Positions 1 through 64,000 of a stretch of DNA of 64,000 bases are shown piece by piece. The stretch is from Candidatus Obscuribacterales bacterium (lineage in GTDB: Bacteria > Cyanobacteriota > Vampirovibrionia > Obscuribacterales > Obscuribacteraceae): the NCBI GenBank assembly GCA_965228855.1, contig CBDDIJ010000002.1:64001-128000 (forward strand), written 5' to 3'. A model generated the notes under the pieces. That model saw nothing but the letters and a program-made list of their open reading frames with translations. It was not told where the DNA came from and made no database searches. The position numbers were made by a program, and so were the translations under genes. How positions within the stretch are numbered: position 1 is the stretch's first letter; each line of letters starts with the position of its first letter.

Positions 1-843
1 CGGCTCAAGAAACTCCTGGTGCCGAACTCGGCTGACCATGAGCGTCTTGTGCGCACGCAGCTGGAGCACGACCAGTCGCTTCAGCACGTGGTAAGTGTTT
101 TGAGCGATCATGGGATTGACGCTCGGTGCGTCATTCGGCATCCTGGCGAGCATTTCGAGATTCGCGACGACGAGAAGATGGTCATCACCGTAGGCGGTGA
201 CGGCACCTTCCTCGACGCGTCACACTCGGTGCTCAATGATGTGCCGATGCTGGGCGTGAACAGCGCTCCGCATTCCAGTTTCGGGCACTTCTGCCTGACC
301 GATCGCAGCGGTTTCGAAGCCGCTCTCAGTTCGATTCTTTCGGGACGTCGAAAACCCTCATCGCTCCTTCGTCTCAAGCTGACGCTGGACAACGAGGTCG
401 TCGACATCCCTGTTCTCAACGAGGTTCTCCTCGCGCACATCATCCCGGCTGGAACCAGTCGCTACAAGCTCGATGTGGGAGGCGAGACGGCGAGCCACAA
501 ATCGTCCGGTCTCATCATCTCCACCCCGAGCGGCTCGACCGGCTTCATGCGTTCGGCGGCGGGTCCCATCGCCGACATCACCGACGAGACGTTCGCCTTC
601 TGGGTGGACAAACCGTTCAAGACGCCCGGCGTCAGCTTCCCTCTGCGGGGCGGCGAGGTCGTCGACGGCAAGCTCGTCGTCACATCCGAGATGATCGACG
701 GCATGTTGTACATCGACGGAGCGCACATCCAGCGCCCGTTTCCGCACGGCGCAAAACTGACCGTCACCGTGCATGAGTCTCCGCTCCGCGCCTACGTCGA
801 CCCGGCGTGCCACGACCGCTACAAGTCGGATTCGTGGGCGTAG
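1..843 (+). CDS. nadK: NAD(+) kinase (5' end probably outside the window)
   Basis: VGGDGTFL, GVNS, LNEV and SSGLIISTPSGSTG motifs; frame is open from base 1. Confidence 0.9.
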   Translation, partial: RLKKLLVPNSADHERLVRTQLEHDQSLQHVVSVLSDHGIDARCVIRHPGEHFEIRDDEKMVITVGGDGTFLDASHSVLNDVPMLGVNSAPHSSFGHFCLTDRSGFEAALSSILSGRRKPSSLLRLKLTLDNEVVDIPVLNEVLLAHIIPAGTSRYKLDVGGETASHKSSGLIISTPSGSTGFMRSAAGPIADITDETFAFWVDKPFKTPGVSFPLRGGEVVDGKLVVTSEMIDGMLYIDGAHIQRPFPHGAKLTVTVHESPLRAYVDPACHDRYKSDSWA

Positions 844-880
844 AGCCAATCGCAACCCGAAGATTCCTATGGAGAAACGC

Positions 881-2251
881 ATGAAACTCTTTTCGAATAT
901 CACGAGGATGCTCGTGATCGCGGTTGTCGCGCTGCTCGCAATGGCCCCGTCCATGGCGTCAGCGCAGACCACCCCGTACCGGCCCAATTTCAGCGCCGGC
1001 ACGCAGGTCTACATCGACCCGGCAGTGGCGAATCATCCGGACTTTCCGGTGTCGCTCTCCGGGCTCGAATCCAAGCTCAAAGACGCCGGCTCCGCGCACG
1101 GTGTCGTCTTCATCTCGGTCGCCGTCCAACAAACGACCGAGCGTGGCGGCGGCAATCTCGCAGCCGATTGGCTCGACCAGCTGCTTCTGCGGTGGGGCGG
1201 CGCCAACGGTTTCCCCTCGGACAACTATGTCCTGATGGTCTGGATGCGTAGCGCATCGAACCCGTCGGAAGGCTGGGTCGCGGTCAACGCCGGCGCCAAC
1301 CTGAAGACGTACGGTCTGGGCAAGAGCATGCTCGATGCCGCTGACGGTCCGGTCGTTCCGGCTGTGCGCAAGTACATGCCGCAGGATCCCAAAGGCGCCT
1401 TCCTCGGTATCGCGGGCGGTGTCAACAAGGTCGTCGACGACTACAACGCCGCGCAGCAAAGCGCCAAGGACCGCTCCGACTTCATGGGTCAGCTGCCGAT
1501 CTACTTCCTGATTCTGCTTGTCGCCGGCGGCGCCGTCGCCTTCTTCGTCGTGCGCTCCAAGGGCGCCAAGGACCTCAAGGCGCAGGTCGAGCCGCTCTTC
1601 AACGAGTGGAACGAGAAGATGGAGTCCGCCAACGCGCTCTACCTCAAGCTTCGCGGTGGCTACCTGGGCTTCATCCAGGACCAGGGCGACTGGAAGGGCA
1701 AGTTCTCGGGCTCGACCAAAGCCCAGTACGAAGCGGCTCTCACCAACTTCGCCGACTTCTCTGCCCGTCGTTCGAAGGCGAACGCGCATCTCGAAGAGGC
1801 GCACAAGCTCTGGCAGAAGGGCGACTACAAGGGCGTGCGCGAGATGCTGCAGAACCAGACCATCTCGGTCACCGGTGCGGACATCGCGCTCGAGGACGCC
1901 ACGCTGTTCGGTGGGCTGGTCGTGAAGAACGACTACAAGCCGTCCGAGCTGCTCAACTCGATGGCGACGCTGTTCGACCAGACCAACAAGGCGCTGGCCG
2001 GCATCATGAAGTCGCTCAACGAGGCGCTCGCCGCCGGTTCGGAGCTGGACGCCGTGCAGGCGGACATCGAGATGAAGTGGGCGCAGGCGGGCGACAAGTC
2101 GTTCGCTCCGCACAAGGCCGAATTCGACGCCATCAACGTCGAGGAAGTCCAGGTGCGGCTCACCTACAAGAGCGACCCGCTCGCCGGCAAGGCAGCGATG
2201 CTCGCCCTCGTCGCTCGCGCCAAGACGATCCAGTCGAAACTGGCAGCCTGA
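881..2251 (+). CDS. Signal peptide + TPM-like extracytoplasmic domain + TM helix + coiled coil; short paralog of 6915-9914
   Basis: GGAG RBS at 871 and ATG at 881; AxA signal; TM IYFLILLVAGGAVAFFVV; blocks FPSDNY, GPV.P..R..MPQDP.GAF, SAN.LYLKLR and LE.ATLFGGLV shared with the paralog. Confidence 0.65.
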   Translation: MKLFSNITRMLVIAVVALLAMAPSMASAQTTPYRPNFSAGTQVYIDPAVANHPDFPVSLSGLESKLKDAGSAHGVVFISVAVQQTTERGGGNLAADWLDQLLLRWGGANGFPSDNYVLMVWMRSASNPSEGWVAVNAGANLKTYGLGKSMLDAADGPVVPAVRKYMPQDPKGAFLGIAGGVNKVVDDYNAAQQSAKDRSDFMGQLPIYFLILLVAGGAVAFFVVRSKGAKDLKAQVEPLFNEWNEKMESANALYLKLRGGYLGFIQDQGDWKGKFSGSTKAQYEAALTNFADFSARRSKANAHLEEAHKLWQKGDYKGVREMLQNQTISVTGADIALEDATLFGGLVVKNDYKPSELLNSMATLFDQTNKALAGIMKSLNEALAAGSELDAVQADIEMKWAQAGDKSFAPHKAEFDAINVEEVQVRLTYKSDPLAGKAAMLALVARAKTIQSKLAA

Positions 2252-2297
2252 GCGAGCCGACTGTGCGCGCTTGTTCTGAACAGTGCGCACAAATTTC

Positions 2298-2341
2298 GCG
2301 AACCAGGGGAGCCCATGCGGCTCTCCTGGTTTCGCGTTTTT
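2298..2341 (+). terminator. Intrinsic terminator
   Basis: gcgaaccaggggagc/gctctcctggtttcgc stem followed by a T-run. Confidence 0.7.
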
Positions 2342-2447
2342 GTCGCTCATTCGCGACATCGTATAGTAGTAGATCCCGCTTCCGCCAAACGCGTTTTGAA
2401 CTGCCCCCGAAGTTCACGAACACCCGAGTAAATCACCCAGTCCCGCC

Positions 2448-3144
2448 GAGGATTTTGAAAATGTGGCAAAAATCGATCCGATCACTAAATTACCCTGGGC
2501 CGAAAGAGGACTTTGGAAATGTGGCAAAAACCGATCCGATCACTAAATCACCCTGGGCCGAAGGAGTACTTTGGGAAATGTGGCAAAAACCGATCCGATT
2601 TTGAGAAATCTTGATCTGTTTTTCACACACTTACCGGATGGCGCACGCACACTTGTAATTTCGTCCGCCGCTGGCGAGGTCAGTTCGAGTCGTGAACTCC
2701 AGGTCCCTGAGGGCGAGCTAGCTCGAGTCATGACCTCCGGGTCCGGCGGGTCGAGCTAGTTTGAGCCCTGACGAAAGAGGACTTTGAGAATGTGGCAAAA
2801 ACCGATCCGATTTTGAGAAATCTTGATCGGTTTTTCACACACTTACCGGATGGCGCACGAACACCTGTAATTTCGCCCACCGCTGGCGAGGTCAGTTCGA
2901 GTCATGACCTCCGGGTCCTGCGGGGCGAGCTAGCTCGAGTCATGACCTCCGGGTCCTGCGGGGCGAGCTAGTTTGAGCCCTGACCTCCGGGTCCTGCGGG
3001 TCGAGCTAGCTCGAGTCGTGAACTCCGGGTCCCGGCGGGTCGAGCTAGTTTTAGCCCTGACGAAAGAGGACTTTGGAAAATGTGGCAAAAATCGATCCGA
3101 TTTTGAGAAATCTTGATCGGTTTTTCACACACTTACCGGATGGC
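2448..3144. repeat. Nested tandem repeat array: 58-59-bp units, three full ~51-bp palindromes (2579, 2791, 3081) and 38-39-bp sub-repeats
   Basis: atgtggcaaaaa(c/t)cgatccgat at 2461, 2519, 2578, 2790 and 3080; tcgagtcatgacctccgggtcc...gagctag occurs x2 then x4. Confidence 0.95.
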
Positions 3145-3367
3145 GAGTCTGTGCGACAGTTTTGATGAAAGGGGTCTTGCCAGACGCGTCGGTTGCATGC
3201 AATAGGCGCACAAAAATTTCTTCGTCAAGTCTTGCCACTTTCCGCAGCCAGAGCCAATAGGCGACGTTTTCATCCTGCGTGTTTTCCGCATTGGCACGCC
3301 GCAAACGTCGGAGTAATTTCTGAAGGAAACCAGCGGTCGCTACCGGCTCAATGAGAGTTATCCGACA

Positions 3368-4312
3368 ATGAAAAAGCCAAACAATCCTCCCGTCTCGCAA
3401 GCACTCACCGACGAGTTGTTCTGGAGCTTGTTCTACGGTGACCTGGATCAGGTAGTTGGTCATGTCGTGATTCAGTCCGCGTTTCTCTGGGACGCGCGAA
3501 TGAAAAAAATCGAGAGACGGATAGAAGAAGCCATCACCCGTGGTGCCACCGTCTGTGTCTTCATTCAGGCACCAAGCAGCTGGTATAAAGAAACCTTGAC
3601 CGACCAGCAACAGGAGGAGTTGCAGGGCTTCTACAACAGATGCCTGGTCCTGCAGTCCTGGGGAGTGCACCTCAATCTGAAAAACAAAATACATCAAAAA
3701 ATTGCAATACTCGATGGGAAGGTTCACTACGAGGGCAGCTTGAATATCATGTCCCATCGGGACACAGGAGAGAACATGCGTCGCTTCTCAATTCCGACTG
3801 AAGCCGACGTCATTGCAAACCTCCATGGCTTGGACCTTTGCTTGATATGCAACCAGGCGAGAATCAAAAATGGAACCGGTAGCCTAGAAGAAAACGCATT
3901 GGCAAAAGTTGGTGAATGCATTAAGCGTCAACGTAGGCATCTTGGGCTTTCCCAGGGGCAACTGAGTGCGCGCTGCGGAGTTGAAAGAACTCAGTTGTCA
4001 CGGCTCGAAAGACTGTTCACCTCGAGCCTCTCGGTTTTCGCAAACATAATCGGCGCGCTCGACCTGGAGATCCTGCTCGTGCCAAAGCGGCACATTCTAT
4101 GCGTCAGCGATTTTCTCGACCGCTTGCTCAACAACGAATTGACGGAGCGCCCAAACCGTTGGGTGACGAGTCGAGTCGAAGAAATCTACCGACTCTCGCC
4201 ATTCTCGCTACATCTGCCCCCGGGACTGGCTGAGCGCAATACCCAGCAAAAAAGGGCGCGCTTTCGAGGAAAACCATCGGAGCCTTCTTCGCAATCGAAC
4301 GATGAAGCTTGA
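3368..4312 (+). CDS. PLD-superfamily (HKD) nuclease-like domain + CxxC + XRE-type HTH fusion
   Basis: HQKIAILDG..YEGSLN; CLIC; IKRQRRHLGLSQGQLSARCGVERTQLSRLE. Confidence 0.8.
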   Translation: MKKPNNPPVSQALTDELFWSLFYGDLDQVVGHVVIQSAFLWDARMKKIERRIEEAITRGATVCVFIQAPSSWYKETLTDQQQEELQGFYNRCLVLQSWGVHLNLKNKIHQKIAILDGKVHYEGSLNIMSHRDTGENMRRFSIPTEADVIANLHGLDLCLICNQARIKNGTGSLEENALAKVGECIKRQRRHLGLSQGQLSARCGVERTQLSRLERLFTSSLSVFANIIGALDLEILLVPKRHILCVSDFLDRLLNNELTERPNRWVTSRVEEIYRLSPFSLHLPPGLAERNTQQKRARFRGKPSEPSSQSNDEA

Positions 4313-4592
4313 GGACTTCGGTCTCGTTGCGGACCATTGACTCCCACACACAAACCACTCCTACCAGCGCCTGCCGCGGAGGTCTCAAAGCTACAGCGAT
4401 TCGGATGTGTGGAGAACGGATCCGATCAGCACAAAACCTACCACGGCATCTAGTACCACTCCGTCCGAACAGACAGGGGACCAAAGTCACCGGCTAACGC
4501 CGATGAACCTCGCTCCCCTGCTGTGAATGAGTCAAACCCGCCGCTGCCTCATAACGAAACAATGGCGAGTCAAATTTTCCAGAAAACCTGTG

Positions 4593-5246
4593 CTACTTCG
4601 AGCAAACGTCCTTCTTCGCAGCCTTGCCGTCCTTGTCCTTGGGCTTCCCATCGGACTTCGACGGCTTTTCGACATCGGCGCACACCCCACACGGCTTCTT
4701 GGAACGGCGCTCCTTGGTGAGACCGGCGTTCACATGGCGTTTGCCCTGCGGAGTCGTGAGAAGCTCGATCTCGATGACACCATCGCCACCCTTCGCTTCG
4801 AGCACGTCTTCGGCGACGCACTTGATGATGTGGGCGGTGGGCATCAGACCGAGACTCGACGACGTGAGCCGGTCCGGCATGATGGGGATCGTGATGCGTT
4901 CGCAGCGGGCAGCCACGACGCGATTCATGGCGACCTTGATGGTATCGCGCACGGTGCCACAATCGAAACGTCCAGCCTTGCCGAGACCGACGATCAGCAC
5001 CTTTTTCTGCTTGCTCTTGTCGCCGAGCGTGATGGTCAGGTGTTCACCCAACTCACCCGTGAAACCACTCGTCGACAGCTGCTCCGAGACTTTCTCTTCG
5101 GAGCTTGCCACCAGACCTTTGAGATCGGCGGCCAGGTTCATCCCAGAAAACTTCGCGAGCATGAGCATAGGAGTGACGGGTTCCGGTGCTTGAACGCGAT
5201 CCTTGCCCGCTTTCAGCGTGGCAGATACGGTAAATTTAGCCTTCAT
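4593..5246 (-). CDS. Stand-alone leucyl aminopeptidase (M17) N-terminal-domain protein
   Basis: FTGELGE...KKVLIVGLGK motif; no M17 catalytic domain; GGAG RBS. Confidence 0.65.
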   Translation of the reverse strand: MKAKFTVSATLKAGKDRVQAPEPVTPMLMLAKFSGMNLAADLKGLVASSEEKVSEQLSTSGFTGELGEHLTITLGDKSKQKKVLIVGLGKAGRFDCGTVRDTIKVAMNRVVAARCERITIPIMPDRLTSSSLGLMPTAHIIKCVAEDVLEAKGGDGVIEIELLTTPQGKRHVNAGLTKERRSKKPCGVCADVEKPSKSDGKPKDKDGKAAKKDVCSK

Positions 5247-5893
5247 GGAGAACTCTCCTGTTTGGACCGACGACCGCTACATCGCCAGCCCTGGTTGCCT
5301 TCCCAAACCAATGCCACCGCGGATGACACCAGCCCGGAAGTGGATTACTTAACTTGAACCAAAATCGAACCGACGCGACGCACTCACCACTCTTCACCAG
5401 GAGCGCAAGTTCGCAGCTACAACTCGACCATCAGACAAGTCCAAATATTCGGTCAACCATCCTTCCCCGCACACCTGACGCCACCCATGTCGCTGATACG
5501 ACGGCGTTTTCTTATGGTGAATGTAAGACTGGATGCGGTTTTCGCGGAAGAAGTCCTGTTGGAGCAGAAAGTGAAGTTGACCAGTCAACGTATAAAAAAC
5601 TACTGGTATAGTGCAATAACTACTTCCCTTAAACAGCACTAAAGTCTGCACAGTTAGCGCGATCCTGCCTACAAGTTCCAACGAATGCACTAAATGAATT
5701 GCGTCTCCTAAATCCGAAGAGCTGCTTCAAATAAACCTTTTCAGACCACGCTAGCGCAAAAGATAAAGGAAAAATTGAACCCTAGCGCAACTTCTCGCTG
5801 CCCGTTACGTAACTCAACAACCGCTTCCTGAGCGGCGCTTAAGGGTTAGATGAATCGACCGCTCGGCCTGCAATACGCGACATCGACTTATCG

Positions 5894-6067
5894 GTTTCGA
5901 GCAGACAGTTGCCTGGTGTCGGAACCCCGATGAGGAGCGTCAAAGTTCTATGGATCGTTGTCTATTTAGAGTTGAGAGATAACTGGTGTCTGAAACGATG
6001 AGGGACAAGCTCTGTGGAGCACAGTCCGTTTCAAGTCGACAGATGCCTGGTGTCGAAATCGATGCCG
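5894..6067. repeat. Three degenerate ~40-bp direct repeats with 24-28-bp unique spacers
   Basis: GTTTC..G..GACAG.TGCCTGGTGTC.GAA.C-GATG at 5894, 5964 and 6028. Confidence 0.55.
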
Positions 6068-6914
6068 TGGTGTGGAGACGGTTCAAAGACATCCTTCCGT
6101 AGAACATTTGCCCCGCATCGATACCCCGGTCACACAGAACACTTGCCGCCCGCATCGATACCACAACCATTTATAGATGATCCAGACTAGGTCGCGAATT
6201 GTCACCGCATTTAGTATCACCCATATCACTTGCGCGACAACAACAAGCCGCCATCTAATCGTCCATTAGTAGCAACTCACCCAACCGGCGAATTCGCGCT
6301 GCGCTAACGACGCTAGTCAAGCACCTCTTAAATTCGGTCACATCATGAACATATAACGTTGTCATGAAATCCATAGCGCCTCTTGTTTGATATTGTCCCG
6401 CGGTCGTTTCGGCCACGCTGAATCCGGAGAACCGCGTACCGTTAACCCCAGATAAGGTTCACAAGCGGCAACAAACCTTGGGGCAGCGCATCGCCGATTT
6501 GTAGATTGCATAGGTCCACTTTTTTCACACCTTGCGACTTCTCTCCGCCTCCAGACATCTAACCTGAACCGATTCGCCAGACCACCCGCAACAGCGTGTG
6601 GTTTCTGCACGTCTAAGGTCCGATGAAGAGCGTCGTCGCGAGATGGTTTCTTCTAAACGCACACGGCTAGCCGTTCCTGTCACCAACGTGGTCCCGAGGA
6701 ACGGCACGAGGGCGTCTCATCGCTTCGCACGGTCCGTCGACACGCAGCACTCCATGCTCGTGCCCGCGCGACTTTCAGAAACCGCAATCCGCTGTTGCAG
6801 TCGAGTTCGTTACGACGAACCACGCCAACTGCGGACGACCTTCTGACGAGGCAGCTTTCGACACAACGCGTCGATGACGGCGCGCTGAACCGACACCAAT
6901 TGCTGGGAGAACCT

Positions 6915-9914
6915 ATGTTGTTCAGAAATCTCACGCATGTGCGCGGTGTCCTGGTAATGGCTCTGCTCCTTATCATCTCGGTGATAGGTGCACAGCCGGC
7001 ATTCGCGCAGAACCAACAGACGTGGCTGCCGGACTTCAGTCCGGACCGGCACGTCTACGTCGATCCCCTGCTTTCCAACAACCGGCAGGCGCCCGTGAAT
7101 CTGAGTTCCATCGAATCCGATCTCATCCGCGAGGGTGAGCGGCACGGGCTCAAGGTTTACGTGGTCGCCACGCAGCAAGGTTCCGACCTGCTGCAGTCCG
7201 ACATCCCCGGTCGAGACGCGCTCGACAAGCTCGTCTTGAAGTGGCAGTCGCGACCCGGTTTCCCGTCCGACAACTATCTCGTCGTCATGTGGGTCCGCCG
7301 AGCGGACAATCCCAATAAGGGTTCGGTTGCAGCCAACGGCGGCAACTGGTTCTCCGATTGGAACATGACCGGCGCCTATTTCTCGGACCCGCAGAACGGT
7401 CCGGTCATCCCCAACCTGCGCCGCTTCATGCCGCAGGACCCGGCCGGCGCCTTCGTCGCAGTTGTCCAGACGGTCAACAGCGATATCGACACCATCAAGG
7501 CTCGCCAGGCGAAAGCCGAGGCGGACCGCAAGCTCCAGGAGATGATGCCGTACTATCTCGGCGGCGGCGGGCTCGCCATCGCCTTCCTCGGCACGCTCAT
7601 CTGGCTGCTCATGCGCAACTCCTCGCGGCGCAAGCGCGCTCAGAAGCTGATCGCCGACTTCGAGACCAGCCTCAACAGCGCCAACGAGCTCTATCTGAAG
7701 CTGCGCGACTATCGCGGTTTCCTCACCGATCAGGGTGACTGGAAGTCGCGTTTCAAAGGTCGCACGCTCTCGACGTTCACGGCGGCCTGCAAGGACTTCG
7801 CCGACTTCTCCGTTCGGCGTAAGGTCGCCAACGACACACTGGAGGCGGCGAAGAAGGCGTTCGAGCGCAATCGGTTTCCGTCCATAAAAGGTCTGACCGA
7901 ATGCGAAGAGCTGCTCAGCAAGCGTGTCATCACCATCACCGGTGACGACCTGCCGCTGGAGGAAGCGACGCTGTTCGGCGGTCTGGTCGAGAAGGCGGAC
8001 TACGAGCCGGGCGCGCTGCTCAACGCCATGTCGGAACTCTTCGACAAGACGAACAAGGCGCTGTCCGGCATCGTCAAGGCGTTCGAAGGCGCGCGCCAGA
8101 ACAAGACCGACGTCGAACATCTCGACGCGCAGATCGACGCCCAGCGCAAGGACATCGAAGCCGCCGAACTCACGATGGCGCCCTACGAGGCAACCATCGC
8201 CGAGCTCAAGCGCGGTCAGGCGGCGTTCGTCGCCATCCTGTCCTCGGACCCGCTCGAAGCTTTCAGCGGGTCGGAAACCGTGGAAGCCGGCTTCAAGGCT
8301 CTGGGCGAGAAACTCATCCGCGCGATCGGCATCAAGAAGTCGCTGCCCGCGGTGAAAACCCAGATCGACGGCTCCGAGACCAAGGCAACCAAGAAGCGCG
8401 GCGAAGACGCGGTCTACCTGTACGTTCTCGGCGAGGGCGAAAGCCAGCCGCAGACCGCGCAGGGCGCCAAGTTCATGCTCGCCGAGAAGGGCTCCAATCC
8501 GGATACCTTCGTCGCCGATGCTCGCGGCAGCCTGAAGAACGCGCACGAACTCGTCTACGCCGCCAAGCTGGACGAAGCCGTGACCGCGAAGGAGAAGGCG
8601 GAATCGCTCGCCAAGCAGGCAAGCGACCTGGTGGACGACATCGTCGCCGCCAAGGCCTGGGTGGAAACCAAGGTCACGCCGGCGCGCAACACGCTCGCCA
8701 GCCTCCGCACCGAGCTTCCCGACGCCGACACGGCTGTCGTGGAGCTCAAATCGGACTTCCTGGCCAAAAACTATGGAAGCCATCCGACTGCGGTCGACGA
8801 GTCGCATGCGACCGAGAAGGGCACTCCGAGCCTGCTCGCACAGGTAAAGGTGCTCTACGACGCGCAGAACTTCGTCGGCGCCCGCGCGCTCGTGAAGAGC
8901 ACGCAAGCCGCGCTCGACGGCGCCCGCACCAAGCTCACGCAGGCTCACGCCCTGCTCAAGGAGCTGCGCCGCCTGCGCCAGGACAGCCGCGACACCGTGG
9001 CGACGTGCCTGACGACCGCTCAGCGCCTGCGCGCCAAGCTGCGCGACAACGCCTTCACCACGGCAGCTGCAACCGACAACGCATTCGCCGAGGCCGACCG
9101 CAAGCTCGGTCTGCAGAAGGCGGAAGCGGACAAGAAGATCGCCGATTGGCCGGCGGTCAACAAGGCGGTTCACGAGGTCGTGGCCAGCTTCGATGGTTTC
9201 GACAAGGCGATCGACGCGCAGCGTCGCGCTTACGACCAGGCCAAGGAAGACTTCGCGGTTCTCGACGCAGCCATCGGCTACGCCGCACCGAAGGTCGCCA
9301 ACGACGTCACCACCGACGATACCAAACGGGCGCTCGCGTCCGTGCGGACCGCGCGTGGACAGCTCCAGAACAAGCTCAACACCGCCAAGTCCGACTGGGT
9401 CGCACTCAGCCGCGAGATTGGCGAACTGAAGGCTGACGCGGATGGAGCCAAGGAGCAGGCCGAGCTCGAGATCAAGACCTGTGCCGAGGCGCAGTCGGCC
9501 TACCAGTCGGCAAGCGAGAAGATCAACGAGGTCAACCGCCGGTCATACGGCGAAGGCGTCGATGCGGACCTCTCGACCGCAAACTCGCGCCTGCGCGAGA
9601 GCTCCTCGTACTTCCGCAACAAGGACTACGCCGAGGCGAAGTCGAAAGCCAAGCAAGCCTACAAGGCAGCCGAAGAGGCTGATGATGCAGCCGAGAGCCT
9701 CGCTCGTCGTCGCAAGCGCGACCGCGAAGAGGCTGCGGCAGCTGCGGCTCGCGCTGCGGCAGCCGCCCTCCGCGCCTCGCAGCAACGCAGCAGCGGTGGC
9801 GGTTTCAGCGGTGGCGGCTCGCGTACCGGTGGTGGCAGTTCCGGCGGAGGGGGCTTCAAGTCCAGCTCCGGCGGCAGCAGCTACAGCGGCAGGAGCGGCG
9901 GCGGCAACTACTAG
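6915..9914 (+). CDS. Large TPM-like domain membrane protein with long coiled coil and Gly/Ser-rich tail
   Basis: GGAGA RBS and ATG at 6915; signal peptide; TM; ~700 aa Ala/Lys/Glu helical region; GGGFSGGG tail typical of TPM proteins. Confidence 0.7.
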   Translation: MLFRNLTHVRGVLVMALLLIISVIGAQPAFAQNQQTWLPDFSPDRHVYVDPLLSNNRQAPVNLSSIESDLIREGERHGLKVYVVATQQGSDLLQSDIPGRDALDKLVLKWQSRPGFPSDNYLVVMWVRRADNPNKGSVAANGGNWFSDWNMTGAYFSDPQNGPVIPNLRRFMPQDPAGAFVAVVQTVNSDIDTIKARQAKAEADRKLQEMMPYYLGGGGLAIAFLGTLIWLLMRNSSRRKRAQKLIADFETSLNSANELYLKLRDYRGFLTDQGDWKSRFKGRTLSTFTAACKDFADFSVRRKVANDTLEAAKKAFERNRFPSIKGLTECEELLSKRVITITGDDLPLEEATLFGGLVEKADYEPGALLNAMSELFDKTNKALSGIVKAFEGARQNKTDVEHLDAQIDAQRKDIEAAELTMAPYEATIAELKRGQAAFVAILSSDPLEAFSGSETVEAGFKALGEKLIRAIGIKKSLPAVKTQIDGSETKATKKRGEDAVYLYVLGEGESQPQTAQGAKFMLAEKGSNPDTFVADARGSLKNAHELVYAAKLDEAVTAKEKAESLAKQASDLVDDIVAAKAWVETKVTPARNTLASLRTELPDADTAVVELKSDFLAKNYGSHPTAVDESHATEKGTPSLLAQVKVLYDAQNFVGARALVKSTQAALDGARTKLTQAHALLKELRRLRQDSRDTVATCLTTAQRLRAKLRDNAFTTAAATDNAFAEADRKLGLQKAEADKKIADWPAVNKAVHEVVASFDGFDKAIDAQRRAYDQAKEDFAVLDAAIGYAAPKVANDVTTDDTKRALASVRTARGQLQNKLNTAKSDWVALSREIGELKADADGAKEQAELEIKTCAEAQSAYQSASEKINEVNRRSYGEGVDADLSTANSRLRESSSYFRNKDYAEAKSKAKQAYKAAEEADDAAESLARRRKRDREEAAAAAARAAAAALRASQQRSSGGGFSGGGSRTGGGSSGGGGFKSSSGGSSYSGRSGGGNY

Positions 9915-10011
9915 CCTTCGCTCAGCGTCGAGACAAAAATCTCGACGCCAATGTTGTTGTTTAAACCAAAGGAGGCGGTGCAAAACAGCGCCTTCTGTTC
10001 GTAGCGAAATT

Positions 10012-10040
10012 AAACGGCTTGCCTCGTGGCGAGCCGTTTT
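10012..10040 (+). terminator. Hairpin/terminator between the TPM gene and PspA-like copy 1
   Basis: aaacggcttgc-ctcgtg-gcgagccgtttt. Confidence 0.55.
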
Positions 10041-10121
10041 CGACTCCAATCCGTCGACTGTTCGGAACCACTCCGGCAGCGACTCAACGACCCAATGGGT
10101 CACACGAAAGGTTCAATCACT

Positions 10122-10880
10122 ATGACACCCGGCACCATCATCACCATCGCCGCCCTCGTCGGTCTCGTCGTCCTCGTCTGGAAGTGGGACGCCCTCCGCC
10201 AGCTGCTCCGCATCAAGGGCAGCCAGGCCGTCGCCTCCGGCACCACCGCCGTCGAGCGCAACAAGGACCGCTACAAGCAGCTCAAGGCACTCCTCCCCGC
10301 CCAGCGCAACAACGTCGCCAACTGCATGGCCACCGTCGATGACGTGACCAAGGAACTCGGCGAAGCCGAGAAGGCCCTGGACACCATCAAGGACGAGTAC
10401 AAGACCGCCACCGAGATGGGCGCCTCCGAAGCCGCTCTCGACACCCTCGGCAAGCGCTTCGAAGCCGGCGAGCAGAAGGTCGACCGCATCAAGGGTCGCC
10501 TCGCCGAAGCCAAGTCCGCCTCCGACGAAGCCCAGACCGCCCTCGATTCCACCATCGAGAGCATCAAGGCCTTCGGCGACAAGATCGAGGACAGCGAGCT
10601 CGCCAGCAACCTGACCAAGGCCCTCGAGACCGCCGCCGCCGCCAAGCAGCAGGCCAAGGACATCAACGACAAGCTCTCCGAGGCCTCGGCCGACTTCGAC
10701 GCCGTCGACCACGACCTCAACGTCGCTCGCGCCAAGAACAAGCTCGGTGACGGCACCGCCGCAGACCGCGAGCTCGACGAGATCAAGAAGAAGGCCGGCG
10801 CCAAGTCGGGCCGCTCCAAGCTCGACGCGCTGACCAAGGGCACCTCCAACCCGCCCGCCGGCGACCAGCCCCAGAGCTGA
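10122..10880 (+). CDS. PspA/IM30 (ESCRT-III-like) protein with N-terminal TM helix, copy 1
   Basis: 252 aa; TM helix, then helical pattern matching PspA helices (WDALRQLLRIKGSQAVASGTTAVE...TATEMGASEAA); C-terminal ...SKLDALTK. Confidence 0.7.
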   Translation: MTPGTIITIAALVGLVVLVWKWDALRQLLRIKGSQAVASGTTAVERNKDRYKQLKALLPAQRNNVANCMATVDDVTKELGEAEKALDTIKDEYKTATEMGASEAALDTLGKRFEAGEQKVDRIKGRLAEAKSASDEAQTALDSTIESIKAFGDKIEDSELASNLTKALETAAAAKQQAKDINDKLSEASADFDAVDHDLNVARAKNKLGDGTAADRELDEIKKKAGAKSGRSKLDALTKGTSNPPAGDQPQS

Positions 10881-11234
10881 TCGGCATCGTCGTCAACGCT
10901 GAGCTGAACAGCTCCGCTTGAGCTGACTCGCCACTGGCATCAGCATGAGCTGAATTGCCCTCGGCGCCCAGCAGTTCAGAGTTCCGCTGCTGGCTGGGCT
11001 TCCATGCTCAGCCAGCAGTTCCAATCAGAAATAAGCGGTATCACATCCGGTACCGCGCCCTTGTCAGGGTCGCCTATCGCATCACGCCTCGCGTGGTGAG
11101 AGTTTTCCGCGGCACAGCCGTCGCTTGCCGCAGTCTGAGCCTGGCATCGGCTCGTCCGTCGATGCCTTTCCAGGCACGAGCATCCCGCTCTGCCTCACAG
11201 GACCAACGTGTCCAATCTGACTGGAGAAATCAAC

Positions 11235-11993
11235 ATGACCCCCGGTACCATCATCACCATCGCCGCCCTCGTCGGTCTCGTCGTCCTCGTCTGGAAGTGG
11301 GACGCCCTCCGCCAGCTGCTCCGCATCAAGGGCAGCCAGGCCGTCGCCTCCGGCACCACCGCCGTCGAGCGCAACAAGGACCGCTACAAGCAGCTCAAGG
11401 CGCTCCTCCCCGCCCAGCGCAACAACGTCGCCAACTGCATGGCCACCGTCGATGACGTGACCAAGGAACTCGGCGAAGCCGAGAAGGCCCTGGACACCAT
11501 CAAGGACGAGTACAAGACCGCCACCGAGATGGGCGCCTCCGAAGCCGCTCTCGACACCCTCGGCAAGCGCTTCGAAGCCGGCGAGCAGAAGGTCGACCGC
11601 ATCAAGGGTCGCCTTGCCGAAGCCAAGTCCGCCTCCGACGAAGCCCAGACCGCCCTCGATTCCACCATCGAGAGCATCAAGGCCTTCGGCGACAAGATCG
11701 AGGACAGCGAGCTCGCCAGCAACCTGACCAAGGCCCTCGAGACCTCCGCCGCCGCCAAGCAGCAGGCCAAGGACATCAACGACAAGCTCTCCGAGGCCTC
11801 GGCCGACTTCGACGCCGTCGACCACGACCTCAACGTCGCCCGCGCCAAGAACAAGCTCGGTGACGGCACCGCCGCCGACCGCGAGCTCGACGAGATCAAG
11901 AAGAAGGCCGGCGCCAAGTCGGGCCGCTCCAAGCTCGACGCGCTGACCAAGGGCACCTCCAACCCGCCCGCCGGCGACCAGCCCCAGAGCTGA
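11235..11993 (+). CDS. PspA/IM30-like protein, copy 2
   Basis: Same 759 bp with a few SNPs and one Ala>Ser change; GGAGA RBS. Confidence 0.7.
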   Translation: MTPGTIITIAALVGLVVLVWKWDALRQLLRIKGSQAVASGTTAVERNKDRYKQLKALLPAQRNNVANCMATVDDVTKELGEAEKALDTIKDEYKTATEMGASEAALDTLGKRFEAGEQKVDRIKGRLAEAKSASDEAQTALDSTIESIKAFGDKIEDSELASNLTKALETSAAAKQQAKDINDKLSEASADFDAVDHDLNVARAKNKLGDGTAADRELDEIKKKAGAKSGRSKLDALTKGTSNPPAGDQPQS

Positions 11994-12360
11994 TCGGCGA
12001 CCAGGCGTTCGGCTGGCTTGCTGTAAGGCAGGCCGGTCGACGCCAAAACGCCACCAGCATGTTCGTCTGATATGCAAACAAGCTGAGTGGCTCAGTTGAA
12101 AGTACGTTGTTCAGCTGAATTCCGCTGCCGCCTGGGCTTCACGCTCAGTCGGCAGTTTGGTTGCGTATCGACACCGCACCCAGTGTCACCGCATGCTCGC
12201 ACGCGACTTGCGAGTAGTCGAGTTTTCTAAACCGTTCCCAGGTTTGCGAACGGTCGCCTCAGTTCACTTCGCGTCGGCAACATCGCCGGCGTTTTCCGGC
12301 ACGAGCATCCCGCTCGCGCTCCAACGGACCAAGTGTCCAATCTGACTGGAGAATTCAAAC

Positions 12361-13119
12361 ATGACCCCTGGCACCATCATCACCATCGCCGCCCTCGTCG
12401 GTCTCGTCGTCCTCGTCTGGAAGTGGGACGCCCTCCGCCAGCTGCTCCGCATCAAGGGCAGCCAGGCCGTCGCCTCCGGCACCACCGCCGTCGAGCGCAA
12501 CAAGGACCGCTACAAGCAGCTCAAGGCGCTCCTCCCCGCCCAGCGCAACAACGTCGCCAACTGCATGGCCACCGTCGATGACGTGACCAAGGAACTCGGC
12601 GAAGCCGAGAAGGCCCTGGACACCATCAAGGACGAGTACAAGACCGCCACCGAGATGGGCGCCTCCGAAGCCGCTCTCGACACCCTCGGCAAGCGCTTCG
12701 AAGCCGGCGAGCAGAAGGTCGACCGCATCAAGGGTCGCCTCGCCGAAGCCAAGTCCGCCTCCGACGAAGCCCAGACCGCCCTCGATTCCACCATCGAGAG
12801 CATCAAGGCCTTCGGCGACAAGATCGAGGACAGCGAGCTCGCCAGCAACCTGACCAAGGCCCTCGAGACCGCCGCCGCCGCCAAGCAGCAGGCCAAGGAC
12901 ATCAACGACAAGCTCTCCGAGGCCTCGGCCGACTTCGACGCCGTCGACCACGACCTCAACGTCGCTCGCGCCAAGAACAAGCTCGGTGACGGCACCGCCG
13001 CCGACCGCGAGCTCGACGAGATCAAGAAGAAGGCCGGCGCCAAGTCGGGCCGCTCCAAGCTCGACGCGCTGACCAAGGGCACCTCCAACCCGCCCGCCGG
13101 CGACCAGCCCCAGAGCTGA
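12361..13119 (+). CDS. PspA/IM30-like protein, copy 3
   Basis: Protein identical to copy 1; GGAGA RBS. Confidence 0.7.
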   Translation: MTPGTIITIAALVGLVVLVWKWDALRQLLRIKGSQAVASGTTAVERNKDRYKQLKALLPAQRNNVANCMATVDDVTKELGEAEKALDTIKDEYKTATEMGASEAALDTLGKRFEAGEQKVDRIKGRLAEAKSASDEAQTALDSTIESIKAFGDKIEDSELASNLTKALETAAAAKQQAKDINDKLSEASADFDAVDHDLNVARAKNKLGDGTAADRELDEIKKKAGAKSGRSKLDALTKGTSNPPAGDQPQS

Positions 13120-13320
13120 TCGGCGCCTGACTGACTCCGGAAACATCAATCGCGGTTGATGTTTCACCGGCTGGCTGCGTAACTGATTGGAATAAACTTC
13201 CGTCGGTTCCAGCCAGCCGGTTCGGTCGTCAGTCTTTCGAAACGGTTGTAGGACCTGGTCCTTCAGTCGTTTCGATTTTCAAACCAAGTCTGCTAAATGC
13301 CCTAGTAGAAGATTTCGATT

Positions 13321-13447
13321 GTGTCAATGACAGAGCGACGAAATCTGCTAAATCCGTCGCTATGGGATCGACGGAGCTGGTTCTACAATCGGTCTGTCAA
13401 TGACACAGCGACGGAATCCGCTAAATCCGTCGCTCTAGGATTGACAC
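13321..13447. repeat. Two copies of the dispersed ~55-bp palindrome family
   Basis: tgtcaatgaca.agcgacg.aatc.gctaaatccgtcgct...gat.gac at 13321 and 13394. Confidence 0.85.
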
Positions 13448-13496
13448 TGCAGGTCGGCAAAAGAAACACCGGCAGGCACAGCAGTCCAGCCCGTCC

Positions 13497-15574
13497 TTAC
13501 TGCTTGATCACCCAGCGCAACCAGCGCATCGCTTCGGCAACTGCAGTCGCCGAAGCCGGGCAGCCACGCGGCAGCTGCGGTCGGTTTCCGTCAAACATTT
13601 CAGAAATCGAATTCAAACAATCCTCGCTCGAGATATGGTCGAAGATAGGCTGCCAGAGCAGCCGAATGCGATTCACCGTTTCAGGCATCGGCCCGAAAAC
13701 ATTAACGAGCGCATCGCAATACTGCCCAATCAACCAGGGATACGCAGTTCCCTGGTGCCTCGACAAATCCCTGTGATACGGATCCGGATGGGCGAGCCCG
13801 CACCCAAAAACGCCTTGATAGCTCGGGTCCGAAGGCGACAAAGTCCTCACTCCCATCGGAGTAAGTAACTCCTCCTCCACCACCCGCAGTATCGCTTTTT
13901 CCTGATCGACGGAAACGCACGATACGGCAACGACACTGCCAGCAGCTGATTACAGCGGACACTATCGTCCTTCCTCTTACTCTGCGGCACACCCGTATCG
14001 ATAATATCGAACAGGCAAGAGCGCTCCTCGTTCCAAAACTTGCTCATCGAATTCTTGGCTTGCTCAGCCAGTTTCCTCACTCGCGTCGCATCGTCGTGCG
14101 TGACGGTTTCGGCAAAAAAGGCTACTGTTTCCAGGAAGTTATACCAGAGAGCACATAGCTCCACAGCCTTGCCGGAGCGCGGCGTAATCGGCATGCCCTC
14201 TACTTTGGTGCCCATCCAGGTGAATGCTCTGTCCTTATCTGCACATCGAAGCAAACCGTCATCCGGGTCGACGGAAATCCCCTGGTTCGTTCCGTTCACA
14301 AAATGGTCGATTGCGGAAATCATCTCCGGAAGCTGCTCGGCGACCAACTCCTTGTCCTGAGCAACACGGTAATATTTATATAGAGCCCATCCCCACCACA
14401 GAGTCACGTCAGCAGCTTCATAATCGAATCGCGGCTCAGTTTCGCCACTTTTAAGATCCAGCACCCAGTTCGGCATGATACCGTTTTTAATACCAGTCGC
14501 CTGGGCGCGAAAAATGTCTTTAGCGGCATCGAACCGCCGCGTCGAAACAGTCAATCCCGGCAGAGCCAGCATGGCAGCGCGTCCGCCGCTGTTATACCAG
14601 GGATATCCTTCTATAACTGATTTCATCGGTTCATCGTTCCTAGTCGTAACAAGAAACTGATCGCATGCAAGCAGCATCATATCTGCCCTCTGCGAATTAT
14701 CCAGATTTGACCGATCGATAAGTTCCTTTTGACGCGCCACCACCTCTTTCAGAGCAACGCCACAATCCGGCGCCTGCAGAGGCTTTTCATAACTCGCACC
14801 CAAACAAAATGACTTGTCAGCCTGCAACTTCGCCGAAACAGACCCAACTAAATAAAGATCCTCAGTATTCGGAAGTCCCCTGATAGACTCGATCGGCCAG
14901 TCGAAATCCCACCACCACTGCTTCTGCGATTCATATTTGCCATCACCCCAGGTCAGGCACAGACGGCTGTTCTCATCCAATATAATCACGCTCTGATTGG
15001 GAGATACAAACTGCGCATAGGTTTTATCCGCCGACCCATGCAGCTCTCCATGCATATCTCGGAAGCCCACCAAAAATTTGCAAGTCAATTTGACGTCGTT
15101 GCGCGCCGAATCATCTTCCGGAATCCAGTGATATCCCATATGCACTTGATCGGTGCCCCACGGGTGTACCAACTGTTTCACCAAATAGTTTCCATCAAAC
15201 TCGAAAACCCAGGTCGGACAGGGCAGTGGCGTAAACGACTCCATGAACTTATAACCTGTCGGTGATACCACGCCTGATTCCCAATGGTTGGTAGACAGCT
15301 CATAGTCTCGCCCGTTGATTCGCAACACTTCTTCCACGCGAGACAAGATCAGATGCCGGTTCACCATCGGCTTGACAGCAGAAACCAATACCGCATGATA
15401 CCGCCGGCGGTTCGCGCCGGAGATCGTCCCCATCGAAAAACCGCCCAGTCCATTCGTCACCAACCATTCGCGGTTATCCGGCCTGTCGCGCGACGGATAG
15501 ACGACGGGGATCTCGTAATTGAGCTCCGGATATTGAGATTTCAGCCAGCCGATTATGCCGAAAGTCATGCCCAA
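13497..15574 (-). pseudogene. Glycogen debranching enzyme (amylo-alpha-1,6-glucosidase family), split by a 1-nt frameshift near 13911 (real or sequencing error)
   Basis: EWLVTNGLGG, RRYH, EGYPWY, TWM, TPRSGKAVELCALWYN and RCNQLLAVSL; C-terminus ELLTPMGVRTLSP...HQGTAYPWLIG lies in another frame. Confidence 0.85.
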
Positions 15575-15795
15575 CTCTCGCTAAAAAACGCGTGCCGTTT
15601 CATCCAATTTTTATGCGCCATAAGTCCCAGGTTGGAATCGTCGAATCTCTTGTGGTACTTCGTTCCCGGCAGAAACTTTTTCCAACCTCAAATACATAAA
15701 GCTTGGCGCCGGAGCAGTTTAAAAGTTACCTTTCGATTCAAACAAATGCGCCCACCAGCCTACATACGCGATTTCGAAAGCGATACGCCCTGCAA

Positions 15796-16332
15796 TTAAA
15801 CCTTAATCAGAGGCACGCTCTCACTGGAAAGTTTTGAGCGCCGCCACTCCGACGTGTTCCGCGAATGCGAGCCAGCGTCGAGTTTTTGGGCCTCGTCGAA
15901 GCGTTTTAACAGTGTTAAAACATCGCGATAGTTACCCAAAATCATCTTAGTTTCCGGATGGTTCCTTCCCAACATGCGCTCTTTAATTGCGAGCGCTTGT
16001 TTGTAGAACGGCTCCGCATCCGCATATTTGCCCCAGGCGTGATAGAGCATCGCCATGTTGTTCGCAACGATCGCGACGTCAAAGTGATCGCGACCGAGCT
16101 TGCGCTCGTACTTGCGCAAAAGGCGACGCAGCAGAGGCGCCGCCAGGGAAAACTTTTGCTGATACCAGAACGTCTCCGCCAGACTTTCCAAGGTGTAGGT
16201 CAGTCGAACGTCGTCGCCGTTGCCCTCTGCAACTTCAAGCGCTGCCAGAAAATGCTGCTCAGCCGATGGGTAATCGCCAGCCGCGACTGCGGTTTCAGCG
16301 GCACTTATGAAAACGTCGTATTCATCTGGCAT
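15796..16332 (-). CDS. Tetratricopeptide repeat protein
   Basis: TPR motifs NNMAMLYHAWGKYADAEPFYKQALAIKERMLGRNHP; the longer ORF start lies inside the repeat array. Confidence 0.85.
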   Translation of the reverse strand: MPDEYDVFISAAETAVAAGDYPSAEQHFLAALEVAEGNGDDVRLTYTLESLAETFWYQQKFSLAAPLLRRLLRKYERKLGRDHFDVAIVANNMAMLYHAWGKYADAEPFYKQALAIKERMLGRNHPETKMILGNYRDVLTLLKRFDEAQKLDAGSHSRNTSEWRRSKLSSESVPLIKV

Positions 16333-16379
16333 GGCGCAGCACCTGCAAATCCAATTGGAAATATATTGTACCACCGCGT

Positions 16380-17015
16380 CTACTATAAAGCTCCGCACCC
16401 GACACGCTTCGAAACCCGGCATATGCCAACACTCCATCCCTACTATAAAGCTCCGCACTAGACATGCCCCGAAAACAGGCATACGCCTGCACTTACGCTC
16501 AACGAACGCTCTCGCTCACCGCGTTTGTCTATGACAGAATGCCGGAATTCGCGAAATCCGTCGCTCTCTCGTAGCCACGGCATCTCTACTATAAAGCTCC
16601 GCACTAGACAGGCCCTGGAAACAGGCATACGCCCGCACTTACGCTCAACGAACGCTCTCGCTCACCGCGTTTGTCTATGACAGAATGCCGGATTTCCCAA
16701 AATCCGTCGCGCTCTCGTAGCCACGGCATCCCTACTATAAAGCTCCGCACCCGACACGCTTCGAAAACAGGCATACACCTGCACTTACGCTTCACGAAGG
16801 CTCTCGCTCACCGCGTTTGGCTACGACAGAATGCCGGATTTCCCAAAATCCGTCGCTCTCTCGTAGCCACGGCATCCCTACTATAAAGCTCCGCACCCGA
16901 CACGCTTCGAAAACAGGCATACACCTGCACTTACGCTTCACGAACGCTCTCGCTCACCGCGTTTGTCTATGACAGAATGCCGGAATTCGCGAAATCCGTC
17001 GCTCTCTCGTAGCCA
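16380..17015. repeat. Tandem array of four 146-bp units (CTACTATA + palindrome) plus a 60-bp partial unit
   Basis: ctactataaagctccgcac at 16380, 16440, 16586, 16732 and 16878. Confidence 0.97.
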
Positions 17016-17269
17016 AAACGCCCACGAGAATCTGCCTCAATAGATGCACATACTCAAGAAGCTCAGAGGCAAAGGCTTTCAAGGTTTCGTCCCCAAGAAC
17101 TCTTATTGCGCTCTATAGTACTAAGAGGTGTAGCACGCAAAGACAAAAGTGACAGCAAAGAAAAAACGGGCTCGTTAGCCGACCATGCCCAAGGGTTTCC
17201 CCTTGAGACATGGCCGGCTTCGAAACCGCTGATTCTTTAGCCGTCTTTTTCATACTGCTCCTTGCAGAA

Positions 17270-18145
17270 TCAGTCGAGGTTGCGGTGGACCGCGATGGTC
17301 TCGGTGGGAACCCAGGCGCCCTTGCCGTTCTTGGCGTTCTTGTCCCACTTGTGGCGAACGCTGTTGAATTCGAGGCGGAAGTAGTACCCGAAGAACCGCG
17401 CACCCTTGCCGCATGCGAAGAACGAATCCGCGAACCAGTCGAGGGTCACGATCTCTTCGATGTTGGCGATGCGCTCGTCGACTTCCAGCTTCAGGACGAT
17501 GTCGCCCGTGCGGCTGGTGGTGTCGTCGGGCAGGTCCAGAACCAGGTTCGCCTTCTTGATGGAGAAGTTCACCCGGTCGTGAGCAGCATTGCCCCACCAG
17601 TTGTACCTGGCGAGACTCCACTTGCTTCCCCAACCGAAGAACCGCGCCAGCCGAAGGGCAAACGCCTTGTCCGGGCGAACCCGTCCTTCGTCACCGATGC
17701 ACTTGTCGGCGATTACCACAATCGCGTGTTCCGGGGATTGAATCCCGCGCTTGATCACCTTGCCGGCGCGATGCAGGCCGATGATTTCGCAAACACGCGC
17801 GCGCAGGTCGTTCGGAACGCCCTTCCGGTCCAGGTATCCCTTGGCCAGAATTGCGCCTTCGACGTCGTGACGGTCCAGGTCAATGGAACGCCCGATGTCG
17901 TGAAGCCACGCGGCAACCGGAATGACGAACTCCTTCGTGACCTCGTCCATCATGCCCGGAAAAGCCCGGTCAAGCTGAGCGGTCAGACTGAGAGCAAGGT
18001 CGCGCACTTCGTCACCGTGGACGTAGTCGTGGCGCGTCTGCCCCTTCGAGTTCTTGTCACCCTTCTCGTAAACTGCGAGGAGCTCGGGGTCGCGATACAT
18101 CGCGTCCCGAATCTTGATGAGCTCCTGAATGGTCATAGTCGTCAT
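17270..18145 (-). CDS. HD-domain phosphohydrolase
   Basis: H...WLHDIGR...H...H...ADK metal ligands; GGGAG RBS. Confidence 0.85.
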   Translation of the reverse strand: MTTMTIQELIKIRDAMYRDPELLAVYEKGDKNSKGQTRHDYVHGDEVRDLALSLTAQLDRAFPGMMDEVTKEFVIPVAAWLHDIGRSIDLDRHDVEGAILAKGYLDRKGVPNDLRARVCEIIGLHRAGKVIKRGIQSPEHAIVVIADKCIGDEGRVRPDKAFALRLARFFGWGSKWSLARYNWWGNAAHDRVNFSIKKANLVLDLPDDTTSRTGDIVLKLEVDERIANIEEIVTLDWFADSFFACGKGARFFGYYFRLEFNSVRHKWDKNAKNGKGAWVPTETIAVHRNLD

Positions 18146-18418
18146 AATCTCCCTTGGTTTAGAGACGAACACCACCGTGGTGTCCGCCTGTGTTTGTTGA
18201 AAACGAAAACGATGTTCTCGGCGCAGTTTCGGTTTGGACGAACGAACGAGACCCGATCAGCGAAATGCTTAACTACATCTGGCTATTCGGCTTGTCTGTT
18301 TTTCTTTGTCTCTAGTTGTCCTGGTTTTCTTATGCGCTTAAATGAACAACTCAACCTATCAAGCGCCTTTGCGAGATCTCAAGAGGAGCAACATAAACTC
18401 CTACTCATATCCGTCCTT

Positions 18419-18560
18419 CTACTAAATCCCAAAGTATCAACAATCTCCCAAAGCATCCGCAAAACGGGCCTTTCAGGACGGTCAACTCTCCCGACGCTCT
18501 TCGTTGTCTATGAGCGATAGATGCGATGACGATTTTCCAAAAATTCGTCTCGTAAATAGG
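18419..18560. repeat. Degenerate copy of the CTACTATA/palindrome element
   Basis: ctactaaa at 18419; ttgtctatga...gatgacgattttccaaaaattcgtct. Confidence 0.55.
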
Positions 18561-18604
18561 GTTAAGGACGTTACCGCCCGGCACCCGCCTTCCAAAAGTC
18601 AGTC

Positions 18605-18642
18605 AAAAAAAAGAGTGATACCTCAATCGGTACCACTCTTTC
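18605..18642 (-). terminator. Intrinsic terminator
   Basis: aaaaaaaagagtg.tacc...ggtaccactctttt. Confidence 0.65.
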
Positions 18643-18810
18643 AAATTGCTCGCAGGACCGGTGCTGCCCTCGGTAGAAACCATCCCTGGTTACTCTCTTC
18701 TGGAGTACCTGCGTCACGTCAGTCAAACTCTAATTCGGATGATACCGAACTAGAATCTAACATCTCTTTTATGCCCAGTCTGTAGGGTTTTTACGAGAAA
18801 TTGCAGATAA

Positions 18811-20028
18811 TTACGCGGGCGGACCATAAGGTGGTGATGGTGGCGGAGGCGGCGCGCCGCCCTCTCCATGCGAAGAATCGCCAGCTGAGCCAGGTTGAGA
18901 GGCACTACCCGTACCACCAGGAGTGGTATCGAAGTCATCCTCGTCGTAAAACTCATCGCCCTCACCATCAGCGTTATCAGCAACGTCGGCGTTCATCTCT
19001 TCTTCATTTGTGGCATGAAAGGACATCTCAGCTGCAGGCTCTGATGGAGGCATGGGAGCTGGTGTAACCGCAGCTGGTTGGCGTTCTGAGTTTATGAGTG
19101 TCACCAGATGCGCCACCAGACGTTCCGCCTGACTGCGCCCTAATTCGTCCCAGTGAGGGATTCCAAATGTTTTTTCCGAGTATTCATCGGCTTCTTCGTC
19201 AGTCCATCCTATTAAATCGAGGGCGCGACCAAGAACAGTCAAATAGTTTTGGTCAGTGACTTCTCCGAGAGTTACGGCTTCCGAAACGGGCGCCGGAGCA
19301 AATGCCGGCGGCGGCGGTGCCGATGCCCCAGGTGTCGCAGGTGCGCCAGGTGTTGCTGAGGTGCCTGGAGCGCTCGGTGAACTGGAACTCGGAACGCCAA
19401 TCATTGTAGGTGGCGTTGCAGATGTTGATGGACTCTGCTGTTGCGCTGCTGCAGCGGCGGTAGCAGCAGCGGCTGCGGCGGCCGCTGCCTGTATGTGCGG
19501 CGGCGGAGCAGAGGTTCTGATCTCGGGTCCAAGAGTAATTTCTTGAGGAGGCAGGACCGGTCTCGGTTCCTCGCGAACCGGCTCGGCGGGCTCCATTGGC
19601 TGCCAGGGCGAGTCTGTTTCACCCGAAAGTTCTTGCTTCAAAGATAGCGAGATGACGAGCTGTCTGAGTTCATCGATCTGCCTGGAGATCTCGATGAACC
19701 GCCGCTCGCAAAATGTTCGCATTCCGATTAGCGATTCGAGGACGACTTCCGGATTTCCGGGCGGCGTAGGCATGCCGATTAGCTTCGGCGTAATCAAACC
19801 TTCCGCTTCAATCTGCGGGCGAATCTGAGATGTCGGCCACCCCTGCTCGACGAGTTCCTTGATTCGCTCAAGTATGGTCAAATCTTCGGGGCGATACTGA
19901 CGCTGCTGCCCGCGCCCCCGTTTGATTTCCAAGCCGAACATCAGTTCCCAGCGCCGAAGCTGGTGAACCGAGAGCCCCAACCTGGCGGCTACTGTGTTGA
20001 TAGACATCATATGGTCTTGAGACACCAT
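18811..20028 (-). CDS. MerR-type HTH protein with long low-complexity C-terminus
   Basis: SINTVAARLGLSVHQLRRWE...GQQRQYRPEDL..LERIKELVEQGW. Confidence 0.85.
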   Translation of the reverse strand: MVSQDHMMSINTVAARLGLSVHQLRRWELMFGLEIKRGRGQQRQYRPEDLTILERIKELVEQGWPTSQIRPQIEAEGLITPKLIGMPTPPGNPEVVLESLIGMRTFCERRFIEISRQIDELRQLVISLSLKQELSGETDSPWQPMEPAEPVREEPRPVLPPQEITLGPEIRTSAPPPHIQAAAAAAAAATAAAAAQQQSPSTSATPPTMIGVPSSSSPSAPGTSATPGAPATPGASAPPPPAFAPAPVSEAVTLGEVTDQNYLTVLGRALDLIGWTDEEADEYSEKTFGIPHWDELGRSQAERLVAHLVTLINSERQPAAVTPAPMPPSEPAAEMSFHATNEEEMNADVADNADGEGDEFYDEDDFDTTPGGTGSASQPGSAGDSSHGEGGAPPPPPSPPYGPPA

Positions 20029-20250
20029 ACACTCTCCTGTCGTCTGGACCGAAAACGTCAACCTCTACTAGGTTACACGAACTAGCGAAGCTAAGCTAGC
20101 TATGCATTTCGTACCCGCTATTCACGGTTCTAACCGTCCCTTTTTTATCGGAAACCGAAAACTGCCTACTAGATCCATCAGTATCTAGTTTCTCCCGGCA
20201 AGCCCATACTCGGCACCGCTTCGGTTTCGCATCAAATTTCCCGGTCGCCT

Positions 20251-20464
20251 TTGGCTACGCCACAATGACAGATTTCGCCAAAAGCGGCATTCTGTCATAG
20301 ACAAACGCATCGAAGGCGGATCCATCTATCTCCCGAAAGCTAGACCAGAACAGCGACTTGCGATTTAAATTTATACTTCTGCATATAGTAGCGAGATTCC
20401 TAATTCCCGAAAGCCAGCCCAGAACGTCCGCTCCAGCTGTAACGGATACCAACGCATATAGTAG
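20251..20464 (-). repeat. CTACTATA/palindrome element in reverse orientation
   Basis: Reverse complement of 20251-20308 matches the 16521 copy; TATAGTAG at 20384 and 20457. Confidence 0.9.
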
Positions 20465-20540
20465 CACAACTTCAAAAGCGAAGAGGCAGAGACCTGATGG
20501 TCTCTACCTCCCGCCCGCCGTCAGGGCTTAATCTGACGAC

Positions 20541-20984
20541 TTAGCGAACGACGCGCAGCTGACCCATCTGGTCCGTGTACACGTAGCCGCCGTAGCGGTA
20601 GTCGTAGTAGGCGGTCACCAGGCGGTAGCGGCCGGTTTCGCAGGGGCGACCCCAGCGATCGAAGACGACTTCGGGCACGCGCACGGTGATGGCTTCCGAA
20701 CCACCGCAGCCGGTGTTGCAGCGGTCACGGTAGACGGGCGCCGGCGTGTAAACGCGCGGGTAGTCGTAGCGACGGTTGTCGTAGCCGCGGCGATCCCAGC
20801 CACGATTGTCCCAGCGACGGTTGTCCCAGCCGCGGTTGTTCCAGCCGCCGTGATGGTGACCGGAGTAGATCGACAGCCCGCTGCGGCCATCGCCGATGCG
20901 GATGGAGAGACTCTGTGCCTGAGCCGTGCCGCCGACGAAAAGAGCCGCCGCGAGGACGGACAGAACGATTGCGAACTTTCTCAT
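20541..20984 (-). CDS. Secreted Gly/Arg/Tyr-rich hypothetical protein with (W/Y)DNRR repeats
   Basis: Signal peptide ending AQA; high GC3; downstream hairpin near 20482-20510. Confidence 0.75.
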   Translation of the reverse strand: MRKFAIVLSVLAAALFVGGTAQAQSLSIRIGDGRSGLSIYSGHHHGGWNNRGWDNRRWDNRGWDRRGYDNRRYDYPRVYTPAPVYRDRCNTGCGGSEAITVRVPEVVFDRWGRPCETGRYRLVTAYYDYRYGGYVYTDQMGQLRVVR

Positions 20985-21502
20985 GGTATTTGTCCTTTGT
21001 GAGGCGTCCGCCTGAGAGGTTGTCACCGAACACACGTTCAGTTTCCGAACCAAACAAGGAGACGCCTGTGGTGATACAGGCTGTTTGTGCCAGACAGCGC
21101 CAGTGCCTGTGATGACTGGTGCTGTTTCCAAAACAGAAAGCCTGCCTCTCTAGAACCCGGTCTCGACCCGCTGCTCAAAATTCAGTGTAGAAGTCCTGAA
21201 AAAGCACAACGGATATGGGTTTTTGAAAAGCCTACTTACAGTGGAGCGCGAGAAAAAATAGTGATATGACGGTAGCAAAGGCGAAACCTGGTAAGCAATC
21301 AGGAATAAGCAATATTGAGCGGTTTCATGTGCAAACTACGAAGAAAAACCTTTGAGATATCACCTCTTTACAATTAGCAGACAGAAAAACATATCTAGTA
21401 ATTTCATGACGTATAGACAGGAGAATAGTAAACTCCAGAGGTCGCATTCGGCAGGCGTCTGCGCAGCCGACGAGGCGGCGTGCTCGTGTTGGGAGGTTCA
21501 CC

Positions 21503-22750
21503 GTGTCAGAAAACAAGGCAAACAGAAGAGCCATCGTTATGGTTATCGACGGCTGCGGTATAGGCGCTGCGCCGGACCATGAGGCGTTTGGCGACCTGTC
21601 GAACTGCCATACGCTAGCTAACGTAGCTCGCGAAACTGGCGGTCTCACCCTGCCAAACCTTGCGCGACTGGGTCTCGGACAAATTTCCCCCATAGAAGGC
21701 GTCGACAAGTCGGCGACGAAGCTCGGGCTCTTCGGCAAGCTTGAAGAGGTTTCCAACGGAAAGGACACTCAGACCGGACACTGGGAGATGATGGGAGTCG
21801 TCAGCGAGACCGCGTTTCCGATGTACCCGAACGGTTTCCCAAAAGAAGTTATCGATGAATATTGCGAGTTGACCGGAGTTTCCGGCGTACTCTGCAACAA
21901 GCCGGCGTCCGGCACCACCGTTCTGGAAGAACTCGGCGAAGAACACCAGCGCACTGGACTGCCGATCGTCTACACATCAGGCGACAGCGTTTTCCAAATC
22001 GCGACCCACGTCGACACCGTGCCGCTACCTAAACTGTACGAATGGTGCGAAACCGCTCGCAAACTCCTCGACGGTCCTCACCGCGTCGGTCGGGTGATCG
22101 CCAGACCGTTCACCGGCACTCCCGGCGCCTACAAACGACTGTCGGGCGACCGCCGCGACTACGCTGTTCCACCACCGCGCAAAACCTTCCTGGACGTTCT
22201 CAAAGACGAAAAGCGCGGCGTGTTCGGCGTCGGCAAAATCGAGGACATCTTTGTCGGTCACGGTCTCAGCCACGCCAAACACACCGGCAGCAACAAAGAA
22301 GGTCTGCAAATCACGCTCGACACGATAGCGAATCAATACGCCCTCAAAGACTGCCGCATCGGCGGAGCTCAGGACGACAAACTCTCGATGATCTTCACGA
22401 ACCTCGTCGATACCGACTCGCTTTACGGTCACAGGCGCGACCCCAAAGGTTATGCCAAGGCACTCGTCGAGATAGACGAATGGCTCGGCAAAATCCTTGC
22501 GGCGATGCAGCCCGAAGATTTGCTGCTCATCTCGAGCGACCACGGCAACGATCCGACCGCCAGAGGCACGGACCACACTCGCGAGTTCGTTCCGATCCTG
22601 GCTTACAGCCCGAGTTTCGAGAAGCAAGCGGTTGACGTCGGCATCAGAAACGGTTTCGCGGATGTCGCAGCAAGTCTTGGAGACTGGCTGGGCGCGGACT
22701 GGAAGGGACCAGGCGTCTCATTTGTTTCCAAACAGCAAGTCGCATCTTAG
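21503..22750 (+). CDS. deoB: Phosphopentomutase
   Basis: VIDGCGIG, GKDTQTGHWEM, IVYTSGDSVFQ, RVIARPF, YGHRRD, DHGNDPT, TDHTRE. Confidence 0.97.
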   Translation: MSENKANRRAIVMVIDGCGIGAAPDHEAFGDLSNCHTLANVARETGGLTLPNLARLGLGQISPIEGVDKSATKLGLFGKLEEVSNGKDTQTGHWEMMGVVSETAFPMYPNGFPKEVIDEYCELTGVSGVLCNKPASGTTVLEELGEEHQRTGLPIVYTSGDSVFQIATHVDTVPLPKLYEWCETARKLLDGPHRVGRVIARPFTGTPGAYKRLSGDRRDYAVPPPRKTFLDVLKDEKRGVFGVGKIEDIFVGHGLSHAKHTGSNKEGLQITLDTIANQYALKDCRIGGAQDDKLSMIFTNLVDTDSLYGHRRDPKGYAKALVEIDEWLGKILAAMQPEDLLLISSDHGNDPTARGTDHTREFVPILAYSPSFEKQAVDVGIRNGFADVAASLGDWLGADWKGPGVSFVSKQQVAS

Positions 22751-22832
22751 AATCGAAACCGTTTCGAGTTAACGCCTGAAAGCGTCGCCGCATTGCCACT
22801 CATAGATCACAATTTTAGAAAAGGAAGTACTC

Positions 22833-23378
22833 ATGCCCTCTCTGAAAAATGCCACCAAGATCGACTTCACATCAAGCCTTGACGGTTTCAATCATGCCAA
22901 ACAGTTTGACCAGAGCGTTATCGATTTGATTCGCGCAAACAAGGACAAGAAAATGGTTGTGATTGTCGATAGCGGGCATGAGCTCCCCTCTGATACACCA
23001 CATGTGGTATCGGATCATTTAAACCTGACCGGTACGAATCCGCTAATAGGACCTACTTACGAGGGCGGTCCGCGCTTTCCCGTGATCAACGACGTTTACG
23101 TCAAAGTGATCGATACACTCGACCCGAAGAAAACAATGCCACTCAACAATCCTTTGGGCAGCCTGCCTTCGGGAATCGTGGCCGGTTTGAAAGAGGGAGT
23201 GGTTCCGACCGCGGAGGACATCGAAGCGATGCGCGAGATGGGCGCAGAGTTCTACTGTTACAACCTCGTACCGGCGATGCTGGTGGCTGGTCAAATCGGT
23301 TTAAAAGTTCTGGGTATCGTCGTTCCGGCAGGTCAGAAGCTGGATAAAGACACGGCCAAATCGCTCAAAGGAGAGTAG
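22833..23378 (+). CDS. Truncated/degenerate purine nucleoside phosphorylase-like protein
   Basis: SDHLNLTGTNPLIGP..GPRFP motif; lacks GSG, GRFHxYEG, YET and GMST. Confidence 0.7.
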   Translation: MPSLKNATKIDFTSSLDGFNHAKQFDQSVIDLIRANKDKKMVVIVDSGHELPSDTPHVVSDHLNLTGTNPLIGPTYEGGPRFPVINDVYVKVIDTLDPKKTMPLNNPLGSLPSGIVAGLKEGVVPTAEDIEAMREMGAEFYCYNLVPAMLVAGQIGLKVLGIVVPAGQKLDKDTAKSLKGE

Positions 23379-23383
23379 TTGAG

Positions 23384-24211
23384 ATGCACGACACTTTGGT
23401 TAAACCAGTCGATTCAATCGTGGAATTTCTGTCGAAAGCCGGTCCAAAACCGGACTTCGCGGTCGTGCTCGGCTCGGGCGTTCAGGTCCTCGATCAGTTG
23501 CACAATTCGCGGTCGTACATGTACAAGGAGGTCTTCGGCATCGGACCGAGCGTTGAGGGTCACACCGGCTCGCTTACCATCGGTCAGTTGAGTGCCGAGC
23601 CATCGCCTGTGGTGGCAATCTTTCGCGGACGGTTTCACCTCTATGAGGGTCACGATTGGTCCGTAGTCACACTCCCCACACAGGTTGTTACCACGTGGGG
23701 GATTCCGAAGTTGCTTTTGACGAATGCGGCAGGGGGGCTGAACAAAAGCTTCTCGGTGGGCGACTTGATGGTAGTGACTCACTACCGCGACCATCTCAAT
23801 CCTAAGCTCAAAGCCGAGCGCGGTCTTCTGGACCAGCTCAGGATGCAACCGGAATCGTGCGAAAACGGTTTTTCAAAACAGATACAGCAAGTGGGCAAAC
23901 GTCTGGAAAGCGACGGGCTTCGACCGTTGCAAGCCGGAACTTATGCGGCTTTACTCGGTCCAAGCTACGAAACACTGGCTGAGATTGAGATGCTCAGACG
24001 CATGAAAGCCGATGCCGTGGGGATGTCGACGGTTCCCGAGCTGCTCACAGCCAGAGGCACCGGCACCGAGGCGGCGGCGATTTCCGTCATAACGAACGTT
24101 TGGAACGACCAGCCCATGGGTGGTCACGAAGAGGTTCTCGAAGCTTCGCGCGAGGCATCGCAGCGCCTGAATACGCTGCTGAAGCATTTGGTCAACGAAA
24201 CTTCATCGTGA
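23384..24211 (+). CDS. punA: Purine nucleoside phosphorylase (trimeric type)
   Basis: VLGSG, GRFHLYEG, TNAAGG, GPSYET, DAVGMSTVPE, ISVITN. Confidence 0.95.
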   Translation: MHDTLVKPVDSIVEFLSKAGPKPDFAVVLGSGVQVLDQLHNSRSYMYKEVFGIGPSVEGHTGSLTIGQLSAEPSPVVAIFRGRFHLYEGHDWSVVTLPTQVVTTWGIPKLLLTNAAGGLNKSFSVGDLMVVTHYRDHLNPKLKAERGLLDQLRMQPESCENGFSKQIQQVGKRLESDGLRPLQAGTYAALLGPSYETLAEIEMLRRMKADAVGMSTVPELLTARGTGTEAAAISVITNVWNDQPMGGHEEVLEASREASQRLNTLLKHLVNETSS

Positions 24212-24595
24212 CAACATATTGCTTTTGCTTTACGGTGATCGACTCTTAATCACCAGCGATCGAAGCGTAAAAGTCAGCTCTAGCGTGCGTTTCCAGAAAG
24301 AAATGCAAACCCTCGCGCAAGCACGCTAGCGGACTTGCTCGCATAAGAAGAAATATTCGTATTAAAAGCTCGCACGCGCTGCTTATTTTTAGGGCGCTTA
24401 CTGCCGCCCTTCACTGCGAAAACTTTCACTGCCGAAACTCCTCTCAACGACCAACCAACAAATAAGAAACTTCGGTTCTGCATGCGTGTTTGTGCAGTTC
24501 TCGGAGAGCGGAATTCGAACAACTGTCGCTGAAGGGCATCGCCAACAGGGGTCGCGCATCAGTGCGAGCCTTAACCAAATTTACGAGGAGTACCA

Positions 24596-25180
24596 ATGAT
24601 CCACGCCACAATTCTGACCGGCAAAGACCGTCAAAAAGCGGAAACTTTCATTCGGGGCACCAAGCACGTCGTGTGCCTGTCCGACATCGTCGGGTCAGTG
24701 CTCACCGTCTCTGTTTCCCGGTCTGCGTACATGCAGGTCAAGATTGACGAGGAAGACATTCTGGGCGTCGAGGTGAAACCCGACACCCGCGATTTCGACC
24801 TCGCCCAGCTTCTGACTCGTCCGAAGAAGCCGGCGCCTCGCCGCTCGCTCTTCCAGTCGCTGCGCCGTGCCGAACCGGAGGAGAACGAGGGTCCCGCCCG
24901 TCAGTTCACTCTGATGTTCCGCGACGGCAGCCCGACTGCCCGCATCGTTGCGACTTACGAGTTCCAGCTGCTCGAAGCGCATACGTTCACCTCCCAGTAC
25001 AGCTCCCACTTCGACCTGGTCGAAGGCACCACCAAGCCGGCCCGCTTCACCACCGACGCTCGCAACGTCGCGACGGCGCGGGACTGCTGGCATTGCGGTG
25101 CAGCTGTGAAACCGGGCACCACCTGCCGCAACTGCGGCAACTACCAGCCCGCCGTGGAAGAGCACGCCGAAGACGAGTAA
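24596..25180 (+). CDS. Hypothetical protein with C-terminal zinc ribbon
   Basis: GAGGAG RBS; CWHC...CRNC. Confidence 0.75.
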   Translation: MIHATILTGKDRQKAETFIRGTKHVVCLSDIVGSVLTVSVSRSAYMQVKIDEEDILGVEVKPDTRDFDLAQLLTRPKKPAPRRSLFQSLRRAEPEENEGPARQFTLMFRDGSPTARIVATYEFQLLEAHTFTSQYSSHFDLVEGTTKPARFTTDARNVATARDCWHCGAAVKPGTTCRNCGNYQPAVEEHAEDE

Positions 25181-25310
25181 CGCAGTTTCTTTCGGGTGGA
25201 TGCGGCTCCGACACTCACTCTAGAGTCCTGCTCACGAGGTGGTTCTCTCGAGGGTGAGTTGCTGTCCGCATCCACCGATAAATCTAATAACCGAAAGGTA
25301 ACAGCCAAGT

Positions 25311-26237
25311 ATGAACGTGCTCCTGATAGCACCTCGTCGCGAACGTTTCCTGCCCGTCTTCCGCACCATCAAAGCGAAGCTGGGACGCGACAAGCTCACG
25401 TGGTTTTCCGGCGCCGCATCCGACCTGAAGAAGAGCCTCGCCGACGGCAAGGTCTTTCTCAATCGCGTCAACGTGCGCGCCGGGACCGACAGTGATGCCG
25501 AACAGGTCTCGTTCGCCGACTACGACTTAGCCTTTGTCGACCAATCGCTCGACCCGGAAGCCCCGACCATGCTCGACTTCGCAGGCACCGCCCGCGGAAC
25601 CGAACTGGTCGAGGCGTTGACCCGGGCAGGTGTGGTCGTCATCGGCATCAGCCGCGATGGCGCATGCAATGACGTGCTGGCTGACGCCGGCGCAGTCATG
25701 ACGCTCGCTCACGAGGACGCCGAAAAGCGCCTCACATCGATGCTCTACGAAGCTCGCCGCATGGTGCGGGACAACACCGCGAACCCGGGCGAACTTCTCG
25801 CGCTCACGCTTCGACAGCCGTGGGCCGCATCGGTGTTCATCGGCGGAAAGGACGTGGAAAACCGCGTCTGGCCCGCTCGCGTGCGTGGCACCATCGCCAT
25901 CCATGTGGCAAAAGATCAACCCCGCGGGTCCTTCGACAACGGCGCACGGCTCGTGCGTCAGGTGTTGAAGAAGACCGGTTACGACCGCGTCGTCATCCCC
26001 GCACAGGACAAGCTGCCGAAGGGCGCGATCATCGGTCTGGTCGACATCGTCGACTGCGTCGATTCGTCGTCGTCCGCCTGGTTCGAGGGCCCCCTCGGGT
26101 TCAAGCTCGCCAACCCGCGCGTTCTGCCGACACCCATCCCGGTGTCCGGCAAACGCCGCTTCTGGCGCGTGCCCAAGACCATCGTCACCAAGATCCGCAG
26201 GCAGCTCATGGAGGCCGGTCAACCCGTTAGCTTCTAG
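25311..26237 (+). CDS. Receiver-like domain fused to ASCH domain
   Basis: YDLAFVD...GTELVEAL..VVVIGIS; ALTLRQPWA..IGGKDVENR.W...RG.IAIH. Confidence 0.8.
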   Translation: MNVLLIAPRRERFLPVFRTIKAKLGRDKLTWFSGAASDLKKSLADGKVFLNRVNVRAGTDSDAEQVSFADYDLAFVDQSLDPEAPTMLDFAGTARGTELVEALTRAGVVVIGISRDGACNDVLADAGAVMTLAHEDAEKRLTSMLYEARRMVRDNTANPGELLALTLRQPWAASVFIGGKDVENRVWPARVRGTIAIHVAKDQPRGSFDNGARLVRQVLKKTGYDRVVIPAQDKLPKGAIIGLVDIVDCVDSSSSAWFEGPLGFKLANPRVLPTPIPVSGKRRFWRVPKTIVTKIRRQLMEAGQPVSF

Positions 26238-26280
26238 TCAGTGGTAGTAGGCACGCTGACGACGAAGTAGACTGACCTCC

Positions 26281-26322
26281 GGCGAGAGACGAGACCCCAC
26301 AAGGGTTTCGCCTCTCGCATTG
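26281..26322 (+). terminator. Probable terminator
   Basis: gcgagag.cgagaccc/gggtttcgcctctcgc stem. Confidence 0.55.
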
Positions 26323-26330
26323 TCTGATTT

Positions 26331-26535
26331 TACTACTATAGAATCTAGGATTCACCATTCCTCGAAAGCCTCTCGCATCGAGCTTCTCAGCGATCTACTA
26401 CTATATAATTTAGGAGTTATCATCCCTCAAAAGCCTCTCGCATCGACATTCTTGGGATTTCAGCCATTTCACTAGCCCGATTTTGGCTATCTGGCAATGA
26501 CGCTTTTCCCAAATTCCGTCATTCTGAGAGCGACA
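26331..26535. repeat. CTACTATA/palindrome element with a ~66-bp duplication
   Basis: tactactata...aaagcctctcgcatcga x2; palindrome ttggctat...aatgacgcttttcccaaattccgtcatt at 26483. Confidence 0.8.
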
Positions 26536-27113
26536 GCGATTCGCAGCGACAGTCCGCTTCGCGGTTCAGCATAGCGACGGGAGACACCGCCTGGATGAAG
26601 ACACCTCCAACTTCACCCCCCCTCTCGCGCTAACTGACACTAGAGATCTTGAGCGGTTTTTCTTTCATAAAAAAACCAAAATCGCCTGTCGCAACTCTAA
26701 AATCCAACAGCTACGATCTTTCAAGCTTCGCATGAAGAGCCAGCTTCACGCAACTCGACATTCACAGATTAGCTCCATACTATCTTTCGCGAGCGCATAA
26801 ATCGTCGCTAACCCCTGCCGAAACCTATTGAGCAGCTTGGGTTTCAAACCGTAGGGTTTAGACGCTTATCTCTTAAAAACTCAGAGTTTTAAAACTTAGA
26901 ACAGAACGTTAAATACCCCGAACTCTCTTATTACCTGGAGCCCCGCAGGCTCTCGCAGTTCACAGCGGTAAACCATTGCATTGCGTGTCAACGACGTCAA
27001 AACGTCGCGCGACGCAGCGTTCACCTGACGATTCATCCGGGCTCACCAAGCTGTTTGGCGAAGTGAGTCACTTTCACTAACTCGTGCGTGTCAAACGCTA
27101 GAAGGAGGGCAAA

Positions 27114-28958
27114 ATGGCCCATGTTATTCTCAGTTCGGCGCTGCCGGACAAAGTTTTGCTCGCGTCCCTTGCCCACTCAGGTTGGTTTTGGACGTTGTTC
27201 GCAGGCTCTGTGCTCGCCTGCATCGCTGTCTATCTGATTCTCTGCACAAGTCGAGGCGTCTGCCCGTTTCCTCACGGACGCAAGAAGAAAGCCGTCACGC
27301 ACGCGAAAGAGCCGCTTTCCATCAGCCGGTCCACTGACAGAGCACGTTCGGCACCCAACACGACGAACGCCGAGACCGCTCCAATGAGCACCATGGACGG
27401 GACGGTGAGCCTGACGGACAAAGACGAGACGGAAACCTCGCTCGCATCCGGTGTCGCTGCATCAGTCCCGACGCAGCAATCGGTTCCGCTTGCAGCTTCC
27501 GACCCGATTCGCCAACCGCTCCTCAACGACTTGCAAGGAAACATTCTGAGCGGTCACGGTCGAGACCACGCGGTTCACCTGTTCATCAGCTTCTCCACCG
27601 ACGCTGAAACCGCTCGCGCCTGGTTGCGGAAAACGGCCGAGACCTACGTGGTATCAGCTGCGGTGCAACAGGCACGATCAAGGGCATTCAAACTGCAGAA
27701 GACAGACGGCGGCATCTTCGGTCACATCTCACTGTCTGCAGCGGGCTACACTGCGCTCGGATTTACTCCGGCGCAATTTCCGCAGGCGGTGAATCCACAA
27801 CGTCGCACCACACATGGTGGCTACAGCGACGTTTTTGCAGCGGGCATGAAGTCCCGTCAGCGCTACCTGCTGGACCCGGCTGTCTCGAATTGGGACGAGG
27901 GCTTCCGCACCGAAATCCACGCACTCGTCATTCTCGCCGGTGACAACGCGGACAGCGTCCAATCTGCAGCCAGCACTCTCACCGCCTCACTCACCAATAC
28001 CACCGGCGACACCATCGGCAAGGTTGTCGCTCGCGAGAACGGCACAGGGCTGACACGCCAGCTCGACAAAAACAATCCCGGCTCTGTCGCTCACGTCGAA
28101 CACTTCGGTTACGTAGACGGTCGCAGTCAGCCACTCTTCCTCGAAGAGCAATTAGAGGCGGAGAAGCGCGCCGGTGGAATCTCCACCTGGGACCCTAGCG
28201 CGCCGCTCTCCCTTGTCCTTACCAGAGACCCGCTCGGCAAGAGCGATACCAGCTTCGGCAGCTTCCTGGTTTTCCGCAAACTGGAACAGAACGTGCGCGG
28301 ATGGAACCGCGCCGTTTCAGCTCTGGCTGCGGAACTTGGCGTGGACGATGAACTCGCCGGTGCGATGGCGATGGGTCGCTTCAAAGACGGCACTCCGGTG
28401 GTCGAACAAGGCACATCGGGTCGCACGGATGTGCATAACGACTTCGACTTCTCTGGCGACAAAACTGGCCGGCGCTGTCCGTTTCAGGCGCACATCCGCA
28501 AGGCAAACCCGCGCGGAGAAGCCGTCGGCGAAGGCGATCTCACGCTGGAAGCAGAGCGCGGTCATCGCATAGTGCGCCGTGGCATCCCGTATGGCGGCGA
28601 CCTTACCACTTCTGCCAACGCGGCAGACCAGCCGGAAGGTGGCGTCGGCTTGCTGTTCTTCTGTTACCAGGGCGACATCTGGGAACAGTTCGAGTTCATC
28701 CAACGCCGCTGGTGCAATAACCCGTACTTCCTGGAACCCCAGAAGTCGAAGGCACCAGGCTACGACGCCACCGGTCTCGACCCCGTCATCGGTCAGGCTC
28801 ACCCGACCAGCCCGAACCCGGCAAAACCGGCAGCAAACTGGCCCAAAGGCTGGGACAGCGAACCGGCGAAAGTTCAGGAGCAACTCGCAAACTTCGTCAC
28901 CATGAAGGGCGGAGAATACTTCTTCTCGCCCAGCATGAGCTTCTTGCTCAATTTATGA
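27114..28958 (+). CDS. Dye-decolorizing (DyP-type) peroxidase with N-terminal membrane anchor
   Basis: LQGNIL, EHFGYVDGRSQP (GxxDG), CPFQAHIRKANPR, IVRRGIPYG, QFEFIQ. Confidence 0.92.
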   Translation: MAHVILSSALPDKVLLASLAHSGWFWTLFAGSVLACIAVYLILCTSRGVCPFPHGRKKKAVTHAKEPLSISRSTDRARSAPNTTNAETAPMSTMDGTVSLTDKDETETSLASGVAASVPTQQSVPLAASDPIRQPLLNDLQGNILSGHGRDHAVHLFISFSTDAETARAWLRKTAETYVVSAAVQQARSRAFKLQKTDGGIFGHISLSAAGYTALGFTPAQFPQAVNPQRRTTHGGYSDVFAAGMKSRQRYLLDPAVSNWDEGFRTEIHALVILAGDNADSVQSAASTLTASLTNTTGDTIGKVVARENGTGLTRQLDKNNPGSVAHVEHFGYVDGRSQPLFLEEQLEAEKRAGGISTWDPSAPLSLVLTRDPLGKSDTSFGSFLVFRKLEQNVRGWNRAVSALAAELGVDDELAGAMAMGRFKDGTPVVEQGTSGRTDVHNDFDFSGDKTGRRCPFQAHIRKANPRGEAVGEGDLTLEAERGHRIVRRGIPYGGDLTTSANAADQPEGGVGLLFFCYQGDIWEQFEFIQRRWCNNPYFLEPQKSKAPGYDATGLDPVIGQAHPTSPNPAKPAANWPKGWDSEPAKVQEQLANFVTMKGGEYFFSPSMSFLLNL

Positions 28959-29773
28959 CATGCACGCGGCTTGAGACAGCACCGCCTACGGTGGCGAAGC
29001 GAGTAAGCCACTCACGAGTGGCTAGTTGAACCATTACTAACTTTGGTCACCAGGTCGTGGCGCCAGGACATGCTGGAGACCGGCAAGCACTCGCTCGGCT
29101 CATTGCATCAACATTCGCGCTGGGTCATCTTGCTGGCTCTAAAGCGTCGGCTCGCGGTGTCGGCTCACAGCATTGGCTCGCACGACTGTCTAAACAAAAG
29201 GCGCAGAAGCAGCTCGTTCCCAAACGACTGCTTCTGCCGCTTTTTGTCATTTCAGCTAGAGCTGTTTGCGGAACAGAGCCTTTTCGGCGCTCTTAATTTG
29301 GTTCGCACATCATTAAGACGAGCTTTCGAGACACCCTAACCCTGAAGGCCGGACCATCTTGGTGCGAATTTATATAAATTGCGCTAGCCCCGCGAGCCGA
29401 TACTCAGCTGTCCTTCGTAATACAAGGACGCTAAAAGCCGCCAGTCAGACAAGCGGATTCGCCGGAACAACTTAGCCTGCGGGGCTTCAAGCATTTGTAA
29501 AGAGGACGCGGACCATAAATAGAATTGCGCCCACCGCGACTGCTAGCAAAAGTAGTCACTTGGCATTTCTCCTCTCTCGAGTCCGGCAACAACTTTCACC
29601 AGCACCACCGCTCGAAAAACCAAACCATCCGCCTCTAGCAACCGCTATGAGGGGAGATATTGCCATGCCGTGATACCGCAGCGATGCGAAATCACACAAC
29701 TGTCCTGGCGAGCTTGTGACGAGGCTCGTCGACTCTGCAGAAACTGCAACTTCACAAAACGGAAGGTACATCT

Positions 29774-31924
29774 ATGCTCGATCAAATCCTGGCTCTCTGG
29801 TGGGCGATTCCCGCCGTCATCGCGTTCCTCGCTCTCGCCTTCTTGGCGTTCAAGTGCATCAAGAACATCGGCGGTACCGAAATCGCAATCACCGAGCGTC
29901 AGTTCATCGGCGCCGAACTCCCCCCGAATCGCGCCTACGCCCTGCCCGGCCAAGTCGGCATCCAGGCGCGCTATCTGGCGCCCGGTCTGAAGTTCATCCC
30001 CTGGCCCTTCGTCCGCGTCGTCGAACGCCAGCCGTTCTTCACCGTCGGACCGGATGAACTCGGCATCGTCACCTCGACCGACGGCGAACCGCTGCCCCAC
30101 GGCCGCATCTTCGCCGAAGACAAGGCCGAGGAGAAGCACGACAACTTCCAGGATCCGCTGGGCTTCATCAACAACGGCGGCGTCCGCGGCGAGCAGCTTC
30201 GCTATCTGACCAACGGTCAGTGGAAGCTGCACAGCAAGCTGTTCCAGGTCCGCAAGATCAAGAAGACGTACATCCCCGACGGCAAGATCGGCGTGGTCTA
30301 CGCTGCCGACGGCGCCTCGCTGACCGCTGGTCAGCTGGTCGGTCGCTCGGTCGCCGGTCACGACAACTTCCAGAAGGCGGAAGTCTTCCTGCGCAACGGC
30401 GGTCAGAAGGGTCCGCAGGTCGACATCCTGCTGCCCGGTACCTACAACATCCACACCGGCATGTTCAAGGTCGAGATCAAGGACGCGATCGCGATCGAGG
30501 ACGGCAAGATCGGTGTCGTCGAGGCGCTCGGCGGTGAGGCTCTGCCCAAGGGCGACGTCATCGCGGATTCGCCGGACGGTCACTCGAACTTCCAGGACGG
30601 CGAAGCCTTCCTGAAGAACGGCGGCAAGCGCGGTCCCCAGACCTCGATCCTGGCGCCGGGCCGTTACTACGTGAACCCCTACCTGTTCCAGGTGACCACG
30701 CGTCCGCAGACGACGGTGTCGCAGGGTCAGGTCGCGGTCCTGATCGCCAACCACGGCAAGGACCCGTCGGAAGACGTCGTGCTGGACGGCGAGGGCAACC
30801 CCGCTCCGAACCAGCCGCGCAAGGACAACGGCCCGCTCGAGGGTCAGGCGAAGGACGGCGCCGAAAACCACCTGAACGACGGCAACCGCACCCGCCACGT
30901 CGTGCCGGCCGGCTACCGCGGCATCCAGAAGGATGTGCTCGGACCCGGTCGCTACAACATCAACCCGCTCGTTCACCAGGTCGTGATCGTTCCGACGACC
31001 ACGCGCTCGCTGCACTGGGCGCAGGAAGGCGAGAAGGGCGCCATCGCGTTCGATCCGTTCGAGGTCGTGTCGCATGACGGCTTCTCCATGAAAGTGGAAG
31101 TGCGCTGCCAGTATCGGGTCCTGCCCGAGAACGCGCCGTACGTCATCGCCAAGCTCGGCTCGATCGAAGAGCTGGAGCGCAACGTCATCCACCCGCAGAT
31201 CGACGGCATCTTCCGTGCCGAGGTCTCCAAGTCGCCGGCGATCAACTACCAGCAGTCCCGCGCCGACGAGCAGCGCAAGGCCGAGGCGGAAGTCCGCACC
31301 GACCTCGCCAAGTACAAGGTGGAAGTGGTCTCGGTCATGATCACGAACATCCACCTGCCCGAAGAGCTGATGAAGACGACGCAAGAGCGCAACCTGGCCG
31401 AACAGCGCAAGTCGATGTTCGACGCCCAGGAGACTGCCGAGAAGCGCCGCATCGAGCTCGAGCAGACCAAGGCCAAGGCCAACAACCAGGCGCGCATCGT
31501 CGAAGCCGAGACCGGCATCACGGTCGCCGAGCACGTCGCCGCGCAGAAGGTCAAGACCGCCGAAGGCGAGGCGAAGCAGATCCGTCTGACTGCCGAAGCC
31601 AATGCGGACGCGACCAAGCTGGCCGGTGACGCCGAAGCGACCGCGAAGCGCGCCGTCGGTGAAGCGACCGGTGACGCCTACAAGCGTCAGGCGGACGCCA
31701 TGGGTCAGGGCAACATCGCGCTCGTCGAGGCCCTCAAGGTCGTCGGCGAAGCCGGTCTGCGCATCACCCCCGACATCGTCGCCGGCGGCAGCGCTGGTGG
31801 CGACGCGGGCGGACTCGGCGCGGTGCTCGTCGCGCTGCTCACCCAGCAGATCGCAGCCAGCCAGAAGGGCACGGCTCCGACCACCGAAGCGGCTCCGGCT
31901 GCCGAAGGCTCGGACGCGAAGTAA
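29774..31924 (+). CDS. SPFH/flotillin-family membrane protein with N-terminal repeats
   Basis: TM helix; 3 x H.NFQ...F..NGG.+G.Q..L.PG.Y repeats; band-7 core; AEA-rich coiled coil; ITPDIVAGG. Confidence 0.88.
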   Translation: MLDQILALWWAIPAVIAFLALAFLAFKCIKNIGGTEIAITERQFIGAELPPNRAYALPGQVGIQARYLAPGLKFIPWPFVRVVERQPFFTVGPDELGIVTSTDGEPLPHGRIFAEDKAEEKHDNFQDPLGFINNGGVRGEQLRYLTNGQWKLHSKLFQVRKIKKTYIPDGKIGVVYAADGASLTAGQLVGRSVAGHDNFQKAEVFLRNGGQKGPQVDILLPGTYNIHTGMFKVEIKDAIAIEDGKIGVVEALGGEALPKGDVIADSPDGHSNFQDGEAFLKNGGKRGPQTSILAPGRYYVNPYLFQVTTRPQTTVSQGQVAVLIANHGKDPSEDVVLDGEGNPAPNQPRKDNGPLEGQAKDGAENHLNDGNRTRHVVPAGYRGIQKDVLGPGRYNINPLVHQVVIVPTTTRSLHWAQEGEKGAIAFDPFEVVSHDGFSMKVEVRCQYRVLPENAPYVIAKLGSIEELERNVIHPQIDGIFRAEVSKSPAINYQQSRADEQRKAEAEVRTDLAKYKVEVVSVMITNIHLPEELMKTTQERNLAEQRKSMFDAQETAEKRRIELEQTKAKANNQARIVEAETGITVAEHVAAQKVKTAEGEAKQIRLTAEANADATKLAGDAEATAKRAVGEATGDAYKRQADAMGQGNIALVEALKVVGEAGLRITPDIVAGGSAGGDAGGLGAVLVALLTQQIAASQKGTAPTTEAAPAAEGSDAK

Positions 31925-32091
31925 CCGCGGCGGCTAGCGATTAATCGTCGCCGACCGAACGCAAAGGCTGCCACCAATCGTGGTGCCAGCTACGGGGGCG
32001 GGAACTCTCTTAACCGGGAGTTCCCGTCCTTCGGGGAAGCGATGGCGGTCATCGAAAGATGGCTTCCATCTGCTTCTTTTCCCAAGATCGT

Positions 32092-32434
32092 CTACTATAC
32101 TTTCGCGTATCAGCCAAACCGGGAGAAGCCCTACCAGGCATGGCTTTATAGACTTCCCCCCAAAAGAAGAGCCCCCAATCAACTCTCAGTGTCTACGACA
32201 GAACGACGGATTTCAGAAAAATCGTCTACGAGCCATAGACAAACCGACAGACCTGACCGAACACCAGCACGCGAGGAAGTCCGCAAACCCGAAACTGGCA
32301 AGCCTTCCGCCCGCTCAGACATCCCTCCCTAGAAACTAAATCCTATAGTAACAGTCCAACGGAAGTCCGCAAACCCAAAGCTGGCTAGCCTTCCGCCCGC
32401 TCAGACGCCCCCTAGAAACTAAATCCTATAGTAG
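32092..32434. repeat. CTACTATA/palindrome element followed by two ~86-bp direct repeats ending in TATAGTA
   Basis: ctactata at 32092; palindrome 32190-32242; ggaagtccgcaaaccc at 32275 and 32361. Confidence 0.85.
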
Positions 32435-32447
32435 CGGCCCTCTCCAG

Positions 32448-32487
32448 AAAAAAAGCGGTGCCACACCGCAATTGGTGTGGCACCGCC
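32448..32487 (-). terminator. Intrinsic terminator
   Basis: A-run + gcggtgccacacc/ggtgtggcaccgc. Confidence 0.75.
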
Positions 32488-32497
32488 AAAGGTCACA

Positions 32498-32932
32498 TCA
32501 GACCTTGCGCAGCTGCTTGAGCAGCGAAACCAGCGTCTCGACTTCCTGATGGGAAGCCTCGCCGTCGGAGATGACGATCGTCAGACCGCTCGGATGGCCG
32601 TTGACCATCGGCGGCATGATGTGCGCGGCGAGTTCGTGAGCGGCATGCAGCGCATAGTCGAGGTCGACGCCGGAGGCGGTGACTTCGATCAGGATGTCGT
32701 GCAGCTCGCCGTTGTCCAGCGCCGGCTGGTTGGCGTAGGCGTCGTAGGCGTTGATGTGGTGCTGTGCGACATGAAGGGCCGCAGCATGAAGCCCGCGATG
32801 AATGGTCGCCACGATGGCGGTGTTGTCGTGCGCGGCACGAGCAGGCGCGAAGGCCGCAGGGGACGCGACGGGCGCGGTATCGGCCGAACGATCGACGTTC
32901 AGGGCGGGGGTCTGCTGTTGGGTTTGGTCCAT
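32498..32932 (-). CDS. Hypothetical protein
   Basis: GGAGA RBS, high GC3, downstream terminator. Confidence 0.65.
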   Translation of the reverse strand: MDQTQQQTPALNVDRSADTAPVASPAAFAPARAAHDNTAIVATIHRGLHAAALHVAQHHINAYDAYANQPALDNGELHDILIEVTASGVDLDYALHAAHELAAHIMPPMVNGHPSGLTIVISDGEASHQEVETLVSLLKQLRKV

Positions 32933-33128
32933 CAATTTCTCCAGGTGTGTTCAGGTTGCTTGCAGATAATTGGAAAGCCCGACTTCACTAAGTCGCGCCT
33001 TCCCCAAAGTAAGCTCGGTATCACGACCGCAAAACGCGATCGCTACTTCCGACACGACGTCGCCTGGGCGGCGTCGCAAACGTTAACGGTTCAGAATCAA
33101 AAACGAGACTGAACCGGCAAAGCAGGAA

Positions 33129-33689
33129 TTACCGGTGCGGAGGCTCGCCCGGATTGCGATCCCGGATGTTGGGACGCGAAGCGCCACCACTGCCATCCTT
33201 CTTGCCGACCGCGAGCGCGATCACGAACAGGACGATGGCGAGGAAGACGCCGCCGACACCGATGAAGATGGCGCCCTGAATGAATCCCGCGATGAAGGCG
33301 ATGATCCAGAGAAGCACCGCGGTGAAGGTTCCGTCGACGCCGATCTGCATGTTGACGTGCTCGAGCACGCCGGCACCGAAGGTGGCGACCACGAAGGCCC
33401 AGACGACGTCGGCGGCCAGCGCGACCATCATGATCTTGCGGATCACCGGCGGTGCCTTGGCGAAGGCGATCAGGAGCAGGGTGCCGAAGACGGAGCCGAC
33501 GACGGCGAAGACGGCACCCTGGAAGAGCGCGGCGACGAAGACGATGATCCAGCCGGAGACGCCGGTGAGGCTGCCCGTCGGAACGCCCGCGTAGGCGCTG
33601 AGGATGCTGGTGCCGAATGTGGCGAAGAGCGTCGCCCAGAGCACATCGAGCACGAGAACTGCGAATGCGTACTTTTTCAAGAAGGACAT
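33129..33689 (-). CDS. Integral membrane protein with an internal two-fold repeat
   Basis: DV.WA...ATFG..+L...WII.F.A...QGA.F..VG.VF occurs twice; AAGGA RBS. Confidence 0.75.
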   Translation of the reverse strand: MSFLKKYAFAVLVLDVLWATLFATFGTSILSAYAGVPTGSLTGVSGWIIVFVAALFQGAVFAVVGSVFGTLLLIAFAKAPPVIRKIMMVALAADVVWAFVVATFGAGVLEHVNMQIGVDGTFTAVLLWIIAFIAGFIQGAIFIGVGGVFLAIVLFVIALAVGKKDGSGGASRPNIRDRNPGEPPHR

Positions 33690-34502
33690 GTTGATTCCTT
33701 TGGAAAGAGGTTTCAATTCACGACAACTCGCGCAAACCCAAACGCCGAACCAGACCCAGAAACAGACGCACGTGCCCTAACCACAAGCCCCGAATGGAAG
33801 CTTGAGTGCTGGAGGTTTCACTGGTGCGGACTGTGTGAGTAAGATTTGGTTTGAAAGAAATTCCGTTTGCGTTCGAGCGAGAAGTGCTTCTGTACTACCA
33901 GGCAACACACGCGCGCACAATATTTATGTGTTAAGAGCTATAAGCGCGCGCTTGATCACAAAGCGCAATAATTGCACCTATGGTTCCTAAACCGCTTACA
34001 GGCACGCGTTCTCCACACGCATATCCGCAGGACATCGACAAACTGTCAGTACACAATCGCGTTTTCGGTTTACATCGATCGTTGAACTCAGGTTCGCACA
34101 GTTAGCGATATTCGCAATAGATGCCCAAACGGTTTAACCCCAGATCATGTTCTAGATGAAGACAGGCTTGACGCCTTATGTTTACGAGTATGAACCACGA
34201 ACCGGAACATCTCGTTACACATCATTTCGTAATCTTTCAGGAGTACCAACTTCCTGATCTTGCTAGAAAAAATGCACCCATATCCCCACTCTCACCCGAA
34301 CCGGACCGCACATCTCTTTCGCCCAGCCTGAATGAAACCGCTCGCGCGCTCGCCCATCTGAGCCGTGCGTTCGATGCTTCGACTCAACACGAGCCGAATC
34401 ACACCGGCTAAGCGAATGATAAGCGTCTGATTGAGAGTCCTTCACACCAACTCCAGTCGGAGCTCACGCCCCGGCCGGAGACCATTTACGTTGAGCACGA
34501 AA

Positions 34503-35567
34503 ATGAAACGACAGCGTTTCTTGCGCACCAACGCAAGACAACTTGGCGCTGCTCCGCTTGCGTCTTTGAGCGACAGCGCCATCTGGGAGGTCGCCGTATC
34601 TCCCATGGTCAAAGGTTTTCTCGGTTCGCGCGGCGAAGGTTTTTCGAAAGTCTTTGAGACTACCGAAGGACTTTTTCCCGGCGACAGTCTTTCCAACCTC
34701 AACGGCTGGTCGGTAAACGGCGACGAGACGGCGATTCGCAATCCCGTCGTCGGGCACTACTACCGCACCGCCAATGGTGCCTTCATCGTCAAACGCGACC
34801 ACGTCAAAATCAAGGCATTCGCCTGGTTCGGCGATGTTCTGGGCGGCAAGCCCGGCGAGCTGATCTTCAGCTGGGCGCTCCGCGACAGGCGTTTCGACGG
34901 AACCAAACGCGCCAACGACACGGCGCTGCTCGACTTTCCGTACGACGAGTGGCACAACGCGCCGCTGCTCATCAACGGGAAACAACTCGACGCCACCAGC
35001 GCCGAAACCTCACTGTACTCGTATCTCCCGGGAACCGGCATCGCCAAAGCGTGCGGCGACCAGGAATTCGAGGACTTCGTCGCCAGCCCGTACCGGTACA
35101 TCGACAAGCCGGATGTATTCCTGCGCCTGTTCGAAATCGCCTGGCGCTCCGAACGCTATCCGGGTCAGGTCTCGGTTCCCATCCCTGATGTCGGGAAACT
35201 GGCACACGCGTCGTGGGACAAACTTGCCACCAGATGCGGTTACGACTTTCTCGAAACCGCTCCCAGCCACCTGCACGTCTATGGCTGGAACTGCGCGAAG
35301 GGCTACGCCTGCAACAACAAGGAACAGCAAGCCGTGATCGCCGATTTCCAGGCGCGCGCAGCGAAACTGAAAGCCACCGGCTTCAAACTCTCGCGCCTCC
35401 AGGAATCGTGGCTGTTCGTCATCCAGAGCCTTCCGGCCGAATGCATCCCCGCCCCGCTCCACCTCGGCAGCGGCAAGTGGATGCAAAACAACATCGACCA
35501 GAACAACCTCTGGCTGTACAAACCCCTGAGCGAAAAAGCAAAACAGCTGATCGCCCAGGCCAACTAA
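34503..35567 (+). CDS. Hypothetical protein
   Basis: Long ORF with coding-like codon bias and a terminator at 35571-35610; start uncertain. Confidence 0.7.
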   Translation: MKRQRFLRTNARQLGAAPLASLSDSAIWEVAVSPMVKGFLGSRGEGFSKVFETTEGLFPGDSLSNLNGWSVNGDETAIRNPVVGHYYRTANGAFIVKRDHVKIKAFAWFGDVLGGKPGELIFSWALRDRRFDGTKRANDTALLDFPYDEWHNAPLLINGKQLDATSAETSLYSYLPGTGIAKACGDQEFEDFVASPYRYIDKPDVFLRLFEIAWRSERYPGQVSVPIPDVGKLAHASWDKLATRCGYDFLETAPSHLHVYGWNCAKGYACNNKEQQAVIADFQARAAKLKATGFKLSRLQESWLFVIQSLPAECIPAPLHLGSGKWMQNNIDQNNLWLYKPLSEKAKQLIAQAN

Positions 35568-35570
35568 CAA

Positions 35571-35610
35571 ACTAGTCCGGCTCCCCCCAGGATCCGGACT
35601 AGCCTTTTTC
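35571..35610 (+). terminator. Intrinsic terminator
   Basis: ctagtccgg/ccggactag stem + T-run. Confidence 0.7.
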
Positions 35611-35617
35611 AAACCCG

Positions 35618-35980
35618 TCTACTATATGCCCGCATTAAACCCGTCTACTATATGCCGACATATCTTCGCAACACCCAAAGCGCAGTACAGGCATGCTTTT
35701 CCACTCCTACGTCACTTCTCAGTTCCACGCAAAACCCGGTTTTGGCTATCCAGCTACGACGGATTTAGGAATTTCCGGCAACGAGAGAGCGCCAGAACCA
35801 TCTACTATATGCCGACATACCCTCGCGACACCCGAAGCGCAGTCTATGCAGGCGTATCCAGCCCTGCATCCCTTTCCAATTTACTTAGAAACCCGGTTTT
35901 GGCTATCCAGCTACGACGGATTTAGGAATTTCCGGCAACGAGAGAGCGCCAAAACGGGATTGCTGCGCGCCTCTACTATA
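35618..35980. repeat. Two 157-bp tandem units of the CTACTATA/palindrome element
   Basis: acccggttttggctatccagctacgacggatttaggaatttccggcaacgagagagcgcca at 35734 and 35891; ctactata at 35619, 35645, 35802 and 35973. Confidence 0.93.
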
Positions 35981-36168
35981 CGCCCTCATATTCCCAGACT
36001 CACGAAAAACGGCGCCCACAGCCAGGACTATCCTGAACCGTGAGCGCCGAAGTCAGACTTAAGAACAAACACCGCGCATGGGTAGCGCCACGACGGCGTT
36101 TCCAGAAAGAGTGTTCGCGCGGAGCAGGAGCGGAGCAGGCGCTGTCAGCCGCAGCCGCGCTCAAGCCA

Positions 36169-37578
36169 CTAAGCGCGCAGCGTGAACCTATCGATCTCCT
36201 GTCCATCAGTCGTCACCTGACGAACAGTCACACTATCCGCCCCGAAATCCAGCACCGTGAGCGAGTTTCGATCGTCACAGACCTTCAGTGAGTAGGACTC
36301 CTGCTCCAGGTTGGACGGACGAACATCCGGCTCCTGAAGCGAACCTCCAGCGCCGGACACGATATAGATAACGCCCTGAGGCTGACAGTTCGTCATCCCA
36401 TCGAACTGCTCATCGACAGTCACGGTCCCTTGCGGATTACGTTTTCGCCCGGTCGCATCATCATTCAACCGATACCTGATCGGTCGATGCCGCTGATAAA
36501 AGTGGCAGTGACCGCTGAACACGACCTGAACGTCTAACTCCTCGAAGATCGGCGCCAAAACACGCATTCGGCGATCGCTTCTGTACTTCGCATCCCCGTT
36601 GAACCCGGGTTGGTGAAACGACACGAAGCGCCACTTGTAGTTTCGCCCTCGCGAAAGCGTGGTCCGAAGCCACTTTTGCAACTCCGGCTCGCGCCAGTCC
36701 ATGTATTTGTTGGCGTCCAGAATCGTCCACTGCACATCGCCCTGATACAACGCAAAGTTGGAGCGTCGAACAAAATCAGGACCGATGCACCGCAGCAGTT
36801 CGAGCCCCTCCGCGTTCTCGCCAACCATATCGCGAAGCCCCGACGCGCTCAGACGCGGACCATTATTAGCCTGGCGAAATATTCGAAAAAAACCGAATGC
36901 GTCCTCGTCGCTCACCGGCTTGACCTTGTCCGCGTCCTTCGGGAGGCGCACATCGTGGTTGCCTGCCGCCGCGACCACAACCGTAGTGCGCGCAAGCGGA
37001 ACGCCCGAGCTCGGTCCGTTGAAAACCGGCTCGTAGTGCATCTTATACTCGCGCAGCAAACCACTCTTGTACACGATGTCGCCAGAAACCAGCACCATAT
37101 CCGGTGCCAAACCCAGAGCACACTCGGCAATATCGCTCGCGCCCGCCGCTCCATCAGCGAAGTCGCCAAAGAGCACAACACGCTGTTTCAAGGCTCCAAT
37201 CGGAAACTTCGCATGCGACTCGAACACGCGTGCTCCATCGATCTCGAGCCTGTACGCGACGTCCGCATCGCTCTCAAACTCGATCATTGCCTCCAGACGA
37301 TGACATACATCACCCTCCCAGGCAAACGAATCGACTTCACGAACGCGCAGCGGCAGCCACTCGCCACGGTTTCGACTCCAGATCGAAACCGACCAGCGCT
37401 TCCGTCCGGCGAAAGACAACCACACCAACGAAAGGGACTGCTTGCGCCCCTTCCGGTTGGATTTGCCGCCCCATTGCAGCATCGGTTTTAAAACAAAAAC
37501 GCCCGGCGAATCCTCGCTCAAATTACCGTTGAGCGCTGGCGTCGCCAGACTGGAAACTGCTGGTGATGCAGCTTTCAT
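36169..37578 (-). CDS. Calcineurin-like metallophosphoesterase (purple acid phosphatase-like)
   Basis: GDFA, GDIVY, GNHD, FHQP and GHCHFYQR motifs. Confidence 0.85.
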   Translation of the reverse strand: MKAASPAVSSLATPALNGNLSEDSPGVFVLKPMLQWGGKSNRKGRKQSLSLVWLSFAGRKRWSVSIWSRNRGEWLPLRVREVDSFAWEGDVCHRLEAMIEFESDADVAYRLEIDGARVFESHAKFPIGALKQRVVLFGDFADGAAGASDIAECALGLAPDMVLVSGDIVYKSGLLREYKMHYEPVFNGPSSGVPLARTTVVVAAAGNHDVRLPKDADKVKPVSDEDAFGFFRIFRQANNGPRLSASGLRDMVGENAEGLELLRCIGPDFVRRSNFALYQGDVQWTILDANKYMDWREPELQKWLRTTLSRGRNYKWRFVSFHQPGFNGDAKYRSDRRMRVLAPIFEELDVQVVFSGHCHFYQRHRPIRYRLNDDATGRKRNPQGTVTVDEQFDGMTNCQPQGVIYIVSGAGGSLQEPDVRPSNLEQESYSLKVCDDRNSLTVLDFGADSVTVRQVTTDGQEIDRFTLRA

Positions 37579-37630
37579 TGTTTCAGGTCCTTTCAGATTG
37601 TCCGTTTGGCTCGAAACCCTCAAGCCCTTT

Positions 37631-38407
37631 TTAGAACTTCACCGACTGCACCACATGCGGTGGCGCCGCGTTTTCCCACTTCAAAATGGCGAGTTCACCG
37701 CTCATGGTCTCGACGAGCGCTGTGCCGTTCTCAACCCAGTCGCCGTCGTTCAGATAAAGCACACCCGGCTTCTCCTTAATGGACGGGTGATGAATGTGCC
37801 CGCAGACGACTCCGTCGGCACCGATCTCGTGAGCATGCCTGACGAGCGCCTCTTCGAAGTTGGTGATAAACTTCACAGCCTCCTTCACGCGACGCTTGAT
37901 GAACGCCGACAAAGACCAATAGGGCAGTCCCGCCTTTCGACGCACGAAATTAAGCCAGCCGTTCAGGATCACGGTCATGTCATACGCCCAGGAACCAACG
38001 TGCGCGAGCCACTTACCATAGCGAACCACGCCGTCAAACTCGTCGCCGTGCATCACGTAAAGACGCTTGCCGCTTGCCGTCACATGCCACGTTGTCAACG
38101 CGACCGGAATGCCGCCAATCACTATCCCATCGTAATCACGCGCGAACTCGTCGTGGTTACCAGGTACAAAAACAACCTTCGTCCCGGCACGCGCCTTTGC
38201 GAAGATCTTCTGAATCACATCATTGTGAGCCTGCGGCCAGTACCAGCGCTGCCTCAATCGCCAACCGTCGACGATGTCGCCGACCAGATATAGATACTCG
38301 GATTCGCTGCGATCAAGGAAGTCGCAAAGTTTTTCACCCTGGCAGCCATAGGTGCCGAGATGAACATCGCTGATGAAGATTGCTCGATAGGCATGAGTGT
38401 CAGTCAT
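37631..38407 (-). CDS. LpxH-like metallophosphoesterase (UDP-2,3-diacylglucosamine diphosphatase family)
   Basis: ISDVHLG, VGDIVDGW, PGNHD, HGDEFD, CGHIH, NDGDWVE. Confidence 0.9.
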   Translation of the reverse strand: MTDTHAYRAIFISDVHLGTYGCQGEKLCDFLDRSESEYLYLVGDIVDGWRLRQRWYWPQAHNDVIQKIFAKARAGTKVVFVPGNHDEFARDYDGIVIGGIPVALTTWHVTASGKRLYVMHGDEFDGVVRYGKWLAHVGSWAYDMTVILNGWLNFVRRKAGLPYWSLSAFIKRRVKEAVKFITNFEEALVRHAHEIGADGVVCGHIHHPSIKEKPGVLYLNDGDWVENGTALVETMSGELAILKWENAAPPHVVQSVKF

Positions 38408-38754
38408 GTCGCTTCTCCAGTTCGAGGTTGATCGGACCGCTTCGAATCGGTCGTTTCGGGTTATCGATTGAAGTTTTTGGAATGCCGTATTTGAGAAAAA
38501 ACCGAACGAGAGTTATCGAAGCAGTGCTTCGAGGCTAGCTAATTCGCCGACGCGAAGTACACCAGCCTCCTTAACCGCTTGTTAACCACAAACTACCAAA
38601 ACGCCCGCTCCATGAGCTTCTCAATTGAGATCAAATATAAAATTGCAAACCACTCCACCTAGCGCGGCTCACACACGCCACCACCGGTAACACCAGCACG
38701 TTCGGGTTATGGTGAAGTTAAGGAACGGGAGGAATGAAGAAATCGCAAAGCCGT

Positions 38755-38903
38755 CTACTATATCTTTTAAGATAATATAAATCCGCAAACACGGTTATGG
38801 ACTCCGCTTCCAGCCATTCAATATTCTCGCTCCGTCGATTTCCAGCCAGCTGTCTACGCTGCATAGACGAATTTTCGAAAATCTGTCTACGCCACGCAGA
38901 CAA
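38755..38903 (+). repeat. CTACTATA/palindrome element upstream of the PLD-HTH gene
   Basis: ctactata at 38755; tgtctacg...tagacgaattttcgaaaatctgtcta...gcagaca at 38851. Confidence 0.75.
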
Positions 38904-39073
38904 CAATCGCGCATTCAGTTTTTAGCTTGAAATTGCCAGCAATCCCAGTGACCATCGAAATCCTGAGAGCGCGCCTGAAAGTTTCTCAAAAAATCTTTGC
39001 CAAAAATTGAACTTTTTAGTTGTCAATTTCGTAGATCAAATTAGACACCATACGAGTTTTTCGAGGAGGCGTT

Positions 39074-39847
39074 ATGATCGCAACCGAGTCAGATATTTTC
39101 ACGGACGAAACCTTCTGGGACCCCTTCTACACCGACCTTGCCAAAGCCCACAAAAGCATCATCATCAGCTGTCCATTCGTGCGACGGTGGCGGCTCGATC
39201 GACTCGAATACCAACTTAAAACAATGATTCGAAACGGAATTTCCGTTTGTATTTTCGTTCAGACCCCGGCTAGTCTTCGCAAAGAGAAGGGCAATCTCTC
39301 AGCAGAAGAAGATCGCGAAATCTGCGACTACGAGCGGGATATTAAACGCATGAGCACCTGGAAAGCACACGTCACCGAACGACCGCGCGCGCATCAAAAG
39401 TTCGCGATAATCGACGGAACGAAGCTCTGGGAGGGGAGCTTGAACATACTGAGCCACAGAGATGGCGCCGAACACATGCGGAGATTCGACTCCAGATATG
39501 AAGCTGAACGCGTGACAAAACTGCATGAGCTGGACCGCTGTTTCGACTGTGAAGTCTTGAGAGCAAAGTATTTTGTCGCCGCGCCCAATGTGGAACTACA
39601 AAGGCAAATGATTGCGCACGCGATTCACTCGCATCGGAAGTACCAGAAATTTTCGTTGCGTGATTTGAGCGCCGCCAGCGGTGTCGCGCACCAACGAATC
39701 AGTCAAATCGAAAACGCCAAGTACTTACGCGCTATAGACCCGCTCTTCGAGATATTCAATGCCTTGGGTCTGCGATTGATTGTCGCTCAAGCGGATGACG
39801 TTTCTGCGGTGTTGAACCAGATTGATATACGAAGTGCAGCTCGGTAA
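39074..39847 (+). CDS. PLD-superfamily nuclease-like domain + CxxC + XRE HTH; paralog of 3368-4312
   Basis: HQKFAIIDG..LWEGSLNILSH; CFDC; FSLRDLSAASGVAHQRISQIEN; GAGGAGG RBS. Confidence 0.82.
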   Translation: MIATESDIFTDETFWDPFYTDLAKAHKSIIISCPFVRRWRLDRLEYQLKTMIRNGISVCIFVQTPASLRKEKGNLSAEEDREICDYERDIKRMSTWKAHVTERPRAHQKFAIIDGTKLWEGSLNILSHRDGAEHMRRFDSRYEAERVTKLHELDRCFDCEVLRAKYFVAAPNVELQRQMIAHAIHSHRKYQKFSLRDLSAASGVAHQRISQIENAKYLRAIDPLFEIFNALGLRLIVAQADDVSAVLNQIDIRSAAR

Positions 39848-39884
39848 TTGGCGATGCAATCGGAGACCTGCTTCAGAACCCCGG

Positions 39885-40145
39885 TTGGCTATCCTGCTAT
39901 GACGGAAATGCGAACATTCGGCATTCCAGGATAGCCAAACCGTACCAAGCTCAATGGCATCCGTCTCGAAACCTCGACCCAGCGCCATGTTCAAGAAAGA
40001 CGCATCATGACTTCATATAGTAGTAAGGATGGGAGAATTCGGCATTCCAGGATAGCCAAACCAGGGCGAGCTCAAGGGGCATCCCACCGAAACCCCCGAC
40101 ACAGAGCCACATCGGAGATAAGCTTACCACGATGTCCTATAGTAG
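39885..40145 (-). repeat. Reverse-oriented CTACTATA/palindrome element with a ~121-bp duplication
   Basis: ttggctatcc..atgacggaaatgcgaacattcggcattccaggatagccaa; TATAGTAG at 40016 and 40138. Confidence 0.85.
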
Positions 40146-40348
40146 CAAAACCTGAAAGCCGAAGCCCCGGAGAAGGCGCGATGCCTACCTCCGGAACTTC
40201 GAGCGACATTCAGATTTGCTTGAGCTTATCCGAAAACCGCTAAGCTGCATGAGCAGCTTGCTTCCACACAACGGCAGCTAAGTGACGCGGTCATGAGAGG
40301 CCGAGTCCTGAGACACCATGCGTGGTGGCGCGCCGGTTGGCGACACGC

Positions 40349-41677
40349 TTACTTGCCGGAGACCATCATCTTGGCGATCTTCAGCGTCGGCGAAGCCACG
40401 CTGGAGCGGAACTCGAGGTCGTTGCCGATCATCTCGATCGACTTGAACATCTCGAGCACGTTGCCCGCCACCGTGATCTTCTCGACCGGGTAGGCGAGTT
40501 CACCGTTCTCGATCCAGATACCGGATGCGCCCATCGAGTAGTCACCGGTGACGGCGTTGAAGCCGGGTCCCGAGACGCTCGTCAGGTACAGACCGTTCTT
40601 CACGGAAGCGATGATCTCCTTCGGCGAGCTCTTGCCGGGCTGGATGAACAGGTTGCAGACCGAGCCGCTGTTCGGAGTCATCCCCAGCTTGCGGCCGGAG
40701 TAGGAGTCGATCAGGTAGCCCTGGAGCTTGCCGTCCTGGACGATGACGCGCCGCGTGTTGGGCAGGCCTTCGTCGTCGAACGGACGCGAGCCGAGCGCGC
40801 CCTTGATCGTACCGTCATCGACGATGACGATGTCCTTGGCGGCGACGACCTCACCGACCTTGCCGGCCAGGAACGAGCTCTTGCGATACACGTGCGAGCC
40901 GTGTGCCGCGCCGATGAGCTGACCGAGCAGACGTGCGGACATGCCCTGGTCGAAGACGACCGGGACTTCCTGCGTCTTCACCTTGGTGGCGCCGAGATGG
41001 CGCAGCGCGCGGCGAGCGGCTTCGGCACCGATCGACTCGGGCGTCTCGAGACCCGCGAAGGTTCGGCTCGAATGCGACCAGCCACCGACCTGCATCGGGC
41101 CGCCGTTCTCCGACGCCAGAACCGAGGCGTGGAGCGAGAAGCGCGAGCTGGCATAGCTGCCGACGAAGCCGCGCGAGTTGGCGAAAACCACGTATCCGCG
41201 GTTGTCCGCGAAACCGGCGCCGTTGGAGTTGGTGATGCGCGGGTCGGCAGCGCGAGCAGCCGCTTCCGCCTTCATCGCCAGCTCGATCTTGGTGTTGACG
41301 TCCACCTTGCTGACCGACGTATCGAACAGGTCGAGCGCCGGCAGCGACTTGGCGAACAGATGCGCTTCGGGCAGACCGGCGAACTTGTCCGGTTCCGAAG
41401 CCTTGGCGATGGCGATCGTGTCCCTCACCATGCGCTTCAGCGAAGCGCGGGTGAAGTCCGAGGTGCTGGTGGTCGCGGAGTTGAAACCGACCAGCGCACG
41501 GAAGCGCATGCCGCGCCCCTGAGCACCGTTGAGTTCCTCCACTTCGCCCAGACGGACGCCGACGTCGACGGAATCGTATTCGGAGATCGTGACTTCGCAG
41601 TCGGTCGCACCGTACCGCTGAGCCTCCGAGACGACAAACGCGGCCAGGGATTCCAGGCGCTGTTGCGTTTTGTTCAT
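40349..41677 (-). CDS. pmbA: TldE/PmbA metalloprotease subunit
   Basis: FDDEG, G.N.VTGDYS.GASG.WIENGE and ITVAGN motifs; downstream of tldD. Confidence 0.93.
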   Translation of the reverse strand: MNKTQQRLESLAAFVVSEAQRYGATDCEVTISEYDSVDVGVRLGEVEELNGAQGRGMRFRALVGFNSATTSTSDFTRASLKRMVRDTIAIAKASEPDKFAGLPEAHLFAKSLPALDLFDTSVSKVDVNTKIELAMKAEAAARAADPRITNSNGAGFADNRGYVVFANSRGFVGSYASSRFSLHASVLASENGGPMQVGGWSHSSRTFAGLETPESIGAEAARRALRHLGATKVKTQEVPVVFDQGMSARLLGQLIGAAHGSHVYRKSSFLAGKVGEVVAAKDIVIVDDGTIKGALGSRPFDDEGLPNTRRVIVQDGKLQGYLIDSYSGRKLGMTPNSGSVCNLFIQPGKSSPKEIIASVKNGLYLTSVSGPGFNAVTGDYSMGASGIWIENGELAYPVEKITVAGNVLEMFKSIEMIGNDLEFRSSVASPTLKIAKMMVSGK

Positions 41678-41689
41678 AGCGATAACTCC

Positions 41690-43141
41690 TTAGTTTCCGG
41701 TACCACCGACGGTGACATCATCGATGCGGACGGTGGGCATGCCCACGCCGACGGGCACAGTCTGACCCGCCTTTCCGCAGCTTCCGATGCCCTCATCGAG
41801 GCACATGTCGTTGCCGACCATCGACACCTTCTGCATCGCCTCGGGGCCGTTGCCGATCAGCGTGGCACCCTTGAGAGCGCGCGTCAGCTTGCCGTCCTCG
41901 ATGAGGTAGGCGCCCGACGTGGAGAAGGTGAAGTTGCCGTTGGTGATGTCGACCTGGCCGCCAGGGAAGCTGGTGGCGTAGATGCCGTACTTGACCGAGC
42001 GGATGATCTCTTCCGGGGTCGACTGGCCGCCGGCGAGATAGGTGTTCCGCATGCGCGGCATCGGGACGTGCTGGTAGCTCTCGCGACGGCAGTTGCCGGT
42101 CGAGCGCTGACCCATCAGGCCCGCGTTCATGCGGTCCTGCATGTAGCCCTTCAGGATGCCGTTCTCGATGAGGACGGTCTGCTGCGTGGGCGTGCCTTCG
42201 TCGTCGACGTTGAGCGAACCGCGGCGACCCGGCAGAACGCCGTCGTCGACGATGGTGCAGAGAGGCGAAGCGACGCGCTCGCCCATCATCTTGCTGAACG
42301 CCGAAGTGCCCTTGCGGTTGAAGTCGCCTTCCAGACCGTGTCCGACCGCCTCGTGGATGAGGACGCCCGGCCAGCCCGGTCCGAGGATGACGGTCATTTC
42401 GCCCGACGGCGCATCGACTGCGCTGAGCATGTTGACCGCTTCGGTGGCAGCAGCGATGGCATGCTTGCGCCAGCGATCCGAGTCCGTGAAGAACTCGAAT
42501 TCGTAGCGACCGCCGCCGCCCGCCTTGCCCTTCTCCTTGCGACCGTTCTCCTCGGCGATGCACTCGACCGAGAGGTGAATGAGCGGACGCTTGTCGACGA
42601 TCACGTCGCCGAACGAGTTGGCGATCACGATCGTGTGGTCCTGGACGCTGACCGACGCGGTGACGTTGACGATGCGCGGGTCGTAGGCGCGAGCCGCCTC
42701 GTCGATCATCTTCAGCAGCGCGATCTTCTGGTTGAGGTCGGTGTCGGCCGGGCTGACGCCGAGGCTGTACAGGTTGTGCGGGACGCCGTCAGCGTGCGCC
42801 TCGAGCAGCGCCTGCGGCGCGACGTCGGACGTGTGGTCGGCGATGGCGCGAGCCGTCTTGGCTGCACGCTTCAGGTTGGTGACGTTGACGTGGTCTGTGT
42901 AGGAGTAGCCGGTCTTGTCGCCGAAGACGACACGAACGCCGGCACCCTTCACGATGCTCCACGACGGGCGCTTCACGTCGCCCTGGTCGATCATGAGCCC
43001 CTGCGTGCTACCTGCTTGCAGGTAGATGTCGCAGAAGCCGAACCGCTTGTGAATGGCGGAACCGATCACCTGGTCCAGCTGTGTCGAAGACACGCCGAAC
43101 AGTGAAGAAATCAACTTTTCCGTAGATGGAGAGAGGTTCAT
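41690..43141 (-). CDS. tldD: TldD metalloprotease
   Basis: GWPGVLIHEAVGHGLEGDFNRKG, DDEG, PMPRMRNTY, CGK.GQ.VPVGVG.P. Confidence 0.96.
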   Translation of the reverse strand: MNLSPSTEKLISSLFGVSSTQLDQVIGSAIHKRFGFCDIYLQAGSTQGLMIDQGDVKRPSWSIVKGAGVRVVFGDKTGYSYTDHVNVTNLKRAAKTARAIADHTSDVAPQALLEAHADGVPHNLYSLGVSPADTDLNQKIALLKMIDEAARAYDPRIVNVTASVSVQDHTIVIANSFGDVIVDKRPLIHLSVECIAEENGRKEKGKAGGGGRYEFEFFTDSDRWRKHAIAAATEAVNMLSAVDAPSGEMTVILGPGWPGVLIHEAVGHGLEGDFNRKGTSAFSKMMGERVASPLCTIVDDGVLPGRRGSLNVDDEGTPTQQTVLIENGILKGYMQDRMNAGLMGQRSTGNCRRESYQHVPMPRMRNTYLAGGQSTPEEIIRSVKYGIYATSFPGGQVDITNGNFTFSTSGAYLIEDGKLTRALKGATLIGNGPEAMQKVSMVGNDMCLDEGIGSCGKAGQTVPVGVGMPTVRIDDVTVGGTGN

Positions 43142-43619
43142 GGATGGTGCTCCATTCCTTAGTTTTGTTGGGTGAAGATCAGACCCCGCGTGAGCGGGAT
43201 CCAGTGAGCGACCAGCACTCGGGTGGACAAGCACTTAAGCCCTTGACGGTTTTTGTTGATGCTAGCCGTTTTTGCTTTTAGTGCCTTTTCATTACCCGAG
43301 GACAAACTTGTCAAGAGACACTCTGTTTCTAGCATCGCGAAAAAGACCATACAAGCCTAAGTTTACATGTAAACCCAGGTTACGGTCCGCGCCCGAAGTC
43401 GCCCGCGTGCGCGGAAACCACAACAGGCTGCATGAGATCTTATTTCGCGATGCAGAACAGATAAGAGTTCATTGACTGCAGTTAATATCACAAGCAATTA
43501 GCTTACCTGCGCTAGCCTGAATCAAGAGACTGACGCGAGCTCAGCGAATCGTTCGAAGCTCAAGCCGACCAGTCGCAAACGCTTTGCGCACAATCGCTCC
43601 GGCGACCACACGGTCACCT

Positions 43620-44342
43620 TCAGAGCTGCATCTCGCGAGCTCTTTTCACCAGAGCCTTAAACAGACGCGCGCTCCCCTCGTAGTCGGCTTCGGGATGCCA
43701 CTGCACTCCGAGCGTGAAAGGACGCGTTTCATGTTCGACCGCTTCGATGATGCCATCGTCGGACCAGCCGGTCACGACCAGACCCCGACCGAGGCGATTG
43801 ATGCACTGGTGATGCGAACTGATCGGCCGCTCAACAGCTGCCGAACGGTAGATGCGCCGAAGCTGCGACCCCGCGCTCAGCCGCACCGGATGGCGGGCGA
43901 CGTCCTCGCGATTTCGATGCAGCACACCGTGACCGGGTTTGACCGTCTCGATGTCCTGCGTAAGCGAGCCGCCCAACTTGATGTTGAGCAGCTGGTGACC
44001 GCCGCAAATACCGACAATCGGTTTCGGTTCACCCATGCGATCGCGCGCCTGGAGCGCCAGACGCATGAGTCTGAGGTCGAACTCCTCGCGAATCGGGTGC
44101 AGGGGCTGCACACTCTCGTGCGGCTCCTCCCCGTAAAGCGCGGGCGAATAATCGTTGCCGCCAATGAATACGAAACCGCTCACGAGGTCGAGAATCTGCG
44201 GCAGATCTCTGGTGGGGAGCGGCGCAACCGGCAGCGGGATGCCGCCGGCTTTGCGGATGGCTTCGACATAAGTGCGACCAACGCGCACTTTGCCGGTGCC
44301 AGTGGTTTCAATCTCGCAATTGAGAGCAATGAAAGGTTTCAC
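43620..44342 (-). CDS. Peptidase C26 / gamma-glutamyl-gamma-aminobutyrate hydrolase-like glutamine amidotransferase
   Basis: GG.DY.P..YG, GICGGHQLLN, SSHHQ, GVQWHPE; GGAG RBS before a GTG start. Confidence 0.9.
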   Translation of the reverse strand: MKPFIALNCEIETTGTGKVRVGRTYVEAIRKAGGIPLPVAPLPTRDLPQILDLVSGFVFIGGNDYSPALYGEEPHESVQPLHPIREEFDLRLMRLALQARDRMGEPKPIVGICGGHQLLNIKLGGSLTQDIETVKPGHGVLHRNREDVARHPVRLSAGSQLRRIYRSAAVERPISSHHQCINRLGRGLVVTGWSDDGIIEAVEHETRPFTLGVQWHPEADYEGSARLFKALVKRAREMQL

Positions 44343-44637
44343 GGCGTGATCTCCGATTCTTAGTTTTCTTATGGAGATGAGATGCAAGCAGCGGTTAAAC
44401 TGCTTGCGGTGACCCGAACGAACACATTTCGGTTCAGCCGACCGCGCAACGGCGTCGCACGGTCGCGTTCTGCGTGAGTTAAACAGACGCGCCTGGACGC
44501 ATCTGATGAGGATGTCGCCGACGGCATGGACTTGACCCACTCTGCATACCGGCAGCGGAATGCCAAAAGTCAGCATTCCTCTGACGGTATGACTGAGGCA
44601 AGACATCGATACCGTGGCGAGAAGTCCGAGCGAATCG

Positions 44638-46458
44638 TCAGCCGCCGCTCGGCTCCGCCGGAACAGGAGCTGGGGTTTCGTCCTCTTCCGGCTCGTCAAC
44701 CAGAGGCGCACGCGCCGGAGTCTTGCCCTTGCGATCGCCGACGATCCAGTCCTTCAACGCCTCGCCCTTCGGAACACCCCATCCGGTCGGATGATCCCAG
44801 TGGTCACCGGCTTTGAAACCGGGCCCGCGGAAATCACCGTTGTCACCACTGGTGATGTCATGGAAGGTGGAGCCGTAGTCAGCCGAGTCGCCCAGGCGAT
44901 AGAGGGTTTCGACAGGCATGCCGATGCGTTCGCCGGCCGCTTCATCGATGAGCGCCCAGAGAGCAGCCCAGGCCGGAGCGGCGACCGAAGTGCCTCCCCA
45001 GCCTTCCCATTTGCCTTCGAAGTAGAAGGCATAGGCGGTTCCAGGAGCAGCATTGAGCGAAACGTCAGCCGTCGAGCGGAAATCGCCGGCGGGAACGCCA
45101 GCTCCTTTCTGCCACGAGGGACGCTTCCAGTACTCGGAGTTGCCGCCGCCAGAGCCGTACCACGCCCGTTCGGACGTGCGCTTGCCGGAGGACGAGTACA
45201 GGGTCGTGCCACCAACTGCGGTGACGTACGGGTCGGACGAAGGGTAGTCGACCGCCAGATTCACGACCGGCTTCTTCTTGCCGTCCTCGCCTTCTTCCTC
45301 TTCGTGCTTGCAGTCGTAGGCGCCGTCATCGCCGGACGCGGCGAAGATGGCGATGCCCTGCGAGGCCGCTTGCCGGAAGATGTTGTGCTCGGTTTTCATC
45401 TGCCGCTTGCCGGTGTGCTTTTCGCAAAGCCCCCAGCTGATCGACATGATGTCGGCTTTGTTGTCGGTGACGATTCGATTGAACACCAGCGTGAAGTTGG
45501 TGAACTTCGCATCGACGCCAAGGTACATGATCACGTCAGCACCAGGCGCCAAGCCGCTCACCGTCTGCAGGTCCAGCGTCGTCTCCTCGTTGAGCTTCGT
45601 CGCCGTCCCGCCGATGTACTCGTTGGTCAGCGTGCCCGTGCGCTGGATGTTGAACTGCTTCCAGTACGCGTCGATGTCCTTCTGGTCGTACGTATACGCG
45701 GTCGCCACGGCAATGGTTTTGCCTTTGCCGGTCAGCGCCGTGCCCTTCACATTCGGGTTGAGCGTGTTGGGATAATCGTAGACCTTCGAAATCTCCTGCG
45801 GCGAGAAACCGCGAGGCGCTGTCGCATTGGAGTGCGGCTCCTTTGCGCGCATGCGCGACTCGAATTCGGCATACGTGTCCAGCCCCATCACCGATTCGAT
45901 GATCGCCGAAAGGCGAGTCGGGATGACGGGATCACGGTCGTTGGACAGATAGGTTTTGATGCCGCCTTCGGGCAGCTTGACCGTGTACTTGTTGATCGTG
46001 ACGCCGAAAGCCGCTTCGAGCTGGCTTACCGTGCCCTCCGCCTCGACAAGCGTGCGGTTGGGCGAAACATTCGTCACCGACAAACCGCGCTCCTGCAAGA
46101 AGAGAACGACATTGTCGACGTCCTGCGGAAGTGGCGAGAAACGGCCGGCAAAATCGGCCGGGCTGAGATACTTGCGAAAGTTCGGCGACCCGGGGTCGGC
46201 GATCTCGGAGAGCAAGCGGTCGAGACCGGCTTCATCACGCAGCTTGAGCCCGACGACGATTTTCATCGTCTGGCTTTCGTCGGCGTGGTGTTCCAGCGTC
46301 GACTGCTGCACCACGGATGGTGTGTCGCCGGTGAGCTGGAATCGCCCATGAAGGTTCAGTGCCAGAAAGGCGTTGGGCGCAAAAACAGTCAGCAGGAAAA
46401 GACAGGTCAAACCAATCGCCGATGCGACGGCGAAGAGCTTGCGGTTATTGCCTGACAT
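44638..46458 (-). CDS. Secreted S53 (sedolisin/kumamolisin) peptidase with pro-domain
   Basis: ETTLD (ExxxD), SISWG, SGDDG, AVGGT, GGTSVAAP, WD..TGWG. Confidence 0.92.
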   Translation of the reverse strand: MSGNNRKLFAVASAIGLTCLFLLTVFAPNAFLALNLHGRFQLTGDTPSVVQQSTLEHHADESQTMKIVVGLKLRDEAGLDRLLSEIADPGSPNFRKYLSPADFAGRFSPLPQDVDNVVLFLQERGLSVTNVSPNRTLVEAEGTVSQLEAAFGVTINKYTVKLPEGGIKTYLSNDRDPVIPTRLSAIIESVMGLDTYAEFESRMRAKEPHSNATAPRGFSPQEISKVYDYPNTLNPNVKGTALTGKGKTIAVATAYTYDQKDIDAYWKQFNIQRTGTLTNEYIGGTATKLNEETTLDLQTVSGLAPGADVIMYLGVDAKFTNFTLVFNRIVTDNKADIMSISWGLCEKHTGKRQMKTEHNIFRQAASQGIAIFAASGDDGAYDCKHEEEEGEDGKKKPVVNLAVDYPSSDPYVTAVGGTTLYSSSGKRTSERAWYGSGGGNSEYWKRPSWQKGAGVPAGDFRSTADVSLNAAPGTAYAFYFEGKWEGWGGTSVAAPAWAALWALIDEAAGERIGMPVETLYRLGDSADYGSTFHDITSGDNGDFRGPGFKAGDHWDHPTGWGVPKGEALKDWIVGDRKGKTPARAPLVDEPEEDETPAPVPAEPSGG

Positions 46459-46666
46459 TTTGGAGCTCCTGATATGCGCGAACGCGCCAGACAATTTCCT
46501 GCCTGGCGCGCTGCGTCTTATTTGTTGAGGGTTCGACGAGCACTTCGCGTCACACACCGATTTAGCGCCTGAAACAGACGCGTGGATGTGGTGAAACTAG
46601 CGGCGCACGACGAACAAAGTCACATCCGCCGGAGAAGCGCTTGCAGCGCCTCTCCTGCGCGGAGCG

Positions 46667-47719
46667 TCAGTTGAAGTGCGACGGGCTGTCGACCAGAGGG
46701 TCGTCGTAGGCGGGCTCGTTTTTCACGGCGGGATCGTAGGTCTCGGTGATTTTCTCCGAAGCCTCGTGCTTCACCGTCGTCTTCGTGCCATCGGTCTGAA
46801 CGATCTCCTCGCGCTCGACCGTGCCGTCATAGCGGAAATAACGGGTCTTGGTCGGCTGGCCGTTGGTGATGTCCGTCGCCACCTTCAGGTTGCGGCTGCC
46901 ATAGCGCTCGAACTCGAGCTTGCGCGTCAGAGTGACGCCGTCGGCGCCGAACTCCTCGACCTTCTCGAGCGTGTAATAGCGGTAACTGCTGTACGCGTAG
47001 CGGTAACCGCTCCACGTCTGCGTGTACCGTGGCTTGCCATCGGCACCATGGACGGTGACAAGCATGCGATCGTAGAAAACCTCGCGGGTCTGATCGCGCG
47101 TGCCGTCGAGACGGAAGGTCTCGACTTTGCTGTCGCCGTTCTTCAGCTCGGTCGCGTTCGCCCAGACCGTGGTACCGTCGGCATGGAAGTAGGTCGAGAC
47201 CTTCTTCCCGTCGGGCGCTGTGTCGGTCACGCTGAGACGACGCTTGCCGTCATTGCGGTAACGAACCGTGTGGCTCGAACTGTCAGCCTTGAACTCCGTC
47301 ACTGCATCGACGCCGCCGTCGAGGCGGTAGGTGGTCTCATCGACTTTGGTGGTGCCATCCGGCGCCATCCGCGTAGTCGACTTGACCTTGCCGGTCGAGT
47401 ACGGGTGCATCTCCTGCACCTCCTTGACCGTGCCGTCCGTGCGGTACCACTGCACCTCCGTCCGGCCACCCTGGCGGTACTGAATCTCGAGCTTGTACAG
47501 CGTCACACCATCGGGCAGATAGGTGTAGATGCGCTGCAGCTCTTCCGACTCATCCGGCTTGGGAATGACCTTGACGATGTACTTGGGCTGCGCCGGCTGC
47601 GCTTTCACAGGAGGCGGAGGCGGAACCTCATCCTCCTGCTTGCAGCCGGTGAGCGAAAGAGCAAGCCCAGCAACGAGCGCCGAAACGGCGATGAATCGAC
47701 TCATGGAGAATCGGCTCAT
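46667..47719 (-). CDS. Lipoprotein with beta-hairpin (MORN/YwqK-like) repeats
   Basis: Lipobox LTGC; repeated (Y/F)R.DG.. units. Confidence 0.75.
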   Translation of the reverse strand: MSRFSMSRFIAVSALVAGLALSLTGCKQEDEVPPPPPVKAQPAQPKYIVKVIPKPDESEELQRIYTYLPDGVTLYKLEIQYRQGGRTEVQWYRTDGTVKEVQEMHPYSTGKVKSTTRMAPDGTTKVDETTYRLDGGVDAVTEFKADSSSHTVRYRNDGKRRLSVTDTAPDGKKVSTYFHADGTTVWANATELKNGDSKVETFRLDGTRDQTREVFYDRMLVTVHGADGKPRYTQTWSGYRYAYSSYRYYTLEKVEEFGADGVTLTRKLEFERYGSRNLKVATDITNGQPTKTRYFRYDGTVEREEIVQTDGTKTTVKHEASEKITETYDPAVKNEPAYDDPLVDSPSHFN

Positions 47720-47971
47720 TGTTGTTTACTCCGTTGTTTGGGAACGTGCGCTCCGCAGGGCGGAGCACAGTTCCGGGATAGAGACGAATCAGGGACACCG
47801 GCGGCGATACCACAGCCAGCAACGCTTTTCGGTTTAAAACCGATTGCGCCACCAGGAGCGATACCACCACCGGATCCCGATTTAGTCGCAGGAAACTGCT
47901 AACAGGTCTGATGACTCTCAGCGAGTCCGTTTTGAAACGGGCTGCCGAGCAATCGACCTATCGGCGCCAGC

Positions 47972-49018
47972 TCAATACTTCGGAGCCGGACAGGAACCGC
48001 CGTTCATGTATTCGAGCATCTTGACGCGCTCGGACACGGGCGGGTGGGTGAGCTGCAGGTACTTCCAGAACGCCTTCAGGCGGTCCCAGATGCCCCGCGG
48101 CTTCGGGTCGTCAGCGAGCGCGTCGAACAGCGGGTCGACCGTCATCATCGGACGCAGCGCCCGATACATCTCGGCGTCGCGGCCCTTCGGACGGTTTTTC
48201 TCGACATAAGCGACGAGCTTCTTGAGCGCGTTGGCGAGGTCGCAAGGCTTGCCCGTCATCATCGAACCGGACGCGTCGGCGCCCGACTCACGCGAGCGAA
48301 CGACGAACACCTGCACGAGCTTGGTGAGCTGCCCGGTGATCTGGAAGATCACGAACATGATCACCCACTCCAGGATGCCGGTGAAGAAGCCCTTGTTGTT
48401 CGGGTTCATGCCCAGGACCTTCTTGAACCAGCCCAGGGTGCCCAGCAACATGCGCACGCCGCTGTCGACGATCGAGAAGAAGATCATCGAGAGCACGGAC
48501 GTCATCGTGTTGAGCGCGACGTCGTAGTTCTTCACGTGACCGAGTTCGTGGGCGAACACGGCCTCGATTTCATCGTCGGTCATGCCGCAGAGGAACAGCC
48601 CCTTGGTGGCAGCGACGACAGCCTTGCGATGGATCGGTCCGGTCGCGAAGGCGTTGGGCAGCGGGTTGTCGGAGATGTAGACCGGCGGCTTGAACTTCAG
48701 ACCGCTCTTCGCGTAGACGCGATCGACGATCTCGATCAGCCGGCGATGCTCCGGATTGGACGGATCGGCGGGCACCGACTTCGTCATGGCGATCGCGACC
48801 TTGTCGCTGAACCACCACATGACGAGCGGCAGGAACCACCACAACATACCGAAACCGAGCTTGAACTCGTAGGTGAAACCAAAGCCCCAGAGGGCAAGCA
48901 GGACCAGACCACCCATCATGCTGTAGCCGAGGATAGTCTTGAACCAAGCGAACATCATGGCCCGCTTGATTGCCGGATACTTGGGGTCATCCGGCGGGAT
49001 AACTCTGTGTCGCGACAT
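47972..49018 (-). CDS. htpX: HtpX-family M48 zinc metalloprotease
   Basis: PNAFATG, AHELGHV, SRE..AD, THPP..ER. Confidence 0.9.
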   Translation of the reverse strand: MSRHRVIPPDDPKYPAIKRAMMFAWFKTILGYSMMGGLVLLALWGFGFTYEFKLGFGMLWWFLPLVMWWFSDKVAIAMTKSVPADPSNPEHRRLIEIVDRVYAKSGLKFKPPVYISDNPLPNAFATGPIHRKAVVAATKGLFLCGMTDDEIEAVFAHELGHVKNYDVALNTMTSVLSMIFFSIVDSGVRMLLGTLGWFKKVLGMNPNNKGFFTGILEWVIMFVIFQITGQLTKLVQVFVVRSRESGADASGSMMTGKPCDLANALKKLVAYVEKNRPKGRDAEMYRALRPMMTVDPLFDALADDPKPRGIWDRLKAFWKYLQLTHPPVSERVKMLEYMNGGSCPAPKY

Positions 49019-49622
49019 ATGTCACTCCATTTCTTGTTTAGGATTTCTTGGATGAAAGTGATTGGATTGCTCTGCCAGAACCGGCTCCCGAACAGTCGAC
49101 CGTAGCTGGGCTTCGAGTACGCGACCAACCTGCCGCACAAGGTGTGCGCGCACGTTGTGACGAGCGGAACGAAAAGCCTCTAGCGAACAGCCACCTGACG
49201 CGCGAACAAACGTTTAGCGTCGAACACAGAAGAGAACCAGCGATACCACAGACGGTGCCAGTCGCTCCATAACGGCAGCAAATGACAGACGCACAGGCGG
49301 CGCAAGTTGTGATTTCTCTACGTGTTGAAACTAAATGCTTGGTGGCGTTTCTGGATTCGGATATCTAAACAAAACAATCGGCTTGTAAACTACGAATTGT
49401 CAGGATATAGAGACAAGAGATAGAAGAAGCACCAAGGTGCAAATCAGTTCATAAACCAAAAGAAGCTATGGTTCAGATCTCGTTGCCAAGCGATTCTAAC
49501 ACCCGAAAACGGTTTCAAACAAACCCGAAGCAGACCCAATTCTTGACAGCCCTCCTTGTCAAGAACGACTCCCCACGCCATTCTTTAGCCTCTCGCACAG
49601 CTCGCGCGCACACAGAAAATGC

Positions 49623-49771
49623 CTACTATATGATTTCATATCTTTAAAATCCCGAAACACCGAACGGACAATCACTTCGGGTCCCTCCAGATCAACCATC
49701 CTGATCAAAAATGACTTTTGTCTACGACTCGTTGCCGGATTTCACGAAAAGCGGCAACGCCCCATAGACAA
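49623..49771 (+). repeat. CTACTATA/palindrome element
   Basis: ctactata at 49623; ttgtctacg...ttgccggatttcacgaaaagcggcaa...atagacaa. Confidence 0.85.
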
Positions 49772-49933
49772 GACTTCCGGCATTGCCTTAGAGCTATGCT
49801 GTCCGACAAACCTTCACGCTTCTTCGGCGGACAATCGAGTCTGCTTTACGGAGTCGACATGAATCCGATAGACTCGCTTAGTAAGCACGATAATTGAACA
49901 AAACCGCTGGCAGAGCGCCGATAGGTATAGGTC

Positions 49934-51016
49934 GTGACCGACGACAAAAATTCTCAACACTCCCACTCCACGCCACCGAGCGGCATCGCGTACGGTCTTC
50001 TGTCCGCTCTACTTTTCGGCTTGAGCACTCCATTTGCCAAATTACTCGTCGGCGAAATCGAACCGTTGATGCTGGCCGCGCTTCTGTATCTCGGCTCAGG
50101 CTGCGGATTGTCGCTGTTGTGGCTTGTAAAACGAATGCGCTCACCAGAACGTCTAAATCCGATCAAGCGAAACGAACTACCGTGGCTAATCGGCGCCATC
50201 GCGTTTGGTGGCATCATTTCGCCCGTATTACTGATGTTCGGCTTATCTATTACAATGGGCTCCACGGGCTCACTGTTACTCAATTTAGAGGGCGTCCTGA
50301 CAGCGGTTTTAGCCTGGGTCGTTTTCAAAGAAAACTGCGATCGCCGGATAGTCTTCGGAATGGTCGCCATCGCCCTCGGTGGCATTGTACTTTCAGTCGC
50401 CGGACAAAACGGTTTCGAACTCAGCTGGGGATGCGTCTTGATCGTTCTCGCGTGCCTAGGCTGGGCGATCGACAACAATCTCACCAGACAGATCTCGCAC
50501 GCAGAACCACTTCAAATCGCTCTAACCAAGGGCGTCTGCGCAGGCGCCGTCAACCTCACGCTCGCTTTATCTCTGAGCAATTCGGCACCACCACCGGTGA
50601 CAATTGCTAGCGCAATGCTGGTTGGTTTTCTCGGCTACGGCATCAGCCTGGTGCTGTTCGTTCTTGCCCTGCGGTACGTTGGCACGGCGAGAGCCGGAGC
50701 ATATTTCTCTACCGCTCCGTTCATCGGCGCCTTAGCTGCAATTGTTTTACTTAGAGAGCCGATCTCCTGGAACCTGGCTGTAGCCGCCCTTCTGATGGGC
50801 GTTGGCGTATATCTACACCTCAGCGAAAAACACGAGCACTACCATGTTCACGATGAATTGTTCCACGACCACGAACACATCCACGACGAACATCATCAGC
50901 ACCAACACAACGATGAAGACCCGCATGGTGAGCCGCACACGCACGCCCACCGACACGAGCCTCTAGCTCACGCACACGGACACTACCCGGATCTTCATCA
51001 TCGCCACGAACATTGA
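49934..51016 (+). CDS. EamA/DMT transporter with His-rich C-terminal tail
   Basis: About 10 TM helices; W.IDNNLTR; H.PDLHHRH.H tail. Confidence 0.9.
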   Translation: MTDDKNSQHSHSTPPSGIAYGLLSALLFGLSTPFAKLLVGEIEPLMLAALLYLGSGCGLSLLWLVKRMRSPERLNPIKRNELPWLIGAIAFGGIISPVLLMFGLSITMGSTGSLLLNLEGVLTAVLAWVVFKENCDRRIVFGMVAIALGGIVLSVAGQNGFELSWGCVLIVLACLGWAIDNNLTRQISHAEPLQIALTKGVCAGAVNLTLALSLSNSAPPPVTIASAMLVGFLGYGISLVLFVLALRYVGTARAGAYFSTAPFIGALAAIVLLREPISWNLAVAALLMGVGVYLHLSEKHEHYHVHDELFHDHEHIHDEHHQHQHNDEDPHGEPHTHAHRHEPLAHAHGHYPDLHHRHEH

Positions 51017-51032
51017 GCAAGAGAAACGCTGC

Positions 51033-51842
51033 TCAGTCCCACCAGAGAAGAATCTTAGCGCCTTTCTCAAGCCCATGAACGAAGGCCTCATAGTTCCTCA
51101 CTTCCGTGCGATTGGGTTTTATATTCGGAAATTCATCCGGGCAATATGCCGGATGCAGCTCAGGACAAACTTTCAGTATGAGCTTAGCCAATTTGTATTT
51201 ATCGGCGGGAGTCTTCCTGAGTGAAAAAGTCAAAGTGTCAAAACATGCCTGACTAATGTCTATGCCAGCGTAACGATCGACAGCCTGCAAGCGTGTTATA
51301 ACGTCGCCCGTAGTCATAGAATAATTGACCGGCTCAGTGCCTGCCAACTTCACGATGTCGAATTGAGAACTACCCGGACCGACGGCCAGCTCCAAACGCG
51401 CGATCTCGACCTCTCCTCGCCGCTGACCTGCACGACTCCAACCACTATGCAGAAATCGATTTGTACCAACAAACGCAACAAATCCTGGCGGCAGAACGGT
51501 CCGAAGCCGCCTGAGAGCAGCGTTCGCCTTCTGGTATAGCAATGACATTGTCTTCCCACCGCCAAAATCCACATTTCTGAGGTAAGCAGCCTGGTAAACA
51601 ACGCAGATTGTTTCGGGCTGTGCCTGACGTCCAAAGTCTAGATATCCATGCTGTAAAACCTTCTCGCCTGTCACTTTTCCAAGAATGGGGGTTAAGACCT
51701 TTTTCCAGGGGCGCGCATTGGGCGATACTACTTGCGGTGGCACGTCGTCACTGGCGAACGACGAAGCAGAGCATGAAAACAACACAAAATACGCTAAGGA
51801 CGCGGTCAGGGAAGACGAGTTAAAAGAACTTCTCTTTAACAT
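51033..51842 (-). CDS. Exported DUF4253-like protein
   Basis: GT..VNY, FDTL.F, CP and terminal LWWD. Confidence 0.6.
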   Translation of the reverse strand: MLKRSSFNSSSLTASLAYFVLFSCSASSFASDDVPPQVVSPNARPWKKVLTPILGKVTGEKVLQHGYLDFGRQAQPETICVVYQAAYLRNVDFGGGKTMSLLYQKANAALRRLRTVLPPGFVAFVGTNRFLHSGWSRAGQRRGEVEIARLELAVGPGSSQFDIVKLAGTEPVNYSMTTGDVITRLQAVDRYAGIDISQACFDTLTFSLRKTPADKYKLAKLILKVCPELHPAYCPDEFPNIKPNRTEVRNYEAFVHGLEKGAKILLWWD

Positions 51843-51852
51843 CTTCCGAACG

Positions 51853-52473
51853 TTACGTCGACGATCCAGTCTGCATTGTTTCCCAGCGCCCTGTGCGGCT
51901 CATGGTGTCCGTTTCCTTGGTGCGCAAAATCTTTTCCTTGATGCGGTAGGCCTCATCCTTGCGCCCGTGATCTTCCAAGAACTTGATGTAGTGCGTCTGC
52001 AGCTTAATCACCTGCGGATCTTTTTCGCCGAGCAAATGTGTTTTCGCTTCAATCGCTTCTTTGAAGTACCGCTCGGCCTCTTCTTTCTTGCCCCAGTAGT
52101 GGTAGAGAAGTGCAGCGTTTTGAACTATCGTCGAAGTCTCCACACTTTTCGCGCCGGTGAGCCGGGTGTAGACCTTGATCAGCCGTTTAAGAACCGGCGC
52201 GCCGTTTTTGTACCGCTCTGTCGCATAGTAAATACGGCTCAGCGTCTGCAAAGTTTGAATCAAACGCGGATCGCTGTCGTCATACTCTTCCATCAGCTCC
52301 ATGGCAAAAAGCGCCAGATCCTCAGCCTCAGCATACTGTTTCGCAGCCATCGCCTGCTCAATCGAACGCGCCAAAACCGGCCACTTCCTGTCCGCTTCTG
52401 TATATGGGTCCTGCGTTTTCTGTTCCTTGGTCGCCACTTTCCCCGAGCACCAATCCCCTGAGGTATCTCCCAC
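51853..52473 (-). CDS. Tetratricopeptide repeat protein; paralog of 15796-16332
   Basis: TLQTLSRIYY, NAALLYHYWGK..EAE.YFKEA. Confidence 0.8.
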   Translation of the reverse strand: MGDTSGDWCSGKVATKEQKTQDPYTEADRKWPVLARSIEQAMAAKQYAEAEDLALFAMELMEEYDDSDPRLIQTLQTLSRIYYATERYKNGAPVLKRLIKVYTRLTGAKSVETSTIVQNAALLYHYWGKKEEAERYFKEAIEAKTHLLGEKDPQVIKLQTHYIKFLEDHGRKDEAYRIKEKILRTKETDTMSRTGRWETMQTGSST

Positions 52474-52531
52474 AGACTATATTCCTGCATTCGCCCCATC
52501 GCTAACACTTTCGGGACAAATTTCCTCAACG

Positions 52532-52921
52532 TCAGATAGTTTCGCCTGTAGAATCAGCTGGAGGGAATGTAAGAATCAGCCACCGAGCTGTCAGATCGAA
52601 AAGAAGAGCAACACAGACAGCAAACCGATATGCCTGAAATCGAGCCATCCAATTCGGTGTCGAGGCCTTTAAACACCAAAACAGCAGGAGCCGTACAAGC
52701 AAAAAAGGCGTCAAAACACAATCACCGGGAAGGACCTGACTTGACCAAAATACTCCCAAGGCAATGGATAAACACACTATCACCGACGTCACGATGAAGA
52801 TCCGACTCTGTTTTAGAATCAAAACGAGCTCTACGAGCGCCGCACAAGCGACACCGACATAAGAAGTCCAAAGCAAGAGGCCAGGACCTAGATATAAGAG
52901 ACCAGAGAAAAGGTCTGCCAT
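52532..52921 (-). CDS. Small hypothetical membrane protein
   Basis: About 4 hydrophobic segments. Confidence 0.45.
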   Translation of the reverse strand: MADLFSGLLYLGPGLLLWTSYVGVACAALVELVLILKQSRIFIVTSVIVCLSIALGVFWSSQVLPGDCVLTPFLLVRLLLFWCLKASTPNWMARFQAYRFAVCVALLFDLTARWLILTFPPADSTGETI

Positions 52922-53067
52922 GAAGATCACCGAATCAACGCTCTAATCAATCATAACACCGAGCAGAAGCCAACTTCAGAAGCCGGAACTGTTTCGCAAC
53001 CACTGCCTGCTCAATCGAACGCGCCAAACCGGCCACTTCCTGTTCGCACAACATCAGATAGTTTTCT

Positions 53068-53457
53068 CTAGGAGGTGAACGACGGATCGACAGGTGGAAA
53101 CCTGCTAGTTGGGTCAATAAATGCGTCGCCCGACAGAAGGGAAAATAGGGATACAAACGTCAGAAGAAAAACCGCGCCTCGGTAAATCATCGAGCGGTTC
53201 ATCCAGTCAGTCTTATCTCCGATTCGGCGCGACCAGACTATCGTGCGAATCAACGGTGGAAGAATCTGAAACCAGGTGGTCGCTTGAGCAAAGGACAGCC
53301 CATTCATCCACAACCAACCGACCAAGAACGCAATCCCGATACAGACTCCAGCGACGACATGAAGTGGAGCGCGGGTAAGCATCAGAAACATATCCGTGAT
53401 GATCAAAAGCAACACGAGAGCGATGAGCAGAATGAAAACGACCAGAACCGCCTGCAC
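53068..53457 (-). CDS. Small hypothetical membrane protein
   Basis: AGGAGG RBS, GTG start, 4 hydrophobic segments. Confidence 0.6.
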   Translation of the reverse strand: MQAVLVVFILLIALVLLLIITDMFLMLTRAPLHVVAGVCIGIAFLVGWLWMNGLSFAQATTWFQILPPLIRTIVWSRRIGDKTDWMNRSMIYRGAVFLLTFVSLFSLLSGDAFIDPTSRFPPVDPSFTS

Positions 53458-54019
53458 AATTCCTCCTGTTTAATTTCCATAATACCTGCCCGCCAAGGGG
53501 CTCAGAGGCAACACCAACCAAGCTGGGTCATCACACACAGCTGGGAAATTCCTGCTCGCTAGCACGCGCTAGCGCTAACAAAATTTCAACAACTGTAGCC
53601 ACAAACCCTCGCCTGGTGCGGACCTCCTTATGAGCGCGCGATAATGTTACGAGCTCGAAACCCGCCACCTGTGCAGCTTAGCAAACCTACACTTAATACC
53701 CCTTGAGAACCAACAAGCATAACACCTAAGTTCTCCGTATCCACAGTTTTTCCCAATTGTTCATCTAGCTTCCGACTTCAAAACTACAGCAATCACCTGA
53801 ATTTTCACTCGCGAGCCACCCACACCAGGCTCTCGGGGAGAAACAGTCACAGTGCTCAGCGGCAGTCAGCGAGAGGCGCGCGCGGTTTCTACCTCGTGCA
53901 GCCTGTCGCCATGCTGTCCCGCTGCAGTTCTCAGTGATCTGACAGTGAGAGTTGCCTCGTTTGCACGCGAAGCGGATGTTCACTTACCGAGTCGCCAAGC
54001 CGACTCCTGGAGGTTTCTT

Positions 54020-54781
54020 ATGACCACAATATTAGCGACCATCGTCACAGGCGGAGGCAGGGGCATCGGACGTGCCATTGCCAAACGCATGGCGTCACTG
54101 ACGCCTGTTTTAGTAGTGGGGCGCACTCAAAGCGATCTCGAGAGCGTCTGCAAGGAGATCACCGCCCTTGGTGGCACTGCCGATTTCATTGTCGGCGATG
54201 TCTCAGACCCGGCAACAGCGACGGCCGCCGTCGCACAGCTCGCCGCAGCCGGTCTCTCCGTCGGCAACCTCGTGTGCAACGCAGGCATCGGAACCTCCGG
54301 CGCCGCGCACACGATGGACCAAAAGGCTTGGAAGGACATGTTCGCCGTCAACGTCGACGGTGCAATGTGGTTCATCCAGGCGTGTTTGCCGCAGATGATC
54401 GAGCGCAAGTCCGGCTCCATCTGCGTGATTTCGAGCGTTGCCGGCGTGAAAGGTTTCAAATACCAGACCGCTTACTGCGCCACCAAGCACGCGCTTGTCG
54501 GCATGGCACGCGCGATTGCGCTCGAGGTCGCGAAGCACAACATTCAGGTGGTGCCGATTTGCCCCTCGTTCGTCGAGAGCGAGATGACCGACCGCACCAT
54601 CGCCGGACTCGTGAAGCACCGCAGCATCAGCACTGCCGAAGCTCGAACCATCGTCGAGAACACAAACCCGCAGAAGCGCATCATCCCCGCCGAAGAAGTG
54701 GCGGAGTTGGTCGCGACCGTGTGTCAGGGTCTCGTCAAATCTCTCAACGGTCAGCCGCTCATGATGACCGGCGGCGAATAA
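54020..54781 (+). CDS. Short-chain dehydrogenase/reductase
   Basis: TGGGRGIG, CNAG, ISS and YCATK; GGAGG RBS. Confidence 0.93.
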   Translation: MTTILATIVTGGGRGIGRAIAKRMASLTPVLVVGRTQSDLESVCKEITALGGTADFIVGDVSDPATATAAVAQLAAAGLSVGNLVCNAGIGTSGAAHTMDQKAWKDMFAVNVDGAMWFIQACLPQMIERKSGSICVISSVAGVKGFKYQTAYCATKHALVGMARAIALEVAKHNIQVVPICPSFVESEMTDRTIAGLVKHRSISTAEARTIVENTNPQKRIIPAEEVAELVATVCQGLVKSLNGQPLMMTGGE

Positions 54782-54791
54782 GGAGCAACCC

Positions 54792-55463
54792 ATGGACATC
54801 GGAATTTCGTTCATGCTCACCGAGCTGAAGAAGTGGGTTCGCCAAACAGCTGCGCAGTCCAACGGGCTGCTCGTGCCCGTTTCCGGCGGCTCCGATTCGG
54901 CGCTCGCGTTTCACATCCTGAGTTCGGTTTACCCCGAGAAGACCGTCGGCGTCTTCGTCGGCAAAGATCTGCGCGCGCGCGAGTGGTTCGAATCCGAGGG
55001 CAACATCCGCTACCTGCCCGCCCTCGCATCGCGTAATCACGCAGAGGTCGAGCGCAACGCCGTCTTCCAGAAGCTCGCCCTCGACGAGAACCGCTGGCTG
55101 GTCGGCACGCGCAACCGCACCGAGAACACCTTCGGCACTTTCAGCCTGGCAAGCCGGGTCGCGACCTACTTGCCGATCGTCGGTCTCTGGAAAACCGACA
55201 TCATGCAACTCTGCTCGCTGATCGGCGTGCCGGAGGAAGTGATGGCATCCAGTCGCCGAGCCGATCCCGATTGTGGACGCCCGGCCGAACTCGCCGAGAT
55301 CCCGCTCGAACAGATCGACATTTTCCTCAAGGTTCGCATCGGACTCTTGGGCGAAGAAGCGCTCACGAGCCTGACTTCGGCGCAAGTTGCTTACCTCGAC
55401 AAGGCGTACAAGGGCAACAAGTGGCGCACCGGTCTGCCCACGGAAGGTCCTCAGCTTGATTGA
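54792..55463 (+). CDS. Compact NAD synthetase (NadE)-like PP-loop enzyme
   Basis: VSGGSDSA, VGT.NRTE..G.F, PI..LWKTDI..L...IGVPEE. Confidence 0.7.
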   Translation: MDIGISFMLTELKKWVRQTAAQSNGLLVPVSGGSDSALAFHILSSVYPEKTVGVFVGKDLRAREWFESEGNIRYLPALASRNHAEVERNAVFQKLALDENRWLVGTRNRTENTFGTFSLASRVATYLPIVGLWKTDIMQLCSLIGVPEEVMASSRRADPDCGRPAELAEIPLEQIDIFLKVRIGLLGEEALTSLTSAQVAYLDKAYKGNKWRTGLPTEGPQLD

Positions 55464-55535
55464 GAAGAACTGCAACGCCACGCTCGACCTCGTCAATTCT
55501 CAACGCATACAGTCTAACCGTAAGGATTTCCCTTC

Positions 55536-56096
55536 ATGGTGAAAAAGACCGTCGAACTGTTTTGCGCCTGCACAGCCGCAGCCATCCTCTGGCTGTGGCT
55601 GTTGCCGGCGATTGGCATAACGTCTTACCTGGTACATGGCGGCATCATCGTCGTCGTCGCCTGGTACACGCTTCGACTCGTTGGCGTCACGGACCGGCTG
55701 CTCGACAAGATTCTGCCCCCGCGAACCAAGGTCGTCGAGATCACCGCCGATGGTGTCATCATTTTCGATGCCCGGGAGAGCTGGCGCTCCAAAGAGCTCA
55801 CGCTCTGGAAGTCCAACGCTCGTCCCGTTCTCGTAGAACCGGATCGCCTCGATAGCGCCGTCGTCGACTACCAACTCGCCGTCGATGAGGCTAGGCACGG
55901 CAGCGTCGAGGCCTGCGAAAAGCTCATCGACCTCGCCATCCCTGAGCTTCGGTGGGTGCCCACGCAAGCAAAGCTGCTTGCCGCGCCGATCGTCATGATG
56001 CAGAGCTTCGAAGCGAGCGGGGACAGAGCGAAAGCCGCGGAGTTCAAAGCCCAAGTCAACCGGCTGGCAGACGTGTTTGACGTCCCGTCGTTCTGA
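55536..56096 (+). CDS. Hypothetical membrane protein
   Basis: Two N-terminal TM helices; co-oriented with the SDR and NadE-like genes. Confidence 0.6.
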   Translation: MVKKTVELFCACTAAAILWLWLLPAIGITSYLVHGGIIVVVAWYTLRLVGVTDRLLDKILPPRTKVVEITADGVIIFDARESWRSKELTLWKSNARPVLVEPDRLDSAVVDYQLAVDEARHGSVEACEKLIDLAIPELRWVPTQAKLLAAPIVMMQSFEASGDRAKAAEFKAQVNRLADVFDVPSF

Positions 56097-56296
56097 TTCG
56101 GCAGCGTAACTCACATCAATAGAAGTCAGTTTTCCGACCTGACGCCAAGATTGGCTTGCAGAGCGTATCTGCAAGCCAGTTTTGCTCGAAACTGTTCTTT
56201 TATATCGGATAGTACAACATCGCAGCATCAAAAACGTTCGAAACCAGCCAGAACACCCGCAAACGCATGTGCAATGTCCGAGCCCATCGAACGCCA

Positions 56297-56353
56297 GAAG
56301 AAGAAGAAGAAGAAGAAGAAAAGTGCGCTAACGCCCGAAGGCGTTAGCGCTTA
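56297..56353 (-). terminator. Terminator hairpin adjacent to a (GAA)8 microsatellite
   Basis: gcgctaacgcc-cgaa-ggcgttagcgc followed on the minus strand by a pyrimidine tract. Confidence 0.7.
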
Positions 56354-56373
56354 TCGTCAGACCGAAACGCCGC

Positions 56374-56640
56374 TTACGGCAGCCCGGACTTCCGCTTGTG
56401 CAGCGCCTCGTTGAAGAGGTCCTGCGAAGCGGGAGTCGCGAGATCGGTTCCGTAGCCCAGCGACAACCAGTGCGGAGGCGCGTCGACGATTTCGTCGGCG
56501 ACCGACTGGGTGAGCTGGTCAGCCATGGTGGGCGGTTCCGAAAATGCGGGCATCATCGGAAACACATCCCGCCACAGCGAGTTCGACAGAGCGTCGGCAA
56601 GACTCATACCTCGCCGCTCGTCGTCGTCGAAGATGCTCAT
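56374..56640 (-). CDS. Small hypothetical protein
   Basis: AAGGAG RBS and a downstream terminator. Confidence 0.65.
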   Translation of the reverse strand: MSIFDDDERRGMSLADALSNSLWRDVFPMMPAFSEPPTMADQLTQSVADEIVDAPPHWLSLGYGTDLATPASQDLFNEALHKRKSGLP

Positions 56641-56724
56641 GGTTGCTCCTTCATCAAGAGAAGTTGGAACAATCCCGACTCGGCAGAATTGCCGAGCCGG
56701 GTCCTGGTCGATGAGCCGTGGAGC

Positions 56725-57546
56725 TCAGCCGAGCAGGTTCAGCGTGGTGCGCGCCGGCACCCAGTCACTTGCCGTGCCATCGCAGCGGCAGTCTTCGAAG
56801 CCGCAGGCATGGCAGTTGACCGGCTTGGTCGGCAGGTGGTTCCAGATCGACTCGACCTCGTTGTCGAAGTCGCTCCGGTCCGATTCCTCGCAGTCGCAGT
56901 CATGGTCGCAACCACAGCCGCAGCCGGAGTACGAACCGTAACCATCGTCCGCGAAGTACCAGTCGTCGTTGCGCTCGAAGCCCATGTTCGGCGTCGCATG
57001 ACGGAACTCGGCATACGCAGCGCTCTTCGGCTTCGTCGTGCGGAACGGCATGACCAGCCGCGGACGCCCGACGCAGACCATCTTGCCGCTGCGGTCGATG
57101 ACGATCTTGATCGCAGTCGACGACGTCGCCTCGACGATGCGAGCGAAGTACACCGTCTGTTTCGGGTTCTCGCCGACAATCTGGAACTGCCAGACCTTGC
57201 CGTCATTCTGAGGCTGCGGACCACGGCGCTCGGGGAAAACGACACGACCGCCGACCTTGATGGCAGCCATCAGCCCGCCCGAATTCGCCGCGACGAACTT
57301 GGAGCTGTGCGTGACGGTCTTCATGAAGCCGGTGATGGCGTCCTTCTTCGAAATCACCGTGACCGGCTTGGAGGCGCGGCGCGGACCGCCGGTCTGTGCG
57401 TTGTTGCGCGAGCCGCGATTCTGCAGACCATGGCGCCACGAGCCACTGTTCTGCGGTCCCCACGACTGACCACCACGGTTGCCGTTGTGATTGCCGCGAG
57501 CGCCATGCTGGTTGCGGGACGCGGGACGGGAAGAAATCTTGGACAT
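56725..57546 (-). CDS. Hypothetical protein with Gly/Arg/Asn-rich N-terminus and Cys-rich C-terminus
   Basis: GGAG RBS; CGCGCDHDCDC and CHAC..DCRC. Confidence 0.65.
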   Translation of the reverse strand: MSKISSRPASRNQHGARGNHNGNRGGQSWGPQNSGSWRHGLQNRGSRNNAQTGGPRRASKPVTVISKKDAITGFMKTVTHSSKFVAANSGGLMAAIKVGGRVVFPERRGPQPQNDGKVWQFQIVGENPKQTVYFARIVEATSSTAIKIVIDRSGKMVCVGRPRLVMPFRTTKPKSAAYAEFRHATPNMGFERNDDWYFADDGYGSYSGCGCGCDHDCDCEESDRSDFDNEVESIWNHLPTKPVNCHACGFEDCRCDGTASDWVPARTTLNLLG

Positions 57547-58194
57547 GAGGTTCTCCATTGCTGTCCAAAAAATTAGTAACGCCCCTCCGAGTGTCCATCC
57601 ACACACGCAAACCGCCGACGCCCCTAAGGTCGCAGGAAAGTTCGGATGTGCTTGGCTAAAGTACTAGCTGATGGAATCTCGTGAAAAGGAGAGTTACGGT
57701 GAGGTCTTATGCGTACACTTTGGCTCTCAGCAAAGACAACTCTTTTTAACACTCACTATGTATTAAACAGACGCGCGCCGATCCTCTGCACAGCACGACC
57801 GACCAGGATACTCCTGAACTACCGGCGGAAAAACTATTTACGAATCTCGGCTAGCGCGCCCCGCTCACACGTAGAAACCCATTAAGTTTTTTGCGATTGT
57901 TGCGCGATGTATAACCGCATCGTGACGGCACACGCGACATGCGTCAATCAGCCATGCCGACGAACCGATTCTAGACCGCTCGATGCTCGTCCGTCTACTA
58001 CCCCTCCTCGTAGCCGTGATCTCAAAACCGAGCCAAGAAGAGGGAGGCGGCATGACGCAGCACCTCCCTCTCGTTTGACTCTAGTCTCAGCCTCCCTACG
58101 CCTGTCCTCCTCAAGCATTGAAACTGCCGGCTGTTGCGGTTTCAGCTTGGATAGCTCCTGTTATTGCGGCTTCGGGCTGGTCGGCACCGACGTA

Positions 58195-58572
58195 TCAGGC
58201 GTCGTCTTTGCCGTCCTTCTTGTCGCCGCCCTCGCCCTGGTTCTTGCCGCCGCCCTTGCCATCACCGTCCGGCTTCTTGGGCTTCTTCGGCGTAAACATG
58301 ATGTACATGCGATAAACCTCACCGGCAAAAGCCATGCCGCCCAAAAGCAGCATGAGGAGGATGTTCCACGGCGCGCCGCCCAGCTTGTTTCCGAGCCACA
58401 TGCCGACGAAGCCGAACAGTACAGTCCCGATCGTCAGCGTGTAGGCGAATTGCGAAGCCGCAATCATGTTCACGTTTTCTCGGGCGCGCTCTTCCGGCGT
58501 CTTCGTCGGCGGCGACTCAGGCGACTTCGAGCCGTCTGATTGCCCCTCCTTACTGGTGTTCTCGTCTTTCAT
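58195..58572 (-). CDS. AtpZ/AtpI-like (ATPase gene 1 family) small membrane protein
   Basis: Two TM helices with the G.WLG.KLG..PW....LLG pattern. Confidence 0.65.
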   Translation of the reverse strand: MKDENTSKEGQSDGSKSPESPPTKTPEERARENVNMIAASQFAYTLTIGTVLFGFVGMWLGNKLGGAPWNILLMLLLGGMAFAGEVYRMYIMFTPKKPKKPDGDGKGGGKNQGEGGDKKDGKDDA

Positions 58573-58607
58573 GGCATTTCCTTTCCTAGACAATTCACCC
58601 GGTTGCG

Positions 58608-58832
58608 TTACTGATAGTTGATCGTCCAGACCTCAGCGGAGAGCGCCTTGGCGCCCTGCGAGACCAGGTACTCGGCAAAACTTTTACCACTGCTGTCGCC
58701 GCCGGAGGCGAACCAGGCAGCCTCTTCCTGCGCGACATCCATAGTCGCCGGAATCTCCAGAAACTCCTGCTTGTCCACATTGCCGGTCCACTGCTCAAGA
58801 GCCTGGACGACGAGGATGCGGGGCTGAGACAT
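58608..58832 (-). CDS. Small hypothetical protein
   Basis: AAGGA RBS, coding-like composition. Confidence 0.55.
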   Translation of the reverse strand: MSQPRILVVQALEQWTGNVDKQEFLEIPATMDVAQEEAAWFASGGDSSGKSFAEYLVSQGAKALSAEVWTINYQ

Positions 58833-58994
58833 GGGATGCGTGTCCTTATTTGCAAACCGAAAAGGTAGAGCCGCCCACTATGAGCGACTCTACCCACCTA
58901 TTCGGTTCTATTTCAATAAACCGCGAACGCTTGCCGCGCAGCGGAAACTAGCCATCAGCCTAACAAATGGCAGACACAGTTTCCGTTCAGAGAA

Positions 58995-59801
58995 CTAGCG
59001 CCCGCGAGGCTTCGAGCTGGCGAGACGAGCCGCCGAAGCGCTCTTCCCGCGCCCCGAGGCTTTCGCCTTGGCAGCGTCGATGAGCCCACGCACGGCGAGT
59101 TCCTCGATGACCGAGTCGACCAGGAAGTTACGCAGCGAAACGAGGCGTTCTTCCTCAGTGCCGAAAGTGGCGGTGTAATCAGCCATGCTGCGGCGAATCA
59201 CTTCCTCCGCTTCCTTGCGACCGTAGACTGCCCGAATCTCGACGACTTGCTTCCGAGAGTTGCTGCCCGGCGGGCGCTTGTAACTCAGGAAGTAGTGCTG
59301 GAGCCGCTCGATCAAGCCGGGCGGCGCGTCCTTGATGTCGCGGATGCCACCATATGCGATGTCGTTTTCCATCACCGCGATAATCTTGTCGTCCGCCTGG
59401 CCCTTGTCGACCATGCGGAGACCGCCGATGGGGCGCGCCGAGACGAGGATGTCGCCATGAGCGAAATCCTTCTCGGTCATGATGCAGATGTCGAGCGGGT
59501 CGCCGTCACCGGTGACTTTCTTGAGCCCGGTCTTCTGCATGCAAAACTCAGCGATGGTTTCACCGCAGTAGGTCTGCGGGACGAAACCATAAAGCATCGG
59601 ACAGAGTGACGAAAACCGCTGCGGGCGGTCGACGTGCAAGTGTCCGGTGGCCTTCGCGACCTCCAGCTTGACGGCACTGGTCGGGACAATCTCGATGTAA
59701 GACTGAACGATCTCCGGCGCAGACGCACCTGCAGACACACCGTGCCAGGGATGCGATTTGTACTGGGTCGATAGAAGCCTTTTGAATTCTTCGTGGATCA
59801 T
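58995..59801 (-). CDS. ppa: Family I inorganic pyrophosphatase
   Basis: HPWH, IEI, DR, YGFVPQTY, GDGDPLDI, D.G.ADDKII. Confidence 0.93.
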   Translation of the reverse strand: MIHEEFKRLLSTQYKSHPWHGVSAGASAPEIVQSYIEIVPTSAVKLEVAKATGHLHVDRPQRFSSLCPMLYGFVPQTYCGETIAEFCMQKTGLKKVTGDGDPLDICIMTEKDFAHGDILVSARPIGGLRMVDKGQADDKIIAVMENDIAYGGIRDIKDAPPGLIERLQHYFLSYKRPPGSNSRKQVVEIRAVYGRKEAEEVIRRSMADYTATFGTEEERLVSLRNFLVDSVIEELAVRGLIDAAKAKASGRGKSASAARLASSKPRGR

Positions 59802-59909
59802 GAGAGCTCCGTAGCGCTGGTGCGCTTCACAGACGATAAGAGCGGCGTGTGTTTCAGTCGCGCTCGAACTGCTCGAGCGAACTTCAACAGCCGCCTAAGA
59901 TAAAGGATT

Positions 59910-60138
59910 TGAGCGGACATAGCAATGCCGTCACCTGTTCCTGCGGAGATGAGCGGAACGACGATGCCGTCACCGCTTCTGCTGAGATGACAGGAACGGC
60001 AACGCCGGACCCACTTCTGCGGGGATTAAGTGAACGGCATTGCCGAGACCCACTTCTGCGGGACTGAAAGGAACGGCAACGTCGGCACCCACTTCAGCGG
60101 GACTGAGCGGAACGGCATTGCCGAGACCCGTTTCTGAC
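59910..60138. repeat. Minisatellite of about six 38-40-bp units
   Basis: tga.cggaacggca..gccg..accc.cttctgcggga repeated. Confidence 0.9.
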
Positions 60139-60143
60139 ATCCG

Positions 60144-60171
60144 ACCGGAACCGGCGAATGCCGGTCCGGTT
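60144..60171. terminator. Hairpin downstream of the hydrolase gene
   Basis: accggaaccggc-gaat-gccggtccggt. Confidence 0.5.
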
Positions 60172-60179
60172 TGAGTCGT

Positions 60180-62168
60180 TCAGTCGCCCGCCTTGTCCGT
60201 ATTCGCGACCAGCGAGGTGATGAAGCACTCGATCATGAAGGTCGACAGCCCAGTCGGGTCTTTGACACCGTTCTTGGCTTTGCTCACGCCGATGACGCTG
60301 TGATCGACGCCGTTGACCGTGACGATGGTCGGCTCGAAGAAACGCTCGGCAAGCTCAGGGACGGCAGCAATCAGGGTCATCGGATCGTAGAGCTGAAAGC
60401 TCTGAATCAGATCCCAGATGTCGTCGTCGCCGTTGCGGTCGAGCCCCTGCCCGGCGCAGAAGGTATTGCAGAACCACTCCTTGTTGCAGCGTTCCGGCAG
60501 CTTGTTGCGGCGCGGATCGTCGCCTGCCATGTTGGCACGCACCCAGACGTCCTGGATGGCATGACGCTGAGTGCGCTGCAACTTCACACCGACGGGATGA
60601 CCGGTGGCGGCCATTCGGTCGTAGAGGTCGCGCGGAACCGGCGCCGCGTAAGCCGCTTCACGAGTCAGGATCGTTGTCGGGATGCAGAGTTCTTGAACTC
60701 GGCGGTAGAAATACTTAGCCGCGTCCATGTCGAACTTGTTGTTGGCGGCGCTGTCGGGAACCATGTACCCGTCGTCGTCTTTGACGACTGCGTTGTCTTT
60801 CTGCTCGACACCGCCCATGATGGCAACCAGTGCGACCTTGCTTTGAACCAGCTCGTCATGATCACGCAAGAGGGCGGCAGCATCGGTCAGACCAGAGATG
60901 AGGAGCAGAATCACGGAACCGTCGTCAGCCGACTCGAGCGAACGCACGAGCAAGTCGGCGCCCGGTTCGAGGTCATCGGCGCCGGCGAGGTACGTGACGC
61001 CTTCGAATTCCTTTTCGTGACCATCGGCACGCAGACCGCAGTCGGTGCCGACGCCGACGGGAACATCGGGGCGCCCCAGAAGCCGCAAGGTGCCCTTGGC
61101 GAGCCGCCCGCGCTGGGCTGCCGGAGCCAGATTCGCGATCACGGCGAGCATCTCGAAAAGCTCTTGCCGGCGCGAGCCATGTGTACTGACGACCTGGTGC
61201 CGATTGATGCCGTCCGACAGCACGAGCGTGTCTTCGTCGTCCATGTCCTTGCCGAAGTCGCCGATCATGATGAGCGAAAACGGCGCGGTTTCAGCGGCGA
61301 CGATTGCCGTGCCGCCATCGACGCGCTGACGGTCCGGTTCCGGCTGTGCCTCGAGTACGGAAGCGGTCGCGTCCGTCGTGGCCACAGTGGGCGCGCTCGT
61401 CGCATCCAGAGTCGGCTGCCGCGCAGTCACCGTTTGATCCGTACCAGCTCCAGCCGGCGCGTCTGTCACAAGCGCAGTCTTCGCCGAACTGGCCGCAGTC
61501 TGCGCGTCCGTTTCAGCCCCGGTCGACGAGTCCGCCTGTTTGCCACCCTTCGCGAAGATATCGTGGACATGCGGAGAGAAGCACGTCGTCTTGCGCGGCG
61601 TATCCACGAAAACCGGGTCAGGCAGACCGTTGTTCCCGGCGAGCGGGCTGGGCCGTCCCGGAATGCAGGTGTCGGTCTGAGGGACGGGAAGCGGTTTCGC
61701 CGTATGCAGTTTCGCAGCCGAATCGCCGATCAGTCCATCGACCACCAGAGCCGGAACGGATGGCGACTGGGGGGCACGGAAACGGTGAATTCGCCTGCGA
61801 CTCTCATCATGCATTCGCGCCGTCCACTCCTTGTCATTGCAGATCGATGCGGTCAAACCGACCGACAATACGGAAAGCGTAATGAGAATCAAACAGCCGA
61901 TGGACAGGCTGCTAGCCGGCTGTAGGAACGGGCTGAGTGCGAGAAAGGTCAGGCCATAGATAGCCAGGATGAAAATGGCCAGACGCTTCTGGCGCTTGTC
62001 GAGACCGAAGTAGGTCTCCCGAGCATGCATGACAGCGTCGCCGTCTGTCTCGAGCAAGACGCGATAGGCGGTCAGCGTGCGGAGACGCAAAACGATGTAC
62101 CCGATACCACATGCAGTGGCACAGACGGATAGGGTTCCTAAGAGAACCGTCAGAAATTGTGGATTCAT
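60180..62168 (-). CDS. Membrane-anchored nucleoside-hydrolase-fold protein, XopQ/HopQ1-like
   Basis: Three N-terminal TM helices; GD.GKDMDD; NN.FD..AA..FY...QEL.IP..ILTREAAY; GHPVG; LYDPMTL. Confidence 0.8.
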   Translation of the reverse strand: MNPQFLTVLLGTLSVCATACGIGYIVLRLRTLTAYRVLLETDGDAVMHARETYFGLDKRQKRLAIFILAIYGLTFLALSPFLQPASSLSIGCLILITLSVLSVGLTASICNDKEWTARMHDESRRRIHRFRAPQSPSVPALVVDGLIGDSAAKLHTAKPLPVPQTDTCIPGRPSPLAGNNGLPDPVFVDTPRKTTCFSPHVHDIFAKGGKQADSSTGAETDAQTAASSAKTALVTDAPAGAGTDQTVTARQPTLDATSAPTVATTDATASVLEAQPEPDRQRVDGGTAIVAAETAPFSLIMIGDFGKDMDDEDTLVLSDGINRHQVVSTHGSRRQELFEMLAVIANLAPAAQRGRLAKGTLRLLGRPDVPVGVGTDCGLRADGHEKEFEGVTYLAGADDLEPGADLLVRSLESADDGSVILLLISGLTDAAALLRDHDELVQSKVALVAIMGGVEQKDNAVVKDDDGYMVPDSAANNKFDMDAAKYFYRRVQELCIPTTILTREAAYAAPVPRDLYDRMAATGHPVGVKLQRTQRHAIQDVWVRANMAGDDPRRNKLPERCNKEWFCNTFCAGQGLDRNGDDDIWDLIQSFQLYDPMTLIAAVPELAERFFEPTIVTVNGVDHSVIGVSKAKNGVKDPTGLSTFMIECFITSLVANTDKAGD

Positions 62169-62249
62169 TCGTGTCAACTTTCCCTGTTCGCGGTGAAAAA
62201 CAGGCGCTCCGAAGTGGAGCGCCTGCAAGAGCGAGAGAACAACTGGCGT

Positions 62250-63344
62250 TTACTTGCCGAGCCGAGCCAGGGCAGCCAGGAAGAGCTTCTTGTGGTCGAA
62301 AGCGAGTTCGAGCCCCTTCAGTTCGCTGGCGCGAACGAAACGAGCCGAGCCCTCTTTGGCGTCGTCGCCGGCGTTGAGCTTCGCGAACACCTCCGCCTGC
62401 TTGTCGGGCGGGATGAACCAGGCGAAGCCATGGTCCACGACATGACCACGTTCGTCACGGTCAGGCTCGGAGCGCACGTCGATCAGCAGCATGTCGCTCG
62501 CGGCGACCTTGTAGGTGAACTTGTCGTGGTCGCCAGTGGCGTCCTTGTTGACGAAACACTCCTCCATGAGTTCGCGAGCCGCGCACTCGGGAAGGCTCTC
62601 GAGCTGAACGTTCAGGAAGCCTCCGGGGAAGCTCTCCATGTCCTTGAACGGCGCTGCGCCGCGCACCATCGTCAGAACGAGCGGGTCGTCCTTGTCGATG
62701 TCGGCGAACACAGCGATAGTCGTCGTCGAGTCCGCTTTCGGGAAGCGGTAAACCATGAGGTGATTGCCGGTGACCAGCATCTTGAGCGCACCGGTCACGA
62801 CCATCTCGACCGCTTGTTCGTTGAGCTTCTCGAGCGTGGGCAGCAGTTGCGTCAGCCCCTCGAGCGCGTCGACGACTACGATGACGTCGTGACCGAGATT
62901 CTTCAGCACCTTGATTCCATCACGCAGCTGATCGCCCGTCGGAGAGCCGGCAATCAGGATGATCGAATCGAGACGAATCTTGTCGATCGGCCATTCGACG
63001 TCGCACATCATCGTGTCAGGCGTCGGACCGACGAGAGCGCCCTGGTCGTGAATCTTCAGCCCCTGAGCGGCGGCGAGAGCCTTGAGCGCGGTAACGCGCT
63101 CCTGCCACTTGGCGCCCTGGCGAGCACCACTGGCAGTACCATGATCGACGGCGGGGTGAGGAGCAGAAGCTCCTGCGGCAGGCACGGTTTCAGCGCTCGA
63201 CGCAACCGCTACGGAACCGTCGCTCGATGCAGCGGAGGCGACGATGCCTTCGGCGGCAGCAGTGCCAGCAGCGGCAGCGGTGGTGGCATGAACAGAAGAC
63301 CCGGCAGCGCCGGTGAAAATGAGCAGTTCGAAAGTGCGTTTCAC
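62250..63344 (-). CDS. NUDIX hydrolase (ADP-ribose pyrophosphatase-like) with a degenerate isochorismatase-like N-terminal domain
   Basis: FPGGF...ES..ECAARELMEE Nudix box; PDRDERGHVV; AGDDA; LAFDH. Confidence 0.85.
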   Translation of the reverse strand: MKRTFELLIFTGAAGSSVHATTAAAAGTAAAEGIVASAASSDGSVAVASSAETVPAAGASAPHPAVDHGTASGARQGAKWQERVTALKALAAAQGLKIHDQGALVGPTPDTMMCDVEWPIDKIRLDSIILIAGSPTGDQLRDGIKVLKNLGHDVIVVVDALEGLTQLLPTLEKLNEQAVEMVVTGALKMLVTGNHLMVYRFPKADSTTTIAVFADIDKDDPLVLTMVRGAAPFKDMESFPGGFLNVQLESLPECAARELMEECFVNKDATGDHDKFTYKVAASDMLLIDVRSEPDRDERGHVVDHGFAWFIPPDKQAEVFAKLNAGDDAKEGSARFVRASELKGLELAFDHKKLFLAALARLGK

Positions 63345-63760
63345 TTGTGATGTCCCCGTTAGTTACCGAAATTATCGCGCGAAAGTGCTCGTGAGGTGAG
63401 CGCGCGACATCTCTGAGCGTCTCGATGTTCCGAAACCCGTGCAGCGTTGCCCCCTCGAATCAAACGAGTGACAAACGATGACAAAGCTGGAAGCACAGAG
63501 ACTGTATACGGAAAGAACTGTGACCTCACATCACAGACCGAAAAATTGGAACGTCAAATACTAGTAACCTTCAGAATCTGATGACAAGTGCTCAAATCTG
63601 AAATGATCTGAAAGATATCACCACCCGAGCTCTAAAGGCTTATGAACAGGAGTTTCAAAGTGGTAGCACACCTAGCGCGACCTGCTCCGATGTATATATT
63701 AGGAGCTGCTAAACTGCCACTGCGTTGCGGACTAAAGCGCTCTAGTACCATCAGCGAGTC

Positions 63761-64000
63761 CTACAGCGACCGCATCGACCCGGTTAAGCGCTCATACTGC
63801 TTCTGATCTTTTCCAGCCATATCAAAGCGACCAAGGCGCTCATAAGCCTGCGCACGATGAAGATAGGCATTAACAGACTCAGGGTCCAGCGCAATCGCTT
63901 TCGTAAAATCATCGATTGCCTTTTCGTGCCGCCCAAGCTCTGCATTGCCCAGACCACGCATGAAATAAGCATCCGAACGACTCTGGTCCTTGTTGATCAA
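63761..64000 (-). CDS. TPR protein, C-terminal part
   Basis: AYFMRG...LG..EKAIDDFTKAIALDP...AY..RA.AY..LG. Confidence 0.85.
   Translation of the reverse strand: MINKDQSRSDAYFMRGLGNAELGRHEKAIDDFTKAIALDPESVNAYLHRAQAYERLGRFDMAGKDQKQYERLTGSMRSL

Follow-up and report, generated by a model that had tools for sequence, protein, structure and literature searches.

What is the imperfect palindrome of about 55 bp that recurs between genes in the window (the whole 64,000-nucleotide stretch analysed here, DNA of the Candidatus Obscuribacterales, an uncultured cyanobacterial relative), and what has spread it? We found that the repeat is probably a non-autonomous element, bound and copied by a PLD-HTH protein whose gene lies between two of its copies. 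Scanning with a genome-trained PWM returned 210 palindromes genome-wide and none in the reversed genome. Fourteen full copies in the window pass this PWM, with 52-bp cores starting at 13322, 13395, 16526, 16672, 16818, 16964, 20252, 26484, 32190, 35743, 35900, 38851, 39886 and 49719, and a half copy lies at 40035–40060. The recurrence and intergenic setting described in the original prediction are thus borne out, as are its listed sites except for the degenerate copy at 18504, which fails the PWM. The features of the window are as follows, with distances running from box to palindrome centre.

2577–3133, no strand: 'family C', three copies (2577, 2789 and 3079) of another ~55-bp palindrome that shares the GATTT-N4-AAATC centre.
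3368–4312, plus strand: gene for a PLD-CxxC-HTH paralogue (31% identity), preceded by another repeat family.
13322–13446, no strand: two palindromes with a 73-bp period, of a subfamily with TGTCAAT outer boxes and without an inward box.
16380–17015, plus strand: four 146-bp box-linker-palindrome units (16440–17015) and a duplicated box at 16380; 111.5 bp.
18504–18556, no strand: degenerate palindrome with extra bases in the left arm and a broken right arm, under the PWM threshold.
20166–20464, no strand: two-sided element with CTACTAGA box at 20166 (111.5 bp), palindrome 20252–20303, inward box 20384–20391 (113.5 bp) and extra box 20457–20464.
26333–26535, plus strand: boxes at 26333 and 26398, linker, palindrome 26484–26535; 111.5 bp.
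32092–32434, no strand: two-sided element with box at 32092 (123.5 bp), palindrome 32190–32241, one-mismatch box at 135.5 bp and extra box 32427–32434.
35619–35980, plus strand: 157-bp array with boxes at 35619, 35645, 35802 and 35973 and palindromes 35743–35794 and 35900–35951; 123.5 bp.
38755–38902, plus strand: left end of the composite, with CTACTATA box 38755–38762, linker and tandem-dyad palindrome 38851–38902; 121.5 bp.
39074–39847, plus strand: partner gene for a 257-aa protein with a PLD-superfamily nuclease domain, CxxC and a HipB/XRE-type HTH.
39886–40023, minus strand: right end of the composite, with palindrome 39886–39937, linker and inward box 40016–40023; 111.5 bp.
40035–40145, minus strand: duplicated half unit, from half palindrome 40035–40060 to box 40138–40145.
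49623–49770, plus strand: box 49623–49630, linker, palindrome 49719–49770; 121.5 bp.

Each palindrome consists of two 19-bp dyads set 33 bp apart. The palindrome had been recognized correctly, but each of its supposedly simple arms is itself a dyad, and the 5–6-nucleotide spacer variation described earlier gave way to a core of fixed length in the PWM matches. An exact inward CTACTATA box stands at ~100, 111, 123 or 133 bp (range 100–135 bp) from 149 of the 210 palindromes. Allowing at most one mismatch gives 241 box–palindrome pairs in all, with distances of 99.5–101.5 bp (11 pairs), 109.5–113.5 bp (110), 115.5 bp (1), 119.5–125.5 bp (105) and 131.5–136.5 bp (14). All ten hand-counted distances were reproduced from the box and centre positions, and the predicted phasing extends genome-wide, but in four classes rather than two and with a best-fitting period of ~11.5 rather than 10.5 bp. 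The box is enriched near palindromes as anticipated (203 exact boxes in the 89 kb of intergenic DNA that holds palindromes, 9 in the 194 kb that holds none); its presence beside almost every copy applies to 12 of the 14 in the window, but not to the 73-bp pair at 13322/13395, where no box faces inward. Box positions 4–6 are nearly invariant and position 7 is the most variable (CTACTAGA in 19 and CTACTAAA in 6 of the 241). Among the 179 boxed copies, 62 are two-sided with inverted ends of 8 bp each and 117 are one-sided. The element extends from the CTACTATA box through the dyad pair, 140–260 bp, and often on to a second, inverted box.

The palindrome carries little hairpin signal. Real arms have a folding energy of -11.0 kcal/mol; exchanging arms among copies gives -9.7, and perfectly paired arms give -31.7. 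Cross-arm pairing is at or below expectation at positions -10 to -5 and modestly above it at -22, -13 and -1, and the strongest positional coupling is between adjacent bases. The dyad arms, together with folding near the swapped-arm value, support the earlier proposal of a double-stranded protein site rather than an RNA hairpin.

The composite at 38755–40023 encloses the partner gene, which the original prediction missed, along with the gene-plus-dyad pairs of the host family. The predicted catalytic residues of its product are H107, K109, D114, G121, S122 and N124, in a motif HxK-x4-D-x6-GSxN; 44 of 45 proteins retain its HxK. The PLDc_2 profile match falls just below the cut-off, NucT and Zucchini are fold matches at E ~1e-5, and the top fold match is TrmBL2 (PDB 5box, 11% identity). 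By motif and fold the protein belongs to the PLD superfamily (Nuc-like), with predicted nuclease activity, and its HTH is of the XRE type, resembling HipB and controller proteins. Matches of PLD-HTH proteins in PADLOC and NCBIfam cover partial domains only, those in NCBIfam all below cut-off. The gene is under purifying selection (dN/dS 0.06 against its G007 orthologue, 0.05–0.14 overall), and family palindromes flank it in both G000 and G007. A 54%-identical variant lies between 73-bp palindrome arrays at two different loci (G007 and L180), and these arrays are of the same subfamily as the window pair at 13322–13446. The PLD-HTH protein had no match in plasmids and none at E ≤ 1e-25 among 400 members of a wider phylum sample drawn without host-family genomes; viral contigs contained no palindrome match.

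The pairing of gene and dyad recurs across genera of the Obscuribacterales. Of 56 homologue loci, 27 have a tandem dyad of their own (score at least 32, within 500 bp), as do 2 of 120 control genes, a count that uses an AT-edge filter introduced after the first loci had been seen; before the filter, an initial test found 12 of 28 against 4 of 62, and the loci added last gave 7 of 20. Three of the five G000 paralogues have no tandem dyad by this scoring, and of the 11 'family C' pattern matches in the genome, 10 fall at 4 loci. Variation in dyad sequence follows the recognition helix of the HTH more closely than it follows helix 2 or the PLD domain: in a Mantel test (n = 30, with kin that are not independent), dyad similarity correlated with helix 3 at rho 0.28 (p 0.0005), with the PLD domain at 0.12 (p 0.04) and with helix 2 at 0.04 (p 0.27). 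The HTH of the PLD-HTH protein very probably reads the dyads. In all three genomes tested, the flanking dyads are dispersed in their own genome (11 in G049, 104 in G013 and 11 in G079), versus 0–2, 2–9 and 0–1, respectively, in four other genomes, a pattern that argues for the PLD-HTH protein as the probable agent of their spread.

Cross-locus alignments define what is copied. In 23 alignments (14 locus pairs) the linker is 75–87% alike; the start of 21 alignments falls in the interval from 7 bp outside the first C of the box to 1 bp inside it, and 17 end 26–35 bp past the palindrome centre. The copying unit of related copies is the stretch from the box through the palindrome end, which supports the non-autonomous mobile element that had been one of the predicted options. 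The units at 16440–17015 are 89–91% identical to one another, linker included, and 84–87% identical to a copy 780 kb away. No excess of direct repeats (1–12 bp) was found outside the boxes of the 62 two-sided copies, which if old may have lost a target-site duplication. Assembled contigs of four runs contained array copy-number variants and no clean excision, and the half unit at 40035–40145 differs in copy number in a related public contig. Of 27 large indels, 16 have an end no more than 250 bp from a palindrome, versus 16–18% expected, and many of them are IS110 insertions or array changes. Six aligned cases, among the alignments listed, had no common breakpoint, unlike cassette capture at a fixed crossover. 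Seven IS110 copies were seen, all located within repeats, and offer natural targets for IS110 studies.

The distribution of copies raises a first alternative: the repeats may be origin-region architecture kept by the host, with the PLD-HTH protein serving, like TrmBL2, to organize chromatin or form loops, and with duplication and recombination, not its nuclease, behind the spread of copies. Consistent with this, 174 of the 210 copies lie within 1.05 Mb around dnaA, 33-fold denser than elsewhere, and similar clustering occurs in G049 and, for boxes, in G012. This dense, higher-GC region is not a genomic island or megaplasmid, because the only dnaA lies inside it at the GC-skew switch and it is syntenic with other genus members. 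All 51 element loci assessable in G000 are also occupied in G007, so that movement must now be slow, and motif positions are 1.9% diverged versus 11.6% beside the motif. The alternative also draws on the top fold match to TrmBL2 and on the lack of a chromosomal ParB in the family genomes covered by the search (a 727-aa frame on contig C4 gave the one ParB_N match, and the 18 others gave none); a parS/ParB centromere was itself rejected. Against host architecture, the palindrome family is limited to one clade, with 59 other Obscuribacterales genomes at background levels, dyad sequences change readily from one paralogue to the next, nearly all proteins retain the catalytic motif, and homology across loci ends at the box. 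We regard this alternative as unlikely, and it is not exclusive, since selfish spread may precede domestication. The origin clustering itself falls outside what copying by the PLD-HTH protein explains.

The box leads to a second alternative, in which the HTH marks the element and another conserved host enzyme, such as a tyrosine recombinase, cuts at the box, with the PLD-HTH protein assisting it or living off the sites as a passenger. Copying by the PLD-HTH protein is supported by the recurrence of this inward box in two further genera, phased to unrelated dyads, at 87, 90, 97, 99 and 102.5 bp in G049 and at 94, 96, 96, 105, 105 and 116 bp in G291, where it stands at 96 bp beside the genome's own gene. 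For a host enzyme, the extended box CTACTATA-N6-MGT is identical in three genera whose proteins are ~30% identical, and the box-bearing proteins do not group in a quick tree, so that the box may be read by a host factor. Some boxes also stand alone, with no dyad (none of 9 in G002 and none of 8 in G012 had a clear pair). There are 17 tyrosine-recombinase matches, and two tyrosine recombinase genes lie in the origin region. Against a host enzyme, box-less families disperse too, such as that of G013 with its 104 dyads (the G013 and G079 family loci examined have no box, and in family B of G000 one of 11 loci has a phased box). The syntenic block of G000 and G007 shows no rearrangement between element loci, and the box seems unlike an 11-6-11 dif site. 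A separate host enzyme seems to us more doubtful still.

Copying by the PLD-HTH protein remains the preferred reading. Against it count the box-less families, the solo boxes, the slow present movement, the missing target duplication, the lack of a fixed breakpoint in gene gains beside elements, and the G000 paralogues without a tandem dyad. In this reading the protein likely binds the dyads and likely cuts in or close to the box, so as to copy the element into new intergenic sites. Two HTH dimers would occupy the two dyads, and DNA bending could carry the single active site of the PLD dimer to the box, one helix face away. The box is a putative cut site of this protein, a role to which we give slightly less than even weight. 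Cleavage would proceed through a covalent phosphohistidine intermediate, as in BfiI, and such an intermediate would permit strand transfer without target duplication. The box-dyad-gene-dyad-box composite at 38755–40023 would represent the autonomous form, now largely immobile and vertically inherited, as reported for RAYT genes. Tentatively, PLD-HTH proteins may be transposases of an undescribed chemical class, in which an HTH-guided PLD-fold nuclease mobilizes its gene along with hundreds of miniature elements via a phosphohistidine intermediate, its specificity reprogrammed by a single recognition helix and its cut site, ~100 bp off, set one helical face away.

Least likely is a regulatory module, with dyads as operators or enhancers and the box as a promoter for antisense or small RNAs at gene ends: TACTAT does resemble a -10 box with a purine 8–9 nt downstream, activator sites typically show one-turn phasing and the HTH is of the HipB and controller kind, but the box is conserved in the opposite way to a sigma-70 -10 element (its middle is invariant, and variation peaks at the position that would be T-7 or, read on the opposite strand, A-11), the logos show no -35 signal, sigma-54 was not found (PF04552 without a match in a genome 95% complete), in 135 of 183 cases the box turns its outer side to a gene tail, copies occupy 52 of 78 convergent intergenic regions but just 9 of 108 divergent ones, and 17 of 27 partner-gene dyads lie downstream. 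The original interpretation thus stands for the protein site and the mobile element but not for the promoter or operator. None of the 174 copies lies inside a called gene; the gene calls behind these placement counts were made within this analysis.

TrmBL2 is not known to have an HKD site and binds non-specifically, and the DNA-binding domain of BfiI is not known to be an HTH. The partner protein shares with TrmBL2 a PLD-like domain plus an HTH, but differs in its low identity, HTH type and domain order. Like BfiI and Nuc-type PLD nucleases, it joins a PLD-superfamily catalytic motif to a DNA-binding domain (PMC2475615, PMC2853115). BfiI forms a covalent enzyme–DNA intermediate resolvable by transesterification, but it is a restriction enzyme that cuts beside one short site and is not known to have dispersed cognate repeats, whereas the nuclease here is predicted. 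HipB and the restriction–modification controller C.Csp231I likewise have an XRE-type HTH and two dimer sites with an extended spacer; they are stand-alone regulators at operators of their own promoters (PMC4321490), unlike an HTH fused to a nuclease domain with sites dispersed at gene ends and dyads upstream of the partner gene at only 10 of 27 loci. MITEs of DDE insertion sequences resemble the two-sided copies with inverted 8-bp ends and the composite with one gene inside, but here no target-site duplication was found, the enclosed gene is not a DDE transposase and most copies are one-sided.

Several other readings were rejected. Serine resolvase PF00239 has no match in G000 or G007, which argues against a Tn3-type res site. 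The preference for convergent gaps, the ratio of 778 genes to 131 element loci and the weak hairpin signal set the repeats apart from integron attC sites, and units that repeat linker and all, without an Rfam match, set them apart from a CRISPR array; the missing Rfam match and weak arm pairing also speak against a structured RNA. The earlier statement that the repeat is not REP, attC or CRISPR is right in the strict sense. A fixed distance from box to terminator T-tract was dropped (90 of 141 have no TTTT in the 60 bp upstream, the rest forming a loose, uncontrolled peak at 9–11 bp), as was a likeness of the box to the DnaA-trio, the logos showing no DnaA box upstream.

To our knowledge, transposases use DDE/DEDD, HUH tyrosine, serine, tyrosine-recombinase or Cas1 chemistry, and we met no PLD nuclease with a partner repeat family in the literature we searched. 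If the protein copies the elements, mobile DNA gains an enzyme class; even if it only binds them, ~30 natural helix–site pairs provide a directly testable recognition code.

Among the closest known systems are RAYT (TnpA-REP) genes with REP/REPIN elements (PMC3337134, PMC5581495). In both, a conserved, low-copy enzyme gene lies between palindromes of its own kind, copies number in the hundreds and stand outside genes, behind their ends (mostly downstream, as in REP/REPIN), a genome holds several gene–repeat groups, arrays occur, and IS elements target the repeats. RAYT is a Y1 HUH tyrosine transposase, whereas the enzyme here is a PLD-fold HKD protein with an HTH; a RAYT partner was rejected, Y1 (IS200-like) transposase PF01797 having no match in G000 or G007, with three of eight genus genomes positive. 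REP is recognized as a single-stranded hairpin with paired arms, which the folding energies do not support here; recognition instead looks double-stranded, with two dyads and helix-3 covariation, and a separate, helically phased terminal box is present. GTAG- and CGTC-tagged palindromes, described as 20–40-bp stem-loops with an unpaired tag at one end (PMC3733652), are likewise short and mostly downstream of coding regions, and both tetramers occur here, but internal to a 52-bp four-box site or in the distant box rather than as an unpaired end tag, and with a partner that is not RAYT. The repeat and its gene are thus likely a partnership like that of REP and its transposase, built on a different enzyme class, and an independent parallel to RAYT-REPIN that bears on why bacteria keep repeat families and their enzymes.

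The repeat has a palindrome with a 52-bp core and an 8-bp box, CTACTATA, that faces inward. A PWM built from 11 of the window's copies was run over the 8.2-Mb Candidatus Obscuribacterales genome (G000), with the reversed genome as control, and it detected 210 palindromes in G000 and none in the reversed genome. Within the window it found 14 full palindromes and one half copy, and the palindrome was present where the original prediction had placed it; the copy at 18504 is there but degenerate. All ten box-to-centre distances that had been counted by hand were reproduced. An exact inward CTACTATA lies 100–135 bp from the centre of 149 of the 210 palindromes, and with one mismatch allowed there are 241 box–palindrome pairs on 179 palindromes, inward boxes flanking 62 palindromes on both sides. 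The spacing is indeed discrete, but it falls into four classes rather than the two proposed (11 pairs at ~100 bp, 110 at ~111 bp, 105 at ~123 bp and 14 at ~133 bp, with one between), and it is periodic with a best period of ~11.5 bp instead of ~10.5 bp. The expected enrichment of the box near palindromes was found, with 203 exact boxes in 89 kb of palindrome-bearing intergenic DNA vs 9 in 194 kb without a palindrome. The extended box reads CTACTATA-t-N5-MGTA and is preceded by a weak A and T; a third dyad, faint and containing A- and T-runs, stands at a constant distance from the box. An Rfam search of the window returned zero family matches.

The 52-bp core consists of two 19-bp dyads (TGKC-N11-GMCR) placed 33 bp apart by an AT-edged 14-bp spacer. 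Among 173 non-redundant copies, adjacent bases show the strongest coupling, and cross-arm pairing exceeds expectation modestly at a few positions and is no higher than expected near the centre. Real copies fold at −11.0 kcal/mol, vs −9.7 for swapped-arm copies and −31.7 for perfect arms. That real arms fold barely better than swapped ones, together with the weak cross-arm pairing, favors the earlier suggestion of a double-stranded protein site over a hairpin, and the anatomy appears to fit a site at which two protein dimers would bind double-stranded DNA.

The strict palindrome pattern occurs only in G000 and the related genome G007 among 41 genomes, and the half-site pattern gives 201 and 141 matches in these two vs 0–2 in 59 other members of the order. 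The relative G002 holds a single relic half copy at the orthologous position. A metagenome population, mostly 85–97% identical to G000, carries the repeat with the same spacing classes. Among the matches listed from a GTDB scan, 51 of 53 loci come from one Obscuribacterales MAG, which we do not count as independent, and the remaining two are on a contig 78–94% identical to G000 that is probably misbinned. In the block shared by G000 and G007, 51 of 59 G000 clusters could be placed, and all 51 are occupied in G007; copy number differs at 21 of the 51, to which assembly collapse may contribute. Four G007 clusters have no PWM hit in G000, one being the true absence of a 73-bp array, a palindrome subfamily with that period. 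Across 26 orthologous pairs, divergence is 1.9% at invariant positions, 5.2% at variable positions and 11.6% in adjacent DNA, and 43 of 49 changes respect the allowed alphabet, both results carrying some bias from the selection of PWM hits. The element is real, constrained and phased.

Distant loci could be aligned in 23 cases (14 locus pairs by our own count), with a linker identity of 75–87%. In 21 of the 23 alignments the start falls in the interval from 7 bp outside to 1 bp inside the box's first C, and 17 end 26–35 bp past the palindrome centre, the other six continuing toward the far box. Sharing the box itself says little, since any two copies contain it; what is informative is that homology ends at that point. 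The 62 two-sided copies have no flanking target duplication. Large indels lie near elements in 16 of 27 cases vs 16–18% expected, and the six of these that were aligned share no common breakpoint. Several other features were seen within or beside the repeat family, or elsewhere in the window:

G000 C2:774696, 858557, 987643, 1120766 and 197k, and C5:861k and 1461k: seven IS110-family copies outside the window, falling into types of 3 and 4 copies that share 52% identity with each other, all inside or against the window's repeat family; all three copies of the first type entered at one and the same base of the outer dyad box
Window 10095–13119: coiled-coil protein gene in three near-identical tandem copies (1113/1126-bp period, 97–99%)
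Window 18811–20061: long protein whose N-terminus carries a MerR-type HTH and whose middle is of low complexity, adjoining the two-sided element at 20166–20391
Window 59935–60124: intergenic, five 36-bp repeats with a 38–39-bp period

One gene is enclosed by the repeat, and we refer to it as the partner gene:

Window 39074–39847: partner gene, inside a box–dyads–gene–dyads–box arrangement, encoding a PLD domain together with CxxC and a HipB/XRE-type HTH

The structure model of its product has a pLDDT of 73. The G007 orthologue is 98% identical with a dN/dS of 0.06, and a 54%-identical variant occurs at two distinct loci, in G007 and at L180, each time with 73-bp arrays of this palindrome family on either side. 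Of the 103 other genomes of the family, 56 contain a match to the protein; among the matches listed, 29 span both domains (own count) and many others are PLD-only. A profile search gave 245 cluster representatives at E ≤ 1e-30, and the HxK motif is intact in 44 of 45 aligned proteins. Searches of G000 and G007 turned up neither a Y1 transposase nor a resolvase.

Homologue loci have tandem dyads of their own with the same geometry (width 15–20, period 31–34). In the first test, a tandem dyad was present at 12 of 28 homologue loci vs 4 of 62 control genes. With an AT-edge filter that was derived from the first set of loci and then applied to all, the counts are 27 of 56 vs 2 of 120, the dyad being upstream in ten and downstream in 17 of the 27 positive loci; of the 20 loci added last, 7 pass. 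Over 30 pairs, with kinship effects left in, similarity between dyads goes with similarity in HTH helix 3 (rho 0.28, p 0.0005), weakly with that in the PLD domain (rho 0.12, p 0.04) and not with that in helix 2. The flanking dyads are dispersed in their own genome in all three relatives tested (G049, 11; G013, 104; G079, 11). Two extra dyad families in G000 each adjoin paralogues:

Family B, G000 C2:145608–145812, 572607–572914, 1043743–1044049, 1488769–1489994 and seven more: 46 pairs at 11 loci, in 102–103-bp arrays
Family C: adjoins the paralogue at window 3368–4312

The tandem-dyad score finds none at three of five G000 paralogues, although family C can be seen by eye at one of these three. 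At window 2682–3075, upstream of the 3368 paralogue, 38-bp tandem repeats are interleaved with family C palindromes. At three loci, family B is swapped for parts of the window's family, or the reverse, between strains. A further dispersed site family lies at G000 C3:1508521–1553751, where a 16-bp dyad centred on GATATC forms four direct-repeat pairs with a 32–34-bp period within 45 kb.

Copy density differs 33-fold between 1.05 Mb of contig C2 (174 copies) and the other 7.17 Mb (36 copies). A genomic island was rejected for this dense region, which contains the sole dnaA where the GC skew switches and shares synteny with other members of the genus; it is therefore the origin region. Clustering of elements or boxes near dnaA is seen also in the relatives G049 and G012. 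A chromatin role at the origin region, to which this clustering would speak, is unlikely in our judgment. Chromosomal ParB was not found in G000, and of 30 relatives sampled across the class (G001–G036), 29 yielded no canonical ParB. The origin region (G000 C2:77000–1145000) has a GC content of ~0.55 vs 0.505, 3 tRNA genes in ~1.07 Mb and, by our own gene calls, a coding density of 73%. At G000 C2:1–60000, extending into the window start, GC reaches 0.66 vs 0.50–0.58 elsewhere with zero boxes or palindromes, possibly a prophage, island or misassembly.

In G049, an inward box stands at 87, 90, 97 and 99 bp in four of five paired copies examined, with one additional inward box at 102.5 bp. In the relative G291, one dyad family lies 94–116 bp from 6 of 26 boxes in steps of ~10.5, and G291's own gene has a box and dyads upstream, 96 bp apart. 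The extended box exceeds control counts only in G000 (126), G007 (78) and G291 (26) among 104 genomes. No clear dyad lies beside the boxes of G002 (0/9) or G012 (0/8), the box is missing at nearly all family B loci and at those examined in G013 and G079, and the proteins with a box fail to form a group in a quick tree. This three-genome excess, the dyad-less boxes, the box-less families and the ungrouped proteins count against a general role of the box. That a host enzyme acts at the box is improbable. In the dense region, 204 of 216 boxes are ≤450 bp from a palindrome. In the box-less family of G013 (L320–L328), a second palindrome of ~33 bp with A- and T-runs often flanks, and is possibly a stand-in for the box.

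By our own gene calls, 0 of 174 copies are inside genes, as the original prediction had it; a palindrome is present in 52 of 78 convergent, 67 of 287 tandem and 9 of 108 divergent gaps. In 135 of 183 cases the outer side of the box is turned toward the end of a gene. With this placement, and with sigma-54 not found in G000, a regulatory module is the least probable reading.

Most likely, and with moderately good confidence, the repeat is a non-autonomous element that has an enzyme of its own. Two HTH dimers would bind the dyads, and bending could bring the PLD active site to the box on one helix face; in the PLD superfamily, an excerpt of PMC2853115 states, the active site forms at a dimer interface. 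A covalent intermediate might then permit transesterification, as the available text of PMC2475615 describes for BfiI, and by analogy could move DNA without duplication.

In the open-licence PMC and bioRxiv literature, we found no PLD nuclease with a repeat family, and could not find the class of the partner gene described for mobile DNA. As portrayed in portions of PMC3337134 and PMC5581495, RAYT–REPIN is alike in organisation but differs from the window element in enzyme and hairpin. The terminal tag that an extract of PMC3733652 gives for REP-type palindromes is absent from the window element, and the window's dyads recall the paired dimer sites of C.Csp231I, as sketched in part of PMC4321490. 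Judged from sequence, the element appears to be new by its enzyme class and site architecture, with a mechanism that we infer.
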